Below, in pieces: positions 1-55,167 of a stretch of DNA of 55,167 nucleotides. The position numbers and the translations under genes are program-made. Under the pieces are notes generated by a model, which did not search any database, was not told the DNA's origin, and worked only from the letters and a program-made list of their open reading frames with translations. Source of the DNA: Bacteroidota bacterium (GTDB lineage: Bacteria; Bacteroidota; Bacteroidia; Bacteroidales; JAIFNL01); the NCBI GenBank assembly GCA_020047755.1, contig JAIFNL010000003.1, positions 1 through 55,167 on the forward strand. The letters are read 5' to 3'. Positions within the stretch are counted from its first letter, which is position 1. The number at the start of each line of letters is the position of its first letter.

Positions 1-176
1 AATTCATCTACAACAGCAACTTAGGATTAGGTTTTGCCTATAAATTTGGGCACAAAGTATATATGAATGTAGAGCCCAGTTTTAAATATTCATTGGTGCC
101 TTTAAATAAGAATTACCCAATTTATTACCGACCTTATTATTTTACAATATTTACTGGGTTAAGCTATAAATTTTAA
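1..176 (+). CDS. 3' end of probable outer-membrane beta-barrel protein (partial, enters from left edge)
   Basis: Frame 3 reads FIYNSNLGLGFAYKFGHKVYMNVEPSFKYSL...FTIFTGLSYKF* (TAA 174-176). It has alternating hydrophobic strands and the C-terminal Y-x-F beta-signal. Not in the ORF track. Confidence 0.7.
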   Translation, partial: FIYNSNLGLGFAYKFGHKVYMNVEPSFKYSLVPLNKNYPIYYRPYYFTIFTGLSYKF

Positions 177-327
177 TCACTTTTTTTTGAAAACACAATC
201 TGAATTACAAATTAAGCACCAGTGCTATTTTATTCTTGAGCAAACCTTTTGCTATTTGCTTATTTTTAAGCACTTGGCAAAATAATATACAATTAATTTT
301 GGTTCACTACTATTTGTGAAATTTAAT

Positions 328-360
328 ATCCACGAGAAAGCAACATCTCGTGGATTTTTT
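328..360 (+). terminator. Rho-independent terminator
   Basis: ATCCACGAGA / TCTCGTGGAT perfect 10-bp stem followed by a T run. Confidence 0.7.
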
Positions 361-1101
361 CTAATCAAAAACATCAAATTCGCTTTTTTTAGCGTTTTTG
401 TAACAAATAAATTTTATATACACCAAATGAGTAAATTTAAAATATGAATTAAATCATTGATTAACAGTGGATATTGATACTTTCCTATTTGTAATTATCG
501 TACTAGATGTATAAAAAAATAAGCATAACCTCAATATTTCACATAGGCAAAAAGATAAGCTAAAATTGCTTACATTACTCGTTGTTAAGATTCTATATGC
601 TTGTAGAAACACTCAAATACTCAATAAAATATTCCCGAATTAACTCATCGAATTTTTAAATTTTTTGTTTGCGGTTTGTTTTTAAATGTTTGAATATTAT
701 ATTATTAATTATATATTTCGATGTAAGATAATATTTTGCTTCAAAACAAAATACTATTTTAATTTATTTTTTATAAAAAAAACAAAAAAAACATTCATTT
801 TTTTATGAATTATTAAATAAATTTTGTAACTTGCATTGAAAGTTAAACGAAACGATTTGCTTTTTATAAAAAGTGCAGGTTTTCGTGAAAATCTATTTTA
901 TTAATTTAAACCATTTAACAATGTATAAAAAGTGGCGACTTAAAAAAAACAGTTAATTTACCCTATTTTTCAGGTTTTTAAATTCTAGATTTAACAAACT
1001 GAAAGAACTATTTTCTCTGATTATTAAATTTTAGTCGCTATCAATATACAAAATTAGAATCTTAAACTGCTAAAAAATAACAACTACTAAAACTAAAAGC
1101 T

Positions 1102-1971
1102 ATGAATACTGATAAGAATAAAATTCTTGTACCGGTTGATTTTACTGAGGTTTCTAATGCTGCCATTCAACATGCAACGCTTTTGGCAAAGCAAATAGGT
1201 GCCGAAATTAATTTGCTTCATGTTATTGAAAAACCTTTCATTTTTATAGGAAAAAAAAATCGTTACGAAGACCAAATAATAGAAGCCGGAACTCAAAATC
1301 GGCTTCAAGAATTGGCTGACAGAATAGAACGCGAAGAAAAACTTTCTACCGATATTTTGGCGGTTCAAGGTAATATTTACGACACTATTACAGCCGTAGC
1401 AAGTGAAATTTCTGCCAATTTTGTAGTTATGGGAACTCATGGTGTAAAAGGAATTCAGCACCTTACCGGAAGTAATGCCTTAAAAGTTATTTACCATTCG
1501 CCAGTTCCGTTTATGCTTACCCAAAGCAAAGGACCCGTAAATGAAATGTACGATAATATTGTTTTTCCGCTTGATTCGCAACACGAATCAATTCAAAAAA
1601 CCGATTGGGCTATCTTTTTTGCAAAAAAATTTAATTCTAAAATCAATATTTTGATTCCTACCGAAGCCGACACTTATTTAGCTAAGCGCGTAAAAAATAA
1701 CTTGGGATATGTAAAAGGAAAACTCGATAAACAAAATGTTTCCTACACTGTCAATGTTTCAACACGCGACAGTGCTTATTTAGCCGACGAAACCAACAGA
1801 TATGCCGCTGAAATTAATGCCAATTTAATTCTAATTATGATTTATCCAAGCCGTGGTGCAGGCGAATTTTTTATTACCCCTTCACAACAAAAAATGATTT
1901 CAAATCCTTCCGAAATTCCTGTGATGTGCATTAACCCGGGAGCTTTATTTACACTTCAAACCATTGCTTAA
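1102..1971 (+). CDS. Universal stress protein (tandem USP domains)
   Basis: KILVPVDFTEVS start, VVMGTHGVKG motif, second domain starting NIVFPLD; 289 aa. Confidence 0.92.
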   Translation: MNTDKNKILVPVDFTEVSNAAIQHATLLAKQIGAEINLLHVIEKPFIFIGKKNRYEDQIIEAGTQNRLQELADRIEREEKLSTDILAVQGNIYDTITAVASEISANFVVMGTHGVKGIQHLTGSNALKVIYHSPVPFMLTQSKGPVNEMYDNIVFPLDSQHESIQKTDWAIFFAKKFNSKINILIPTEADTYLAKRVKNNLGYVKGKLDKQNVSYTVNVSTRDSAYLADETNRYAAEINANLILIMIYPSRGAGEFFITPSQQKMISNPSEIPVMCINPGALFTLQTIA

Positions 1972-2022
1972 ATTTATGCAAAATGCAGTAATTTAATATT
2001 TTAACTGATGGTTTTTAATAAT

Positions 2023-2060
2023 TAGCCCGCAAAATTTTTATTTTGTGGGCTATTTTATTT
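2023..2060. terminator. Probable bidirectional terminator between convergent genes
   Basis: TAGCCCGCAAAA / TTTTGTGGGCTA stem (one G-U pair) with AT-rich flanks. Confidence 0.65.
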
Positions 2061-2119
2061 TGTTGAGTTAAAATAAAATATTTTTGTATTATTATAAAAA
2101 AAAGAACAGTACTTTTGCT

Positions 2120-2602
2120 TTAAAAATTTCCTGCCTCTAAATCCAAAACCCTTTTGGTCAAATCGGCATTTATTCCTGTGCGGATAGCTTCAAAAAACTC
2201 TTCTATTTCTTGGCTCGACATGATTGCCGAGTTTCGGTCGTTTGTAATGCGGTAATATTTTTCAGCCAAAGCACTTAAATTTTGAAAATACTTTGAATTG
2301 TAGCCTATTTTTACATCAGAAGTGTTTTTTGTAGCCGAAATCTGCGAAATTAACGCCTCTATATCCGGTTTCAAAATAATCATAACTTCCTGTTTTACTT
2401 GCTCTTTGTCTATTGATAAGTCAGATTTTTTCAAAACAGACATTGTTAGCTTTTTTTGAACAAAATTTTCGTATTTTTTGTCTATTTCCATGATTATTTT
2501 TCCGGCTCTGCTAGCCGCATTTGCCGAAAGGCGGCTGCCAAATAGCACTAAAACTATAAAAATAGCAAGAGCAATAAGCGAAATTTCAATTAAAAATCCC
2601 AT
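2120..2602 (-). CDS. Hypothetical protein with N-terminal membrane anchor
   Basis: 160-aa ORF with hydrophobic residues ~3-21 and a helical remainder; starts 7 bp after the upstream gene. Confidence 0.7.
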   Translation of the reverse strand: MGFLIEISLIALAIFIVLVLFGSRLSANAASRAGKIIMEIDKKYENFVQKKLTMSVLKKSDLSIDKEQVKQEVMIILKPDIEALISQISATKNTSDVKIGYNSKYFQNLSALAEKYYRITNDRNSAIMSSQEIEEFFEAIRTGINADLTKRVLDLEAGNF

Positions 2603-2609
2603 AGTTTTT

Positions 2610-3575
2610 TTATTTTAGAAGTTTTGATACCATAATTCCTGTTTGACTTTTGTTTGCCAGGAGCATATTTTCCAAGCTTAGTTCAGAAATTTCTACCTTT
2701 TTACTTTTGCTCGAAGCGTGCATTAAGCGCAACTCCCCATTTTGGTGAATTGCAAAACCCGTATGCGCTATTTCGATGCCCTTAAAGTTTGTTGTAATTG
2801 CAATTATTGCTCCGTCTGGAATTAATTTTTTATATTTATTTATTTCATTTTCAGGTATATAAAAATATTTCCGCGCCGAAATTTCTTTCTCTTTCTCTTG
2901 TATAACCTGCAACAAGCTGTCGCTATTTATCAGCGGATATTTTGTATGGTTCTGGCTCATTATAAACAGATTAACAGCATAAGGAGTGTTGGCTATTTCT
3001 GCCGAAAGTTGCTTAATTTTTCCACTTTTTTCGTTTTCATAAAGCCAATCCGAAAAATAATGCAAGCGTGAAGCATACGATTCTATTACTCCATTTCGGT
3101 AACGAATCTTTTTTAATTCTGTTGTAAAGCTTTCAAAATCAGTTTTTTCACTTTTTATTAAACTCGATAAAGAACTACAACTTTCTACAAAAGTAACACA
3201 ATCAAGCGCACTTAAATTGATGGTAAGTTGTTCACTTTTATTTTTATCTAAAATTCCACCCACATATTCAGTTCCAAGTAGCTCATTACCAACTAATAAA
3301 ATAATTTCGCCTAATTCTTTTTTATACCACGCATTCTTTTTTCCCTTTTCAAGAATTTCAGTTACTTTCAGCACATCGCTTTCTGAGTATATTGCATCTA
3401 TTTCATTGATAGGCAATAAATTAGTGGATATATTTATTGCCGATTGCTCCATTGGTTTGGGAGGAGTGGTGCACCAGAAAAACAGAAAAAATGGAAATAA
3501 AAGAAGTAGTTGCATTTTCATCATTTTATTTTGTAATATCTTAACTGTGAATGAAATAATTGTTCTTTTGCTCAA
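2610..3575 (-). CDS. DUF1460 / AmiA-like N-acetylmuramoyl-L-alanine amidase (NlpC/P60-related), probable lipoprotein
   Basis: LDCVTFVE catalytic Cys, RLHYFSDW, IAHTGFA and HASS motifs. True start is probably the ATG near 3524 rather than TTG 3575. Confidence 0.85.
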   Translation of the reverse strand: MSKRTIISFTVKILQNKMMKMQLLLLFPFFLFFWCTTPPKPMEQSAINISTNLLPINEIDAIYSESDVLKVTEILEKGKKNAWYKKELGEIILLVGNELLGTEYVGGILDKNKSEQLTINLSALDCVTFVESCSSLSSLIKSEKTDFESFTTELKKIRYRNGVIESYASRLHYFSDWLYENEKSGKIKQLSAEIANTPYAVNLFIMSQNHTKYPLINSDSLLQVIQEKEKEISARKYFYIPENEINKYKKLIPDGAIIAITTNFKGIEIAHTGFAIHQNGELRLMHASSKSKKVEISELSLENMLLANKSQTGIMVSKLLK

Positions 3576-3734
3576 AGAAAACCTTTGAATTTAGCTTGTC
3601 AAATATAGTTAATTAAATCGAATTTTAACCAAATTTTATACTTTTATTTTAATTCTTTCTATTTTTGAATTTATTTCTTTTTTTCAAAAGGTAATTTTTA
3701 GAACTACCTTTTAACCCTTAACTTTTAAATAACT

Positions 3735-4223
3735 ATGATTCAATCGTTTGACCCTATTATTTTTCCAGATACGAAAATTTTAGTTTTGGGCAGTATTCCC
3801 GGTGAACTATCGCTGCAACAGCATGAATATTACGGAAATAAAAATAATGCGTTTTGGAAAATATTATTTTCTCTTTTTGAAACAAATTTTTCTCATGATT
3901 ATTCTGATAAAATTAACTTGTTGGAAAAAAGCAAGATAGGACTTTGGGACACTATTTTTTCTTGTCAAAGAAAAGGAAGCTCTGATGCTGCAATTCAAAA
4001 TGTAATTGTAAATCAAATTGCAGATTTATGTCTCAAATATCAGAATATCAACTATATAGCTTTTAACGGAAAAACTTCGGAAAACTATTTTCGTAAGTAT
4101 ATTGGAACAGTTCAAAATGTTAAATTTTTAAGCTTGCCTTCTACAAGTCCAGCAAATGCCCAAATGAATTTTGAAACAAAATTGAATAAATGGAAAATTT
4201 TAGTAGAAAAGTTGAATCTATAA
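3735..4223 (+). CDS. DNA-deoxyinosine (hypoxanthine) glycosylase, UDG superfamily family 6
   Basis: LVLGSIPG..SL...YY..NNAFW, GLWD, FNGK and LPSTSPANA motifs. Confidence 0.88.
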   Translation: MIQSFDPIIFPDTKILVLGSIPGELSLQQHEYYGNKNNAFWKILFSLFETNFSHDYSDKINLLEKSKIGLWDTIFSCQRKGSSDAAIQNVIVNQIADLCLKYQNINYIAFNGKTSENYFRKYIGTVQNVKFLSLPSTSPANAQMNFETKLNKWKILVEKLNL

Positions 4224-4368
4224 TTTGCTTATCTTTAGCTATTTAGTGTTTTTTAAGATATTTTTTTATTTTTAAATTAAACCTTTTTTGTTTTCACGCA
4301 TCATATTATTAAACAAATTAAAATAACTATTTTTTTTTTACAGTATTAATAAATTAAATTTAAGGTTT

Positions 4369-5220
4369 ATGAAAAATTTAAAATTATCATTCGTGTTAGC
4401 ATTTTTTTCATTTGCTATTTTTACATTTACTGCTTGCGAAAAAGAAGCGACTTTAGATGCAAATTCAGATGATTTGTCAGATATTGAATTGACTGAAAAT
4501 GCGTTTGAACTTATTGAAATAGAAGAAGCTACAAATTTTAGTATGGAAATGAAAGCTGAAGAAAAAACAGGCTTCGCTTGCATGACCGTTACAATTCACC
4601 CCAACCAAAATGGAACTTTCTGGCCTCATGGCGCAACTCTCGACTTTGGCTCAGTAAATTGCACTGCTCCAAACGGGCACACTTATAGGGGAAAAATTCA
4701 TGTAACGCAAACCGCTTATTGGAATTTGCAAGGCGCAACCCGCACCACTACTTTTGAAGATTTCTACATCGATGATTACAAAATTGAGGGAACTAAAGTG
4801 CTAACAAACAATGGATTAAATAACGATTTGCACATTTCTTTCACGCAAACTATTACTGGCGGAAAAATTACAACTCCTGATGGCACAGCATTTATAACCT
4901 GCAATTCAACGCGCACACGCGAATTGCTTGAAGGCGCACTCACACACACATACTTGGATAATGTGTATCAAATTACAGGAAATGAAAATGGATCTACTTG
5001 GAATGGAAATACTTACACAAAAACAATAACTGTTCCTTTGCGCAAATCTGCAGCTTGTAAATTTCCCGAAAGTGGAAAGGTTGAATTTGTTATAAATGAC
5101 CAAGAACCAATTGTTTTGGACTATGGCGACGGTACTTGCGATGCAAAAGCGACCCTTTCGAGAGGCGACGAAGTATTAGAAATAATTTTAGGTGAAAAAT
5201 TTAAAGCAAAAAAAGAGTAA
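4369..5220 (+). CDS. Hypothetical lipoprotein
   Basis: Signal peptide ending FTAC (lipobox). Beta-rich Thr/Gly-rich body with paired Cys (DFGSVNC, DYGDGTCD). Confidence 0.8.
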   Translation: MKNLKLSFVLAFFSFAIFTFTACEKEATLDANSDDLSDIELTENAFELIEIEEATNFSMEMKAEEKTGFACMTVTIHPNQNGTFWPHGATLDFGSVNCTAPNGHTYRGKIHVTQTAYWNLQGATRTTTFEDFYIDDYKIEGTKVLTNNGLNNDLHISFTQTITGGKITTPDGTAFITCNSTRTRELLEGALTHTYLDNVYQITGNENGSTWNGNTYTKTITVPLRKSAACKFPESGKVEFVINDQEPIVLDYGDGTCDAKATLSRGDEVLEIILGEKFKAKKE

Positions 5221-5265
5221 AAAAAAGAAATTAAATTTTAATTTTGCTTGATTTTATTTAATTTT

Positions 5266-5299
5266 GAGGCTTGCTTATTTTTTAAGCAAGCCTTTTTTT
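5266..5299 (+). terminator. Rho-independent terminator
   Basis: AGGCTTGCTTA / TAAGCAAGCCT 11-bp stem plus T tract. Confidence 0.8.
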
Positions 5300-5511
5300 A
5301 TTTATTTAATTGAAAAAAACATTATTTTTGTTGTTGTAATTATTTGATTATTAATATTATTTATTTTTTTTCGTTTCATAAGTAGTTTATTTCATTTTAT
5401 TTTCGTAAAAATCAAATTTCAGTTTACTTTTTTTCAAAAAAAATATTTATTTTAGAAAATAAAATAATCAATTTCTATTGGTTTTTATATACTTTAACCT
5501 TATTTTTTGCT

Positions 5512-7539
5512 GTGAAGACTATAAAATTATATCTATTCCATTTATTTTTACTTTTGGCATTTAGAGCAAATGCTGAAGGAAATTTGACGGTTAAAATACA
5601 ATTGGAAGAAGATGGAAAACTTGTTTCTGATGCCAAAATAACCGCAATTGCTGACAAAGATACTGTTGTTTTAGACGGAACAACCTCTAAAAAATACGAT
5701 TTGGTGCTCAAATTTGGGCATTTTTATAGAGTCGAAGTTTCTAAAAAAGGATATTTATCTAAAAAATTTACAGTCGATGCTCGTTTTCCAACTACCTTGA
5801 GGCAAAAAAGTTTTTCGGTGGATATAAATCTGCGAATTTTTAAGTTGTATCCTGAAATAAATTACGATGAATATCTAGTTAATGCCATTAAAATTAACTT
5901 CATAGGTAATAGTAGTGGAGGATATTTCAGCTACGTAATTAGCAGTTTTCAGTATCAAGAAAAACTCGACAATAGTTTAGATGCCAAAATTCGCCAGCTA
6001 AAAGGCGGAAGGCTTGTCGAAACCGATACAAAAATAAAAGAACTATCCCCTCAAATACTCGAACTTTTTGAAAATCAGTATAAATCGAAGCTGGAAAAAG
6101 AATCGCTGAGCTTACTTGCAGAAGCTTACAAAGCAGCAAACGAAATAAGAGTTAGAGCAAGAGAAAGTGCTGAAAAAGAGCATGATGTAATAATTAATGC
6201 TGCAAAAGAACGCTCTAAAAACATTTCTGAATCGGATTTATCATATATTAATAGCCAAAGCAGCAAAGAACTGATAGATAATAATAAAAATATACTGAAA
6301 AACAATCAGTTACCCGATGAAAAAAAAATGCAAGACAAGCAGCGAAAATACGATGCCCTTGCCAATAAATCCGGTAAAACTTTAGAAGATAGTATTAAAT
6401 TGCATATTGCAGATATTTCGCTTCAACGCGATAAAGTAGGCAAAGCTAGATACGTTCTGGAATTGATGAAACTTAGGGCTAAAACTCACGAAGACAGCAT
6501 GTTAATTCAAGAACGTGAAGCCGAAATTCTTCTTGCCGAAAAAGAAATATCGGATACTGAAAAGGCTCTTTTGTATGCAAACAACAAAATTAGGTTGCAA
6601 GAATTTGAAATTAAAAATCAGAGAATAATTGTTTTTTCTATTTTAATTTTCTTAGTAGTTGTGCTCGTTTTCTTGTTTTTCTTGTATCGAAATTACAAGC
6701 AAAAACAAAAAATGAACCAAATTTTGGCTCAAAAAAACGAAGAAATAACCGACAGTATCGAATATGCTCAAAAAATTCAAAACGTTATTCTGCCTGAGCT
6801 TTCAGAATTGAATGCTGTTTTTACTGATGCTTTTGTATTTTTTAACCCCAAAGATATTGTTTCTGGCGATTTTTATTGGTTTAAGAAGCTTGAAAATAAG
6901 CTTTTTTTCTCGGTTATTGATTGTACTGGGCATGGGGTTCCGGGGGCAATAGTTAGTATAATTGGCTTCGACGGACTAGAGCGTGCTTTGAATGAATTTA
7001 AGCTTCGAAAACCTTCCGAAATTTTGGATAAGCTAAACGAAATAGTTACTTCTATTTTGTCTAAATCGCAGAAAACCAATGTAAAAGACGGAATGGATGT
7101 TGCTCTTTGTTCTTTTTCTTATGATACGTATCATCTGGAATTTGCCGGAGCACACAACCCGATTTATATTTTATCTGAAAAGGAACAAATTATTGATAAT
7201 CAGACTATAATAAAACCTTCCTATACCGAAAATTCACATTTTTTGTTTGAAATAAAAGCCGATAGGCAAGCCATTGGTAAAAGTGCAAAAGGCTTTGTTA
7301 ATCATACAATTAAGCTTTCCAAAGGCGATAAGATTTATCTTTTTTCAGATGGTTTTCCTGACCAATTTGGTGGCGAAAATTTAGAAAAATATAAGTATAA
7401 AAATTTCAAAAAATTACTTTCCGATATTCATCAAAATGATATGCAGGCTCAATATCATTTGATTTATAATGCTTTAGAAGATTGGAAAGGTAACTATGAG
7501 CAAATTGATGACATTTGCATAATGGGAGTGGAAATTTAA
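5512..7539 (+). CDS. Membrane-bound SpoIIE/RsbU-family PP2C phosphatase with exported N-terminal domain
   Basis: Signal peptide, coiled-coil, single TM (IIVFSILIFLVVVLVFLFFLY), then VSGDFYW, DCTGHGVPGA, DGMD, FSDGFPDQFGG and QIDDI motifs. GTG start. Confidence 0.9.
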   Translation: MKTIKLYLFHLFLLLAFRANAEGNLTVKIQLEEDGKLVSDAKITAIADKDTVVLDGTTSKKYDLVLKFGHFYRVEVSKKGYLSKKFTVDARFPTTLRQKSFSVDINLRIFKLYPEINYDEYLVNAIKINFIGNSSGGYFSYVISSFQYQEKLDNSLDAKIRQLKGGRLVETDTKIKELSPQILELFENQYKSKLEKESLSLLAEAYKAANEIRVRARESAEKEHDVIINAAKERSKNISESDLSYINSQSSKELIDNNKNILKNNQLPDEKKMQDKQRKYDALANKSGKTLEDSIKLHIADISLQRDKVGKARYVLELMKLRAKTHEDSMLIQEREAEILLAEKEISDTEKALLYANNKIRLQEFEIKNQRIIVFSILIFLVVVLVFLFFLYRNYKQKQKMNQILAQKNEEITDSIEYAQKIQNVILPELSELNAVFTDAFVFFNPKDIVSGDFYWFKKLENKLFFSVIDCTGHGVPGAIVSIIGFDGLERALNEFKLRKPSEILDKLNEIVTSILSKSQKTNVKDGMDVALCSFSYDTYHLEFAGAHNPIYILSEKEQIIDNQTIIKPSYTENSHFLFEIKADRQAIGKSAKGFVNHTIKLSKGDKIYLFSDGFPDQFGGENLEKYKYKNFKKLLSDIHQNDMQAQYHLIYNALEDWKGNYEQIDDICIMGVEI

Positions 7540-7541
7540 AA

Positions 7542-8234
7542 CTAGACCGAAAAATAGTTTTCTAGTTCTTTTAGCGTATTTTCATTGCGTTGAAAATCCT
7601 TGATTATTTTTCCATTTTCCAGCAAACAAATTCGTTTACTTACATCAGTTAAGTGGTTCAAATCGTGGCTCGAAATAAGTAGAGTTGTTTGTTTATCCAA
7701 ATTTAATTTTTTAAGGATATTCTTGAGTTGAATTTGCGAGCGAGGGTCTAAATGTGCAAAAGGTTCGTCGAGAATTAAAATTTCTGGGTTGCCTATCAAT
7801 GAGGCAATTATGCCTATTTTTACTTTATTGCCTTCCGACAAATCTCTAATGTATTTTTTTTGAGAAAAAATATCTTCAGGCAAAAAATCTTTGTATTCAT
7901 TTGCCAATAAATCAAGCTCTTGGGCTGTTTTATTGTAAAGTTTGCCTATAAAATGGAAATACTCTTTGGTTGTTAAAAAATCAATCAAAAAACCGTTATT
8001 TAAGAATGCTGATGTGAAAAATTTCCATTCTTCACTTTTTGAAACCTCATATTCTTTTATAGCAACGTTTCCTTTGTCGGGTTTTATCAAGTCCATAATT
8101 AAATTGAAAAGCGTAGATTTACCTGCGCCGTTGTTGCCAACTAAGCCAAAGCTTTCGCCTTTTTCTATTTCTAAGTTTTCAATTGAAAGTTGGAATCTTT
8201 TATATTTTTTTAGTAGATTTACTGCTTTTATCAT
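7542..8234 (-). CDS. ABC transporter ATP-binding protein
   Basis: Walker A GNNGAGKST, signature LSEGN, Walker B ILILDEP, SSHD switch. Confidence 0.93.
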   Translation of the reverse strand: MIKAVNLLKKYKRFQLSIENLEIEKGESFGLVGNNGAGKSTLFNLIMDLIKPDKGNVAIKEYEVSKSEEWKFFTSAFLNNGFLIDFLTTKEYFHFIGKLYNKTAQELDLLANEYKDFLPEDIFSQKKYIRDLSEGNKVKIGIIASLIGNPEILILDEPFAHLDPRSQIQLKNILKKLNLDKQTTLLISSHDLNHLTDVSKRICLLENGKIIKDFQRNENTLKELENYFSV

Positions 8235-8256
8235 TGTGTTTATTCAAAAATATAGG

Positions 8257-8949
8257 TTATTTTTTTATTTTTTCAACGGTTGTAAATTCGGGAAAAATTA
8301 ATTTCATTGTTTCTACATTCTTTTTTGCATAACTAATTGATAATAAATAGAAAATGCCGAAAATAAGAAAGGCGAATAAATACATAATTTCAATATTTTC
8401 TGCTATTTTGCTCTCAACCGAATGTAGAAAAGTACGAAGTGCTACTGGATTTTCCGAATTTCCGATTGAGCTGAATACAAGAAAAGGAAAAATTGCGCCA
8501 GCAATTATGCTAGCATGCCTATAAGTTCGAGCTTGTACTTTTTTTGTTTTGATAGAATACCACGAAATTAAACTCGAAAAACCTGCAAAAAGGATAAGAA
8601 TAAAAAAAGCAATCCAAAGATTTACTATAATAGAAACCAGCAAAAAATGAATTATAAAAAGTATTGTTTTGTGTTCAAATACATCAAAAAGCATAAAAAT
8701 ATGAGCTAATTTAGTGCTTGAAAACTCACTTTTATTTAAAATTCCTGTTCTATTGATGCTTTGTTTGTAGTACGTTTGAATAGCAAACAAATTGAGGAAA
8801 AGAATAAAAGTAGAGAGCGTGAAAAGCTCGTACTTTAACAAAATAAACTCTGAAAAAACGAAGAGTGCAAAAGTAAAGAAGAGTTCTGTTTTTTTCGATT
8901 TTATTTCTGTTAGCACTAGTTGATTGTGCAGTTTGAATAAATGTAACAT
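8257..8949 (-). CDS. Polytopic membrane protein, possible ABC permease
   Basis: About 6 hydrophobic segments; lies directly upstream of the ABC ATPase. Confidence 0.65.
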   Translation of the reverse strand: MLHLFKLHNQLVLTEIKSKKTELFFTFALFVFSEFILLKYELFTLSTFILFLNLFAIQTYYKQSINRTGILNKSEFSSTKLAHIFMLFDVFEHKTILFIIHFLLVSIIVNLWIAFFILILFAGFSSLISWYSIKTKKVQARTYRHASIIAGAIFPFLVFSSIGNSENPVALRTFLHSVESKIAENIEIMYLFAFLIFGIFYLLSISYAKKNVETMKLIFPEFTTVEKIKK

Positions 8950-8983
8950 TTTTATTTATAGTATTTTAAGTTCGAAATTAAGT

Positions 8984-9934
8984 TTATTTTGTAAAATTGT
9001 TTTTCTCTTTCAAAATTGGGTCTAATGTAAAATAGCTTATTTCAAAAAGAATTTCATTGTTTTGAATAGCATATAAGACATTCAAATCTACTTCGTTTTT
9101 ATCATTCAACTTTTGATAAAGTTTTAAGGTATTCTCTGTATTTTTTGAATCTATAAGCGTTAAGAGTGCGTAAATTTTTTTCTTGTCGAATGTATTTAGT
9201 TGAATATCAGTATTTTCTATTAAATTCTTGTATTCTATTTTCCTAAAAAGCGAAAGGTAATTTTGAATTTCTTCACGATTGAAGTTTTCTATTTTTTTCT
9301 GTTCAAAATCGAAAAATTCAATTTTCTTATTGTTGATTATTCTAAAGGATTTTTCATTTTCAGCTGGATAGCTCAATTCTACAGATTTTATTTCGTTGGG
9401 CAAATAATCGATTACTGTTTTAGAACGCCAAAACGCAGGATTGGTGCTAAAATAAGCTGCCAAATTTTTATTCATTCCGGGTACATACAAAATCAACGGG
9501 CTTTCCGAATTTTCAGACCAGAAATAACTACCCATTTTGTTAGTTAAATTATTGATTTTGAATGTTTTAGTTCCTATAAAATTGCCAGAAAGCTCTAATT
9601 GAAAATAGTTTGTTTTCAACGATTTTTCAACAGAATCTAGGGCTGAATTAGGCACTGTTGATTGAATTTGTAATTGATTAAAAATTTTTAAAATATCATA
9701 AATTGCCTCATTTCTAGCAGTATAGGAATTATTGATTTTCCAGTTGCTTTTTTGTCTTTCTAAAATTAGAGAATTTTTGGCATCGCTTACTTTTATTTTG
9801 TTGATAGAAGCAGTGTCTTCAACAACAAAATATTTCAGCTCTTTCTCTAAGGTTCCTTTTTTGGAACTCATAAAATAGACTAAAATAGCTGAAATTAAGA
9901 CAATTAGTAAACCAAAAATTTTAGCGGGTTTCAT
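8984..9934 (-). CDS. DUF4340-like exported protein (gldG-associated)
   Basis: N-terminal anchor and a WRSKTVIDY-type motif; position downstream of gldG. Confidence 0.65.
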   Translation of the reverse strand: MKPAKIFGLLIVLISAILVYFMSSKKGTLEKELKYFVVEDTASINKIKVSDAKNSLILERQKSNWKINNSYTARNEAIYDILKIFNQLQIQSTVPNSALDSVEKSLKTNYFQLELSGNFIGTKTFKINNLTNKMGSYFWSENSESPLILYVPGMNKNLAAYFSTNPAFWRSKTVIDYLPNEIKSVELSYPAENEKSFRIINNKKIEFFDFEQKKIENFNREEIQNYLSLFRKIEYKNLIENTDIQLNTFDKKKIYALLTLIDSKNTENTLKLYQKLNDKNEVDLNVLYAIQNNEILFEISYFTLDPILKEKNNFTK

Positions 9935-10008
9935 GGTTTGTTTTTTTAAGATAAACGATATTTTTTTATTTCAAAACCAATAAAATAATAAGGCAATTTA
10001 ACAATTTA

Positions 10009-11706
10009 TTATAAACTATATTTTCTTTTTCGTATAAAAAACAAGATGACTGCAAACATTAAAATGACTAAAACTGGAAGTAATACATTGATTACTTGCC
10101 ATTTAGTTCTTTCTGATTGTATGCGCTGTTTATCGAGCAACCGCAATTGAAGTTCGCGCATACGTAGTTTCATAAGTGCCGAATCGCCACACAGATAGTT
10201 TACTGCATTGAGTAAAAATTCTTTGTTTCCTTCGTAGCGCAAGCCCGAATTGCGGTCGTAGCCAAGCGGAAAAACTTCGCCATTTGAAGCCACTTCGTTG
10301 CGAGCTATGTCGCCGTCGCCAGCTACAATAATTTTTGTGTCTTTGCTTTTGGTTTTGAAATTGGGAATTTGGTTTGCCAAATGAGAAATATTTCGGTTTT
10401 TGTAAAGCGATTCAAAACTGCCCTCAAGTAAAACGGCAAAAGGCAAATTGGGCTTGTTGAAAGCATTCGGGTCGGGTTGTTTTCCTATTATTTCGAGGCT
10501 CAAACGCACAGGAACGTGGGCTTCGCGTGCATATTTCGAGCTTTTTAGCAAAACGGTTCTTTTTATTTCCTTGCTATCGCCTACCGTATCTACTGTGCTC
10601 GCAAATTGGGTTTTGATGGAGTTTAAGTATTTGGTTATGAAATGCTTATTGTCCGAACGAATTTCGGGATAATAGAGCCAAGGAAAAAGTTCAATTCCTT
10701 GGTTACTATTGGCGCGACTTGTCAAACCAATAGGCGCACAAGTCAAGTCCATGAGTAGCGTTGGATTTACTCTTGCTCCATACTTAAATAGCTGATCACT
10801 AATATTATATTCAGTCGCCATAGCCAAAGCCGAAGGTGCAGTAGCTAAGCTATCCATCGACGCATTTACGCCATCTACTAGCCAAAGTACTTTTCCTCCG
10901 TTCATAATGTATTGGTCTATAACGAATTTGTCTTCTTCTGAAAATGCTTTGGTTGGATTTGCTATAATGATGGCTTTAAATTCGTCGATTATTCCCAATT
11001 TTCCGCCCAAAATCCCTGTTTGAACTTCGTAATATTCTGAAAGTGTACGAGTTATGTCAACTAATTCGTACTCATGCAACTCGCCGTGCCCTTGAATGAA
11101 TGCTATTTTTTGGCTTTCGTCGGCAGTGAGCTTTCTAATTGCGTTAGTAAATTCATATTCAAGTGATTGTATCGAATTGTTCAGATTTTGTTCGGCAGTT
11201 TGTCCCTTTGTATTTTTTAAAAAATTGATAGGAACTTCTTTGGCATTATAAATTAGTATAGCACCAGGGAAAATAATTTGCTTGCTTTCTTTTCCTTCGC
11301 TATCTTTGTCGTTCAAATCTATTGGTAAAATTCCTTTTTCGTTGAGTTGTGTAAATATCTGTTTACGAACTTCTTTATCGGGATTTTCGCTAGGATTGAT
11401 AAATTCGTAATTTAGATTGTTGCCAGAATAAACTCCAAACTCATCAAGTATTTCTCTAATGCTTCGCTGTAACTGTTTGAATCCAGGCGGCAAACCTTCG
11501 CCATCGAGATAAATTTTTATATAAATGCCTTCTTTGTTTTTTTCGAGCAAATCAATTGTGCTTTGCGAAAGGGTGTAACGTTTTTCGGAAGTCAAATCAA
11601 TTCTAAAAAAAACAAATGATGAAATATAAATAAGTAAAAATACCACAACTATAAAAGTTAAAAGACTTAGAAAGTTGTTCTGTTTCAAATTGTTAGAATT
11701 TTTCAT
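10009..11706 (-). CDS. gldG: Gliding-motility-associated ABC transporter auxiliary protein GldG
   Basis: RIDLTSEKRYTLS, LEYEFTNAI, GHGEL, IDQYIMNGGKVLW, GNKEFLLNAVNYL and C-terminal TM WQVINVLLP. Confidence 0.9.
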   Translation of the reverse strand: MKNSNNLKQNNFLSLLTFIVVVFLLIYISSFVFFRIDLTSEKRYTLSQSTIDLLEKNKEGIYIKIYLDGEGLPPGFKQLQRSIREILDEFGVYSGNNLNYEFINPSENPDKEVRKQIFTQLNEKGILPIDLNDKDSEGKESKQIIFPGAILIYNAKEVPINFLKNTKGQTAEQNLNNSIQSLEYEFTNAIRKLTADESQKIAFIQGHGELHEYELVDITRTLSEYYEVQTGILGGKLGIIDEFKAIIIANPTKAFSEEDKFVIDQYIMNGGKVLWLVDGVNASMDSLATAPSALAMATEYNISDQLFKYGARVNPTLLMDLTCAPIGLTSRANSNQGIELFPWLYYPEIRSDNKHFITKYLNSIKTQFASTVDTVGDSKEIKRTVLLKSSKYAREAHVPVRLSLEIIGKQPDPNAFNKPNLPFAVLLEGSFESLYKNRNISHLANQIPNFKTKSKDTKIIVAGDGDIARNEVASNGEVFPLGYDRNSGLRYEGNKEFLLNAVNYLCGDSALMKLRMRELQLRLLDKQRIQSERTKWQVINVLLPVLVILMFAVILFFIRKRKYSL

Positions 11707-11769
11707 GTGCTTTTGAAAAAAAATTAGAAATCCAGTTTATTTATTTCTTTTCTACCTAAATATTGAAGG

Positions 11770-11777
11770 CAAATTTA
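11770..11777 (-). promoter_or_regulatory. Bacteroidota sigma-A -7 element for gldG
   Basis: TAAATTTG on the minus strand matches TAnnTTTG, about 65 bp upstream of the start. Confidence 0.55.
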
Positions 11778-11801
11778 CAAAAAAACTTTTGAAAATGCAA
11801 T

Positions 11802-13454
11802 TTACTTGCCTAAGCAATACAAAAATCCAGAACTATTCGATGCAATATAAATTTTTCCGTTCCAAACGATGGGCGAAGCTTCAAAAGTTCCTTTCATAAA
11901 TGCTAACTGTTTGAATTTTAAATCTTTATCGTGTTCAAATAAATACAATCCGGTATAAGTGGCTACAATAATTTTGTTGCCTACGATAATGGGCGAGGAG
12001 ATTGTAGGTCCTACATTTTTCTTAAAAACCAGTTCTGGCGTTGGATACATTGTTTTGGCATCAGTTCCTACCACTTTCTCGGTTGCAAGTTTTTGATGAT
12101 TTACTACGTACAAATTACCATCAATTCCACTAAAAACAGCTAAATGTGGTTCATTTTCGCCAACATAAGCGTCATTTACAGCAGCCGAGCCAATAATTCC
12201 TCCAGCCCAAGTAAAGTAGGTTTTGTTTTCGGTCGGAAAAAACCATTCAACAGCTTCGTCGCCTGTTTTTGATGGGTTTAGTTTGTAAACTCCGCCTTTT
12301 CCTGCAATGTACTCTTTTTCAACTGTGATTATCAAGCAATTATCGTCTGTTGCCGGTGGAGTGCCGTCCATGTCTGCGCCAATATAAAAATCCCAGTCTA
12401 ATTTTCCGGTTTTCATGTTGTAACCGTAAACGTGTCCTGAGCCGGTTGTTGAGAAAATACGGTCGCCCAAGAGAGTAGGAGAGGATTCGGTAACTAAATT
12501 TCCGCCGTGTGTCGATTTATCTTTTTCGGTATAAAGTGGAAGTTGTTTGTAGATTTTGGGTTGCAACATTCCGGTTTTCATTTCGGCAAATTGTGGGTCG
12601 GGATTGAAAACCGTAAATAAGCCATTTTCTAAGCCAATGTAAGCTGTATCGCCCACGCCCAAAGCCGAACCGTCCACATCGCGCGAATAACTTGCCGTTT
12701 TTTCGCTGTTCATGCGCCAAAGTTCTTTGCCAGTTAAAAACGAAACGCCTCTAAAACTAGGTGCAACTGCCGAGTTGCCTACTTCGCCGCGACGGCTACC
12801 TTGCATTACAACAACTCTTTCCTCTTCAGTACGTGCATTTTTGTTGATAAAAACTGTTCCTGTGCCTTTTAAAATATCGTCGAATTTGTATTTCCAAATT
12901 ACTTCGCCTGTTTGAGCGTTTATTTTGCGCAAATGATAATCAAATGCTCCTTGAATTAGGTACGTAACATTCTTATCTACAACTACTAACGGTTGTCCAG
13001 TCCAACCTGCACCTGTCCAAACGTACATTTTTCCGTAGGCAAAACTTCTTCCTGAGCCAAGGCTCAATTTCCAATTTTCGTCGAGGTTAGAAGGTGCGTA
13101 ATTTCCGTAATAATTTCGAGCTTCGCCTCCTCTAAATGATGGCACAACTAATTGAATACCAGAAAGTTCTTTTATTTTCTCTTTGGCTAAACCAATCAAA
13201 CCCGATTCGGGGTAGTTTTGAACGAAAAATTCAAAGGCTTCGATGGTATTTACTTTTGAAATGCTATCGAAAATGAGTGAATCTCTGATAACTATCGCTT
13301 TTTCGAGCTCGCCGTCCGATGGATTTGATTTGATAAATTCTTCTATTTCGCCAATACTTTTTGCTTTCGATTCAGCTAATGCTTCTGTTCCTGAATTGCA
13401 AGCAACTGCTAAGAGCATCGAAATTGTTAGAAAACCTATAACTAATTTGTTCAT
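11802..13454 (-). CDS. Lipoprotein with BamB/PQQ-like beta-propeller
   Basis: Lipobox LAVAC, short helical repeats, SFRGG motif, and repeated TGEVIWKY / TGKELW / TGKLDW blades. Confidence 0.82.
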   Translation of the reverse strand: MNKLVIGFLTISMLLAVACNSGTEALAESKAKSIGEIEEFIKSNPSDGELEKAIVIRDSLIFDSISKVNTIEAFEFFVQNYPESGLIGLAKEKIKELSGIQLVVPSFRGGEARNYYGNYAPSNLDENWKLSLGSGRSFAYGKMYVWTGAGWTGQPLVVVDKNVTYLIQGAFDYHLRKINAQTGEVIWKYKFDDILKGTGTVFINKNARTEEERVVVMQGSRRGEVGNSAVAPSFRGVSFLTGKELWRMNSEKTASYSRDVDGSALGVGDTAYIGLENGLFTVFNPDPQFAEMKTGMLQPKIYKQLPLYTEKDKSTHGGNLVTESSPTLLGDRIFSTTGSGHVYGYNMKTGKLDWDFYIGADMDGTPPATDDNCLIITVEKEYIAGKGGVYKLNPSKTGDEAVEWFFPTENKTYFTWAGGIIGSAAVNDAYVGENEPHLAVFSGIDGNLYVVNHQKLATEKVVGTDAKTMYPTPELVFKKNVGPTISSPIIVGNKIIVATYTGLYLFEHDKDLKFKQLAFMKGTFEASPIVWNGKIYIASNSSGFLYCLGK

Positions 13455-13477
13455 TTTTTTTGTTTGTGTATAAAATT

Positions 13478-14428
13478 TTAATTCTTTTTGTAAATATATT
13501 TGCCTTTGCTATCAACTGTAAAAGCTTGTAATTGTTTATGTTGTTCAAAATATTGATAATTTTCTTTCATATTTTCCCAAAGTGCAATTCGTTTTGCATC
13601 GTCTTTGTATTTTGGGTCAGACGAATATTTTTTGAAATTTTCTTCTGTCATTCTATAAGGATAGTTGTGAACAGGTACTTGGCTGATTCCCTTTGCTTTA
13701 GCTTCAACTGCAAAAATATATATTTCTTTAATATCTTCATCGGTAAAAGGCGTGCAATACGTTGAAAAACAACCTCCATGAATTGCAATATCGCCTCCAC
13801 TTCTGCCTCGCTTCTTGTCCGATTCGTTAGGGAAATTTATTTCCAAACGTAGCATATATGGGCTAAATGGATAAAAATTAGCTATGTAATAAAAACTTTC
13901 GGGCACTAATAAATCAATGCCACGCAGCTTGTCTGTATTTTTTGTAACGCACAAATTATAGGTCTTTATGAGTTGGTAAGTTAGATTATTCTTTCTGTCT
14001 TTTGCCCAAATTTCTAGAATTTGCTCACTTTTTATTACACGAATGAAGGTTTCGAGTGTTTCGTAGTCAATTTCTTTCGATTTTAACAGTTCCTTTACGA
14101 GAGGTTCTTTTTCTGAGTAAGCTAATTTTGCATTCTCCCATTTTAATTGGGTTTGCTTAAATTTCAAATCTGGTTTTACCGTATCAAGCTCATTTCTAAG
14201 CTTTAAAATAGTATCTGTAAATTCCGATTTTGGATATTTTTTTATAAAAGCATTGTAAGCTTCAATAGTTCCGGTTTCTTTAGCTTTTTTGCAATCGCCC
14301 CTAATTTCGTCGGGTTGAGTTATTGCTTCTTTTATTTGTTTGTTATCAATAGTTTGAGAGTTTGAGTTGCACGAAATTAGTACAAATGAGAGTGAGGCTA
14401 AAAGACCTAAAATTTTGATTGTTTTCAT
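13478..14428 (-). CDS. L,D-transpeptidase-family (YkuD; YafK/DpaA-like) lipoprotein
   Basis: Lipobox LISC; FIRVIKSEQILEIW, VPESFY, INFPNESD; catalytic IHGGCFSTYC; PYRMT. Confidence 0.8.
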   Translation of the reverse strand: MKTIKILGLLASLSFVLISCNSNSQTIDNKQIKEAITQPDEIRGDCKKAKETGTIEAYNAFIKKYPKSEFTDTILKLRNELDTVKPDLKFKQTQLKWENAKLAYSEKEPLVKELLKSKEIDYETLETFIRVIKSEQILEIWAKDRKNNLTYQLIKTYNLCVTKNTDKLRGIDLLVPESFYYIANFYPFSPYMLRLEINFPNESDKKRGRSGGDIAIHGGCFSTYCTPFTDEDIKEIYIFAVEAKAKGISQVPVHNYPYRMTEENFKKYSSDPKYKDDAKRIALWENMKENYQYFEQHKQLQAFTVDSKGKYIYKKN

Positions 14429-14463
14429 ATTTTATTTTAGAATTTTTTGTTACAAATGCGCTG

Positions 14464-14471
14464 CAAATTTA
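14464..14471 (-). promoter_or_regulatory. Bacteroidota -7 promoter element
   Basis: TAAATTTG on the minus strand, about 35 bp upstream of the start at 14428. Confidence 0.55.
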
Positions 14472-14485
14472 GATAAATTTGTTTC

Positions 14486-14522
14486 AAAAAAAAACCCCGA
14501 GCTTATTTGGCGCGGGGTTTTT
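14486..14522 (-). terminator. Rho-independent terminator after M23 peptidase
   Basis: AAACCCCG...CGGGGTTT stem; the A9 run on + is a U tract on the minus strand. Confidence 0.75.
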
Positions 14523-14541
14523 CTATTTTTTTTATGAGAAA

Positions 14542-15531
14542 TTATTTTTTTTCTTCAAAAACGTGTGTGTCTTCGCTCGATGAGTTTTCTATCATTTTGT
14601 CATATTCTTCGTCACTCAAATCGTTGTAATAATAATTTACTGGATTTACGTGAGTATCGTTTTTCTTTACTTCGTAGTGCAAATGCGAGCTTGTAGATAA
14701 ACCGGTGTTTCCAACCAAGCCTATTACATCGCCTCGTTTTACGCGTTGTCCTTCTTTTACTAAGAATTTGCTTAAATGCCCGTAAACTGTTTCGTATCCA
14801 TAACCGTGGTTGATAATTACGTTTGTACCTAAGCCACCGTGCCAAGCGGCATCAGCTCTTTGTACTACGCCATCGCCGGCTGCATATACTTTGGTTCCGG
14901 TTTCTGCACTTAAATCTACGCCATAGTGCATGCGCACGAATTTCAAAATTGGGTGCATTCTCATGCCAAAAGGCGAACCAAAACGAATCAAATCTTTGCT
15001 GGCAATAGGTCTAATCGCTGGAATGCACGATAGCATTTTGTCTTTTTCTTTGATTCTTTTTACTAGTTCGTCATACGATTTTGATTGAACATAAAGCTGT
15101 TTGGAAAGCTTGCTCATGTGTATATTTAAACCTATGAGTAGTTCTGAATTTTCGTATCCTTGTAGTTCTGTAAACTGTTCGGTACCTCCATAACCTGCAT
15201 TTCTTATCGATTGTGGTATTGGGTCGGCTTCGAATATAGGGCGGTATTTAAAATCGTCTCTGTTTTGAATTTCTGCTAAAACTGTTGCTGATTTTTGCAG
15301 TTTTGATTGTAATAGGTCGTATTTAATTAGTATTTTTTTATTTTCCGATTTGAGCTGTTGCAAACTAGGAGAATCGATAGTATTGAATGCAATTAGAAAA
15401 AATACAATTCCGATGAGTAAACTAATGCCTGATTGTGAAACTAATTTTTTTAAGATGTCTTCTAAAAAGCTAAATTCAACTTTCTTGAAACTTAATGTCT
15501 CCGGATTGAAATGATACTTACTTTTTCGCAT
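14542..15531 (-). CDS. M23 family metallopeptidase
   Basis: HYGVD (HxxxD), YGHL and HLHYEV zinc motifs; N-terminal TM plus coiled coil. Confidence 0.93.
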   Translation of the reverse strand: MRKSKYHFNPETLSFKKVEFSFLEDILKKLVSQSGISLLIGIVFFLIAFNTIDSPSLQQLKSENKKILIKYDLLQSKLQKSATVLAEIQNRDDFKYRPIFEADPIPQSIRNAGYGGTEQFTELQGYENSELLIGLNIHMSKLSKQLYVQSKSYDELVKRIKEKDKMLSCIPAIRPIASKDLIRFGSPFGMRMHPILKFVRMHYGVDLSAETGTKVYAAGDGVVQRADAAWHGGLGTNVIINHGYGYETVYGHLSKFLVKEGQRVKRGDVIGLVGNTGLSTSSHLHYEVKKNDTHVNPVNYYYNDLSDEEYDKMIENSSSEDTHVFEEKK

Positions 15532-15649
15532 AATTTTAATTTGTTTTAGACTCGCTAAAAAACACTGTGAGAGGGTTTAGATTTTTTAGCTTAATTTCTT
15601 TAACCAATGTCTGTATATAACGATATTGACATTTTAATTTTTCTTCGTG

Positions 15650-15657
15650 CAAATATA
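15650..15657 (-). promoter_or_regulatory. Bacteroidota -7 promoter element
   Basis: TATATTTG(CA) on the minus strand upstream of the M23 gene. Confidence 0.55.
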
Positions 15658-15880
15658 GTTATATGTATTATTAATATCCAAATTATTTAATCAAAAATTA
15701 ATAAATTGTTGATAACTTTTGCATTTTATTCATCAAAATGGTCTATTTTTTTGGGTATATTTAACATTTATTTAACAAATAATTATCTGCATAAAATGCA
15801 ATATTACAATTAGTTATCTTTGATTTATTTACATTAAAATAATAGAATTTATTTAATTTTATTATTATTGTTAATTTTTT

Positions 15881-16687
15881 TTATTTTAATGTCGAATTTT
15901 TGCTATTTAAAAACAAATTTGGGTTCGTAGCTATTCCATTTTTCCTTATTTCGAAATGTAAATGCGAAGTTGTTGATAATCCTGTATTACCAACATTTCC
16001 TATGAAATCGCCTTTATTTACTAGCTGTCCCTTTTTTATTAAAATCTTACTCAAATGCGCATATCTTGTCTCAAAAGAAGCGGTATGTTTAATGATAATT
16101 ACTTTCCCGTAGCCGCTCATTGTGCCTGCTTCAGTAACTACTCCAGTGCCTGATGCATAGACATTTACGCCGTGCGGCGAGTCGAAATCAACCCCCTCGT
16201 GAATTCGGCTACCGCGCAAAATTGGGTGCTTTCGGTTGCCAAAAGGAGAGGCTATTTTTGAATATTTTTTATCTACCGGTAAAAAATCAGGAAAATAGCT
16301 TGCTGCATTTTCGCTTGCTCGCTTTTTAGAAAGGCTTGTTAATATCCTTTTGAGGTCTTTCTGTTTTGTATATATATAAGGAGTAAAATTTTTTGATTCT
16401 AATTTGCTTGTAACTATTTTGTTATCTGCACTTTGACTTATTTTTAACGTTGTGAGAGCTTTTGTTAAAGCATTGTTTATCAGTGTTTTATCGTCTATTA
16501 CATAACAAAAATCTTCCGCAAAATATTCTTCATGATATTCGTTGGTATAAAATAAAAAGTAAAGTAAAGGTGATAGCGCTAAAAGGCTTAAAAATGAGAC
16601 AAATACTATTAATTCAAACCTCTTTTCTTTTCTGAAAAGGAAGATTTGCTTAACATTCAAATTGTATATGGACGAATAGCTTTGCAT
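15881..16687 (-). CDS. M23 family metallopeptidase
   Basis: HEGVD, YAHL and HLHFEI motifs; N-terminal TM. Confidence 0.9.
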   Translation of the reverse strand: MQSYSSIYNLNVKQIFLFRKEKRFELIVFVSFLSLLALSPLLYFLFYTNEYHEEYFAEDFCYVIDDKTLINNALTKALTTLKISQSADNKIVTSKLESKNFTPYIYTKQKDLKRILTSLSKKRASENAASYFPDFLPVDKKYSKIASPFGNRKHPILRGSRIHEGVDFDSPHGVNVYASGTGVVTEAGTMSGYGKVIIIKHTASFETRYAHLSKILIKKGQLVNKGDFIGNVGNTGLSTTSHLHFEIRKNGIATNPNLFLNSKNSTLK

Positions 16688-16868
16688 GTATTTGTTTTTT
16701 TACAAATTTAATTTATTCCGATGAAAATTTAATTTTTTTTAGTTAAATGTAAATTAAATTAATTTTAATATGCTGAAAATTAAATAATTTTGTTATTTCA
16801 TACTTCTTGAGCAGTAAGTTTTTGTGAAAAAGCTAGAAAATTATTTTTTTTCACTAAAAGCTTTTTTG

Positions 16869-16876
16869 TATATTTG
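16869..16876 (+). promoter_or_regulatory. Bacteroidota -7 promoter element for alaS
   Basis: TATATTTG(CA) about 165 bp upstream of alaS. Confidence 0.55.
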
Positions 16877-17039
16877 CAAGCTTTTGTATTGGTATGAAAA
16901 CGAAATTAGTATCATTGATTTTTTTGTAAATCCTTAATAATTAATTATTTTTGGTTTTAGAAAAAAATGCAACAGCTTTGAACCAAAAATATATGAAAAA
17001 ACCTATTTAATTTTATTTTAAAATATAAAACGAAAATAA

Positions 17040-19661
17040 ATGACTTCAAAAGAAATCAGAAACGAATTTTTACAATTCTTTGAAAGCAAGCAACATAAAA
17101 TAGTTCCTTCTGCACCCATGGTTATCAAAAATGACCCAACTTTGATGTTTACCAATGCTGGAATGAACCAATTTAAAGATATATTTTTGGGCAATTCGCC
17201 CATTAAATTTCCACGTATTGCCGATTCGCAAAAATGCCTCAGAGTATCGGGTAAACACAATGACCTTGAGGAAGTTGGACATGATACTTACCATCACACT
17301 ATGTTCGAGATGCTTGGAAACTGGTCGTTTGGCGATTATTTTAAGCAAGAGGCAATCGATTGGGCTTGGGAACTTTTGGTAGATAAATTCAAACTCGACC
17401 CAAATAGGCTGTATGCTACTGTTTTTGAGGGAAGTAAAGAAGAAAACTTAGAACTTGACGAAGAAGCCAAAGCGTTGTGGAAGAAATACTTACCTGACGA
17501 GCGAGTTTTGAATGGCTCAAAGAAAGACAACTTTTGGGAAATGGGTGAAACCGGACCTTGCGGACCTTGCTCTGAAATTCATATCGACTTACGCTCTGAT
17601 GAGCAACGCGCTAAAATATCTGGTGCGGAATTAGTGAATCACGACAATCCTTTGGTTATCGAAATTTGGAACTTGGTTTTTATTCAATTTAACCGAAAAG
17701 CCGATGGCAGTTTAGTTCAACTGCCTAACAAACACGTAGATACAGGAATGGGCTTTGAGCGTTTGTGCATGGCAATTCAAGGAAAAACTTCTAATTACGA
17801 TACCGATGTGTTCCAAGATATTATTCAGGAAATAGCAAAACTATCTGGAAAAAAATACGGTGAAAGTGAAAAAGTAAATATTGCTATGCGAGTAATTGCC
17901 GACCATTTGCGTACTGTTTCCTTTTCAATAGCCGATGGACAGCTGCCTTCAAATAATAAAGCAGGTTATGTGATTCGCCGTATTTTGCGTCGTGCCATTC
18001 GTTATGCATATCAATTTTTGGAAATTTCGGAGCCTTTTATCAATCGTTTAGTTCCTACACTCAAAAAAGTTATGGGAGAGGCTTATCCTGAGTTAGTTAG
18101 CCAAGAAGAAATTATTACAAAAGTTATTTTTGAAGAAGAACATTCTTTTTTGAAAACCATAGAAAAAGGCTTAGGTTTGCTCGAAAAAGTAATGAATACA
18201 ACTAAAGGCGAAAATAAAACTGAAATTAGCGGGCATATTGCTTTTGTGCTTTACGATACTTACGGTTTCCCTCTGGATTTGACCGAGTTAGTACTTCGCG
18301 AAAACAATTTGTCGCTTAATTATAAGGAATACGAAGCCGAAATGCAAATTCAAAAAAATCGCTCAAGAGATGCTGCTGCAACGCAGGAAGGCGATTGGGA
18401 AATTTTGGAAGATGTTGAAAATTCTGGTTTTGTAGGTTACGATACGTTGGAAACTGTTGTTGAGATAATTAGATATAGAGAAGTAACTCAAAAGGATAAA
18501 AAATTATATCATTTGGTTTTCAATCGTACACCTTTTTATGCCGAAAGTGGCGGGCAGGTTGGCGATTCTGGTTTTATTCAATTTAATAATCAGAAAACCG
18601 AAATTTTGGATACTCAAAACGAGCATGGAATTATCATTCACATAACCAAAGAGTTACCAAATTTTATTGATGCAAAATTTGAAGCAGTAGTGAATAAAAA
18701 TGCACGCATTTCTACTACCAACAATCACTCAGCTACGCATTTAATGCATTTGGCTTTGCGTCAGATACTTGGCACACATGTAGAGCAAAAAGGTTCGTTG
18801 GTGAATAAAGAATATTTGCGCTTCGACTTTTCGCATTTTGAAAAGCTAACCGATGAACAAATTGCTAAGGTTGAGGACTTTGTAAATGAAAAAATTAGAG
18901 AAAATATTACTCTTGATGAAAAAAGAGGAGTACCGATGGACGAAGCCAAAAAAATGGGTGCAATGGCTCTTTTTGGTGAAAAATACGGCGATTCGGTTCG
19001 CGTGATTCGTTTTGGTGAATCGACCGAGTTGTGTGGTGGAACTCACGCAAAAGCTACTGGACAAATAGGAACGTTTAAAATTATTTCCGAATCGGCTGTT
19101 GCTGCCGGAATCCGTAGAATTGAGGCAATTACTGGCGCAAAGGCAGAAGAATTTACTCGCAGCGAAAGCCTTCAACTTAAAGAAGTTAAGCAAATTTTGA
19201 AAACTTCGGGCAAAATAAGTCAAGCTATTGAAAAACTGTTAGCTGAAAATGCCGAACTTTCTAAAAAAGTTGAAGTTTTTGCCAAAGAAAAAGCCAAAAT
19301 GGAGAAAATTAGCTTATTGCAAAATATTACCAAAATTGGCGATATAAATATTGTTTCGGGAAAAATAAGTATTGATAATGCCAATTCACTCAAAGACTTA
19401 GCTTATCAAATTAAAGGTGAAGTTGAAAATTTGTTTTTGGCAATTGCCGCAGAAATAGATGGAAAACCAAATTTAGCCATTATGATTTCTGATAACTTAG
19501 TGAATGATAAGGGCTTGCATGCCGGAAATATCATTCGCGAAGCTGCAAAAGAAATGAAAGGCGGCGGCGGCGGACAGGCATTTTTTGCAACTGCCGGAGG
19601 CAAAGATGTTAGTGGAATGGAAAATGCGATAAAAAAAGCAATTTCGTTTGTAAAAGCTTAA
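17040..19661 (+). CDS. alaS: Alanine--tRNA ligase
   Basis: [36 protein letters not shown], editing HSATH and ELCGGTH, C-terminal GGGGG; 873 aa. Confidence 0.99.
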
Positions 19662-19687
19662 TTCGATTTCTCAAGTTAGTCAATTTC

Positions 19688-19731
19688 AACTATCCGAAAG
19701 CGTCAAAACTTTCGGATAGTTTTATTTTTTT
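19688..19731 (+). terminator. Rho-independent terminator after alaS
   Basis: AACTATCCGAAAG / CTTTCGGATAGTT 13-bp perfect stem plus T tract. Confidence 0.85.
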
Positions 19732-19734
19732 ACT

Positions 19735-21204
19735 ATGATTAAAGAACTTATTTTGCACGAATGGCTTGAAAAAACACGCTCTACCTTTTGGCGTAAAAAT
19801 TTGATTATTAATATATTTCTTGCTTTGTTTTTAGCTATTTTTGTGTTGTATTTCATCTTTTTGGCTCTTTATATCGACGTTATTTTGCATAAAATATTTC
19901 CGCACGACGATATTGTTGCAAAATTCACTCTCTTTTTGTTCTATTATTTTGTTTCCGATATAGTTATGCGGTTTTTTTTTCAAAAATTGCCTATTCTCAA
20001 AATCCAACCTTATTTGTTGTTGCCTATTCGGAAAACAAAAATTTTTCATTTTTTGATGATAAAATCACTTTTTTCATTTTTAAATTTTTTTCCTTTAATT
20101 GTTCTAATTCCTTTTGCATTTAAAGTTGTTTTGCCCGAAAAAGGCTTTATTTTTGGCATTAATTGGCTCATCTCTGTTCTTTTTCTGGTACTTTCAAACA
20201 ATTTTATTGTATTTTTTCTGAAGAAAAATTTTTTAATAAAACCTCTTTTTTCTTTATTGGGTGTTTTTAGTTTTTTGTTTTTAATCTATTTAGATTCAGC
20301 AAATTATATTTTGTTTTCCAATTATTTCCAATTTCTTATTTTTAAAATTTCGCATTATTCCGTTTTCTTAACAATTCCATTGGCTTTAATGCTTTTAAGT
20401 TATTGGTTTTCATTTAGTTTAATGAAGAAACATTCGTATTTAGATGCCCTTCAAATTAAGTCTAATTCAGAAGTAAAAATACGGGATTTAATATTTTTAG
20501 AACGATTGGGGAAAATAGGAAATTTGATTCAGCTTGAGCTAAAAATGCTTTGGCGTGGAAAGCGTTCACGTTCGTTATTAATTGTAGCCTTAGTTCTTTT
20601 TCCTTATCTTTTATTATTCTATTCATTTGATAATTTTATGAATAGTTATTACTCGATTGCCATTGGCGTAGTTTTGACTACTGCTTTTAGCTTGCAGTAC
20701 GGACAGTTAATTTTTGCATGGGAAAGTAAATATTTCGATTTAATAAATTCAAAACCAATTAGTTATAAGGAGTTTATACTCTCAAAATATTACTTACTAT
20801 TGGGTTTTAATCTCATTAGTTTTATATTGTCTTTACCTTTTGTTTTTTTTGGACTTGATATTCTTTTGATAAATTTTTCGGCATTTCTGTTCAATTGTGG
20901 GTTTTCTATTTATCTTTTTCTGTTTTTGGGTTGTTTCAACCATTCAAAAGTTGATAATTCGAAAGGAGCTTTTTTCAATTATGAAGGTGTGCAAATAATT
21001 CAAATGTTTGCGAGCTTTCCCATTGTAATTTTACCAATTTTGATTTTTATTCCGTTTGAATTGTTCGGATTTTTTCACTCCGGATTCATTGCCATTGGCA
21101 TTTTTGGGCTATTTGGCATTTTGTTGCGAAATCAAATTTTGGCTTATATTGTTAAATTTTTCATAAAGAAAAGGCATAAAATGTTGGTGGGCTTTAGAAA
21201 ATGA
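19735..21204 (+). CDS. DUF5687-family polytopic membrane protein (ABC-2-like permease)
   Basis: About 12 TM segments with RFFFQKLP..IQPYLLLPI, ELKMLWR.KR and YGQLIFAWES.YF motifs. Confidence 0.8.
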   Translation: MIKELILHEWLEKTRSTFWRKNLIINIFLALFLAIFVLYFIFLALYIDVILHKIFPHDDIVAKFTLFLFYYFVSDIVMRFFFQKLPILKIQPYLLLPIRKTKIFHFLMIKSLFSFLNFFPLIVLIPFAFKVVLPEKGFIFGINWLISVLFLVLSNNFIVFFLKKNFLIKPLFSLLGVFSFLFLIYLDSANYILFSNYFQFLIFKISHYSVFLTIPLALMLLSYWFSFSLMKKHSYLDALQIKSNSEVKIRDLIFLERLGKIGNLIQLELKMLWRGKRSRSLLIVALVLFPYLLLFYSFDNFMNSYYSIAIGVVLTTAFSLQYGQLIFAWESKYFDLINSKPISYKEFILSKYYLLLGFNLISFILSLPFVFFGLDILLINFSAFLFNCGFSIYLFLFLGCFNHSKVDNSKGAFFNYEGVQIIQMFASFPIVILPILIFIPFELFGFFHSGFIAIGIFGLFGILLRNQILAYIVKFFIKKRHKMLVGFRK

Positions 21205-21355
21205 GTTTTTTAAGAGTAAAGTGTATTTTTTTTGTCTAAAAATTTATTCTTGCATTTATTTTTTTAAACGATTTGATTGATAGAAATTTAAAAAAAAAGT
21301 GCAAAAAAAATAAAATAACTTTTGATGGTTGCTTTTTTTTAAGAAAAAAAATTGC

Positions 21356-21363
21356 TACTTTTG
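21356..21363 (+). promoter_or_regulatory. Bacteroidota -7 promoter element for dnaN
   Basis: TACTTTTG about 48 bp upstream of ATG 21411. Confidence 0.55.
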
Positions 21364-21410
21364 AAACTTCAAAATATAGAAAAAATAACAAAACTTTAAA
21401 TATAAAATTT

Positions 21411-22541
21411 ATGAAATTTGTAGTATCTAGCACAGAGTTAGTCTCTCATTTACAAGCTATTTCTAGAGTTATTAACCCTAAAAATACCTTGCCTATTCTT
21501 GATAATTTTTTGTTCGATTTGCAGGACAATGAGCTTACAATTACTGCCTCAGATCTTGATTCGACCTTGATTACTTCTTTAATTATCGACAACTCGCAAG
21601 GTGGAGGAAAAATAGCAATTGAAGCAAAACGTTTGACTGACATTTTGAAAGAATTTCCTGAGCAACCGCTTACTTTTGATATTAACATGGAAAACATGGC
21701 GGTAGATATTCTTTCTGAAAACGGAAAATTTAGTGTTGTAGGGCAAGATGGTGATGATTTTCCACGCTTGTCTGAGTTAAAAGAAGAATTAGCTCATACT
21801 GTGCTTATTGGTGCTTCAGTTTTGCTTAGAGGCATAAATAAATCGGTATTTGCAACTGCCGATGATGAACTTCGTCCGGTTATGAATGGTGTTTTTTTCC
21901 AAACTACACCCGAACATACTTCTTTTGTGGCTTCAGATTCACATAAATTAGTGCGTTACAGACGTTACGACATAAAATCGAACGACGAGGCTTCTTTCAT
22001 TTTGCCAAAAAAACCAGCTTTGTTGCTTAAAAATATTTTGGCTAAAGAAAGTGACGATGTGAAAATTCAATTTGATGGAAAAAATGCTTTCTTTGAATTG
22101 ACTAATTACAAATTAGTTTGTCGCTTAATTGAAGGTCAATATCCTGCTTATGAGACTGTTATTCCGACAAGCAGCCCAAATAAAATGATTGTAGATAGAT
22201 TAGATTTCTACAATTCGTTGAAACGTGTTTCGGTTTTTTCTAACCAAGCAAGCAATTTGATTAAACTTAAAATGGACGGAAATCAATTATTGGTTTCTGC
22301 TCAAGATATTGATTTCTCTATTTCGGCTTACGAACGCATCAATTGCGAATACAATACCGATGAAATGGAAATTGGCTTCAAATCTTCATTTTTAATTCAA
22401 ATTGTAGATAACTTGCCTGCTTCAGATATTGCGCTCGAAATGGCAGATCCTTCACGCGCTACTTTGTTGTTGCCTGTTGATAAAGAAGATGATAATGAGG
22501 ATATTATGATGCTTCTAATGCCTATGATGATTCACGGCTAG
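21411..22541 (+). CDS. dnaN: DNA polymerase III subunit beta (sliding clamp)
   Basis: MKFVVSS start, TLPILDNFL, RPVMNGV, ASDSHKL, RLIEGQYP and C-terminal LLMPM. Start reassigned from 21273 to ATG 21411. Confidence 0.97.
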   Translation: MKFVVSSTELVSHLQAISRVINPKNTLPILDNFLFDLQDNELTITASDLDSTLITSLIIDNSQGGGKIAIEAKRLTDILKEFPEQPLTFDINMENMAVDILSENGKFSVVGQDGDDFPRLSELKEELAHTVLIGASVLLRGINKSVFATADDELRPVMNGVFFQTTPEHTSFVASDSHKLVRYRRYDIKSNDEASFILPKKPALLLKNILAKESDDVKIQFDGKNAFFELTNYKLVCRLIEGQYPAYETVIPTSSPNKMIVDRLDFYNSLKRVSVFSNQASNLIKLKMDGNQLLVSAQDIDFSISAYERINCEYNTDEMEIGFKSSFLIQIVDNLPASDIALEMADPSRATLLLPVDKEDDNEDIMMLLMPMMIHG

Positions 22542-22593
22542 GCTTTGTAAATTCTAAAATTGTTTTCTAGGTTGAATATAATTTTCAAAAAAT

Positions 22594-22628
22594 AACAAGA
22601 AGCAAGCCAGAAGCTTGCTTTTTGTTTT
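22594..22628 (+). terminator. Terminator-like hairpin between dnaN and the exonuclease gene
   Basis: AAGCAAGC / GCTTGCTT stem followed by TTTGTTTT. Confidence 0.6.
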
Positions 22629-22650
22629 ATTTAAAATTGAGTAGTTTTGT

Positions 22651-23433
22651 ATGGAATTAAAATTAAAAAAACCGATTGTTTTTTTTGATATTGAAGCAAC
22701 GGGTTTAGATGTTGTGAATGATAGGATTGTTGAAATTTCTATTCTGAAAATTCACCCAAATGGTAAAGAAGAAAATCAAACTTTTAGAATCAATCCTGAG
22801 CGACCAATAAGCAAAGAAGCTCTTGATATTCATGGTATTAGCGATGATGATGTAAAAGATAATCCTAAATTTGCCGATATTGCGAAAGAATTACTTAACT
22901 ACTTTCAGGGCAGCGATATAGCTGGTTACAATAGCATTAAGTTTGATGTGCCTATGCTTGCTGAAGAGTTTTTGCGTGCCGATATTGATTTTGATATTAA
23001 GAAAAGTAAACTTATTGATTCTCAGGTTATTTTCTTTAAAATGGAGCAGCGAACTTTGAGCGCTGCTTACAAATTTTATTGCGGAAAAGACCTCGACAAT
23101 GCGCATGGTGCTGAAGCTGACACGTATGCAACTTACGAAGTGTTGAAAGGGCAACTTGAAAAATACAGCGAATTAAAAAATGATATTACCGAGCTTGCAA
23201 AAATTTCGGAGCAAAATCAGAATGCCGATTTTGCCGGAAGAATTATTTACAACGAAAAAGGCGCGGAATGTATTAATTTTGGGAAACATAAAGGGACGCC
23301 TGTTGCTGAAGTACTTAGCAAAGAACCTGGTTTTTATAACTGGATGATGCATGGAGATTTTCCGAGATATACTAAAAAGGTAATGACAATGATAAAATTG
23401 CGCGAAGCTTTTGCGAATATTAAGATTAAGTAA
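22651..23433 (+). CDS. dnaQ: DEDDh 3'-5' exonuclease (DNA polymerase III epsilon-like)
   Basis: FFDIEATG (ExoI), GYNSIKFD (ExoII), AHGAEADT (ExoIII), C-terminal NFGKHKG; adjacent to dnaN. Confidence 0.88.
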   Translation: MELKLKKPIVFFDIEATGLDVVNDRIVEISILKIHPNGKEENQTFRINPERPISKEALDIHGISDDDVKDNPKFADIAKELLNYFQGSDIAGYNSIKFDVPMLAEEFLRADIDFDIKKSKLIDSQVIFFKMEQRTLSAAYKFYCGKDLDNAHGAEADTYATYEVLKGQLEKYSELKNDITELAKISEQNQNADFAGRIIYNEKGAECINFGKHKGTPVAEVLSKEPGFYNWMMHGDFPRYTKKVMTMIKLREAFANIKIK

Positions 23434-23448
23434 GCATTTTTCAATGTG

Positions 23449-23500
23449 AAAACTCTATTTTGCTTAAAAAAGAATATTTTTTTTGCAAAATAGAGTTTTT
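23449..23500. terminator. Bidirectional terminator between convergent genes
   Basis: AAAACTCTATTTTGC / GCAAAATAGAGTTTT 15-bp perfect inverted repeat. Confidence 0.7.
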
Positions 23501-23517
23501 ACTTGTTCAAAAATTGC

Positions 23518-24471
23518 TTAATTTACTTTATATTTCATTTTTTCGCCAGCAAAGTAATCCAAAACGTTTTGAGCCGCCATTTGAGCCAGCTCATCGCGTG
23601 TTTCGTGCGTTCCTGTGGCTGTGTGAGGCGTCATTACTACATTATCTAGCAAAAAAAGTTCTTTGCTTATTTCGGGTTCAAACTCGAAAACATCAAGCCC
23701 TGCACCAGCTATTTCTTTGTTTTTCAAGGCATTTACCAAGTCTGCTTCATTTACAACCGCACCTCGAGCTGTGTTGATAAGATATGCGGTATTTTTCATT
23801 TCTGAAAATACTTTTGAATTTATAATATGTTTTGTTTCAGGCGTTAAAGGGCAATTGAGCGACAAAACATCTGCGTTTTTTATCAATTCGTCGAATGAAA
23901 CATAACTTACAGAATACTGGGTTTCTTCTTGTGCTGAGAGCTTTTTCCGGTTGTGGTAAATGATTTTCATACCTGAGGCTAAAGCTCTACGTGCTAATGC
24001 TTTACCAATATTTCCCATTCCCAAGATGCCAAGTGTTTTGCCATAAAGCGAGTAGCCCAAATTTTTCATCAATCCCCACTCAAAGTCTTTATTTTCACGT
24101 AGTTTTCGACTACATTCATCTATTCGGCGCATAACCGAAAGCATCAATCCATAAGCCATATCGGCAGTAGGTTCGGTAACAACATCGGGCGTATTGGTTA
24201 CTACAATGTTTCTTTCGGCTGCAAATTTTACATCTATATTATTGAATCCGACGCCATAATTGCTAATTATTTTAAGTTTTTTGGCATTTTCAATGACTTT
24301 GTTGTCCAGTTTTTGCAGAAAAACAGAAATAATGGCATCTACATCTTTTGCAAATTCTATTAATTCTTCTTCCGAAAAAAATTCTTTATTTTCAGGATAG
24401 ATTACTTCAAATTTTTTGAAAATTTCAGACAAACCCGCCTTGGGAAGTTGGTAGCTTACAAGTAATTTCAT
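23518..24471 (-). CDS. D-isomer-specific 2-hydroxyacid dehydrogenase (glyoxylate/hydroxypyruvate reductase-like)
   Basis: GVGFNNID, GILGMGNIG, INTARGAVV, GLDVFEFEP and TPH motifs. Confidence 0.93.
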   Translation of the reverse strand: MKLLVSYQLPKAGLSEIFKKFEVIYPENKEFFSEEELIEFAKDVDAIISVFLQKLDNKVIENAKKLKIISNYGVGFNNIDVKFAAERNIVVTNTPDVVTEPTADMAYGLMLSVMRRIDECSRKLRENKDFEWGLMKNLGYSLYGKTLGILGMGNIGKALARRALASGMKIIYHNRKKLSAQEETQYSVSYVSFDELIKNADVLSLNCPLTPETKHIINSKVFSEMKNTAYLINTARGAVVNEADLVNALKNKEIAGAGLDVFEFEPEISKELFLLDNVVMTPHTATGTHETRDELAQMAAQNVLDYFAGEKMKYKVN

Positions 24472-24516
24472 TACTATAAATTATTGTTGTTAAGATATTT
24501 GAATATATAAAAAACG

Positions 24517-25326
24517 CTATTTTTTCCAGGCTTTTAGTTTTGCACTTAGTTTATCTCTGGCTATTTCTATTTCTTCCACGCTTACTTCAAGTTGAGGGTA
24601 TTGAAAATCCATTTCCTCTAAAGTGTCGTGTAATATTTTGGCTACTAAATAGTTACGATACCATTTTTGGTCAGACGGAATAATATGCCAAGGTCTTTCT
24701 GGGCTACATTTTTCAAAAATTTCAGAGAAATATTCTCTGTATTTGGGCCAATACTTTGCAGTTTCTAGGTCTTCTTGCCTAAATTTCCAATATTTTGTAG
24801 GGTCATTTAAGCGTTCCAAAAACCGTTCGCTTTGTTCTTCTTCAGAAATATGCAAATAGAATTTTAGAATTTTTGTGCCGTTATCTTCTAAAATTTGCTC
24901 AAACGTATTTATGTAATTGTATCTTTTATAAGCAGTTGTACTGTCTATATGCCCTAAAACTCGAGTAACCAATACGTCTTCGTAGTGTGAGCGATTGAAT
25001 ATTTGCACCATGCCTTTTGCGGGCGTGTGCTGGTGAATTCTCCACAAAAAATCGTGCGACAATTCCTCTTCGGTTGGTTTTTTGAACGATTTTACGGTTA
25101 CTCCTTGTGGATTTAACAAGCCAAACACGTTTCGTACTGTGCCGTCTTTTCCACCTGCGTCAAGTGCTTGTAAAACAACTAATAAGCTTTGTTTACCTTC
25201 GGCAAATAAATTTTCTTGCAAAACGGCAATTTTTTTTAAGAGTTGCTCTGTTTCAAGAACTATTTTTTTCTTTGAAAGCTCTTCTGGTGCTTTCGTTGAA
25301 ATTTTTAAAAGGTCTATTTTTTCCAT
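24517..25326 (-). CDS. ppk2: Polyphosphate kinase 2 family (class III-like polyphosphate:nucleotide phosphotransferase)
   Basis: QALDAGGKDG Walker A, HDFLWR, FNRSHYEDVL and KWYRN motifs. Confidence 0.92.
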   Translation of the reverse strand: MEKIDLLKISTKAPEELSKKKIVLETEQLLKKIAVLQENLFAEGKQSLLVVLQALDAGGKDGTVRNVFGLLNPQGVTVKSFKKPTEEELSHDFLWRIHQHTPAKGMVQIFNRSHYEDVLVTRVLGHIDSTTAYKRYNYINTFEQILEDNGTKILKFYLHISEEEQSERFLERLNDPTKYWKFRQEDLETAKYWPKYREYFSEIFEKCSPERPWHIIPSDQKWYRNYLVAKILHDTLEEMDFQYPQLEVSVEEIEIARDKLSAKLKAWKK

Positions 25327-25423
25327 TTTCTATGGTTTTGAAAGATAAATAGTTTGCGTTGTTTCTTTGAAAAGAAAAATTTCATAGTAAAAAGATTTTC
25401 TAAAAAATATATATTTTTAGAAA

Positions 25424-26242
25424 TTATTCTATTGTCTCTAATAATTTTTTAATAATAATTGTCATTTTGGGTTCTACTTTTCCTGCTACATTTTGCACTT
25501 CGTCATGAGTGGTTTCTCCATCTGGTTTTGCAGGTGCGCTTCCATTGGTAATCACCGACATACCAAAAATTTTGATGCCCATGTGGTGTGCCACAATCGC
25601 CTCAGGAACGGTGGACATACCAGTGGCATCAGCCCCAAATTTTCTGAAAAGGTTATATTCGGCAGGTGTTTCCAAAGTCGGACCTGTGCTTCCAATATAA
25701 ATTCCTTTTCTGAGCTTAATTCCTTCTTTTTTTGCTATTTTTTTTGCCAATTTAATTAAATCTTTGCAATAAACTTTGCTCATATCGGGGAAACGTGGTC
25801 CGAGCTGGTCATAATTTTTACCAATAAGTGGGTTTATTGGAAAATGGTTGATGTGGTCTTTGATGAGCATAATATCGCCGGTTGCATATTTGGGATTTAA
25901 GCCACCTGCTGCATTAGATACGATTAAGGTTTTGATGCCTAAAAATTTCATAACTCTCACAGGATAAGTTACTTTATCCATTCCGTAGCCTTCGTAAAAA
26001 TGAAATCTGCCTTGCATTGCAGCTACTTTTTTCCCTCCAAAAGTACCTAATATTAAATTACCACTGTGCCCTTCAACCGTTGATACTGGGAAATTTGGAA
26101 TTTCTGAATAAGGAATTATTGTGGCATTTTCTATTTTTGTGGCTAAACCGCCCAACCCACTTCCTAAAATAATACCAACTTCTGGTTTGTAATCTATTTT
26201 TTCTAATATAAAATTAGCAGTTATTTCAAAATTTTTTGTCAT
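25424..26242 (-). CDS. punA: Purine-nucleoside phosphorylase (trimeric PNP family)
   Basis: GIILGSGLG, STVEGHSG, QGRFHFYEG, NAAGG and GMSTVPE motifs. Confidence 0.93.
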   Translation of the reverse strand: MTKNFEITANFILEKIDYKPEVGIILGSGLGGLATKIENATIIPYSEIPNFPVSTVEGHSGNLILGTFGGKKVAAMQGRFHFYEGYGMDKVTYPVRVMKFLGIKTLIVSNAAGGLNPKYATGDIMLIKDHINHFPINPLIGKNYDQLGPRFPDMSKVYCKDLIKLAKKIAKKEGIKLRKGIYIGSTGPTLETPAEYNLFRKFGADATGMSTVPEAIVAHHMGIKIFGMSVITNGSAPAKPDGETTHDEVQNVAGKVEPKMTIIIKKLLETIE

Positions 26243-26571
26243 TTTACTTTATATTTGTAGTGTTGTTTTTTTATAGAACGTCTAAATATTACTTTTTGCT
26301 GCTTGTTTTTTACACTAAAATTCTCACTAACATTTGTAAATTGTGGTTTTAGAATAAAAATTCAGATTGAAAATTTTAATTTTTAGAAGTTCATATTAAT
26401 TACAATGTCAAAAATACAATTTTTTTTTGTTTTTTAAAATAAAAATTCAATTAAATGCGTATTTTTTTGTTTGCTTTCGTATTTTTGTACATTATTCTAT
26501 TTTTTTAAAATTCAGCAAACGAAATTTGCTTTAAAGCTTTATTTTTAGAATCTTTTTTTTAGGCTAAAATC

Positions 26572-29433
26572 ATGAACGACATATCCATACTGCAAAATAT
26601 TGAGCGCATTTTAGGTTTTTCAATCCCTAAACTTTCTGAAAATGAGTTAAATACATATATTATTCCTTCCTATTATTCAAACGAGTTGGATAGAATAATC
26701 TCTTTAAATCTTTCTGATATTGATGCAAAAGTTTTTGATTTTTTGCTCAAAGATTTGATTTATCTCGAAAAATTGACTATTGTAAGTGCAAAATTAACTG
26801 ATATTCAGTTTTTAGAATTTTTGCCTAATTTGATTTACTTGAATTTAACCGATAATAATATTCAGAGTTTAGCTTCTATTTCAAACTGTAAGTTGTTGAA
26901 TACTCTTATTTTAGCTGAAAATAAAATTTCGGATATTTTGCCTTTAAAAAAATTAACTAGCTTGGTGCACCTTGATTTGCATACCAATAAAATTTTTGAT
27001 ATTTCGCCCATTTCTGAGTTAAAATACATGTCTATTTTAGATTTACGCGAAAATGAAATAACGGACGTTAGTGCTGTGGCTAAAATGCATAATTTAACAA
27101 ATTTGAACTTATATAATAATGATATTGAATCAATTAACCCAGTTTCTAATTTATTAAATCTTACTCATTTTTCTGCCGGACTTAATCATATTCGAGATAT
27201 TTCAGCATTAGCAGTCAGTTTAAATTTGCAATATTTAAATTTGCGCGACAATAAAATTTCAGATATTTCATTTTTAAAAAAATTGGTAAATTTAAAAAAA
27301 CTGAATTTGTGGGACAACAATATTAAAAACGTAGATGATTTAGCGAATTTAACACAGTTAACTTATCTTAATCTTTCTGAAAACCAAATACATAACATCG
27401 ATTCGCTTTCTTTTCTAGTAGAGTTGAAAATACTGAGTTTAGAAAAAAATGAAATAGTAGATATCTCGAAGCTCAAAGAATTGAAAAAATTGGAAAAGCT
27501 TGATGTTCGTTACAATCGAATAAAGAAATTAACATTTTCTTTAGCTGAAAACTTACCTGACATTGTTTCGTTAGATACTTGGGATTATGAAGGTATAAAT
27601 CTATATAACAATCCATTGGAGTTTCCACCTATCGAAATTGTTAAACAAAAAAAACAGGCAGTTTTGAACTTTTTTTCGGAGCTTCACCAAGCCAAAGAAA
27701 CTGATTGCTTAAACGAGGTTAAGTTGATTTTGATAGGAGAGGATAGAGCTGGAAAATCCTCATTAGCAGATGCTTTGAGCAACCTAAATTATAAATTTCA
27801 CGACAAACCAACCACGCAAGGCATAAATATTATTAAATGGATTCTGCCAACTCACGAATTTGCGAATTATACTTCTATTAAAGCACTGAGAGAGAACCCT
27901 TTCAGAGTTAATATTTGGGATTTTGGTGGACAAGAAATTTATCATGCTACACATCAATTTTTTTTGACAAGGCATTCTGTATATTTACTTGTAATTGAAG
28001 CTCGTAGAGATATTCAGCATGTCGATTTTTTTTATTGGCTCAATATTATTAAAGTGCTTAGCAGCAACAGTCCTGTGGTTATTGTCCTGAATAAGATTGA
28101 CTTACCTACAAAAAGTTTACCGATAGCTAATTATCAAGAAAAATTCCCTAATGTATTGAAATACAAAGAAGTAAGTTGCTTAGACGATTACAATTATACT
28201 ATAAATTCATTGCGTGAGGAAATAAAAAAAATAGTTTTCACTAAAAATTTATTACCAGAAATAGGGATTTCTTTACCTAAGGTTTGGGTGGAAATTCGCC
28301 ATAGACTTGATAAATTGAAACAAGAAGGAAATAATTATATTGATTTGAATTTGTATTTCGAAATTTGTGCCGATTATGGAATGCCACAAGAGCGTGCCTT
28401 ATTTCTTTCTGGCTATTTCCATCAAATTGGCGTTTTCCTTCATTTTCAAGAAGATGTGCATCTTAACGATACCATTTTTTTGAATCATGAGTGGGTTACT
28501 TCTGGCGTTTATGCTGTTTTAGATGATGTGCAAACCATAAAAAATAGAGGGAAATTTACAAATTCGGATTTGATAAGGATTTGGAATTCAAATGGTTATC
28601 AAGACAAACGTAGCGAATTGCTTTCGCTTATGCACAACGAGCGTTTTAGTATTTGTTTTGAATTATCCGAAGGTGTTTTTTTAGTTCCTCAGCTTTTGAG
28701 CGAAGAACCTATTGATTATGAATGGAATAACAGTGACCAAAATTTGCAATTTGAATTTAGATATGATTTTATGCCCAAAGGTATTCTTACCCAGTTTATT
28801 GCAAAAAGTCAGACCGAAATTGTAGGCGAAAACTATTGGAGATTTGGTGTATTATTAGAATATGAGAATACACGTGCTATTGTTATAGAATATTATTTTG
28901 AAAAAAAGATTAAAATTAAGTTAGCAGGTGAAAATGGAAAAGATTTTTTAGGAATTATTCGTAAAAATTTGAAGGAAATAAATCGTAATTTTTATGATTT
29001 ACAAGTTATCGAAATGATTCCTTGCAATTGCAAACATTGTATATCTTCTGAAACGCCTCATTTTTATAACTATACAAAATTGAAAGAGCGTTTGAAGCGA
29101 GGAAAAGCTACAATAGAATGTTATAATAGTTATGAAAATGTGAATATTTATACATTGCTTTATGATGTTGGAACGCAAAGTGCTCAGATAGATGATATTG
29201 TTTTTTTAATTTCGAAAAATGAATTGGATAAAGCCATTGAACTACTGCTAATTGCTGCTAAAAATGATGATGAAAGTACTTACAATCAGGTTATTATGGT
29301 TTCAGCTAAGTTCAATTCTCTTAAAAACCAAATGATAGAAGGAACGCTTTCTCAAGAAGAAATTGATTTGCAAAAATCGCAAATCCGAAAATCTTTACTT
29401 ACAATAATTAATCAATATCGTGTTGAAATTTAA
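26572..29433 (+). CDS. Roco protein: LRR-Roc(GTPase)-COR with C-terminal EAD11-like helical domain
   Basis: About eleven 22-aa LxxLxLxxNxIxDI repeats; P-loop GEDRAGKSS, switch TQGI, WDFGGQE..H.TH.FFLT, G4 NKID; COR-type F.Y.FMP.GI and CNC..C; about 80-aa helical tail. Confidence 0.9.
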   Translation: MNDISILQNIERILGFSIPKLSENELNTYIIPSYYSNELDRIISLNLSDIDAKVFDFLLKDLIYLEKLTIVSAKLTDIQFLEFLPNLIYLNLTDNNIQSLASISNCKLLNTLILAENKISDILPLKKLTSLVHLDLHTNKIFDISPISELKYMSILDLRENEITDVSAVAKMHNLTNLNLYNNDIESINPVSNLLNLTHFSAGLNHIRDISALAVSLNLQYLNLRDNKISDISFLKKLVNLKKLNLWDNNIKNVDDLANLTQLTYLNLSENQIHNIDSLSFLVELKILSLEKNEIVDISKLKELKKLEKLDVRYNRIKKLTFSLAENLPDIVSLDTWDYEGINLYNNPLEFPPIEIVKQKKQAVLNFFSELHQAKETDCLNEVKLILIGEDRAGKSSLADALSNLNYKFHDKPTTQGINIIKWILPTHEFANYTSIKALRENPFRVNIWDFGGQEIYHATHQFFLTRHSVYLLVIEARRDIQHVDFFYWLNIIKVLSSNSPVVIVLNKIDLPTKSLPIANYQEKFPNVLKYKEVSCLDDYNYTINSLREEIKKIVFTKNLLPEIGISLPKVWVEIRHRLDKLKQEGNNYIDLNLYFEICADYGMPQERALFLSGYFHQIGVFLHFQEDVHLNDTIFLNHEWVTSGVYAVLDDVQTIKNRGKFTNSDLIRIWNSNGYQDKRSELLSLMHNERFSICFELSEGVFLVPQLLSEEPIDYEWNNSDQNLQFEFRYDFMPKGILTQFIAKSQTEIVGENYWRFGVLLEYENTRAIVIEYYFEKKIKIKLAGENGKDFLGIIRKNLKEINRNFYDLQVIEMIPCNCKHCISSETPHFYNYTKLKERLKRGKATIECYNSYENVNIYTLLYDVGTQSAQIDDIVFLISKNELDKAIELLLIAAKNDDESTYNQVIMVSAKFNSLKNQMIEGTLSQEEIDLQKSQIRKSLLTIINQYRVEI

Positions 29434-29439
29434 GCTATT

Positions 29440-30729
29440 ATGAAAAAAAAATTTTCGGAGCGCATAGCAATTATGCTGCTTTTTATTTCATTTTCAATGA
29501 GTTTGAAGGCTCAATTGTTTACCAACAGAAATTTGCTTTTTGAGGATAAAATTTATGCGCAAAATATAAAAACTCTTCAGGCATCGCGGGCAGATTGGGA
29601 CATGGCATACCCAATTATTAAATTAAATTCAGATGAAAAAATTAAAATTTCCTTTGATTTGTTGGGCGAAAATTTTGTTGATTTTTCTTACACCCTCATT
29701 CATTGCGATGCAAACTGGAATCCTTCCGATTTGCTTTTTAGTGAATATTGTTCTGGTTTTGAGGTAAATACTTTGAATGAATTTTATTTTTCGATTAATA
29801 CTTTTGCAAAATATATTCACTATCAAGTGCAAATGCCTAATGATGATGTAAGCCCTTTAATTTCTGGCAATTATCTTTTTGTCGTTTTTGAACAAGATAA
29901 TCCCGAACGTTTAATTTTGAGCAAGCGCCTTTATTTTGTCGATTCTAAAGTAGAAATTTCGACAACTATTAAGCGTTCGGTAACAAATAATTTACAAATT
30001 GCAGGGCAAAGAATTGATTTTAACCTTTTTAAAACTGATGCTTCGGTTGCTTCTGAAAATATTCAAGTTGCTGTTTTTCAGAATGGTAGAAATGATAATT
30101 CAAAAAAACACTTGCAACCCAAATTTTTATCGGGCAACGAGCTTATTTTTCAAGATGAGTTGGCAAATGTGTTTGATGCTGGAAATGAATTTAGACATCT
30201 CGATATGAAAAGTGAGCGATTTCAACCAATGGGCGTCGAACAAATTTATTATGAGAAGCCATACTACCACTTCAAACTTGATACTGATTTTGCCAGAAAT
30301 GCTGGTAAATACCAGACAAAACGAGATTTGAATGGCGAATTTTTCATTAAACGAGAGGAAAGCGATGAAAGTTATAGAAATGCCGATTATTTTTATGCTC
30401 ATTTTCGGCTTAATACGCCAAATGAATTGCTAGGAGGCGATGTTTTTATTGTTGGAGCTTTTTCTAATTGGAATTTACTGCCCGAAAATCGAATGTTTTA
30501 CAATCTCGAGGCGAAAAATTACGAAGCTACTCTTTTTCTCAAGCAGGGATATTACAATTATGCGTATGTTTTTAAAAATACAAAAACAAGAGCGTGGGAT
30601 TTTAATTTTTTTGAAGGAAATTTTTCAGAAACTGAAAATAAATATTTGATTTTTGTTTATGATGTAAATCCTTTAAATAATTATCATCAATTAATTGGTT
30701 ACAAGGTTTTTACTAATTATCAAGATTGA
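29440..30729 (+). CDS. DUF5103 / type IX secretion system plug-domain protein
   Basis: Signal peptide; HCDANW, ISGNYL, GNEFRHLD, LKQGYYNY and EGNFSETEN.Y motifs. Confidence 0.82.
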   Translation: MKKKFSERIAIMLLFISFSMSLKAQLFTNRNLLFEDKIYAQNIKTLQASRADWDMAYPIIKLNSDEKIKISFDLLGENFVDFSYTLIHCDANWNPSDLLFSEYCSGFEVNTLNEFYFSINTFAKYIHYQVQMPNDDVSPLISGNYLFVVFEQDNPERLILSKRLYFVDSKVEISTTIKRSVTNNLQIAGQRIDFNLFKTDASVASENIQVAVFQNGRNDNSKKHLQPKFLSGNELIFQDELANVFDAGNEFRHLDMKSERFQPMGVEQIYYEKPYYHFKLDTDFARNAGKYQTKRDLNGEFFIKREESDESYRNADYFYAHFRLNTPNELLGGDVFIVGAFSNWNLLPENRMFYNLEAKNYEATLFLKQGYYNYAYVFKNTKTRAWDFNFFEGNFSETENKYLIFVYDVNPLNNYHQLIGYKVFTNYQD

Positions 30730-30731
30730 GT

Positions 30732-31940
30732 TTATTCTTGGCAGTTTTTTTCAAAAGCTTCATTTGCTTTGGAAACGCCTAATTTGATTGCTGTTTTCAA
30801 GTAAAAGCAAGCATTTTCTATATTTTTTTCTTTTAGGCTCAATTGTGCTAGTTGAAAGTAAGCTTCGCCAATATTGGGGTTATAATCAAGCGCTTGCGTA
30901 AAATCTTTGAATGCAGAGTTGGTGTTGCTCGTTTTTGTATAGAGTAAACCGCGAGTTACAAGGTAATCTGGGTTGGTTGGTTCTTTTGCAATTAGCTGAT
31001 TTATAGTTATTAAAGCGTCCCAAGTTTCTCCAGAATTAATTTGGTATCTTGCTTTTGCATTTTTAAGCAATGAATTTTCCGAATTATATTTTAGACAATG
31101 ATTAATATCTTCAATTGCGGCAGTATAATTTTCCATTAAAGAGTATGTTTCTGCTCGCTTTATGTAATAATCGAAATTATATTTGTCTATTTTGAGCAAA
31201 ATTGTGTAATTATCTAATGCTATTTTGTATTTTTTAAGCTCTTTTGCTATTTCAGCCTGCAAAAAAAGATATTTCTCTTCGTTTTTTTTCAATTCAACGG
31301 CATTTTTTACATCTTTTGATGCGTTTTTATAATCTTCAAGCTTAAAAAATACGCTTGCTCGTAAATAATATGCTTCGTGCGAATCTGTATTTATCGAAAG
31401 GAAGGCATCTAAATTTTCTAATGCTTCTATATTTCTGTTATTTTTAAAATAATAATTTGCTTCCGCTAGTTCTATCTCTTTGGTTGAATACCAATCTTTT
31501 AGCCAAAGTTTTTCCCATTCTTTGTCATTTTTTAGATTATTGAAAGCAGTATCCATTTTTATGGTTGCTTCACTTTCTTTGTTTGAGTTTTGTAAGTGTA
31601 ATTTTAAAAATTCCAGAGATTTTTCTTTTTCGTTTAAAAGAGCATAACATTTTGATAAATAGATACTTGATAAGGAACTGTTTCTATTCAATAAAGTTTC
31701 AAAATCTCCAATGGCTTTTATATAATTTCCTGAATAATAGAATGCAAGCGCTTGTTTTTGAAGCACTTCATTGCTTTTTTGTTTATCGTTTATTTCTGAA
31801 AATAACATTGCGGCTTTGGCAAAATTATTATTTTTAAGCTCTATTTCTGCTGTAAATATTTTATCATCAATAGTTTGACTTATAGCAAACTTTGAAATGA
31901 GTAAAATGCTTATAATCAATATATTTTGTTTTGTTTTCAT
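30732..31940 (-). CDS. Exported tetratricopeptide-repeat protein
   Basis: Multiple TPR-like repeats and a C-terminal AC.....A..LG motif. Likely start ATG 31940. Confidence 0.85.
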   Translation of the reverse strand: MKTKQNILIISILLISKFAISQTIDDKIFTAEIELKNNNFAKAAMLFSEINDKQKSNEVLQKQALAFYYSGNYIKAIGDFETLLNRNSSLSSIYLSKCYALLNEKEKSLEFLKLHLQNSNKESEATIKMDTAFNNLKNDKEWEKLWLKDWYSTKEIELAEANYYFKNNRNIEALENLDAFLSINTDSHEAYYLRASVFFKLEDYKNASKDVKNAVELKKNEEKYLFLQAEIAKELKKYKIALDNYTILLKIDKYNFDYYIKRAETYSLMENYTAAIEDINHCLKYNSENSLLKNAKARYQINSGETWDALITINQLIAKEPTNPDYLVTRGLLYTKTSNTNSAFKDFTQALDYNPNIGEAYFQLAQLSLKEKNIENACFYLKTAIKLGVSKANEAFEKNCQE

Positions 31941-32059
31941 CTTAAAACCGTTTTGGAACAAATTACTTTCACTACTTTGAGATTGTTTTATCTTAAAATT
32001 TTTATTAGAAAATACTTGTCTTTTTAATTTTTACTGTATAAATTAATATGCTTTTATTC

Positions 32060-34711
32060 TTAAGGTTCTATAATTTGTTGTGAACTCCCATAGACATGAA
32101 TGAAGCCAGTTAGGGTTTTTACTTCTGTTCCGGAAAGGCGCTTTTCCCAAATATCGCAGATGTAATAATAAACTCCATCACTAACTTTATTTTTGGTTTT
32201 TAAATACGAACCGTCCCAATTTACTCGCTTATCGTCAGTTTTATAGACCAATTCACCCCATCTGTTGAATATTTGAATATCTAATTTTTCGACAGAGTAG
32301 AAAGATGTTGATTTAAAAATATCATTTTTCCCATCTCCATTGGGAGTAAAAACGTTTGGCAACGAAAAATCTGAACACATATCGATGCAAACTTTTTGAT
32401 TTCTACTACTTTCATTGCCCAAACTATCGATGGCTGTAACAATGTAGCAGCCTGAAAGTGTTTGATTTTCAATTAAATGAATAAAACTTGTATCGTTTGG
32501 CGCATGTGGCTTTTCTATTGTTTCTAGTAAAGTAGGCGCATCGGTTAAGGTGGAGCTGTAATAAATTTTATAGGCAACTAAATCTGTTGTACCACAAGTT
32601 TTTACAGGATTTGTCCATTTAAGAACATTATAGCCTTCATCGCAAATGCTTGTTAATGTGAGGATTGGTGGACAAGGCGGCGTCAAATCTTTGGGACTTG
32701 CGCAGGCTTTTTGGCTAAAATTGATGAGCGGTTTTGGATAGTTTCCTACCACGTATTGCCCTTCAGTTTTCACATAATAGCAATATTCTTGACCATTTGT
32801 GAGATTTGTGTCGGTGTAAGTACTTGTGTCAGTGGTTGCTATCGCTTCAAAAAGTAGCGTATTTTTATTTTGCCTATAAATTGTATATTTTTTATTAATC
32901 CATGGAACTCTCTCTTTTACAGATATTTTAATTCTCTGGTCGTCGGGTTCTAAAACCGTAAAGATAGACGCTCCTGACGATGATGCTCCAATAACTTTCC
33001 AAACTCCATCGCCATCTGGGTCATTAAAAACACCAACATTATAGTTGTATTGTTTCTGAAAAGTATTCAGGTTATTGTCGGTAAAAATAGTGTCGTTTAA
33101 TCCACCCAAAATATAATGCTCAGTTACACCTATTTCGCCTTCACCGCTCCAAAGTTCGTAGCGATAGGGCGGAGGCGTAATTGTGCTATCTATTTCTGTT
33201 GGTTTTGACCAAATGGCTCTGATTATTCCATTGTTAATGTCTGTTTCATCGACAGTTACGTTGGTTAGCACCGGAATTCCTTGTGCTAAGTCGGTGCAAG
33301 CCTCTTCTGATGCATAACTTTCTGCGCCATCTGTAAAATATGAGATAACTCTGTAACAGTATAAATATCCGTGAGTTAGCTTTTTGTCATCGTCTATATA
33401 ATTTGTGTCGTTGATGTTCGGAAGCGTTGCTATTAATTTGAAGTTGGTATAGGCTGGAACGCCAGTTTCACATTCACTTGGAGTCCAGCCCGACGATTCT
33501 TCGCGTCTATAAAGCTTATAACCAATGGCTTGGGTGCATTCTGCTTTATTCCAGCTTAGTGCAATTAAATTATTACTTGCTGCTGCCTGCAAATTTTCGG
33601 GTGCCGGTGCTACAACTGTAATTTTGATACTTCGATTGCTGGTCATTGGTAAATCACAGCCAATGCAGTTTGAGTAACATTCGTCGCAATTAAAATCAAC
33701 TTTGTCGCGCGCTTTAAAAATTATAGTGTACGGATTTTTAGCTACATGTAAGCAATTTGTTTGCCACGAAAACTCGGAACTTACATTTCCAATTCCTGTA
33801 GCTGGTTTGAATTGCGCTTTGGAGTTAGCGACCTCATAAACTCCACCATACGAATCTAGCGTAATTTCTTTTCCTTCAGCATCTTGTGCCGAAACGGTGA
33901 AAGAAATAGCATCGCCTGCTGTTACACACCAATCTTTTAAATCGTTGATTATAGGTGGTTTGTTGTTTGAATTGATTACGTCAATTTGCATATCGCGAAT
34001 AAGGCTACCAATTTTTACACCTTGTCGCCATTCCGATATTTCAATTGCCACATTATAAGCACCTTGATAAATTGGCGTATTCCAAATCAAATCTCCAGTT
34101 ATTGGGTTTATGTAAATAGGTTCAATGCTCGATTCTGGATACGTGTAATTTGTAATTGGCTTACCGTCAATGCCTAAGCAAGCCGTGAGCTTGTACGAAA
34201 GGCTATCGCCATCGGGGTCGTAAGCCGCTGGATTGTGGATAAACTTCTGACCCACAGCTGCCTTATCGTGTGGCGGATTTAACAGCAGAGGCGTATTGTT
34301 CTGTCCTAGTAGTGGATTTATTTGAAGTGTTGTTTTAATCGAAAATGCCACATTTATAGATAGTGGAATATTTATAACTCCCTCATTTCTATTGAAATCG
34401 AGCATAATAATAGAATAAGTTCCCGGACCTGGATAGGTATGCACTGCGGTGTACTTATTCCTTTGAATTGTGCTAGTTATGCGGTATATTTCCCAGCGAG
34501 CAACCGTATCTTGTGTATTGTCGCCCCACATAAAAGCCAATTCTGGACGGTCTGCTTGATTGTTTCCATAAGCAGTATAAGTTGTTACGGTAACCTCAAA
34601 TGTCAGTGGTCCAAGCTGTTTGTATGTTATTTCGCCAGCTCTATTATGCGTGGCAATTGCATTTCCAATAAAGAAAATTAGAAGCGCAAGTAAAAATATT
34701 GTTTTTTTCAT
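32060..34711 (-). CDS. T9SS type-B (gliding motility-associated, CHU_C) C-terminal domain protein with FN3/Ig-like repeats
   Basis: Signal peptide then ATHNRAGEITY, AYDPDGDSLSY, and C-terminal LPNVFTPNGDGKND...IFNRWG...WDG...GVYYY. Confidence 0.9.
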   Translation of the reverse strand: MKKTIFLLALLIFFIGNAIATHNRAGEITYKQLGPLTFEVTVTTYTAYGNNQADRPELAFMWGDNTQDTVARWEIYRITSTIQRNKYTAVHTYPGPGTYSIIMLDFNRNEGVINIPLSINVAFSIKTTLQINPLLGQNNTPLLLNPPHDKAAVGQKFIHNPAAYDPDGDSLSYKLTACLGIDGKPITNYTYPESSIEPIYINPITGDLIWNTPIYQGAYNVAIEISEWRQGVKIGSLIRDMQIDVINSNNKPPIINDLKDWCVTAGDAISFTVSAQDAEGKEITLDSYGGVYEVANSKAQFKPATGIGNVSSEFSWQTNCLHVAKNPYTIIFKARDKVDFNCDECYSNCIGCDLPMTSNRSIKITVVAPAPENLQAAASNNLIALSWNKAECTQAIGYKLYRREESSGWTPSECETGVPAYTNFKLIATLPNINDTNYIDDDKKLTHGYLYCYRVISYFTDGAESYASEEACTDLAQGIPVLTNVTVDETDINNGIIRAIWSKPTEIDSTITPPPYRYELWSGEGEIGVTEHYILGGLNDTIFTDNNLNTFQKQYNYNVGVFNDPDGDGVWKVIGASSSGASIFTVLEPDDQRIKISVKERVPWINKKYTIYRQNKNTLLFEAIATTDTSTYTDTNLTNGQEYCYYVKTEGQYVVGNYPKPLINFSQKACASPKDLTPPCPPILTLTSICDEGYNVLKWTNPVKTCGTTDLVAYKIYYSSTLTDAPTLLETIEKPHAPNDTSFIHLIENQTLSGCYIVTAIDSLGNESSRNQKVCIDMCSDFSLPNVFTPNGDGKNDIFKSTSFYSVEKLDIQIFNRWGELVYKTDDKRVNWDGSYLKTKNKVSDGVYYYICDIWEKRLSGTEVKTLTGFIHVYGSSQQIIEP

Positions 34712-34868
34712 TTTATTAAAATTATCGAGGCTTTATCTATATTTTGCCTTTTTTTTAAAATTTTAATGCTTAATATATTGTTAATTACTTGTAATATAAT
34801 TAATTAACAAATTTAATTCTATTTTTTCTGCTCAAATCTTAACTATAAAAAGAAATTAAAATTTGATG

Positions 34869-34876
34869 CAAATCTA
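34869..34876 (-). promoter_or_regulatory. Bacteroidota -7 promoter element
   Basis: TAGATTTG(CA) on the minus strand upstream of the T9SS substrate gene. Confidence 0.45.
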
Positions 34877-35017
34877 CACTTTTTTTGTATTTGAGAATAA
34901 ATTTTCATCAAAAATGATTTTACACTTTAGTTAAGTCTTTATTGAAACGAAATACTCGAAAATTAATTAATTTAGAACTAATTATTTTGCCAGAAAAAAT
35001 TAACTGAAAATTACTCA

Positions 35018-35530
35018 TTACTTTATTTTAAAACTATTCTCTTTTACCACATTATCAAGTTTAAAAGCTTCCTCAAAATTCTTGTATTTGAAGACCACCA
35101 AATTTGTTTGATCTTCATATAAATCAGTCATTACAGATGTTTTCAGTTTTACACTTTGAATTGAAGCTGGAGCTTTCATTTCAAATTTTATCCAAATTGC
35201 CTCTATATTCGAGTCTTTTTCCTTGAAAATAAGGTCATTAGAATATTTTTTCCCATTATTAAACACAATTCCAAAATGCTCTTTTACATATTTAGTGCTG
35301 TAAAAATCGTATTTGGGATTTTCGCTACTTTTCCCTGTATTTAGATTAATTCCGTATTTTTTTTGTATGATTGTTTCAAAATCATCTACAAAAATTTTAA
35401 AAAGAACATCAAAATTTTTGCTTTTTGAATTGTATTCTATGCTCACCAATGCAATATGCAGTGGATGTTTTTCTGCCGAAAATGTATTTAAACTTAAAAA
35501 AAATGCTAGAATTAAAAAGATTATTCGCAT
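35018..35530 (-). CDS. DUF6702-like exported protein
   Basis: Signal peptide followed by HPLHIALVSIEYN, F.DDFE and DQTNLV motifs. Confidence 0.75.
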   Translation of the reverse strand: MRIIFLILAFFLSLNTFSAEKHPLHIALVSIEYNSKSKNFDVLFKIFVDDFETIIQKKYGINLNTGKSSENPKYDFYSTKYVKEHFGIVFNNGKKYSNDLIFKEKDSNIEAIWIKFEMKAPASIQSVKLKTSVMTDLYEDQTNLVVFKYKNFEEAFKLDNVVKENSFKIK

Positions 35531-35644
35531 ATTTGCTTTAATTTTTGGGTTAATTTACTTCAAATATTTTTGTAAAATTACTGAAAAAAAATAGCATCTT
35601 TGCATTTTTACTCAAATTTAATTCTTATTTTATCTTAAAATTTT

Positions 35645-36241
35645 ATGCAATTATTTAATTTATATTTACAGCTTGGATTTGAGCATATTGCCGATTTTGC
35701 AGGCTACGACCACATTTTATTTATAATAACGTTGTGCGGCGTTTATTTATTTTCGCAATGGCGACAAGTTTTGATACTTATAACTGCCTTTACCATAGGG
35801 CATTCCATTACATTAGCTTTGGCAAGCTTGCAAGTTTTAACTTTTTCTACAAAATTAATTGAGTTTTTAATCCCTGTTACTATTTTTATTACGGCTTTGT
35901 CCAATATTTTGGCAAAACGCACAACCTACAGCGAAACTAATTATTATTTTCGATATTCCATGGCTCTTTTCTTTGGATTGATTCATGGGCTAGGTTTTTC
36001 AAATTACCTTCGTAGCTTATTAGGTTTGGAAATTAGCATTATAAAGCCACTTTTTGCTTTTAATTTGGGGCTTGAGCTTGGGCAAATTGCGATAGTTTTT
36101 ATCATTTTGAGCTTTGCTTATTTATTTGTAACTAAGCTTAAAACTTTGCAAAGAGAATGGAATTTAATTATTTCGGGAGCTGGTTTAGGCATTTCCTTAA
36201 TTATGAGTGTAGAGAGGTTTCATGTTTTAATAAATAATTAA
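35645..36241 (+). CDS. HupE/UreJ-family membrane protein
   Basis: LGFEHI, GYDHILF, TAFTIGHSITL, GLIHGLGF and FNLGLELGQ motifs. Confidence 0.9.
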   Translation: MQLFNLYLQLGFEHIADFAGYDHILFIITLCGVYLFSQWRQVLILITAFTIGHSITLALASLQVLTFSTKLIEFLIPVTIFITALSNILAKRTTYSETNYYFRYSMALFFGLIHGLGFSNYLRSLLGLEISIIKPLFAFNLGLELGQIAIVFIILSFAYLFVTKLKTLQREWNLIISGAGLGISLIMSVERFHVLINN

Positions 36242-36414
36242 ACAATTTGATGAAATTTGCACTACCTAATTTCCTTTATTTGCTTCTTATTAAAGATTTC
36301 AATGTTTGATAATACCGTTGGTAATCAATATATTAAAATTGGATTGCTGTATTATTTCTAATTTTTAAGTTATTTATATAAAATTTTATTTTTAAATTAA
36401 AAGAATAAAGAATT

Positions 36415-38118
36415 ATGACTAAATATATATTATTTTTACTAGTTTTTTTATATACTTCGTGCAATTTGACTCAAAAAAAAGCAGCGGAAGTAATTATCTC
36501 TATGGAAAACAGAGGATTAATTGCAGACTCTGGCATGGTAGTTAGTGCGCACCCCGAAGCGTCAAAAATAGGAGTAGCCATTTTACGCAAAGGTGGAAAT
36601 GCTGTAGATGCTTCTATTGCAGTTAGTTTTGCCTTGGCTGTATGTTATCCGTCGGCTGGAAATATTGGTGGTGGTGGTTTTGCAGTTGTTCGTATGAGTT
36701 CTGGCGAAATTTCTACTCTCGATTACCGCGAAAAAGCACCTAAGAGCGCATCAAGGGATATGTTTCTCGATTCTAAAGGCAATGTAATAAATGATTTAAG
36801 TGTTTATTCGTACAAAGCTTCTGGGGTTCCAGGTTCTGTCGATGGAATTATTACACTTTACGAAAAATACGGTTCTTTGCCTTTTTCTGAATTAATTCAA
36901 CCGGCAATAAATTTGGCTCTAAAAGGTTTTAAAATAACTAAAAATCAAGCAGAAGATTTCAATAGTTTGCAAATTGAATTTCAAAAATCGAATCCAGATG
37001 GTTGCGCTTTTTTAAAATCTAGTGCATGGCAAGAAGGCGATTTGTTAATTCAAGAAGATTTGGCAAAAACCCTAGAACGAATTCGTGATTTTGGGCGAGC
37101 TGGTTTTTATGAAGGCGAAACCGCAAAGATGATTGAAAATGAAATGCTTAGAAAAAACGGATTGATTTCAATTGATGATTTGAAAAAATATAAATCTCTT
37201 TGGCGCAAACCAATTCAAGGCAATTATAAAGGTTATAAAATAATATCAATGGCACCTCCTTCAAGCGGAGGAATTGCTTTACTTCAATTGTTAAATTCTG
37301 TTGAAAACCAAGATTTTGGCTCATTTCATTCCTCTCAGCATATTCACCTTTTTGCAGAAGCTGAGCGTCGAGTTTATGCCGATAGAGCTTCCTATTTGGG
37401 TGATAGTGATTTTTTTCCTGTTCCTATAAGCCAACTTATTGATAAAAAGTACAATACAGAAAGAATGAAGACTTTTAATTTAGATAAAGCTACTTCTTCA
37501 AAAGAAATAAAAGAAGGAGAAATTTCTATGCATGAAAGTGAGGAAACTACTCATTTTTCGATAGTTGACAAATGGAAAAATGCTGTTTCGATAACAACAA
37601 CATTGAATCTGAGTTATGGAAGCAGAATCGTAGTAAAAGGAGCGGGCTTTTTATTGAACAACGAGATGGACGATTTTAGCATAAAACCCGGATATCCAAA
37701 TGCTTATGGCTTAATAGGTGGTGAAGCAAATGCAATAGAACCTTATAAAAGAATGTTAAGTTCTATGACTCCAACGATTGTTTTGAAAAATGATAGCTTA
37801 TTTTTTGTTGTTGGCTCGCCTGGAGGTTCTACTATTATTACTTCTGTTTTTCAGGTAATTACAAACGTTACCGATTTTCAAATGACTGCTTTACAGGCTG
37901 TTGAAGCTTCGCGTTTCCATCATCAATGGCTACCCGATGAAATTTTTTACGAAAAAAACGGTTTGGATAGTTTGGTTATTATTGGTTTAACTAAAAAAGG
38001 GCATTTTTTGAAACAGCGTGCACCCATTGGGCGTGTAGAGGCTATTTTAGTGCTGCCTAATGGAAAACTGGAAGGTGCTGCTGACCCACGTGGCGATGAT
38101 AATGCGCAAGGTTTTTAA
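36415..38118 (+). CDS. ggt: Gamma-glutamyltransferase (lipoprotein)
   Basis: GGNAVDA, DYREKAP, ETTHFS autocleavage Thr, LNNEMDDF, SSMTP, GSPGG and DPRG motifs. Confidence 0.97.
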   Translation: MTKYILFLLVFLYTSCNLTQKKAAEVIISMENRGLIADSGMVVSAHPEASKIGVAILRKGGNAVDASIAVSFALAVCYPSAGNIGGGGFAVVRMSSGEISTLDYREKAPKSASRDMFLDSKGNVINDLSVYSYKASGVPGSVDGIITLYEKYGSLPFSELIQPAINLALKGFKITKNQAEDFNSLQIEFQKSNPDGCAFLKSSAWQEGDLLIQEDLAKTLERIRDFGRAGFYEGETAKMIENEMLRKNGLISIDDLKKYKSLWRKPIQGNYKGYKIISMAPPSSGGIALLQLLNSVENQDFGSFHSSQHIHLFAEAERRVYADRASYLGDSDFFPVPISQLIDKKYNTERMKTFNLDKATSSKEIKEGEISMHESEETTHFSIVDKWKNAVSITTTLNLSYGSRIVVKGAGFLLNNEMDDFSIKPGYPNAYGLIGGEANAIEPYKRMLSSMTPTIVLKNDSLFFVVGSPGGSTIITSVFQVITNVTDFQMTALQAVEASRFHHQWLPDEIFYEKNGLDSLVIIGLTKKGHFLKQRAPIGRVEAILVLPNGKLEGAADPRGDDNAQGF

Positions 38119-38125
38119 TATTTAA

Positions 38126-38170
38126 TTATTAGTTGTAAGTTGAAATCAAGTATAAATTTACAACTGATAA
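38126..38170. terminator. Hairpin between convergent ggt and metallophosphoesterase genes
   Basis: TTATTAGTTGTAAGTT / AATTTACAACTGATAA imperfect inverted repeat. Confidence 0.5.
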
Positions 38171-38182
38171 AATTTTACCAGA

Positions 38183-39412
38183 TTACTTTCGGCGAAGTTC
38201 TATAATTGTTATTTCGGGCAAAATGCCAACTCTTCCAGGGTATCCAATACAACCGAATCCTCTGTTTACGTACAAATATTTGCCGCTTTCTTCAAATAAC
38301 CCAGCCCAGTCTTTGTAGCGATATTTTACTGGGCTCCATCGGAAATTGCCTATTTCTATACCAAATTGCATTCCGTGCGTATGTCCGCTCAAGGTTAAAG
38401 CGACTTCTTTTTTATTTTTGAGCACTTTTTCGCGCCAATGTGTTGGGTCGTGTGAAAGTAAAACAGTAAAATCATTTGCGGTAAGATTTTTAAGTGCCTT
38501 ATCTAAATCGCCTTTTTGAGGAAACGGAGGAAGTCCCCAATTTTCAACGCCTACTAAATAGAGCGTGTCGTTGTTTTTTACCAACGGAAAATTTGCATTA
38601 TTTAGCCATTTTAGCCCCATTTCGATGCCTATTTGGTTCAAATCCTCTAAATTTTTTTGCCTTTCTGCTTCTGAATTCCATCGAACATAACTTCCATAAT
38701 CGTGGTTACCCCACACTATAAATTTGCCAAATGGTGCATTCAGTTTTTGTATTAAACTGACAAATCGCTTGGCTTCAATTGCCTTATTATTTACCATATC
38801 ACCTGTAAAAAGAATTACATCAGGTTTTTGAGCTTGCAGCAAGTCGAATCCCTTTTTTACTTTCTCTACATTATCGAAGGTACCAAGATGTAAATCAGAT
38901 AGTTGTGCTATTTTGAATCCATCAAATTCTTTCGGCAAATTTTCAAATTCGAGTGTTTTTTTGTGAACCTGAAAATTGTATTTTCCAAAACTAACCCCGT
39001 AATTTAAAATTAAAAATAAAACAGAAGCTATTGATAAAGATATAAAACTCAAGATGTATGAACGTGAAATTAATTCGGCACTTCTAAAATTGGCAACTGT
39101 TTGAAATAGCCACAAAAACGAGCGGAATAAATCTTCCACTAAATAATTTGCACTCAGAATTAATTTTGCTATGGTAAATGAGAAGGCTATGCCGAAAAAT
39201 ATTGATGTACTGCTACTTACAGTTACAAATCCATTTGCGCCTGCTTTTAGAAATAAGAAAATGCCCAAAATAGTAAGCAGACTGGTTACCAAATAAATGA
39301 GGCTGTAAATTTTGACATGTGATGCAAAAAGCGCACTTCTTAACCCGAAATACGAGTAAATATCAATAGCTAAAAGCAGTATAGTTAGTATAATTACTGG
39401 TAACATTTTCAT
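38183..39412 (-). CDS. Membrane-anchored calcineurin-like metallophosphoesterase (YkuE/YaeI-like)
   Basis: N-terminal TMs; SDLH, TGDMVN, GNHD, LSHDP and SGHTHG motifs. Confidence 0.92.
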   Translation of the reverse strand: MKMLPVIILTILLLAIDIYSYFGLRSALFASHVKIYSLIYLVTSLLTILGIFLFLKAGANGFVTVSSSTSIFFGIAFSFTIAKLILSANYLVEDLFRSFLWLFQTVANFRSAELISRSYILSFISLSIASVLFLILNYGVSFGKYNFQVHKKTLEFENLPKEFDGFKIAQLSDLHLGTFDNVEKVKKGFDLLQAQKPDVILFTGDMVNNKAIEAKRFVSLIQKLNAPFGKFIVWGNHDYGSYVRWNSEAERQKNLEDLNQIGIEMGLKWLNNANFPLVKNNDTLYLVGVENWGLPPFPQKGDLDKALKNLTANDFTVLLSHDPTHWREKVLKNKKEVALTLSGHTHGMQFGIEIGNFRWSPVKYRYKDWAGLFEESGKYLYVNRGFGCIGYPGRVGILPEITIIELRRK

Positions 39413-39567
39413 TGTTTTTAAGAATGATTTGAAAAATAATTAAATAATATCGTTTTGGCAAAGAAAATTAAAACAAATTGTAATTCCAATTATTAATCTG
39501 ATTCTTTTCTTTTTTTATGATTATTTAACTAATCTACAATAAACATATAAAAAATTAGAATTTGAAA

Positions 39568-40647
39568 TTAATTTGTAATTACTGCATTTACTGGGCAAAT
39601 TTGTTTACAAGCATCGCATTTTACACATTTCTCATTATCAACTACATGCAACTCATAAGGTTTGTGTAAAATAGCCTGAGTTGGGCAAACTTGTGCACAT
39701 TTTGTGCAGCCAATACACTCATTAGTAATGAAATACTGGACTAAATTGACACATTTTCCGGTTTTACACTTTCCGTTGATGTGCTCAATATATTCATCTT
39801 TAAAATATTTTAAGGTTGATAATACCGGATTAGGCGCTGATTTTCCTAAGCCGCAAAGACTACCTTTTATTGTGCTTTTTGCTAGATTTTCAAGCATTTC
39901 CAAGTCTTGCAGTTTGCCTTTTCCCGAAGTGATTCTATTTAAAATTTCGAGCATTTGAGTAGTCCCAATTCTGCAAAAAGTACATTTCCCGCACGACTCA
40001 TTTTGTGTGAACGACAGAAAATATTTTGCAATGTCCACCATGCAATCGTCTTCGTCCAAAACAATTAAACCGCCAGAGCCCATCATAGCACCAACTTTGC
40101 TAAGAGATTGGTAATCAACTGAAATATCGGACATTTCGGCAGGAATGCAGCCCCCCGAAGGACCACCAATTTGAACAGCTTTAAATGCTTTGTTGTTAGC
40201 AATTCCGCCGCCTATTTTTTCAACTATCTGCCTGATAGTTATGCCCATAGGGACTTCAATTAAGCCTCCCCGTTTTATTTTTCCGGCTAAAGCAAAAACT
40301 TTGGTACCTTTGCTATTTTCTGAGCCAATGCGAGCAAAAGCGGCTGCTCCTCGTTTTATAATCCAAGGCACTAATGCCAACGTTTCGGTATTATTTATTA
40401 AAGTTGGTTTTTCCCACAAACCTTGCTCGGCAGGGTAGGGTGGTCGCATACTCGGATAGCCTCTTTTGCCTTCTTCAAAAAGTTCAATTTCTAGCGAAAA
40501 TTTGCTTCCCAAAATAGTTGTACCTACTAAATTAGCTTCTTTACAAAGAGCAAGCGCATTTTTAATTCGCTCAACAGCAAGAGGATACTCAGCTCTAATA
40601 TAAAAAAGACCTTTGGTTGCACCAACTGCAAAAGCTGCAATCAACAT
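39568..40647 (-). CDS. C-terminal part of NuoF/HydB-like flavoprotein (SLBB, 4Fe-4S, 2x[4Fe-4S]); downstream fragment of a frameshifted gene
   Basis: YIRAEYP, RPPYPA, INNTET, GGPSGGC, ESCGKCTFCRIG, SLCGLG, CIGCTKCAQVCP and CVKCDACKQICP. The GAGAxxCGEETAL FMN loop is absent. Confidence 0.88.
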   Translation of the reverse strand: MLIAAFAVGATKGLFYIRAEYPLAVERIKNALALCKEANLVGTTILGSKFSLEIELFEEGKRGYPSMRPPYPAEQGLWEKPTLINNTETLALVPWIIKRGAAAFARIGSENSKGTKVFALAGKIKRGGLIEVPMGITIRQIVEKIGGGIANNKAFKAVQIGGPSGGCIPAEMSDISVDYQSLSKVGAMMGSGGLIVLDEDDCMVDIAKYFLSFTQNESCGKCTFCRIGTTQMLEILNRITSGKGKLQDLEMLENLAKSTIKGSLCGLGKSAPNPVLSTLKYFKDEYIEHINGKCKTGKCVNLVQYFITNECIGCTKCAQVCPTQAILHKPYELHVVDNEKCVKCDACKQICPVNAVITN

Positions 40648-41821
40648 CCATGAACGCGCCAGGGTCGCCTTCGTCGCCGTTGCAAATAATATACTTGGTG
40701 TCGGAATTTATGTTTTTCACAATTTTCCATTTTGTGCCCGTCGGAAAACCTCCGCCTCCTCGTCCACGCAAGCCACTGTTATCAATAATTTCGATGATTT
40801 GCTCAGATGAATATTCGTTCAGGCATTTTTCAAAAGCTTTAAAACCACCCAAACGACGATATTCTTCTAAGTTAGTAGGGCTAATTTCACCTCTATATTC
40901 TGTTGCTATATTTATCTGACCATCAAGGAATTCCGAAACCGGAGTGTCGCGTTTGTTCGAAGCATAACGCCTTACTGATTTTGGCAAATCTTGGACTATT
41001 TTTTCCTCTAAAAAACTGAAAAAATTACTTTTAAAACGATGAAAAAGATTTTTCGATTTAAAATGCTTTCTTATAATTTGGTTTACTTCTTCTGGTTTTA
41101 TTTTAGAATAAAAAACGGGCAATTCGCCTTGTTTATGTACTTCTAAAAGAGGAACTTGATTGCAAATTCCTACGCAACCTACTTGTTTTACATCAACAGA
41201 TATTTTATTCTCAAAAAGAGTTCTTTCTAGCTCATTTTTAACATCTTGGCTGCCGCTCGCCACGCAACACGAGCCTAAACCCACGCGTACTTCACCTTGT
41301 GAATTTGCAACTGAATCGAAATTTGCTATTCGCTTTGCTTTGGGGTTGTTTTTTGCAGATAGAAAATCAGCTAAAATATTTGCTATTCCATCAGTTTCAA
41401 CGTGTCCATAAGTTGTATTATCTATTTGAATAACAGGCGCAATAGTGCAGCATCCAAGGCAAGCAACTTTGTCGAGTGTAAATAATTTTTCGGCATCTGT
41501 ATCTTCATTTTCAGCTATTTTCAATTCTCGTTTAAAAGCATCGTACACACGCATTGCTCCTTTTACATGACAGGCTGTGCCCACGCAAACCTTTATAATA
41601 TGCTCACCTACAGGCTTATGTCGAAATTGAGAATAAAAAGTAGAAATTCCATAAATTTGTGCCGGACTTATTTCTGTATTTTCGCAAACATATTCCAAAG
41701 CCTCTTGAGGCAAATAGTTAAATTCATGCTGAATAGCTTGTAAAATAGGAATAACTTTATTTTTAGTTTTCCCCTTTTCCTGAATTATTTTTTCTACTAT
41801 TTTTCTACTATTTTCCATCAT
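40595..41821 (-). CDS. N-terminal part of NuoE(HydC)-thioredoxin-like 2Fe-2S-NuoF(HydB) fusion; upstream fragment of a frameshifted gene
   Basis: STFYSQF, VCVGTACHVKG, ACLGCC; second 2Fe-2S domain GSCCVASG...GCVGIC; SGLRGRGGGGFPTG.KW and CNGDEGDPGAFMD, after which the frame is lost. Likely start ATG 41821. Confidence 0.88.
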   Translation of the reverse strand: MMENSRKIVEKIIQEKGKTKNKVIPILQAIQHEFNYLPQEALEYVCENTEISPAQIYGISTFYSQFRHKPVGEHIIKVCVGTACHVKGAMRVYDAFKRELKIAENEDTDAEKLFTLDKVACLGCCTIAPVIQIDNTTYGHVETDGIANILADFLSAKNNPKAKRIANFDSVANSQGEVRVGLGSCCVASGSQDVKNELERTLFENKISVDVKQVGCVGICNQVPLLEVHKQGELPVFYSKIKPEEVNQIIRKHFKSKNLFHRFKSNFFSFLEEKIVQDLPKSVRRYASNKRDTPVSEFLDGQINIATEYRGEISPTNLEEYRRLGGFKAFEKCLNEYSSEQIIEIIDNSGLRGRGGGGFPTGTKWKIVKNINSDTKYIICNGDEGDPGAFMDVDCSFCSWCNQRSFLY

Positions 41822-41893
41822 TTTATATAGAATATGTTCAATACTTATAATTCTAATTGCTTTTAATTTTTTTTGAAAAATCAAGAAAAATTG

Positions 41894-43669
41894 CTACTTT
41901 CCAATGCAATATAAATTTTCTTTGCCACGAATATAAATTCGACCATCAGCAAAGGCTGGCGTACAGGTTGAATTTTCGCCTAGTGGATTTGTTGCTATTA
42001 AATTGAACTTATCACTAGCAATAAAAATATGTGTATTACCCTTCATATCAATAAGATAAATGCTATTATTGACCAAAACAGGCGAGCCATAAAAGCCAGT
42101 AGAAAATTCATGTTCCCAAAGTTTTTTACCGTCTTTTGAACCATAGCAAGCTACTGCACCATAGCTAGTTATCAAAAAAAGATAGTCTTTGGTAGCTATT
42201 GGGCTTGGCACATCTGACATATATTCGTCGCTTTGCCAAAGAATTTCAGGAGTTTCGCCTAATTTTATTGCCGATAAATTTGCATACTCATTGGTTGCAA
42301 ACACCACGCCATCAGCATAAGCAGCTGATGGACCTACTTCACCAAAGATACAATCAATTTTCCAGTTTTCTTTTCCTGTGTAAGGGTTATAGGAGGCTAC
42401 ATAAGGGTCAGCAACTAGAATTACTTCCGTTTGTTTTCCGGTAGAAACTACAATGGGTGATGCCCATGAAATTTTTACTTTGCGTGGTGTGCTCCACACG
42501 GTCTTTCCTGTTAATATATTCAATGCCATTACTTTAGCTTCCGATTTTTGGTCATATTGCACAATTAATTTGTCTTGAAAAAGCATAAGCGACGACGAAT
42601 GCCCGTAATGATTGCCCATAACTCCTAAATTGCGAGCCCAAACGCGATTTCCTTCCATGTCAACAGCTACTACATCGCCATTTGAAAAAATAGCATATAC
42701 TCTCCGCCCATCAGTTGCCAGTGTGGGGGCAGCATGTCCGGTATCGGCAGTAACTTTAGGCGCTGATGAAGGCGAGCCTGCTACGTTTTTTACTTGATGA
42801 GTCCAAAGAAGTTTTCCGGTATTTCTATCAAAGCAATAAACTTCCCGTTTTGTTTCGTCAGCACCGCTTACAAAGAGTTTATCGCCCCAAATAATGGGCG
42901 AATTATAACCTTGCAAAGGTGTTTTAATTTTCCAAAGTATATTTTGTTTGCTTGTCCCATTCCATTTTGTGGGAACATTTTTCTTGTAAACCACCCCATT
43001 TCCGCCAATTCCTCTAAAAGTTGCATAATTTTCGGCTACCTCTTTTGCTGTTGGAAACGGAGTTTGCTCAATCGCTAGCGAATCAATATTTTTTAATGTA
43101 TCAGAAAGTTCTTCTGCTGCTAATTCTTCGTTTTCATTTACCTGGTTATTTTCTGCTGAAAGAGAATCAGAAGGCAGGCTATCGTTTGCTATATTTTGCA
43201 CAAAAGTATTTTCTAACTGCTTGTGCGACAGAAATGCAGAGATTAAAGCCAGCATTACAAGGCTTAAACCACCAAAAATGAGCCATTTGCGAGCTTTTGC
43301 TTGAGCAAAAAATGCTTCATCTTTTTCAAGATATTCTACTTCGCGCTTTCCCGAAAGTAAAATTTGCATAGCTATAACAAACAGAGCCACAGCTGCTAAC
43401 AACAAATACCCACCCATGCGAATTTGCCACTGACTTGTAAAATAAGCTTTTCGCGAAAGCAAATCTATGCTGCGAATCTCCTCGCGAAGTGCCTCATTGT
43501 TTGGGTCTTCATTGAGCCTTTGCATTAAATTTTCAATTATTTTTGCATTTACAGGATCAAGTTGCGAATACTGTATGTAATTAACTATGAGTAAAATAGC
43601 TATAAAAACAGCGAAAAATGCTGTTCCATAAGCTATTTTTTTCCAAAGTTCGTTGTTTTTTGAATTCAT
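41894..43669 (-). CDS. Membrane-anchored (about 3 TM) BamB/PQQ-like beta-propeller protein
   Basis: Three hydrophobic segments, acidic linker, TFRGIGGNG, then repeated TGK.LW and SP blades. Confidence 0.88.
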   Translation of the reverse strand: MNSKNNELWKKIAYGTAFFAVFIAILLIVNYIQYSQLDPVNAKIIENLMQRLNEDPNNEALREEIRSIDLLSRKAYFTSQWQIRMGGYLLLAAVALFVIAMQILLSGKREVEYLEKDEAFFAQAKARKWLIFGGLSLVMLALISAFLSHKQLENTFVQNIANDSLPSDSLSAENNQVNENEELAAEELSDTLKNIDSLAIEQTPFPTAKEVAENYATFRGIGGNGVVYKKNVPTKWNGTSKQNILWKIKTPLQGYNSPIIWGDKLFVSGADETKREVYCFDRNTGKLLWTHQVKNVAGSPSSAPKVTADTGHAAPTLATDGRRVYAIFSNGDVVAVDMEGNRVWARNLGVMGNHYGHSSSLMLFQDKLIVQYDQKSEAKVMALNILTGKTVWSTPRKVKISWASPIVVSTGKQTEVILVADPYVASYNPYTGKENWKIDCIFGEVGPSAAYADGVVFATNEYANLSAIKLGETPEILWQSDEYMSDVPSPIATKDYLFLITSYGAVACYGSKDGKKLWEHEFSTGFYGSPVLVNNSIYLIDMKGNTHIFIASDKFNLIATNPLGENSTCTPAFADGRIYIRGKENLYCIGK

Positions 43670-43699
43670 TTTAAAAATATTTTGTATTTTATTTTACTG

Positions 43700-44365
43700 C
43701 TATTCTTTTTCATTTTTTATTGTTATTGGGCAAAAATCCATGCACCTTCCACAGCTAAAACACTCGCCCTTATTGGGTGTATAATCTGTTCGATAACGAT
43801 AAATGGACAAGCCTGCAAGCATTAGTCCAAAAACTAAACCCATAAAACCGCCTACAAGCATTCCGCCCATTTTAAACTCTTCAATTTTATCAGCAGCTTC
43901 TTTGAAAAGCTCTTTTTCTGTTTTGCCCGAAGCTTTAAAACCTTCTACATCTACGTTTTCGGGTAAATTTTCGGGATTTTCTTTTGCTATTTTATTATAC
44001 CTGAAAACTTCTTGAGCTAATTGTACTTTTGGGTTTACTTTTGCTAAAGTTTCATTCATTTGCCTTCCTACATATCCACCTACAAAAATTAATGCCGGAA
44101 TAATTAATGCTAAAATTAAAAATTTACGTGCAAGCACTGTTTTATCTTCCTTAATATTAAGCTTTTCTGGCTTGTCAATTGCTCCAAACGGACATGAATT
44201 TTCGCACAAGCGACATTGTATGCAAGTAGTAGGCGTTATTTGCATGTGATATTTTGAAAAGCGGCTAAACCAGTTCAATATCACGCCGTAAGGGCAGAAA
44301 AAACGGCAATAAGGGCGAGCAATAAACATACCGGCAACAAGAAAAATAGCACCAATTATAAACAT
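43700..44365 (-). CDS. NapH/MauN-like membrane 4Fe-4S protein, C-terminal fragment
   Basis: RPYCRFFCPYG, CIQCRLCENSCP, two more TMs and terminal CFSCGRCMDFCP. The frame is open upstream as RLDAKFY to 44386. Confidence 0.8.
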   Translation of the reverse strand: MFIIGAIFLVAGMFIARPYCRFFCPYGVILNWFSRFSKYHMQITPTTCIQCRLCENSCPFGAIDKPEKLNIKEDKTVLARKFLILALIIPALIFVGGYVGRQMNETLAKVNPKVQLAQEVFRYNKIAKENPENLPENVDVEGFKASGKTEKELFKEAADKIEEFKMGGMLVGGFMGLVFGLMLAGLSIYRYRTDYTPNKGECFSCGRCMDFCPITIKNEKE

Positions 44366-44946
44366 ATAAAATTTTGCATCGAGCCTTCACTTTCCGTAGC
44401 CGCGTAAAGTACAGCTAAAGCCAAGTAAATATAAGGAATTACACGCAAAAGAGCTTGTGTCCATTTTTTTAACTCAATGGGCTTAAAAATTACTAAATCT
44501 TGAATTGCTCCCAAAGGACAAACGCCAGCACAAAAAGTTCTTCCGTAAAAAAGCGTATAAATTAAAGGCAAAATAAAAAACAAAACGGCTGTTAAAGGAA
44601 TAGAATAATTGGGATTGAAAAGGGCTAATGTGATATTTTGAATTGCTCCAATAGAACAAACGCAACCTTCGCGATAAAAGCCAAAATATAAAAGTGAAAA
44701 TATTGATAACCAAAATATTCCACGCCTAGAGCGTTTTTTCACAACCAGATATGATGCTAAAGAAAGAGCTGCTAAAAGAACAAAAACATCGAGGTATTCT
44801 AATGCTAAAATACGTGTAGGTGATTGATGCAAAGGAGGTTGTGTATGCCCACTTTCAAATTCCGGCTTAGGAAAACGCTGCGCAAAAGCGATTGTTGTTT
44901 GTAGCAAATTTATTGCTAAAAATATAATTAAAATAAGTTTTTTCAT
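44356..44946 (-). CDS. NapH/MauN-like membrane 4Fe-4S protein, N-terminal fragment
   Basis: Signal peptide, TMs, GCVCSIGAIQ and GRTFCAGVCPLGAIQD (CxxxCP); the frame is lost after LYAATES. Confidence 0.8.
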   Translation of the reverse strand: MKKLILIIFLAINLLQTTIAFAQRFPKPEFESGHTQPPLHQSPTRILALEYLDVFVLLAALSLASYLVVKKRSRRGIFWLSIFSLLYFGFYREGCVCSIGAIQNITLALFNPNYSIPLTAVLFFILPLIYTLFYGRTFCAGVCPLGAIQDLVIFKPIELKKWTQALLRVIPYIYLALAVLYAATESEGSMQNFICL

Positions 44947-44969
44947 TTATTTATATATAATCTATTTTT

Positions 44970-45545
44970 TTAACTAAAGTCAGCTCCTTCTCCGCTAAAA
45001 CCTTTGAAAATATTGGGCTTGCTTGCAGGAACTCTTGAGTAAGCATCTGCTGGACAGTCAATTGCAATGGCACATTGATTGCAATTCACACAAATATCAT
45101 GTCGCACTTGCAACTGCAACGAGCCATTGCCAAAAGCATCGCAACCAGCTACGCATTTTCCGCAGCCAATGCACAATTCTTCGTCAATGTTATATTCAAA
45201 AAATGGGTCTTCTACATAAGTTCGTTTAATTGCATTGGTCGGACAAAGCTGATTTTCAGCAGCTGTGGTAAGATTTTTTGTTTCGGGCTTAAAATAGCCG
45301 CCGCACAAATCGCAATAGCCGCACATGTCGTGTACGTGTACAACTTTTACAGCAGAAGGTGTTAAAACACAAGAAGTTACACATCTTCCGCATTGTGTGC
45401 ATTTTGCAGGATCGAGCTGCCATACCAAATCATCGGAAAGCACATTTTTTAACAAAGCACCACCTAAACCTACTAAGCTCAAGGCTAAAGAAAAACGGAC
45501 ACCTTTGTTAATAAATTCTCGTCTATCTATTTTATCATTTGCCAT
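44970..45545 (-). CDS. Twin-arginine-signal polyferredoxin (NapG/MauM-like)
   Basis: DRREFI plus hydrophobic stretch; CTQCGRCVTSC, CGYCDLC...LCP, CIGCGKCVAGC and CVNCNQC..DCP. Confidence 0.82.
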   Translation of the reverse strand: MANDKIDRREFINKGVRFSLALSLVGLGGALLKNVLSDDLVWQLDPAKCTQCGRCVTSCVLTPSAVKVVHVHDMCGYCDLCGGYFKPETKNLTTAAENQLCPTNAIKRTYVEDPFFEYNIDEELCIGCGKCVAGCDAFGNGSLQLQVRHDICVNCNQCAIAIDCPADAYSRVPASKPNIFKGFSGEGADFS

Positions 45546-45579
45546 AAATTTATATTAGTAAATTATAAGTATAAAAAAA

Positions 45580-45780
45580 TTATAATTTTATATTGTTTTT
45601 TCTAAAAGAATTTGCTTGTTCTAAATTGCATGATTTATTTATTTTGCAATTTTTACAAACAAAATCTAAGTCGCAAGCTTCATTGTTTTCATCTTTTAAA
45701 ATCAAAAATCCAGCAAGTGCTGCCAAAACAGAAAATAAGCTGTAACGCATTATTTTTTCAAAAAACTCTCGTCTATTCAT
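45580..45780 (-). CDS. Small twin-arginine, membrane-anchored 4-Cys protein
   Basis: MNRREFF, hydrophobic helix and C-x5-C-x2-C-x5-C; 66 aa, in operon orientation. Confidence 0.75.
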   Translation of the reverse strand: MNRREFFEKIMRYSLFSVLAALAGFLILKDENNEACDLDFVCKNCKINKSCNLEQANSFRKNNIKL

Positions 45781-45846
45781 GCTTAAAAAAATTATAAATC
45801 AATTAGTTGTAACTTTTTTAAAATAACTTCAATGCAATTATTATTA

Positions 45847-46797
45847 TTATTCAAAGATTAAAATTTTCCTTTTTTTCGTGTCAAGTGCAAAGATTCTATC
45901 TTTTGAATCAATCGCTAAATCTATACCTTTTGTTCCTTTTTCAAAAAAATTACTTCCTGCTACAAGGCATTTAAAATCACCATTTGGCGAATGAATTTTT
46001 ATTCTTTCCAGCCCTTTTTCGCTAGTAACAAAATCGCCGTTTGAAAGCATTGCAATGTGCGATGGATTGCAGCAACCGCTAAAACCATCTAAGCCCATTG
46101 ATGTTTTTTTCCATGTAGAAAAAACCTCGCCATGCTCATCAAAGGCAGTAAATTCGTGCCTTCCAGTGTTTACTGCCCAAAGCTGTCCTTCACGACCTTT
46201 GCAAATATCAAAGTATGGGCTTGGAATAATAAAACCGTGAAACTTTTCTGTTTTCTTTCCAATTTCTTGTAACATATTGCCATTAAAGTCAAGTTTATAA
46301 ATCAATTTATTTCCCGCATCGGCAACTAAAATAGTTTCTTGTTCCAAAAGAATACTGGTAAAATGTGTTTTTTTCGGAAAGTTAGAAAAAGTTTTTAGCA
46401 ATTTTCCTTTTTTTGTAAAAATTTCAATCCTATTTTTGTAAGCAATAAAAATGCTATCTTCTTGATTAACTGCTATTGAACTTATATTACTTGAAACTTT
46501 AATTTCATATTTTTTTTTACCTGTTGTTTCAAAAATAGCTAAAAATTTATTTCCGCCTACATAAAGTTCGTCTTTGGGTGAAATGCAAATTGTGAAAGCA
46601 CTATCGTAATTTAATTGAATTTCAGAGTTTTGTGAGAAGCATAATTTTGTTGTATCAATCTGTTTATATTTATCAATATTAAATTTATAGCTATTTATTT
46701 TTTCTTTTTCTGAGAAAAACAAATCAAATAGCATAAAAACTAAAACAAGAAGCAATAAAATTGTTGCAAAAGAGACTATAATTTTATTTTGTTTCAT
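45847..46797 (-). CDS. Membrane-anchored NHL-repeat beta-propeller with GCCNP motif
   Basis: N-terminal TM; NHL-like LVADAGN and DLAIDSKDRIFALD; FIIPSPYFD and FSGCCNPSH. Likely start ATG 46797. Confidence 0.8.
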   Translation of the reverse strand: MKQNKIIVSFATILLLLVLVFMLFDLFFSEKEKINSYKFNIDKYKQIDTTKLCFSQNSEIQLNYDSAFTICISPKDELYVGGNKFLAIFETTGKKKYEIKVSSNISSIAVNQEDSIFIAYKNRIEIFTKKGKLLKTFSNFPKKTHFTSILLEQETILVADAGNKLIYKLDFNGNMLQEIGKKTEKFHGFIIPSPYFDICKGREGQLWAVNTGRHEFTAFDEHGEVFSTWKKTSMGLDGFSGCCNPSHIAMLSNGDFVTSEKGLERIKIHSPNGDFKCLVAGSNFFEKGTKGIDLAIDSKDRIFALDTKKRKILIFE

Positions 46798-46825
46798 TAT
46801 TTTATAATTCAAAATTGATAATTAA

Positions 46826-47368
46826 TTATTTTATTTTTCTAATTGTTTTATTGTCGCCATTGATTCGTATTTTATCGAAATTCACATTTTCAGCATTCCA
46901 GATTTGATAAGTAAGTCCGACACAGCAATTACAATCGCAATAACTGCCATAAGGAATGTATTTTAAATCAATGAGTTCGCCTATTAATTCTAGCTCGCAT
47001 AAAAAGTCGAAACAACAGTTTTCTACAATTTGCAATTCTACAAAAAATAAGCTGTCTTGTTTGTAAAAACTAATATCAGAAACTCCTGTTTTTGTAAGTT
47101 TCTCGTAATCACCAGATTCTTTGCATTTTGTTAATTGAACTTTTTGCAAAAATAGCCCTTCAAAGGCAGCTTTTATTGTACTGCGTGTTTGTAAAACAGT
47201 TGTTCCGGCTAAAACGGACATGTTAAAATTGTTTGATTGATAGAGAATTGTATCAATTGTTTCGTAGCCTGAATTGGAATAATTTATGTGTAAGGTATCA
47301 TATTCTTGCGCAAAAAAATTTGCGGTAGAAAAAATTAAAATAAAATATAAAAAAATAGTTTTTTTCAT
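46826..47368 (-). CDS. Exported Cys-rich hypothetical protein
   Basis: Signal peptide ending FA-Q; ENCCFDFLC and YCDCNCC. Likely start ATG 47368. Confidence 0.7.
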   Translation of the reverse strand: MKKTIFLYFILIFSTANFFAQEYDTLHINYSNSGYETIDTILYQSNNFNMSVLAGTTVLQTRSTIKAAFEGLFLQKVQLTKCKESGDYEKLTKTGVSDISFYKQDSLFFVELQIVENCCFDFLCELELIGELIDLKYIPYGSYCDCNCCVGLTYQIWNAENVNFDKIRINGDNKTIRKIK

Positions 47369-47406
47369 AAATAATATTTTCAATGATAAAATTTTACACT
47401 ATTAAA

Positions 47407-48834
47407 TTATTTTTTTTCTATATCAATGCAAATCATAGTTTTGGAATCGCGCAAAACCATTTTTCCGTTGGCAATAGCCAAAGGAGCCCAAGCATCGTGT
47501 CCTTCAAGCACTTGCGCTTGGTCTAATACTTGAAAACTCGATGTTGATAGTTTTGCAATAGTCAACATGCCATCATCGTTGAGTATGAAGAATTTATCGT
47601 CGGCAATAATGTAAGGTCCTAAGCCAAAGCGATATTCTTTGCCACTTGTCCAGAGCAAATTTTCGACATCTGATTGTTTGCAACAAACAAATTGGTTGCG
47701 CAAAGCACCTGCATCTTTGGGTAAAATACCGAAAATGAAGCCTTTATAAAATATTGGTGTTTGTTGCTCTGATGCCAAACCATCTTTAGGTTTGAAATCT
47801 TGTAATATACTGACAGTGAATTTATTGCCATTTGCTTTCAATTTAAACAAAATAGAACCAGCTCCATAACCTGCTGTCATAAAAATTTTTCCGTTTTCTA
47901 GCACTAATGGCGAAGGAGCGACCACTGAGGGCGCAAAATCTTTTAAACTCCAAAGAATTTCGCCTACATTGTCCCCGTCGGCTGCAACTCCAATAATTCC
48001 GCCTACTGCAGCGTACACATACATTTTTCGTCCACCCAAAAACATTGGCATAATAGACGAATGTGACATTTTGAAATTATCAGGGTTCGGCGTTTTCCAA
48101 ATTACGTTTCCTGTTTTGCAATCTACTCCTATTAAAAGAGAAGTTCCTGAAGGTGCAAAAATGGCTATATTGTTCTCAATAATAGGGCATTGACCTGTGT
48201 ACCAAAATGGAATTTCGCTTTTAAATTCTTTTACTAAATCAATACCCCAAAGCAAATCACCATTGTGTGGATTTGAGCACATTGCGTGCCCTTTTGGTCC
48301 TAGCGTAACTATGAAACTATCAGTAATTGCTGGCGTTGTACGCGACATTCCATGATTTCGTTTCACGTGATTTTTGTACGAACGCTTCCAAATTTCTTTG
48401 CCGTCGATTAATGAAAAGCATCGCAGCGCATCAGATTTTTTAGTTTCTTCATAATCAAGAATATATACTTTCCCATTGTAAATGACAGGAGCCGAATGAC
48501 CTTCGCCTAATTTGTGTTTCCAAAGTATTTTTGCTCCATTTTCTGGAAATTTATCAATTAATTTGACTGTTTCTTTGTTTTGATTATCGAAATCTGCCCC
48601 TCTAAAACGTGTCCATTTTCCTGTTAAATTTGACGAAAACTCTTCATACTTCTCAAATTTTTCGCCTATTTTAACTACTTCTTTTGTTAATGATGAACTA
48701 TCTGGTCTGTTATCCATTCCTGGTAAACTTTTCTGAAAATCGCTTACCGGATTGTAAAACCACCAAAAAAGAGTAGTACTAAATGCAAGTAAAATGAGAA
48801 TAAATAGTATATTTTTATGTGAAAAAAAAGTCAT
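47407..48834 (-). CDS. Membrane-anchored BamB/PQQ-like beta-propeller protein
   Basis: N-terminal TM, WTRFRG, GEGHSAP, RNHGMSRTTP, repeated G.I.W blades and terminal WAP. Confidence 0.88.
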   Translation of the reverse strand: MTFFSHKNILFILILLAFSTTLFWWFYNPVSDFQKSLPGMDNRPDSSSLTKEVVKIGEKFEKYEEFSSNLTGKWTRFRGADFDNQNKETVKLIDKFPENGAKILWKHKLGEGHSAPVIYNGKVYILDYEETKKSDALRCFSLIDGKEIWKRSYKNHVKRNHGMSRTTPAITDSFIVTLGPKGHAMCSNPHNGDLLWGIDLVKEFKSEIPFWYTGQCPIIENNIAIFAPSGTSLLIGVDCKTGNVIWKTPNPDNFKMSHSSIMPMFLGGRKMYVYAAVGGIIGVAADGDNVGEILWSLKDFAPSVVAPSPLVLENGKIFMTAGYGAGSILFKLKANGNKFTVSILQDFKPKDGLASEQQTPIFYKGFIFGILPKDAGALRNQFVCCKQSDVENLLWTSGKEYRFGLGPYIIADDKFFILNDDGMLTIAKLSTSSFQVLDQAQVLEGHDAWAPLAIANGKMVLRDSKTMICIDIEKK

Positions 48835-48920
48835 ATTCTATTTTTTTACTACAAAAAATAATCTTCTGATTTTAAAATATAATATTAAAAAAATCAGGTA
48901 ATTATTCTAAACTAAAGAAA

Positions 48921-50174
48921 TTATTTCTTTTGAATATCATAAACCATTACTGCGGTTGCATGCCGAACATAAAGTTTTCCGTTATCTATCACTAAATGAG
49001 CCCAAAAAGGACCTTTGCCTAAAGGAACTTTAAACGAACTTACTACTTTAAATTCTTCGGGTTTTGCTTCTATAAGCCCAATGTTTCCTCGCTTTTCGTC
49101 AAGACAATAGAGCATTCCTTCGGCAGAAATTATAGAACCTTTATTTTCCCATTTTTCTTCGTACATTACTTTTCCGCTGTCCCACTCCAAGCAAGTCCAA
49201 TTTCCCATTCCATTGTTTAACCAATTAGCTCCATAAATATATTCACCGATGCGAACAACGCCTCCATGATGCACATCGAGAGTGGAATCTACCCACATAA
49301 GTGATACATTATCAGCCTTTTCGCTTAATTTTAGTTTCACGCTTTTGTGGTTGTATCCGCTAGTGATAAAAAGCTCGCCTTTGTAATAAATAGGCGTATT
49401 TGCTTGAACAGCAGCCTTCCAATCGCCCAAATATGCAACATATTTGCTAAAATTGAAAGTCCATAAAATTTTACCGTCGGAAGGTTGAATTCCAAAAATG
49501 TAATCCTCGGTAGCTGAAACAATTTGCTTTATATTGTTGTGAATAACTAACTTGGGCGAAATATAAGAAGGTTTGTCTTTTAAACTTTCCGATTTCCAAA
49601 TTAAATTACCGGTTAATTTATTCAAAGCAATCATTGTTGTTTGTTCGCCACCCGGCAAAAAGAAAACTTTATCTTCATCTATTAAAAGTGATTCGGAAAT
49701 GCCCCATTCGCCAAAAGTTCCTCCAAACTCTTCACTTGCTTTTTTTTCCCAGATTATTTTTCCATTATCGGAATTAATGCAAGCCAAATCGCCTTTGCCA
49801 CTTGAAACGTAAATACGATTTCCTTCGATAGTGGGGGTTGCTCTACTATCTGAAAATGAGTCAGTCCAGCCACGCCCAAAGGTAGTTTGCCAGCGAATTT
49901 TACCATTCTCGTCTAAAGCCACCAAAACGTCCATCGTATCTTTAAGTCCTGTTACATAGGCTTTTCCATTTGCAACGGCAACAGAGGAATAACCTGTTGG
50001 TAACGAGTCAATTGACCAAATTAAGTTAGGTCCATTTTCTGGCCAAACTTTTAATAAATTTGTTTCGCGTGTATATACGCCTGTTCTGTCAATTCCACGC
50101 CATTCGCTTATTACCTGGGCAGAAACAGTAGAAAAAAGAACTAGAAATGCGAAACTGAAGGCAGATTTGAATAT
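48921..50174 (-). CDS. Exported BamB/PQQ-like beta-propeller protein (start codon unresolved)
   Basis: The ORF track starts at 49934, but the frame is open up to TAA 50187-50189. The extension encodes a signal peptide plus SEWRGIDRTG...LLKVWPENGP, matching the neighbouring paralog. No ATG/GTG/TTG occurs in it; ATA at 50174 is used provisionally. Confidence 0.8.
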   Translation of the reverse strand: MFKSAFSFAFLVLFSTVSAQVISEWRGIDRTGVYTRETNLLKVWPENGPNLIWSIDSLPTGYSSVAVANGKAYVTGLKDTMDVLVALDENGKIRWQTTFGRGWTDSFSDSRATPTIEGNRIYVSSGKGDLACINSDNGKIIWEKKASEEFGGTFGEWGISESLLIDEDKVFFLPGGEQTTMIALNKLTGNLIWKSESLKDKPSYISPKLVIHNNIKQIVSATEDYIFGIQPSDGKILWTFNFSKYVAYLGDWKAAVQANTPIYYKGELFITSGYNHKSVKLKLSEKADNVSLMWVDSTLDVHHGGVVRIGEYIYGANWLNNGMGNWTCLEWDSGKVMYEEKWENKGSIISAEGMLYCLDEKRGNIGLIEAKPEEFKVVSSFKVPLGKGPFWAHLVIDNGKLYVRHATAVMVYDIQKK

Positions 50175-50203
50175 TAATTTGAGAGTTTAAAATACAAAAA
50201 AAA

Positions 50204-51487
50204 TTATTTTTTTGCAATATCATAAACCATAAGTGCAGTTCCATGTCTGATGTACAAACGTTTATTGTGAATAACACTATGTGCCCAGTGCTGCTTTTCG
50301 CCATAAGGAACTTTAAATGAGCTAATTAAATTATATTTATCGGCTAAAGGTTCAACTAAAGCTACCACGCCAGCTTCGTCGTAGCAATAAAGCATTCCGT
50401 CTGCAAAAATGATATTTCCAATTTTTAGCATTTTCGATGCGAAGAGTTGCTTTCCTGTATTCCAATCCAAGGCATACCATTTTTTATTGAAATCGCCTGA
50501 GCCATAGATAATTCCATTGTGTAATACAACTCCTCCCATTTTATTGTCCAGTGAGTCATTTCGCCAAACTTCGGTAACTGATTTTGCGTCGGTCGCAAGT
50601 TTTAGCATTACTCCACCTTTTCCGTAACCACTTACACAATAGAGCATTCCATCTTTAAATAGAGGAGTATTTGCATGAACGGAATATTTATTGGGGTGAG
50701 AAAAATCCCATAATATTTTACCACTTTCTACGTCAAGACCTATTATAAACGTTTGAGTCATAGTTATTAATACTTTTTGACCGCCATATTCTATTATTAA
50801 GGGCGAATTATAGGCGCTAATTTCGCCTTTCCCCGTACTTTTCCAAATAACTTTTCCGGTATTTTTATCAAAAGCAACGATATTTGCATCTTCGCCTCCT
50901 ACCGTACAAAATAATTTATTTCCATCAGCAACAAGGTTTTCTGTCATTCCCCATTTTGTATTTCTGGCACCAAAATCTTGAATTAAATCTACGCTCCAAA
51001 GTTTGTTGCCTGTTTTTGAATCCATGGCAACTAAAATGCCTTTTGCACTCAAAATGAATAACTTATCGCCATCTATTAGTGGTGCTGAGCGAACGCCTTC
51101 GTAGCTATCGAGCCATTCTTTGGCGTATATTTTTTTCCAGATTATATTTCCAGAATGGTCAAATGCAATGATAAAGCCATCTTGAGTTTGTGCATCTGTT
51201 CCGGCAGCATAAACGAAATTGTTTGTTACAGCAACTGCTGCATGACCATCACCAAGCCCAAGGTATTTCCATGCCAGTTCGGGACCTGCGTCATTCCATT
51301 TTTTTAACAGCCCTGAATCTTTATACTTGCCATCGCGATTAACCCCTCGCCATTGAGAAGTTTGCGTAGCATCAAAATTAGCTAAAGAAGCATTAGATGC
51401 TTCCATTTCGGTCAGATTACCACTTGATTGAGAATTGCAATTTGTGATGAACACAAATAACATGAGTATAGAAATAATATTTTTCAT
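50204..51487 (-). CDS. BamB/PQQ-like beta-propeller lipoprotein, first gene of the leftward operon
   Basis: Lipobox-like ITNC, SQWRGVNRDG, LLKKWNDAGP, TG.KLW blades and terminal WAHSVI..RLYIRHG. Confidence 0.88.
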   Translation of the reverse strand: MKNIISILMLFVFITNCNSQSSGNLTEMEASNASLANFDATQTSQWRGVNRDGKYKDSGLLKKWNDAGPELAWKYLGLGDGHAAVAVTNNFVYAAGTDAQTQDGFIIAFDHSGNIIWKKIYAKEWLDSYEGVRSAPLIDGDKLFILSAKGILVAMDSKTGNKLWSVDLIQDFGARNTKWGMTENLVADGNKLFCTVGGEDANIVAFDKNTGKVIWKSTGKGEISAYNSPLIIEYGGQKVLITMTQTFIIGLDVESGKILWDFSHPNKYSVHANTPLFKDGMLYCVSGYGKGGVMLKLATDAKSVTEVWRNDSLDNKMGGVVLHNGIIYGSGDFNKKWYALDWNTGKQLFASKMLKIGNIIFADGMLYCYDEAGVVALVEPLADKYNLISSFKVPYGEKQHWAHSVIHNKRLYIRHGTALMVYDIAKK

Positions 51488-51533
51488 ATAAAATTATATC
51501 ATTAAATTGAATACAGATACACTAGAAACTGCT

Positions 51534-51541
51534 CAAAAATA
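51534..51541 (-). promoter_or_regulatory. Bacteroidota -7 promoter element for the leftward propeller/Fe-S operon
   Basis: TATTTTTG on the minus strand, about 47 bp upstream of ATG 51487. Confidence 0.5.
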
Positions 51542-52028
51542 GTAAAAAAATCTTTTTCAATGCTATTTTGCTAAAATAGATTGATTCTAAATTATGTTTA
51601 TGGAATAAGTTTTGTGTTTTAAACTTATATTTTATAGTTTAAATACCTGATAATGAATATTTAATATTTTTTTGCGAATAATTCATTTCTTGTTCGTATT
51701 TATTAAATTTATTCTTAAAAATAATTTTGAAATTCTGTTTTATTCGTTCTATTTTTTTATGCATTAATATATAAAGCATTGTTTACCAGTTTTTTTTAAG
51801 AATATTTTATCTCTTTTGCGATGATGCGTTTCTTTTTTTTTATGAATTGATGAAGTTTTGGTCTAAAAATAAATTTGAAGTATTGGTTAATAAATAAATT
51901 GTCATTAAATTTGAATTTTAAAAGAAAGTTATTAATTTTTTAATATTTTGAAATATTTTATTGATTAAAATAAAAATTTTAAGGTATTTTTTATAGTTTC
52001 AAATGGTTCGATTTTTCAAACGTAGAAA

Positions 52029-53591
52029 ATGATAAAATTAAGAATTGATAAGCAGAATATAGAGGTTGAAAAAGGGAAAACTGTTTTAAAAGCTGCGCAA
52101 CAATTAGGAATTAAAATTCCAACTATGTGTTTTTTAGAAGGGTATTCAAATCACCCTTCGTGTATGCTTTGTGTTGTGAAAGATGTAAAAACCGGAAAAC
52201 TTTTTCCTTCTTGTGCTATGCCTGCGCAAGAGAATATGGATATTATTACATTTGATGAAGAAATTGAAATTGCACGTCGTGAAGCTTTGGAACTACTTTT
52301 AAGCGACCATGTTGGCGATTGCGAGGCACCTTGCAGACCTTCATGTCCTGCTTTTATGAATATTCCTAAAATGAACCGTTTGATTGCATCGGGAAATTTT
52401 GCTTTAGCACACAAAACGGTGAAAGAACATATTGCTTTGCCCCTTGTATTGGGCTATATTTGCCCTGCTCCTTGCGAAAAAGCTTGCCGACGAACGCAAA
52501 TCGACGATGCTGTTTCTATTTGCCAATTGAAAAAGACGGTAGCTATTGATGATTTTCAAAATAATCATTCTTTTTTGCCAGAAAAGAAAAAGAAATCAGG
52601 TAAAAAAATTGCTGTTATTGGTTCGGGACCGGCAGGATTAGCATCTGCTTTTTATATTTTGGCAGAAGGGCATGAATGCGATGTTTATGATAAAAACGAA
52701 AAAATAGGTGGAGCGCTAGCTTATGAAGTTCTTGAAAACCAATTACCTGCCGATGTATTATTACAAGAAGTGGAGTTAATTAAAAAATACGGTGCTAAGT
52801 TTATTTTGAATACTGAAATTGATAAAAATCGGTTTGAAAAGGAATTAATACCGAACTATGATGCAATAATTTTAGCAACAGGCGATTATTTTGGCTCTAA
52901 AATTGAAAATTTTGGGTTAGAAGAGAGCAAAAATGGAATTTTAGTTAATAAAAACAATTATGCAACTCAAAAAAAAGGCGTTTTTGCTTGTGGTAACATA
53001 GTTCGCTCGCGCCGAATGTCTGTTAATGCTGTTGCACAAGGCAGGATTGCCGCATTTTCGGCAAGTAAATTTGTAAATTCAGAAGATTTTACTCAGCCAG
53101 AGCGAATGTTTAATTCTAAGTTTGGGAAATTGAGAGAAGCTGAAATTGTTCAATATCAGAAAGAAGCGATAACTGACGCACGCCAAAAAACAGAAAATGG
53201 AAAACTTGGAAATTTAACTTTTGAGCAGGCTGTTATTGAAGCAAAGCGTTGCCTCCATTGTGATTGTAGGAAAGCTGACGATTGCAAATTGCGCATTTTT
53301 TCAGACCAATACAATGCAAGCCAAGCAAAATTTGCTTTTATCGAGCGCAAATCGCTGAAAAAATACTTTGAGCATGAACTGATTATTTACGAACCAGAGA
53401 AATGCATTCGTTGCAATTTGTGTGTTGATATTGCTCAAAAAGATGGCGAAAAAATAGGCTTAAGCTCAGTGAAACGTGGTTTTAGAGTCGAAATAAGCGT
53501 TCCTTTTGATAAAAATATGACACAAGCATTACAAATAGTTGCAATAAAATGCGCCAACGCTTGTCCGACAGGAGCTTTGTCTGTAAAATAG
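52029..53591 (+). CDS. NuoG/HydA-N-like 2Fe-2S plus GltD-like FAD/Fe-S plus 4Fe-4S oxidoreductase
   Basis: IPTMC...SCMLC...PSC (2Fe-2S); HVGDCEAPCRPSCP and ICPAPCEKAC (GltD-type clusters); IGSGPAG FAD motif; EAKRCLHCDC; CIRCNLC...CANACPTGAL. Confidence 0.88.
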   Translation: MIKLRIDKQNIEVEKGKTVLKAAQQLGIKIPTMCFLEGYSNHPSCMLCVVKDVKTGKLFPSCAMPAQENMDIITFDEEIEIARREALELLLSDHVGDCEAPCRPSCPAFMNIPKMNRLIASGNFALAHKTVKEHIALPLVLGYICPAPCEKACRRTQIDDAVSICQLKKTVAIDDFQNNHSFLPEKKKKSGKKIAVIGSGPAGLASAFYILAEGHECDVYDKNEKIGGALAYEVLENQLPADVLLQEVELIKKYGAKFILNTEIDKNRFEKELIPNYDAIILATGDYFGSKIENFGLEESKNGILVNKNNYATQKKGVFACGNIVRSRRMSVNAVAQGRIAAFSASKFVNSEDFTQPERMFNSKFGKLREAEIVQYQKEAITDARQKTENGKLGNLTFEQAVIEAKRCLHCDCRKADDCKLRIFSDQYNASQAKFAFIERKSLKKYFEHELIIYEPEKCIRCNLCVDIAQKDGEKIGLSSVKRGFRVEISVPFDKNMTQALQIVAIKCANACPTGALSVK

Positions 53592-53640
53592 TTTATATTT
53601 CTATATTTCAGATACTTATTTTTAATTCTTAAAGAAAATA

Positions 53641-53862
53641 CTAGAATAAACCATTGAATTTTCTTTTTTTCCAATCGTCAATGATTTGTTTTACTTCATT
53701 TTTTCCAATTTCAAAAACCGAAGTTAGCCTGTCGAGGTTTAATTCGCTAGATATGAGGAGAATAATGTGAGCTTTTTTACGAGTTTCGATATTTTTACTT
53801 GTACGCATTATGTGGTACAAATTTTCTTTTTCAACTTTTTTTAGTTTTATTGAGGCTTCCAT
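53641..53862 (-). CDS. Small helix-turn-helix protein resembling the N-terminal HTH of IS630-family transposases
   Basis: RKKAHIILL...V..I...W.K..FNGL pattern; 73 aa; own TAATTTTG promoter box on the minus strand at about 53913-53920. Confidence 0.6.
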   Translation of the reverse strand: MEASIKLKKVEKENLYHIMRTSKNIETRKKAHIILLISSELNLDRLTSVFEIGKNEVKQIIDDWKKRKFNGLF

Positions 53863-53979
53863 GACTTTTAGGTTTTAATTGTTAGTACTAAGTTTTATTC
53901 CTTTATTTGTAGCAAAATTACCCTCTTTTTTTACAATATACATCTGGTAATTTACTTAAAGAATCTTTTTCCTTTAATT

Positions 53980-53995
53980 TAGGTACTTTTACCTA
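53980..53995. promoter_or_regulatory. Palindromic operator-like site
   Basis: TAGGTA-CTTT-TACCTA in the divergent intergenic region, with a weaker copy (CTGGTAATTTACTTA) at about 53944-53958. Confidence 0.4.
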
Positions 53996-54172
53996 TTTTT
54001 TTTTTGAAGAGAAATTTGTTTGTTGTTATTTTTGCTATATTTAAGAAGGTCTTTAGTATTTTAAAATTTGGAGATGTTTTTTTAGAAAAAAAAGATACTT
54101 TTGTTTTTTAAAACTCTTTGCCATTTCTTTGTTTTTTTTACTACATTTTATACTTTAAAATTTAATTTTATA

Positions 54173-55167
54173 ATGAAAACTATAGTTGCTTTTATATTAT
54201 TTTATCTCTTTTCTGTGCCTCTTTTTGCACAAAGTAATACTTGTTGGCCCTCGTTTCGAGGGAATGTAGCATTGACTGGAAAAACGAGAGTTAATTTACC
54301 TGAAAACTTAAAATTATTATGGACGTATAAAACAGGAGATATTATTAAATCTTCGCCTATTTTTTGCGGAAAAAGTATTTTTGTAGGCTCCAACAATGGT
54401 TTTGTTTTTTCTATTTCTGCAAAAGGTAAATTGAATTGGAAATTTAAAGCAGCGAGTTCAGTGGAAGCGCCACCTTTGTATTTGCATGATATTGTGTATA
54501 TTAGCTCAAACAGTGGAATGCTTTATGCTTTAGATGCAAAAACAGGCAGCTTGAAATGGAAATATGAAACCGAGGGACAAATTTTAGGTTCAGCAAGTTG
54601 GACTTTTACCAAAGACTTGAAGAAAAAACTCATTTTGGTAGGAAGTTATGATTTTTATCTTCATGCTGTTGATTCAGAAACGGGTAAAGTCGTTTGGAAA
54701 TATGAAACTGATAATTTTATAAATGGAGCACCTGCTACTAGCGAAACTGCTGCAATTTTTGGTGGTTGCGACGGTTTTTTGCATTTGGTTAATTTAGAAA
54801 ATGGGAAAAAACAAAATAAAATAGAAATTGGAACTTACATTGCTTCTTCACCTGCCTATGAATTGGGAAAAGCCTATTTTGGAAATTACGATGGTGGTTT
54901 TTATTGCTTAGACTTGGGCTCTAAAAAAACGCTATGGAAGTACGAAGGAGCTGGCGGTTTTATTGGCTCACCGGCTATTGGTGATAATGAAATTGTCATA
55001 GGTTCGCAGGATAAAAATTTGTATTGTTTTGATAAAAAAACAGGTAAATTGAATTGGAAATTTCCAAGCTTAAAAAAAATTGATGCTTCGCCTATTATTG
55101 CCGGAAATAAAGTAGTACTCGCTTCTAAAGATGGAAGAGTTTATTTGCTTGATTTAAAGACTGGTAA
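54173..55167 (+). CDS. Exported BamB/PQQ-like beta-propeller protein (partial, runs off right edge)
   Basis: Not in the ORF track because there is no stop. Reads MKTIVAFILFYLFSVPLFAQSNTCWPSFRGN...LLWTYKTGDIIKSSP...YALDAKTGSLKWKY...GGCDGFLH... and stays open to the end. Confidence 0.9.
   Translation, partial: MKTIVAFILFYLFSVPLFAQSNTCWPSFRGNVALTGKTRVNLPENLKLLWTYKTGDIIKSSPIFCGKSIFVGSNNGFVFSISAKGKLNWKFKAASSVEAPPLYLHDIVYISSNSGMLYALDAKTGSLKWKYETEGQILGSASWTFTKDLKKKLILVGSYDFYLHAVDSETGKVVWKYETDNFINGAPATSETAAIFGGCDGFLHLVNLENGKKQNKIEIGTYIASSPAYELGKAYFGNYDGGFYCLDLGSKKTLWKYEGAGGFIGSPAIGDNEIVIGSQDKNLYCFDKKTGKLNWKFPSLKKIDASPIIAGNKVVLASKDGRVYLLDLKTG

Follow-up and report, generated by a model that had tools for sequence, protein, structure and literature searches.

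An undescribed gene cluster with a proposed role in passing electrons from NADH through the inner membrane to beta-propeller proteins

Our analysis revealed an undescribed cluster of ~13 genes whose products seem to pass electrons from NADH through the inner membrane to beta-propeller proteins. We consider it probable that the encoded proteins form a wired conduit. Our best reading of the sequences, put forward tentatively, is that electrons would be conducted outward in the service of an envelope lipid that is isoprenoid and glycosylated; the lipid purpose taken by itself falls somewhat short of an even chance. The window analysed here is the whole stretch of 55,167 nucleotides, i.e., the entire contig C68 of a Bacteroidota genome that is 98% complete. 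A literature search found no paper describing the cluster, and the earlier note on this DNA likewise knew of no characterised pathway with this gene set.

All the genes that the earlier note had named between 39568 and 55167 are present in the order and on the strands that it gave, and its minus-strand run of ~12 kb extends from 39568 to 51487 (11.9 kb), with start-to-stop gaps of ~23-86 nt. The GltD-like gene and the fifth propeller lie on the plus strand, as it had described, but the divergent layout is local to the host genome, since the segment 39421-52028 is inverted relative to G001, our reference for the inversion (blastn orientation switch), and relatives are collinear. The breakpoints of this 12-kb inversion fall in the intergenic stretches 39421-39550 and 51488-52028, and contigs from public runs bridge the junctions (the right one spanned by single contigs in 3/4 runs, the left one in at least 1/4 among the pieces listed). 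The contig also carries four small deletions that resemble assembly errors, two of which could be shown directly. Compared to L010, our reference for gene breaks, the NapH-like gene is short by 40 nt at 44386, which causes a frameshift and splits the gene; 40 additional letters at 44386/44387 in contigs of 3/4 runs, and 65 at 50152/50153 in contigs of 4/4, identify both deletions as assembly errors, and the 65 missing letters explain why the second propeller has no start codon. The NuoEF fusion is short by 44 nt near 40648 (frameshift) and by 51 nt near 40474 (in frame, with part of the FMN-site motif gone); these are probably assembly deletions too, with less direct support, as one run shows a loose end at 40646 and a single contig departs from the window at 40474.

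The co-occurrence of propeller and Fe-S genes proposed in the earlier note was borne out by collinear loci in many genomes. When genes on the strand of the Tat ferredoxin were counted in 80 loci (flanks of up to 10 kb), the NapH-like gene was linked to it in 76, the NHL gene in 74, propA in 68, the 3-TM propeller in 67, NuoEF in 55, the NfnA-like gene in 50, prop5 in 40 and a GT4 glycosyltransferase in 30. Such counts are to be read with caution, as related genomes do not provide independent observations and may come from a common habitat. The order NapH-like protein, 3-TM propeller, NuoEF and NfnA-like subunit is preserved across phyla.

At the cytoplasmic end, the NuoE-NuoF (BfuC-BfuB) fusion (39568-41821, minus strand; ~780 aa in relatives) has as its closest PDB matches NfnB (9n5u, 9bov), StnB (8oh5) and HydB (7t2r). 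The C1 and B1-B5 ligand cysteines and the motifs GDPGAFMD and GAGAF[IV]CGEETAL were found in 50/50 full-length relatives, together with the B2 His (His711 in L010 numbering), which the window copy also contains and which is missing from non-bifurcating homologues (PMC9304861, section 6). The FMN site, these ligands and this histidine are shared with the Bfu enzymes NfnABC and StnABC (9n5u, 9bov, 8oh5; PMC9304861, PMC11829005) and mark a BfuBC core, for which bifurcation activity is predicted. Its partner, a BfuA/NfnA-like (GltD-like) Fe-S subunit of 520 aa (52029-53591, plus strand) encoded directly after NuoEF in relatives, matches the N-terminal and NfnL-like parts of NfnA, as it aligns to residues 4-292 and 421-671 of 9bov only. 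The ~130 residues that it lacks (293-420 of 9bov) may be read as the NADP(H) Rossmann part from a comparison with the host's own paralogue on contig C120, which has the NADP motif, whereas 0/64 NfnA-like subunits do. The alignment also stops at residue 671 of 1178, leaving out the C-terminal Fdh/NuoG-like domain of the A subunit of bacterial NfnABC/StnABC (PMC11829005). In contrast to those enzymes, the cluster thus has its C and B subunits fused and an A subunit with neither the NADP(H) nor the Fdh-like domain, and an Nfn/Stn transhydrogenase (Type 1 Nfn-Bfu) was ruled out on these two losses. In addition, the FAD-binding Asp is mostly Asn/Ser, the entire FAD domain is lost in G450, G532 and G666, and the subunits of G020, G646 and G527 are similarly short (323-366 aa). 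Because the NADP motif is absent and the FAD domain gone in some genomes, the NfnA-like subunit would need an outside partner, as does BfuA in Type 2/3 Bfu enzymes (PMC9304861, section 5). We propose that the BfuBC core draws electrons from NADH, probably plus reduced ferredoxin, and that the NfnA-like subunit would hand them on, through its own Fe-S centres, to the clusters on the cytoplasmic side of the NapH-like protein.

This membrane Fe-S protein (43700-44946, minus strand) has the two CX3CP motifs and the 2x[4Fe-4S] domain of NapGH-type membrane subunits. However, instead of the 4 TM helices of NapGH it is predicted to have a signal peptide and ~7 TM helices, its ferredoxin domain is interrupted by a TM hairpin, and three additional invariant cysteines lie on the predicted periplasmic side; its scores with the NapH family models are 50.5 bits for TIGR02163 (cut-off 213) and 53.5 for PRK09477 (cut-off 234). 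Beside it, the twin-arginine polyferredoxin (44970-45545, minus strand) keeps R8, R9, F11 and all 16 cysteines invariant across 66 sequences, from which we infer four [4Fe-4S] clusters and a NapG/MauM-like role, and TatC is encoded in the host genome. NapGH, NosGH, MauMN and the fused polytopic polyferredoxin PFD (PMC5449189) likewise combine a four-cluster Tat ferredoxin with a membrane protein of this type; the cluster differs from these in having no NapA, NosZ or MauAB nearby, nor any recurring such family among its unassigned neighbour genes, and in having a Bfu donor in the operon instead. Upstream on the same strand are a twin-arginine peptide of 66 aa with four cysteines (45580-45780) and an N-anchored NHL propeller (45847-46797) with vicinal cysteines in the motif GFxGCCNP, whose GCCNP part occurs in 66/66 sequences. 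Of 66 scorable loci, 40 encode the peptide as a gene of its own and 16 as part of the ferredoxin, and in 10 it was not detected; G020, G450 and G532 encode a Tat-type NHL protein with an RR motif and a Cys tail, and four clusters (P0151-P0154) have a fusion of propA with the NHL protein. These three kinds of fusion (propA-NHL, peptide-ferredoxin and NHL-peptide) count for one machine. Electrons would cross the membrane via the CX3CP pair and the three-Cys site on the outer face, pass to the Tat ferredoxin, the Cys4 peptide and the vicinal cysteines of the NHL propeller, and end at a site in either propA or the 3-TM propeller. The cytoplasm-to-periplasm conduit suggested in the earlier note therefore keeps its outline, as the cofactor motifs and the predicted topology agree with a chain that runs from a Bfu core through a membrane Fe-S protein to a Tat ferredoxin; what had been overlooked is the missing NADP(H) domain of the GltD-like subunit, the GT4 and exporter genes, the three-gene minimal unit described below, and the link to a terpene cyclase.

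The description of proteins of the NapH type as quinol dehydrogenases (PMC5449189, Discussion) allows a path via quinone instead of direct contact. The same description would suit a reading, improbable in our view, in which only an operon is shared: the Bfu pair would reduce quinone or act alone in the cytoplasm, and the NapGH-like pair would be a quinol dehydrogenase as in Nap/Nos. This reading is also favoured by the smallest core, i.e., the NHL (GCCNP) protein, the Tat ferredoxin and the NapH-like protein, which occurs without Bfu, PQQ-like propellers or GT4, and by G027, where the Bfu genes are distant from the ferredoxin. The minimal core likewise counts against our best reading, as do modules that are unlinked or split in G027, G518, G575, L011, L020 and L074. 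Against such independence stand an NfnA-like subunit with no remaining catalytic domain, for which a partner is needed, the constant gene order across phyla, and the TM hairpin, which splits the ferredoxin domain only in the Bfu-linked NapH-like form; the three outer-face cysteines, for their part, are also present in the divergent minimal module (22/22 among those listed).

The minimal module, in which the NHL protein is retained, encodes a Cys-rich PhnD-like binding protein and lipoproteins whose NHL domain is fused behind DUF4369, a slot usually taken by a TlpA thioredoxin domain; two of these DUF4369-NHL loci lie among SusC/SusD genes. This may evoke a DsbD-like supply line, in which the NHL CC pair would be the periplasmic thiol reductant for envelope proteins or metal sites (e.g., the FtsX cysteines) and the propellers non-catalytic scaffolds, as the two invariant cysteines of the FtsX permease and BamB as the commonest fold match would also allow. 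We regard this as quite unlikely: thiol reduction needs neither a bifurcating core nor low-potential electrons, and it would account neither for the polar pocket that is invariant in propA nor for the GT4 and the association with the cyclase.

The expectation that the cluster continues past the right edge of the window proved correct, since it carries on at C204:1-5145 with, as in relatives, prop5 followed by the GT4, a LolD-like ATPase (TIGR02211, 249 bits; cut-off 308) and an FtsX permease; no terminal reductase was found in this continuation. The ATPase and double FtsX permease resemble LolCDE/MacB (type VII) exporters, but the permease has 1087 aa and two invariant cysteines, predicted to be periplasmic, and both score below all cut-offs. 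In the order sample (301 genomes: 55 carriers, 246 others), the GT4 occurs in 48/55 carriers and 0/246 non-carriers, also when unlinked; in the planctomycete-phylum sample (201 genomes: 25 carriers, 176 others), it occurs in 49/54 genomes with the cyclase or the ferredoxin versus 9/147 others. The restriction of the GT4 to carriers in the order sample and the cyclase link are new findings of this study. The cyclase adjoins the cluster in G020, G450, G532, G477, G575 and G580 and is present in locus L057, and two phyla have it inside the cluster or next to it. All 16 order-sample genomes with the cyclase are carriers; as 39/55 carriers show none, the substrate cannot be a cyclised terpenoid throughout. 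In the planctomycete-phylum sample, 17/25 carriers versus 29/176 others have it, and it falls inside the fetched stretch in 8/14 carrier loci; conversely, 29/46 cyclase genomes there have no redox module, and at cyclase loci of this kind glycosylation/export genes were read within 20 kb in only 2/11. The linked cyclase (570-640 aa; DxDD in 12/12, polyprenyl synthase adjacent in 9/12) may be called SHC-like by its size, DxDD motif, neighbour gene and host phyla. It resembles the SHC-like class II terpene cyclases described without an assigned function in PVC/FCB bacteria, which share its DxDD, polyprenyl synthase neighbour and Planctomycetota/Verrucomicrobiota/Bacteroidales range; the portions of these papers covered here (PMC7306690, PMC12324236) name only the polyprenyl synthase as neighbour, and no GT4, FtsX, propellers or redox chain. 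In the host genome, no terpenoid module, SHC domain, DUF116 or squalene/phytoene synthase was detected, which counts against our lipid reading.

The propellers, where the electrons would end, comprise propC (50204-51487, minus strand; 427 aa, N-terminal hydrophobic signal, PF13360 E 1e-32), whose type heads the cluster with 1-5 paralogues in relatives, propB (48921-50186, minus strand, frame open from 50186), the membrane-anchored propA (47407-48834, minus strand; 475 aa), the most conserved of them, the 3-TM protein with a C-terminal, predicted periplasmic BamB/PQQ-like propeller (41894-43669, minus strand), and prop5 (ATG 54173, 54173-55167, plus strand), cut by the contig end. A Cys-containing exported protein without Pfam or NCBIfam match (46826-47368, minus strand), which the earlier note had counted in, does lie in the run but is not a conserved member (1/80 loci). 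The AF2 model of propA (pLDDT 92) has YxaL, tetrathionate hydrolase and BamB as fold neighbours (Z 31-34), and its invariant polar set (H113, K158-R-N-H161, S164-R-T, W211-x-T-x-Q-C216, M256-S-H258, E356-Q-Q, K373-D, R402, D447-x-W) is a candidate ligand or active site. This PQQ/BamB-type fold is shared with PQQ quinoproteins, BamB, tetrathionate hydrolase (6l8a) and YxaL (7dxn), but at 12-17% identity, and the cluster propellers miss the family cut-offs, with 22-132 bits for the BamB model TIGR03300 (cut-off 285) and at most 69 for the PQQ-dehydrogenase model TIGR03075 (cut-off 480). PQQ quinoprotein dehydrogenases carry a vicinal Cys pair over the cofactor; no conserved pair was found in propA, propB, propC, the 3-TM propeller or prop5, and this identity was rejected on that result and the model scores. 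As for PQQ synthesis in the host, PqqC was unmatched, with the controls likewise silent, PqqE matched below its cut-off only, as in all controls, and one PqqD-family match also occurs in B. thetaiotaomicron.

These results bear on an inward direction, in which the propellers would be periplasmic dehydrogenases using a non-PQQ cofactor or a lipid carrier (possibly the GT4/FtsX product), with electrons bifurcated to NAD+ and ferredoxin and energy conserved. Bfu enzymes are reversible, and Wor-Bfu types oxidise their third substrate on extra subunits (PMC9304861, section 5). The invariant residues of propA are dense in basic and polar side chains, the nearest PDB sequences of propC include quinoprotein alcohol dehydrogenases (E 3e-9), and the leading propellers vary in number as substrate-specific enzymes might. 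We nevertheless hold this direction to be unlikely, given the PQQ-dehydrogenase model scores, the lack of a conserved Cys pair in the PQQ-like propellers and the linked biosynthetic cassette, which better suits a consumer of reductant; in addition, reduction of NAD+ and ferredoxin would require a donor near -400 mV. An outward electron sink or detoxification system, reducing an extracellular acceptor such as polysulfide, tetrathionate, a metal or a metalloid at the NHL CC pair or propA next to separate glycosylation/export and terpenoid genes, is somewhat less likely still. Tetrathionate hydrolase is the best sequence match of the propA alignment (E 2e-5; fold Z 32), but about equal to the BamB and YxaL matches. 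The PhnD-like protein would suit such a sink, as would the settings of carriers, whose entry names point to sediment, lake and marine sources, with the runs containing the cluster mainly from microbial mats. It would also be suited by genes flanking the cluster in G477 and G575 (one genus) that we take, from N-terminal motifs, to be arsenic-resistance-like. Counting against a sink, the GT4 tracks the system in the order sample even if unlinked, and no outer-membrane conduit, heme or molybdopterin genes are conserved in the cluster neighbourhoods.

Returning to the outward conduit serving a lipid, the genes would make up most of one envelope machine with three modules: the redox chain described above, a glycosylation/export module (prop5, GT4, LolD and FtsX) and a terpenoid module, not in the host genome (ferredoxin, radical SAM, DUF116-polyprenyl synthase, prenyltransferase-like protein and SHC-like cyclase). 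Most likely, an isoprenoid-derived envelope lipid would receive a sugar, be carried outward and, in the periplasm, be reduced or maintained in its reduced form. A more specific version, which we judge rather doubtful, would make the cluster the anaerobic redox arm of an undescribed PVC/FCB terpenoid-lipid pathway, in which a Bfu core, a heme-free Fe-S conduit and periplasmic propellers would complete a glycosylated lipid of polyprenyl or polycyclic type, or regenerate it as a redox carrier, its skeleton coming from the SHC-like cyclase.

The system is common (55/301 order-sample and 25/201 planctomycete-phylum-sample genomes), and it has cultured carriers in Labilibaculum, Marinifilum and Ancylomarina. 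The survey of the Bfu family counts 17 clades without function and only two membrane-bound types, both proton pumps, and its main text mentions neither PQQ nor propellers (PMC9304861). If our reading is true, a bifurcating core would reach its third substrate across the membrane via Fe-S proteins alone; under the more specific version, the cluster would represent a Bfu type not described before, whose third substrate is periplasmic, and a source of an unassigned lipid biomarker. For the biomarker record, identifying what the SHC-like cyclases of Planctomycetota, Verrucomicrobiota and Bacteroidota make is called a priority (PMC7306690, PMC12324236). The link of the cyclase to a specific GT4, exporter and redox chain would, if our reading is true, point to the lipid class to be sought.

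The multi-gene system encoded in the window is real, widespread and without description in the literature searched. The source genome (G000; 4.6 Mb, 313 contigs, 98% complete) holds the window as one entire contig (C68), in which all the genes named by the earlier note were found in the order it gave, i.e., propC, propB, propA, a Cys-containing protein, an NHL propeller, a 66-aa RR peptide, an RR polyferredoxin, a NapH-like protein, a 3-TM propeller and a NuoE-NuoF fusion (NuoEF) on the minus strand (39568–51487), and a GltD-like gene, then a fifth propeller (prop5), on the plus strand. The note had also expected the cluster to run past the right edge, and retrieval of the sequence beyond it identified the continuation on contig C204 (1–5145), which encodes a GT4 glycosyltransferase (start cut off), a LolD-like ATPase and a 1087-aa FtsX permease. 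A 4795-aa open frame immediately after FtsX (C204:5582–19969 in G000) probably encodes a large surface protein. Between the GltD-like gene and prop5, a 73-aa ORF (53641–53862, minus strand) with two paralogues (on C65 and C160) and no Pfam match presumably resembles the N-terminal helix-turn-helix of an IS630-type transposase.

Compared to L010, a locus of a relative, the NapH-like gene is 40 nt short at 44386, and NuoEF is 44 nt short near 40648 and 51 nt short near 40474, while propB has no start codon in the window. Contigs for the comparison were taken from 4 runs out of the 10 listed, among which no RNA dataset appeared; the 4 runs represent 3 studies and are all microbial-mat metagenomes, and one of them may be the source sample. 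Forty additional letters were found at 44386/44387 in 3 of the 4 runs and 65 at 50152/50153 in all 4. For NuoEF, a loose end at 40646 in one run was read as encoding the missing motif (with an agreement of 0.76, possibly from other organisms), and one run contig departs from the window at 40474. On this evidence, these genes were treated as intact: firmly for the NapH-like gene and propB, whose breaks are assembly errors and for which real pseudogenisation was rejected, and probably for NuoEF, for which it is unlikely. Four deletions of 40–65 nt within 10 kb (40474, 40648, 44386 and 50152) suggest that local deletion errors are frequent in this assembly; other broken genes of this genome warrant caution.

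The divergent layout described by the earlier note is present in the window but remains local, since it results from an inversion of 39550–51387 relative to G001, the order of both flanks being unchanged. Among the pieces listed from the 4 runs, contigs of three runs span the right junction and those of one run the left; no convincing inverted repeat was found at the inversion ends, and promoter and terminator scans stayed close to shuffle level (60 vs 56 and 17 vs 12, respectively). Near the left breakpoint, at 39424, the same loose end occurs in 3 of the 4 runs and possibly represents a population variant or another organism. Note that a membrane metallophosphoesterase gene (38183–39412, minus strand) lies directly downstream of NuoEF through the inversion alone, and is divergent from propC in G001.

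A search of species genomes with the ferredoxin gave 160 relatives; the analysis was restricted to the 80 best loci, and neighbours were counted on the same strand in flanks of up to 10 kb, often ended by contig edges. Within these 80 loci, the co-occurrence that the earlier note proposed to check was recovered as a conserved neighbourhood: NapH-like (76/80), NHL (74/80), propA (68/80), the 3-TM propeller (67/80), NuoEF (55/80), GltD-like (50/80), prop5 (40/80) and GT4 (30/80), the Cys-containing exported protein being found in a single locus (1/80). The usual order is one to five propB/C-type propellers, propA, NHL, peptide, ferredoxin, NapH-like, 3-TM propeller, NuoEF, GltD-like, prop5, GT4, LolD and FtsX, with partial or split clusters at L011, L020 and L074 and in G027 and G518. 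By record title, the loci include Bacteroidales (most of the closest ones), Planctomycetaceae, Kiritimatiellae, Verrucomicrobiota, KSB1 and Neomarinimicrobiota, and RefSeq and UniProt names of the cluster proteins are generic. Genomes with the cluster ferredoxin (carriers) number at least 55 of the 301 sampled in the host order and at least 25 of 201 in the planctomycete phylum (that of L073), whereas among 301 genomes sampled evenly over the host phylum the source genome itself was the single match. Genome searches overlook some genes; because the G666 locus carries the terpene cyclase described below and yet is missing from the genome-search list, every count is a lower bound.

On the cytoplasmic side, the nearest proteins to NuoEF are NfnB, StnB and HydB. 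The C1, B1, B2 (with its His), B3, B4 and B5 ligands and the FMN-site motifs, which define the electron-bifurcating (Bfu) core in PMC9304861, are all present in 50 of 50 full-length NuoEF relatives. A literature search for bifurcation signature residues found no paper, and such residues carry no weight in this assignment. The GltD-like protein matches NfnA/StnC at residues 4–292 and 421–671 alone. Judging by the fold and by its own paralogue on C120, which has the NADP motif at this position, the segment missing from its middle is the NADP(H) Rossmann part; the motif was found in none of 64 GltD-like sequences. In addition, Asn or Ser mostly replaces the FAD-binding Asp, the FAD domain is wholly gone in G450, G532 and G666 (the subunit being equally short in G020, G646 and G527), and the extra length of the 648-aa form at L061 is an unrelated insert. 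The GltD-like subunit is thus best read as an Fe-S relay requiring an outside partner, and the module would therefore work like a Type 2/3 Bfu enzyme, outside NfnABC/StnABC (PMC11829005), in contrast to which the NADP(H) part is missing here. Elsewhere in the genome (G000:C120:40290–47044), another NuoE/NuoF/NfnA-like set, Stn/Nfn-like, retains the NADP motif but is broken up by a gene of 523 aa that is unrelated. A hidden hydrogenase or molybdoenzyme partner was rejected, since three FeFe-hydrogenase-domain and four molybdopterin matches all lie on other contigs, none linked to the cluster, and several of them have NuoEF paralogues of their own.

In the membrane, the NapH-like protein, which carries a signal peptide, has about seven TM helices. 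It also contains two CX3CP motifs, and a TM hairpin parts the halves of its 2x[4Fe-4S] domain. Hydropathy and Lys/Arg bias would place these motifs and this domain on the cytoplasmic side, and three more invariant Cys (C95, C97 and C191 in L010 numbering) on the outer side. The NapH-like model retrieved helical hairpins only and no chain at Z ≥8 in the fold search, which is not proof of a new fold, and no relative beyond the ferredoxin motif was found in the PDB. Ferredoxin-NapH read-through frames (L044 and L052) were rejected as topology evidence, as the NapH signal segment is retained. The parts resemble NapGH/PFD (PMC5449189), but NapGH membership failed on the tested features. The ferredoxin displays an invariant RRxF and 16 invariant Cys, and TatC is present in the genome. 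Of the 66 loci that could be scored (the other 14 of the 80 could not), 40 encode the small peptide as a separate protein and 16 as a fusion to the ferredoxin, while in 10 it was undetected, and in G020, G450 and G532 an RR signal and a Cys tail of the NHL protein take its place; because it varies in this way, it points to a small exported cluster between the ferredoxin and NHL. GCCNP was found in 66 of 66 NHL proteins; a DsbD-like thiol supply, in which such a CC pair would be the periplasmic reductant, seems improbable. Fusions of propA and NHL form four sequence clusters, and the predicted propA structure (pLDDT 92) is about as close to YxaL as to tetrathionate hydrolase and BamB (Z 31–34), with an unusual invariant set of His, Arg, Lys, Gln and Asp residues; that the system would be an outward sink with sulfur or metal acceptors is doubtful. 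The propellers fall under the cut-offs of the PQQ-dehydrogenase and BamB models, and although parts resemble these families, membership in both failed on the tested features; an inward flow fed by cofactor-dependent dehydrogenases is accordingly a possible but unlikely direction. The complex prediction for propA, NHL and ferredoxin (0.09, mark 0.32) counts neither way.

Divergent ferredoxins (34–40% identity) mark a smaller unit composed of NHL(GCCNP), a Cys-rich PhnD-like binding protein, the ferredoxin and a shorter NapH-like protein, which occurs without Bfu or PQQ-like propellers in G444 (twice), G544 and L125–L149, as far as contigs reach. Its loci are listed as L105, L106, L107 and L125–L149, with NHL often DUF4369-fused and some copies among SusC/SusD genes. 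A CxC and a third Cys are kept in 22 of 22 distinct NapH-like sequences listed. As the minimal module retains NHL, ferredoxin and NapH-like, these proteins are, judging by sequence, the core conduit, used again in two settings. That the redox modules are not wired but joined by a quinone is very unlikely, and a wired conduit from NADH to the periplasm appears probable.

The GT4, with an N-terminal FYCxNC motif and EX7E, was found in at least 48 genomes of the order sample, all within the 55 carriers (0 of 246 others), and stays with carriers even far from the ferredoxin (G027, G518 and G575); of the seven carriers without it, two have the minimal module alone. The family shows an N-terminal CxxC adjoining a glycine-rich loop, and FtsX (L103:1882–5145) has two invariant Cys, one per periplasmic region; both may be redox or metal sites. 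A terpenoid cassette of five genes (ferredoxin, radical SAM, DUF116-polyprenyl synthase, prenyltransferase-like protein and class II cyclase) lies upstream of the cluster in G020, G450, G532, G477 and G575, and the cyclase is at the head of the cluster in G580 and within L057. In the order sample, at least 16 of 301 genomes have the cyclase, every one a carrier, and the 12 cyclase sequences read all have DxDD. For the planctomycete-phylum sample, the figures are 17/25 carriers vs 29/176 others for the cyclase, and 49/54 genomes with cyclase or ferredoxin vs 9/147 with neither for GT4. Of 14 carrier loci, 8 have the cyclase inside the stretch that was fetched (interleaved in G646, G666, G744 and G612), and export genes flank it in 2 of 11 loci of genomes without ferredoxin. 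Against this link, the cassette was not found in the source genome nor, by the same query, in 39 of 55 carriers, and the counts include related, non-independent genomes. In size, motif, neighbour and range, the linked cyclase fits the 'SHC-like' group described in PMC7306690 and PMC12324236, of which it is a putative member. Phytoene-synthase/desaturase genes by the cluster in G019 and G554 were discounted as support, these being one genus; there (L097 and L108), squalene/phytoene synthase, desaturase and a small flavodoxin-like gene are divergent from the cluster. In another genus (L180–L183; G477 and G575), the genes flanking cassette and cluster look, by their motifs, like arsenic-resistance genes and one for a CobW-like GTPase. 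Near planctomycete cyclases, GTPases of a similar kind are again found, as is a GcvH-like gene.

Altogether, NADH, with reduced ferredoxin, would feed BfuBC, from which electrons would pass via the truncated A subunit to the NapH-like clusters, then to the exported ferredoxin and the small peptide, ending at the CC pair of NHL and a site on a propeller. The companion genes are best explained if the system tailors an isoprenoid envelope lipid that is glycosylated and that LolD/FtsX (whose parts resemble type VII exporters) exports, and we hold this purpose as tentative. The earlier note knew of no pathway with this gene set, and the literature search, with subscription journals outside its scope, likewise gave no description among the matches listed (best 10 of 256 in one listing, a single unrelated paper in another); this negative leaves out the PMC9304861 supplements (clade tables) and PMC7306690 figure S10, which may list members or neighbours. 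New here are the assembly correction, the NADP-domain loss, the minimal module, and the GT4 and cyclase co-occurrence, and the cluster offers a testable lead to an orphan terpene cyclase.
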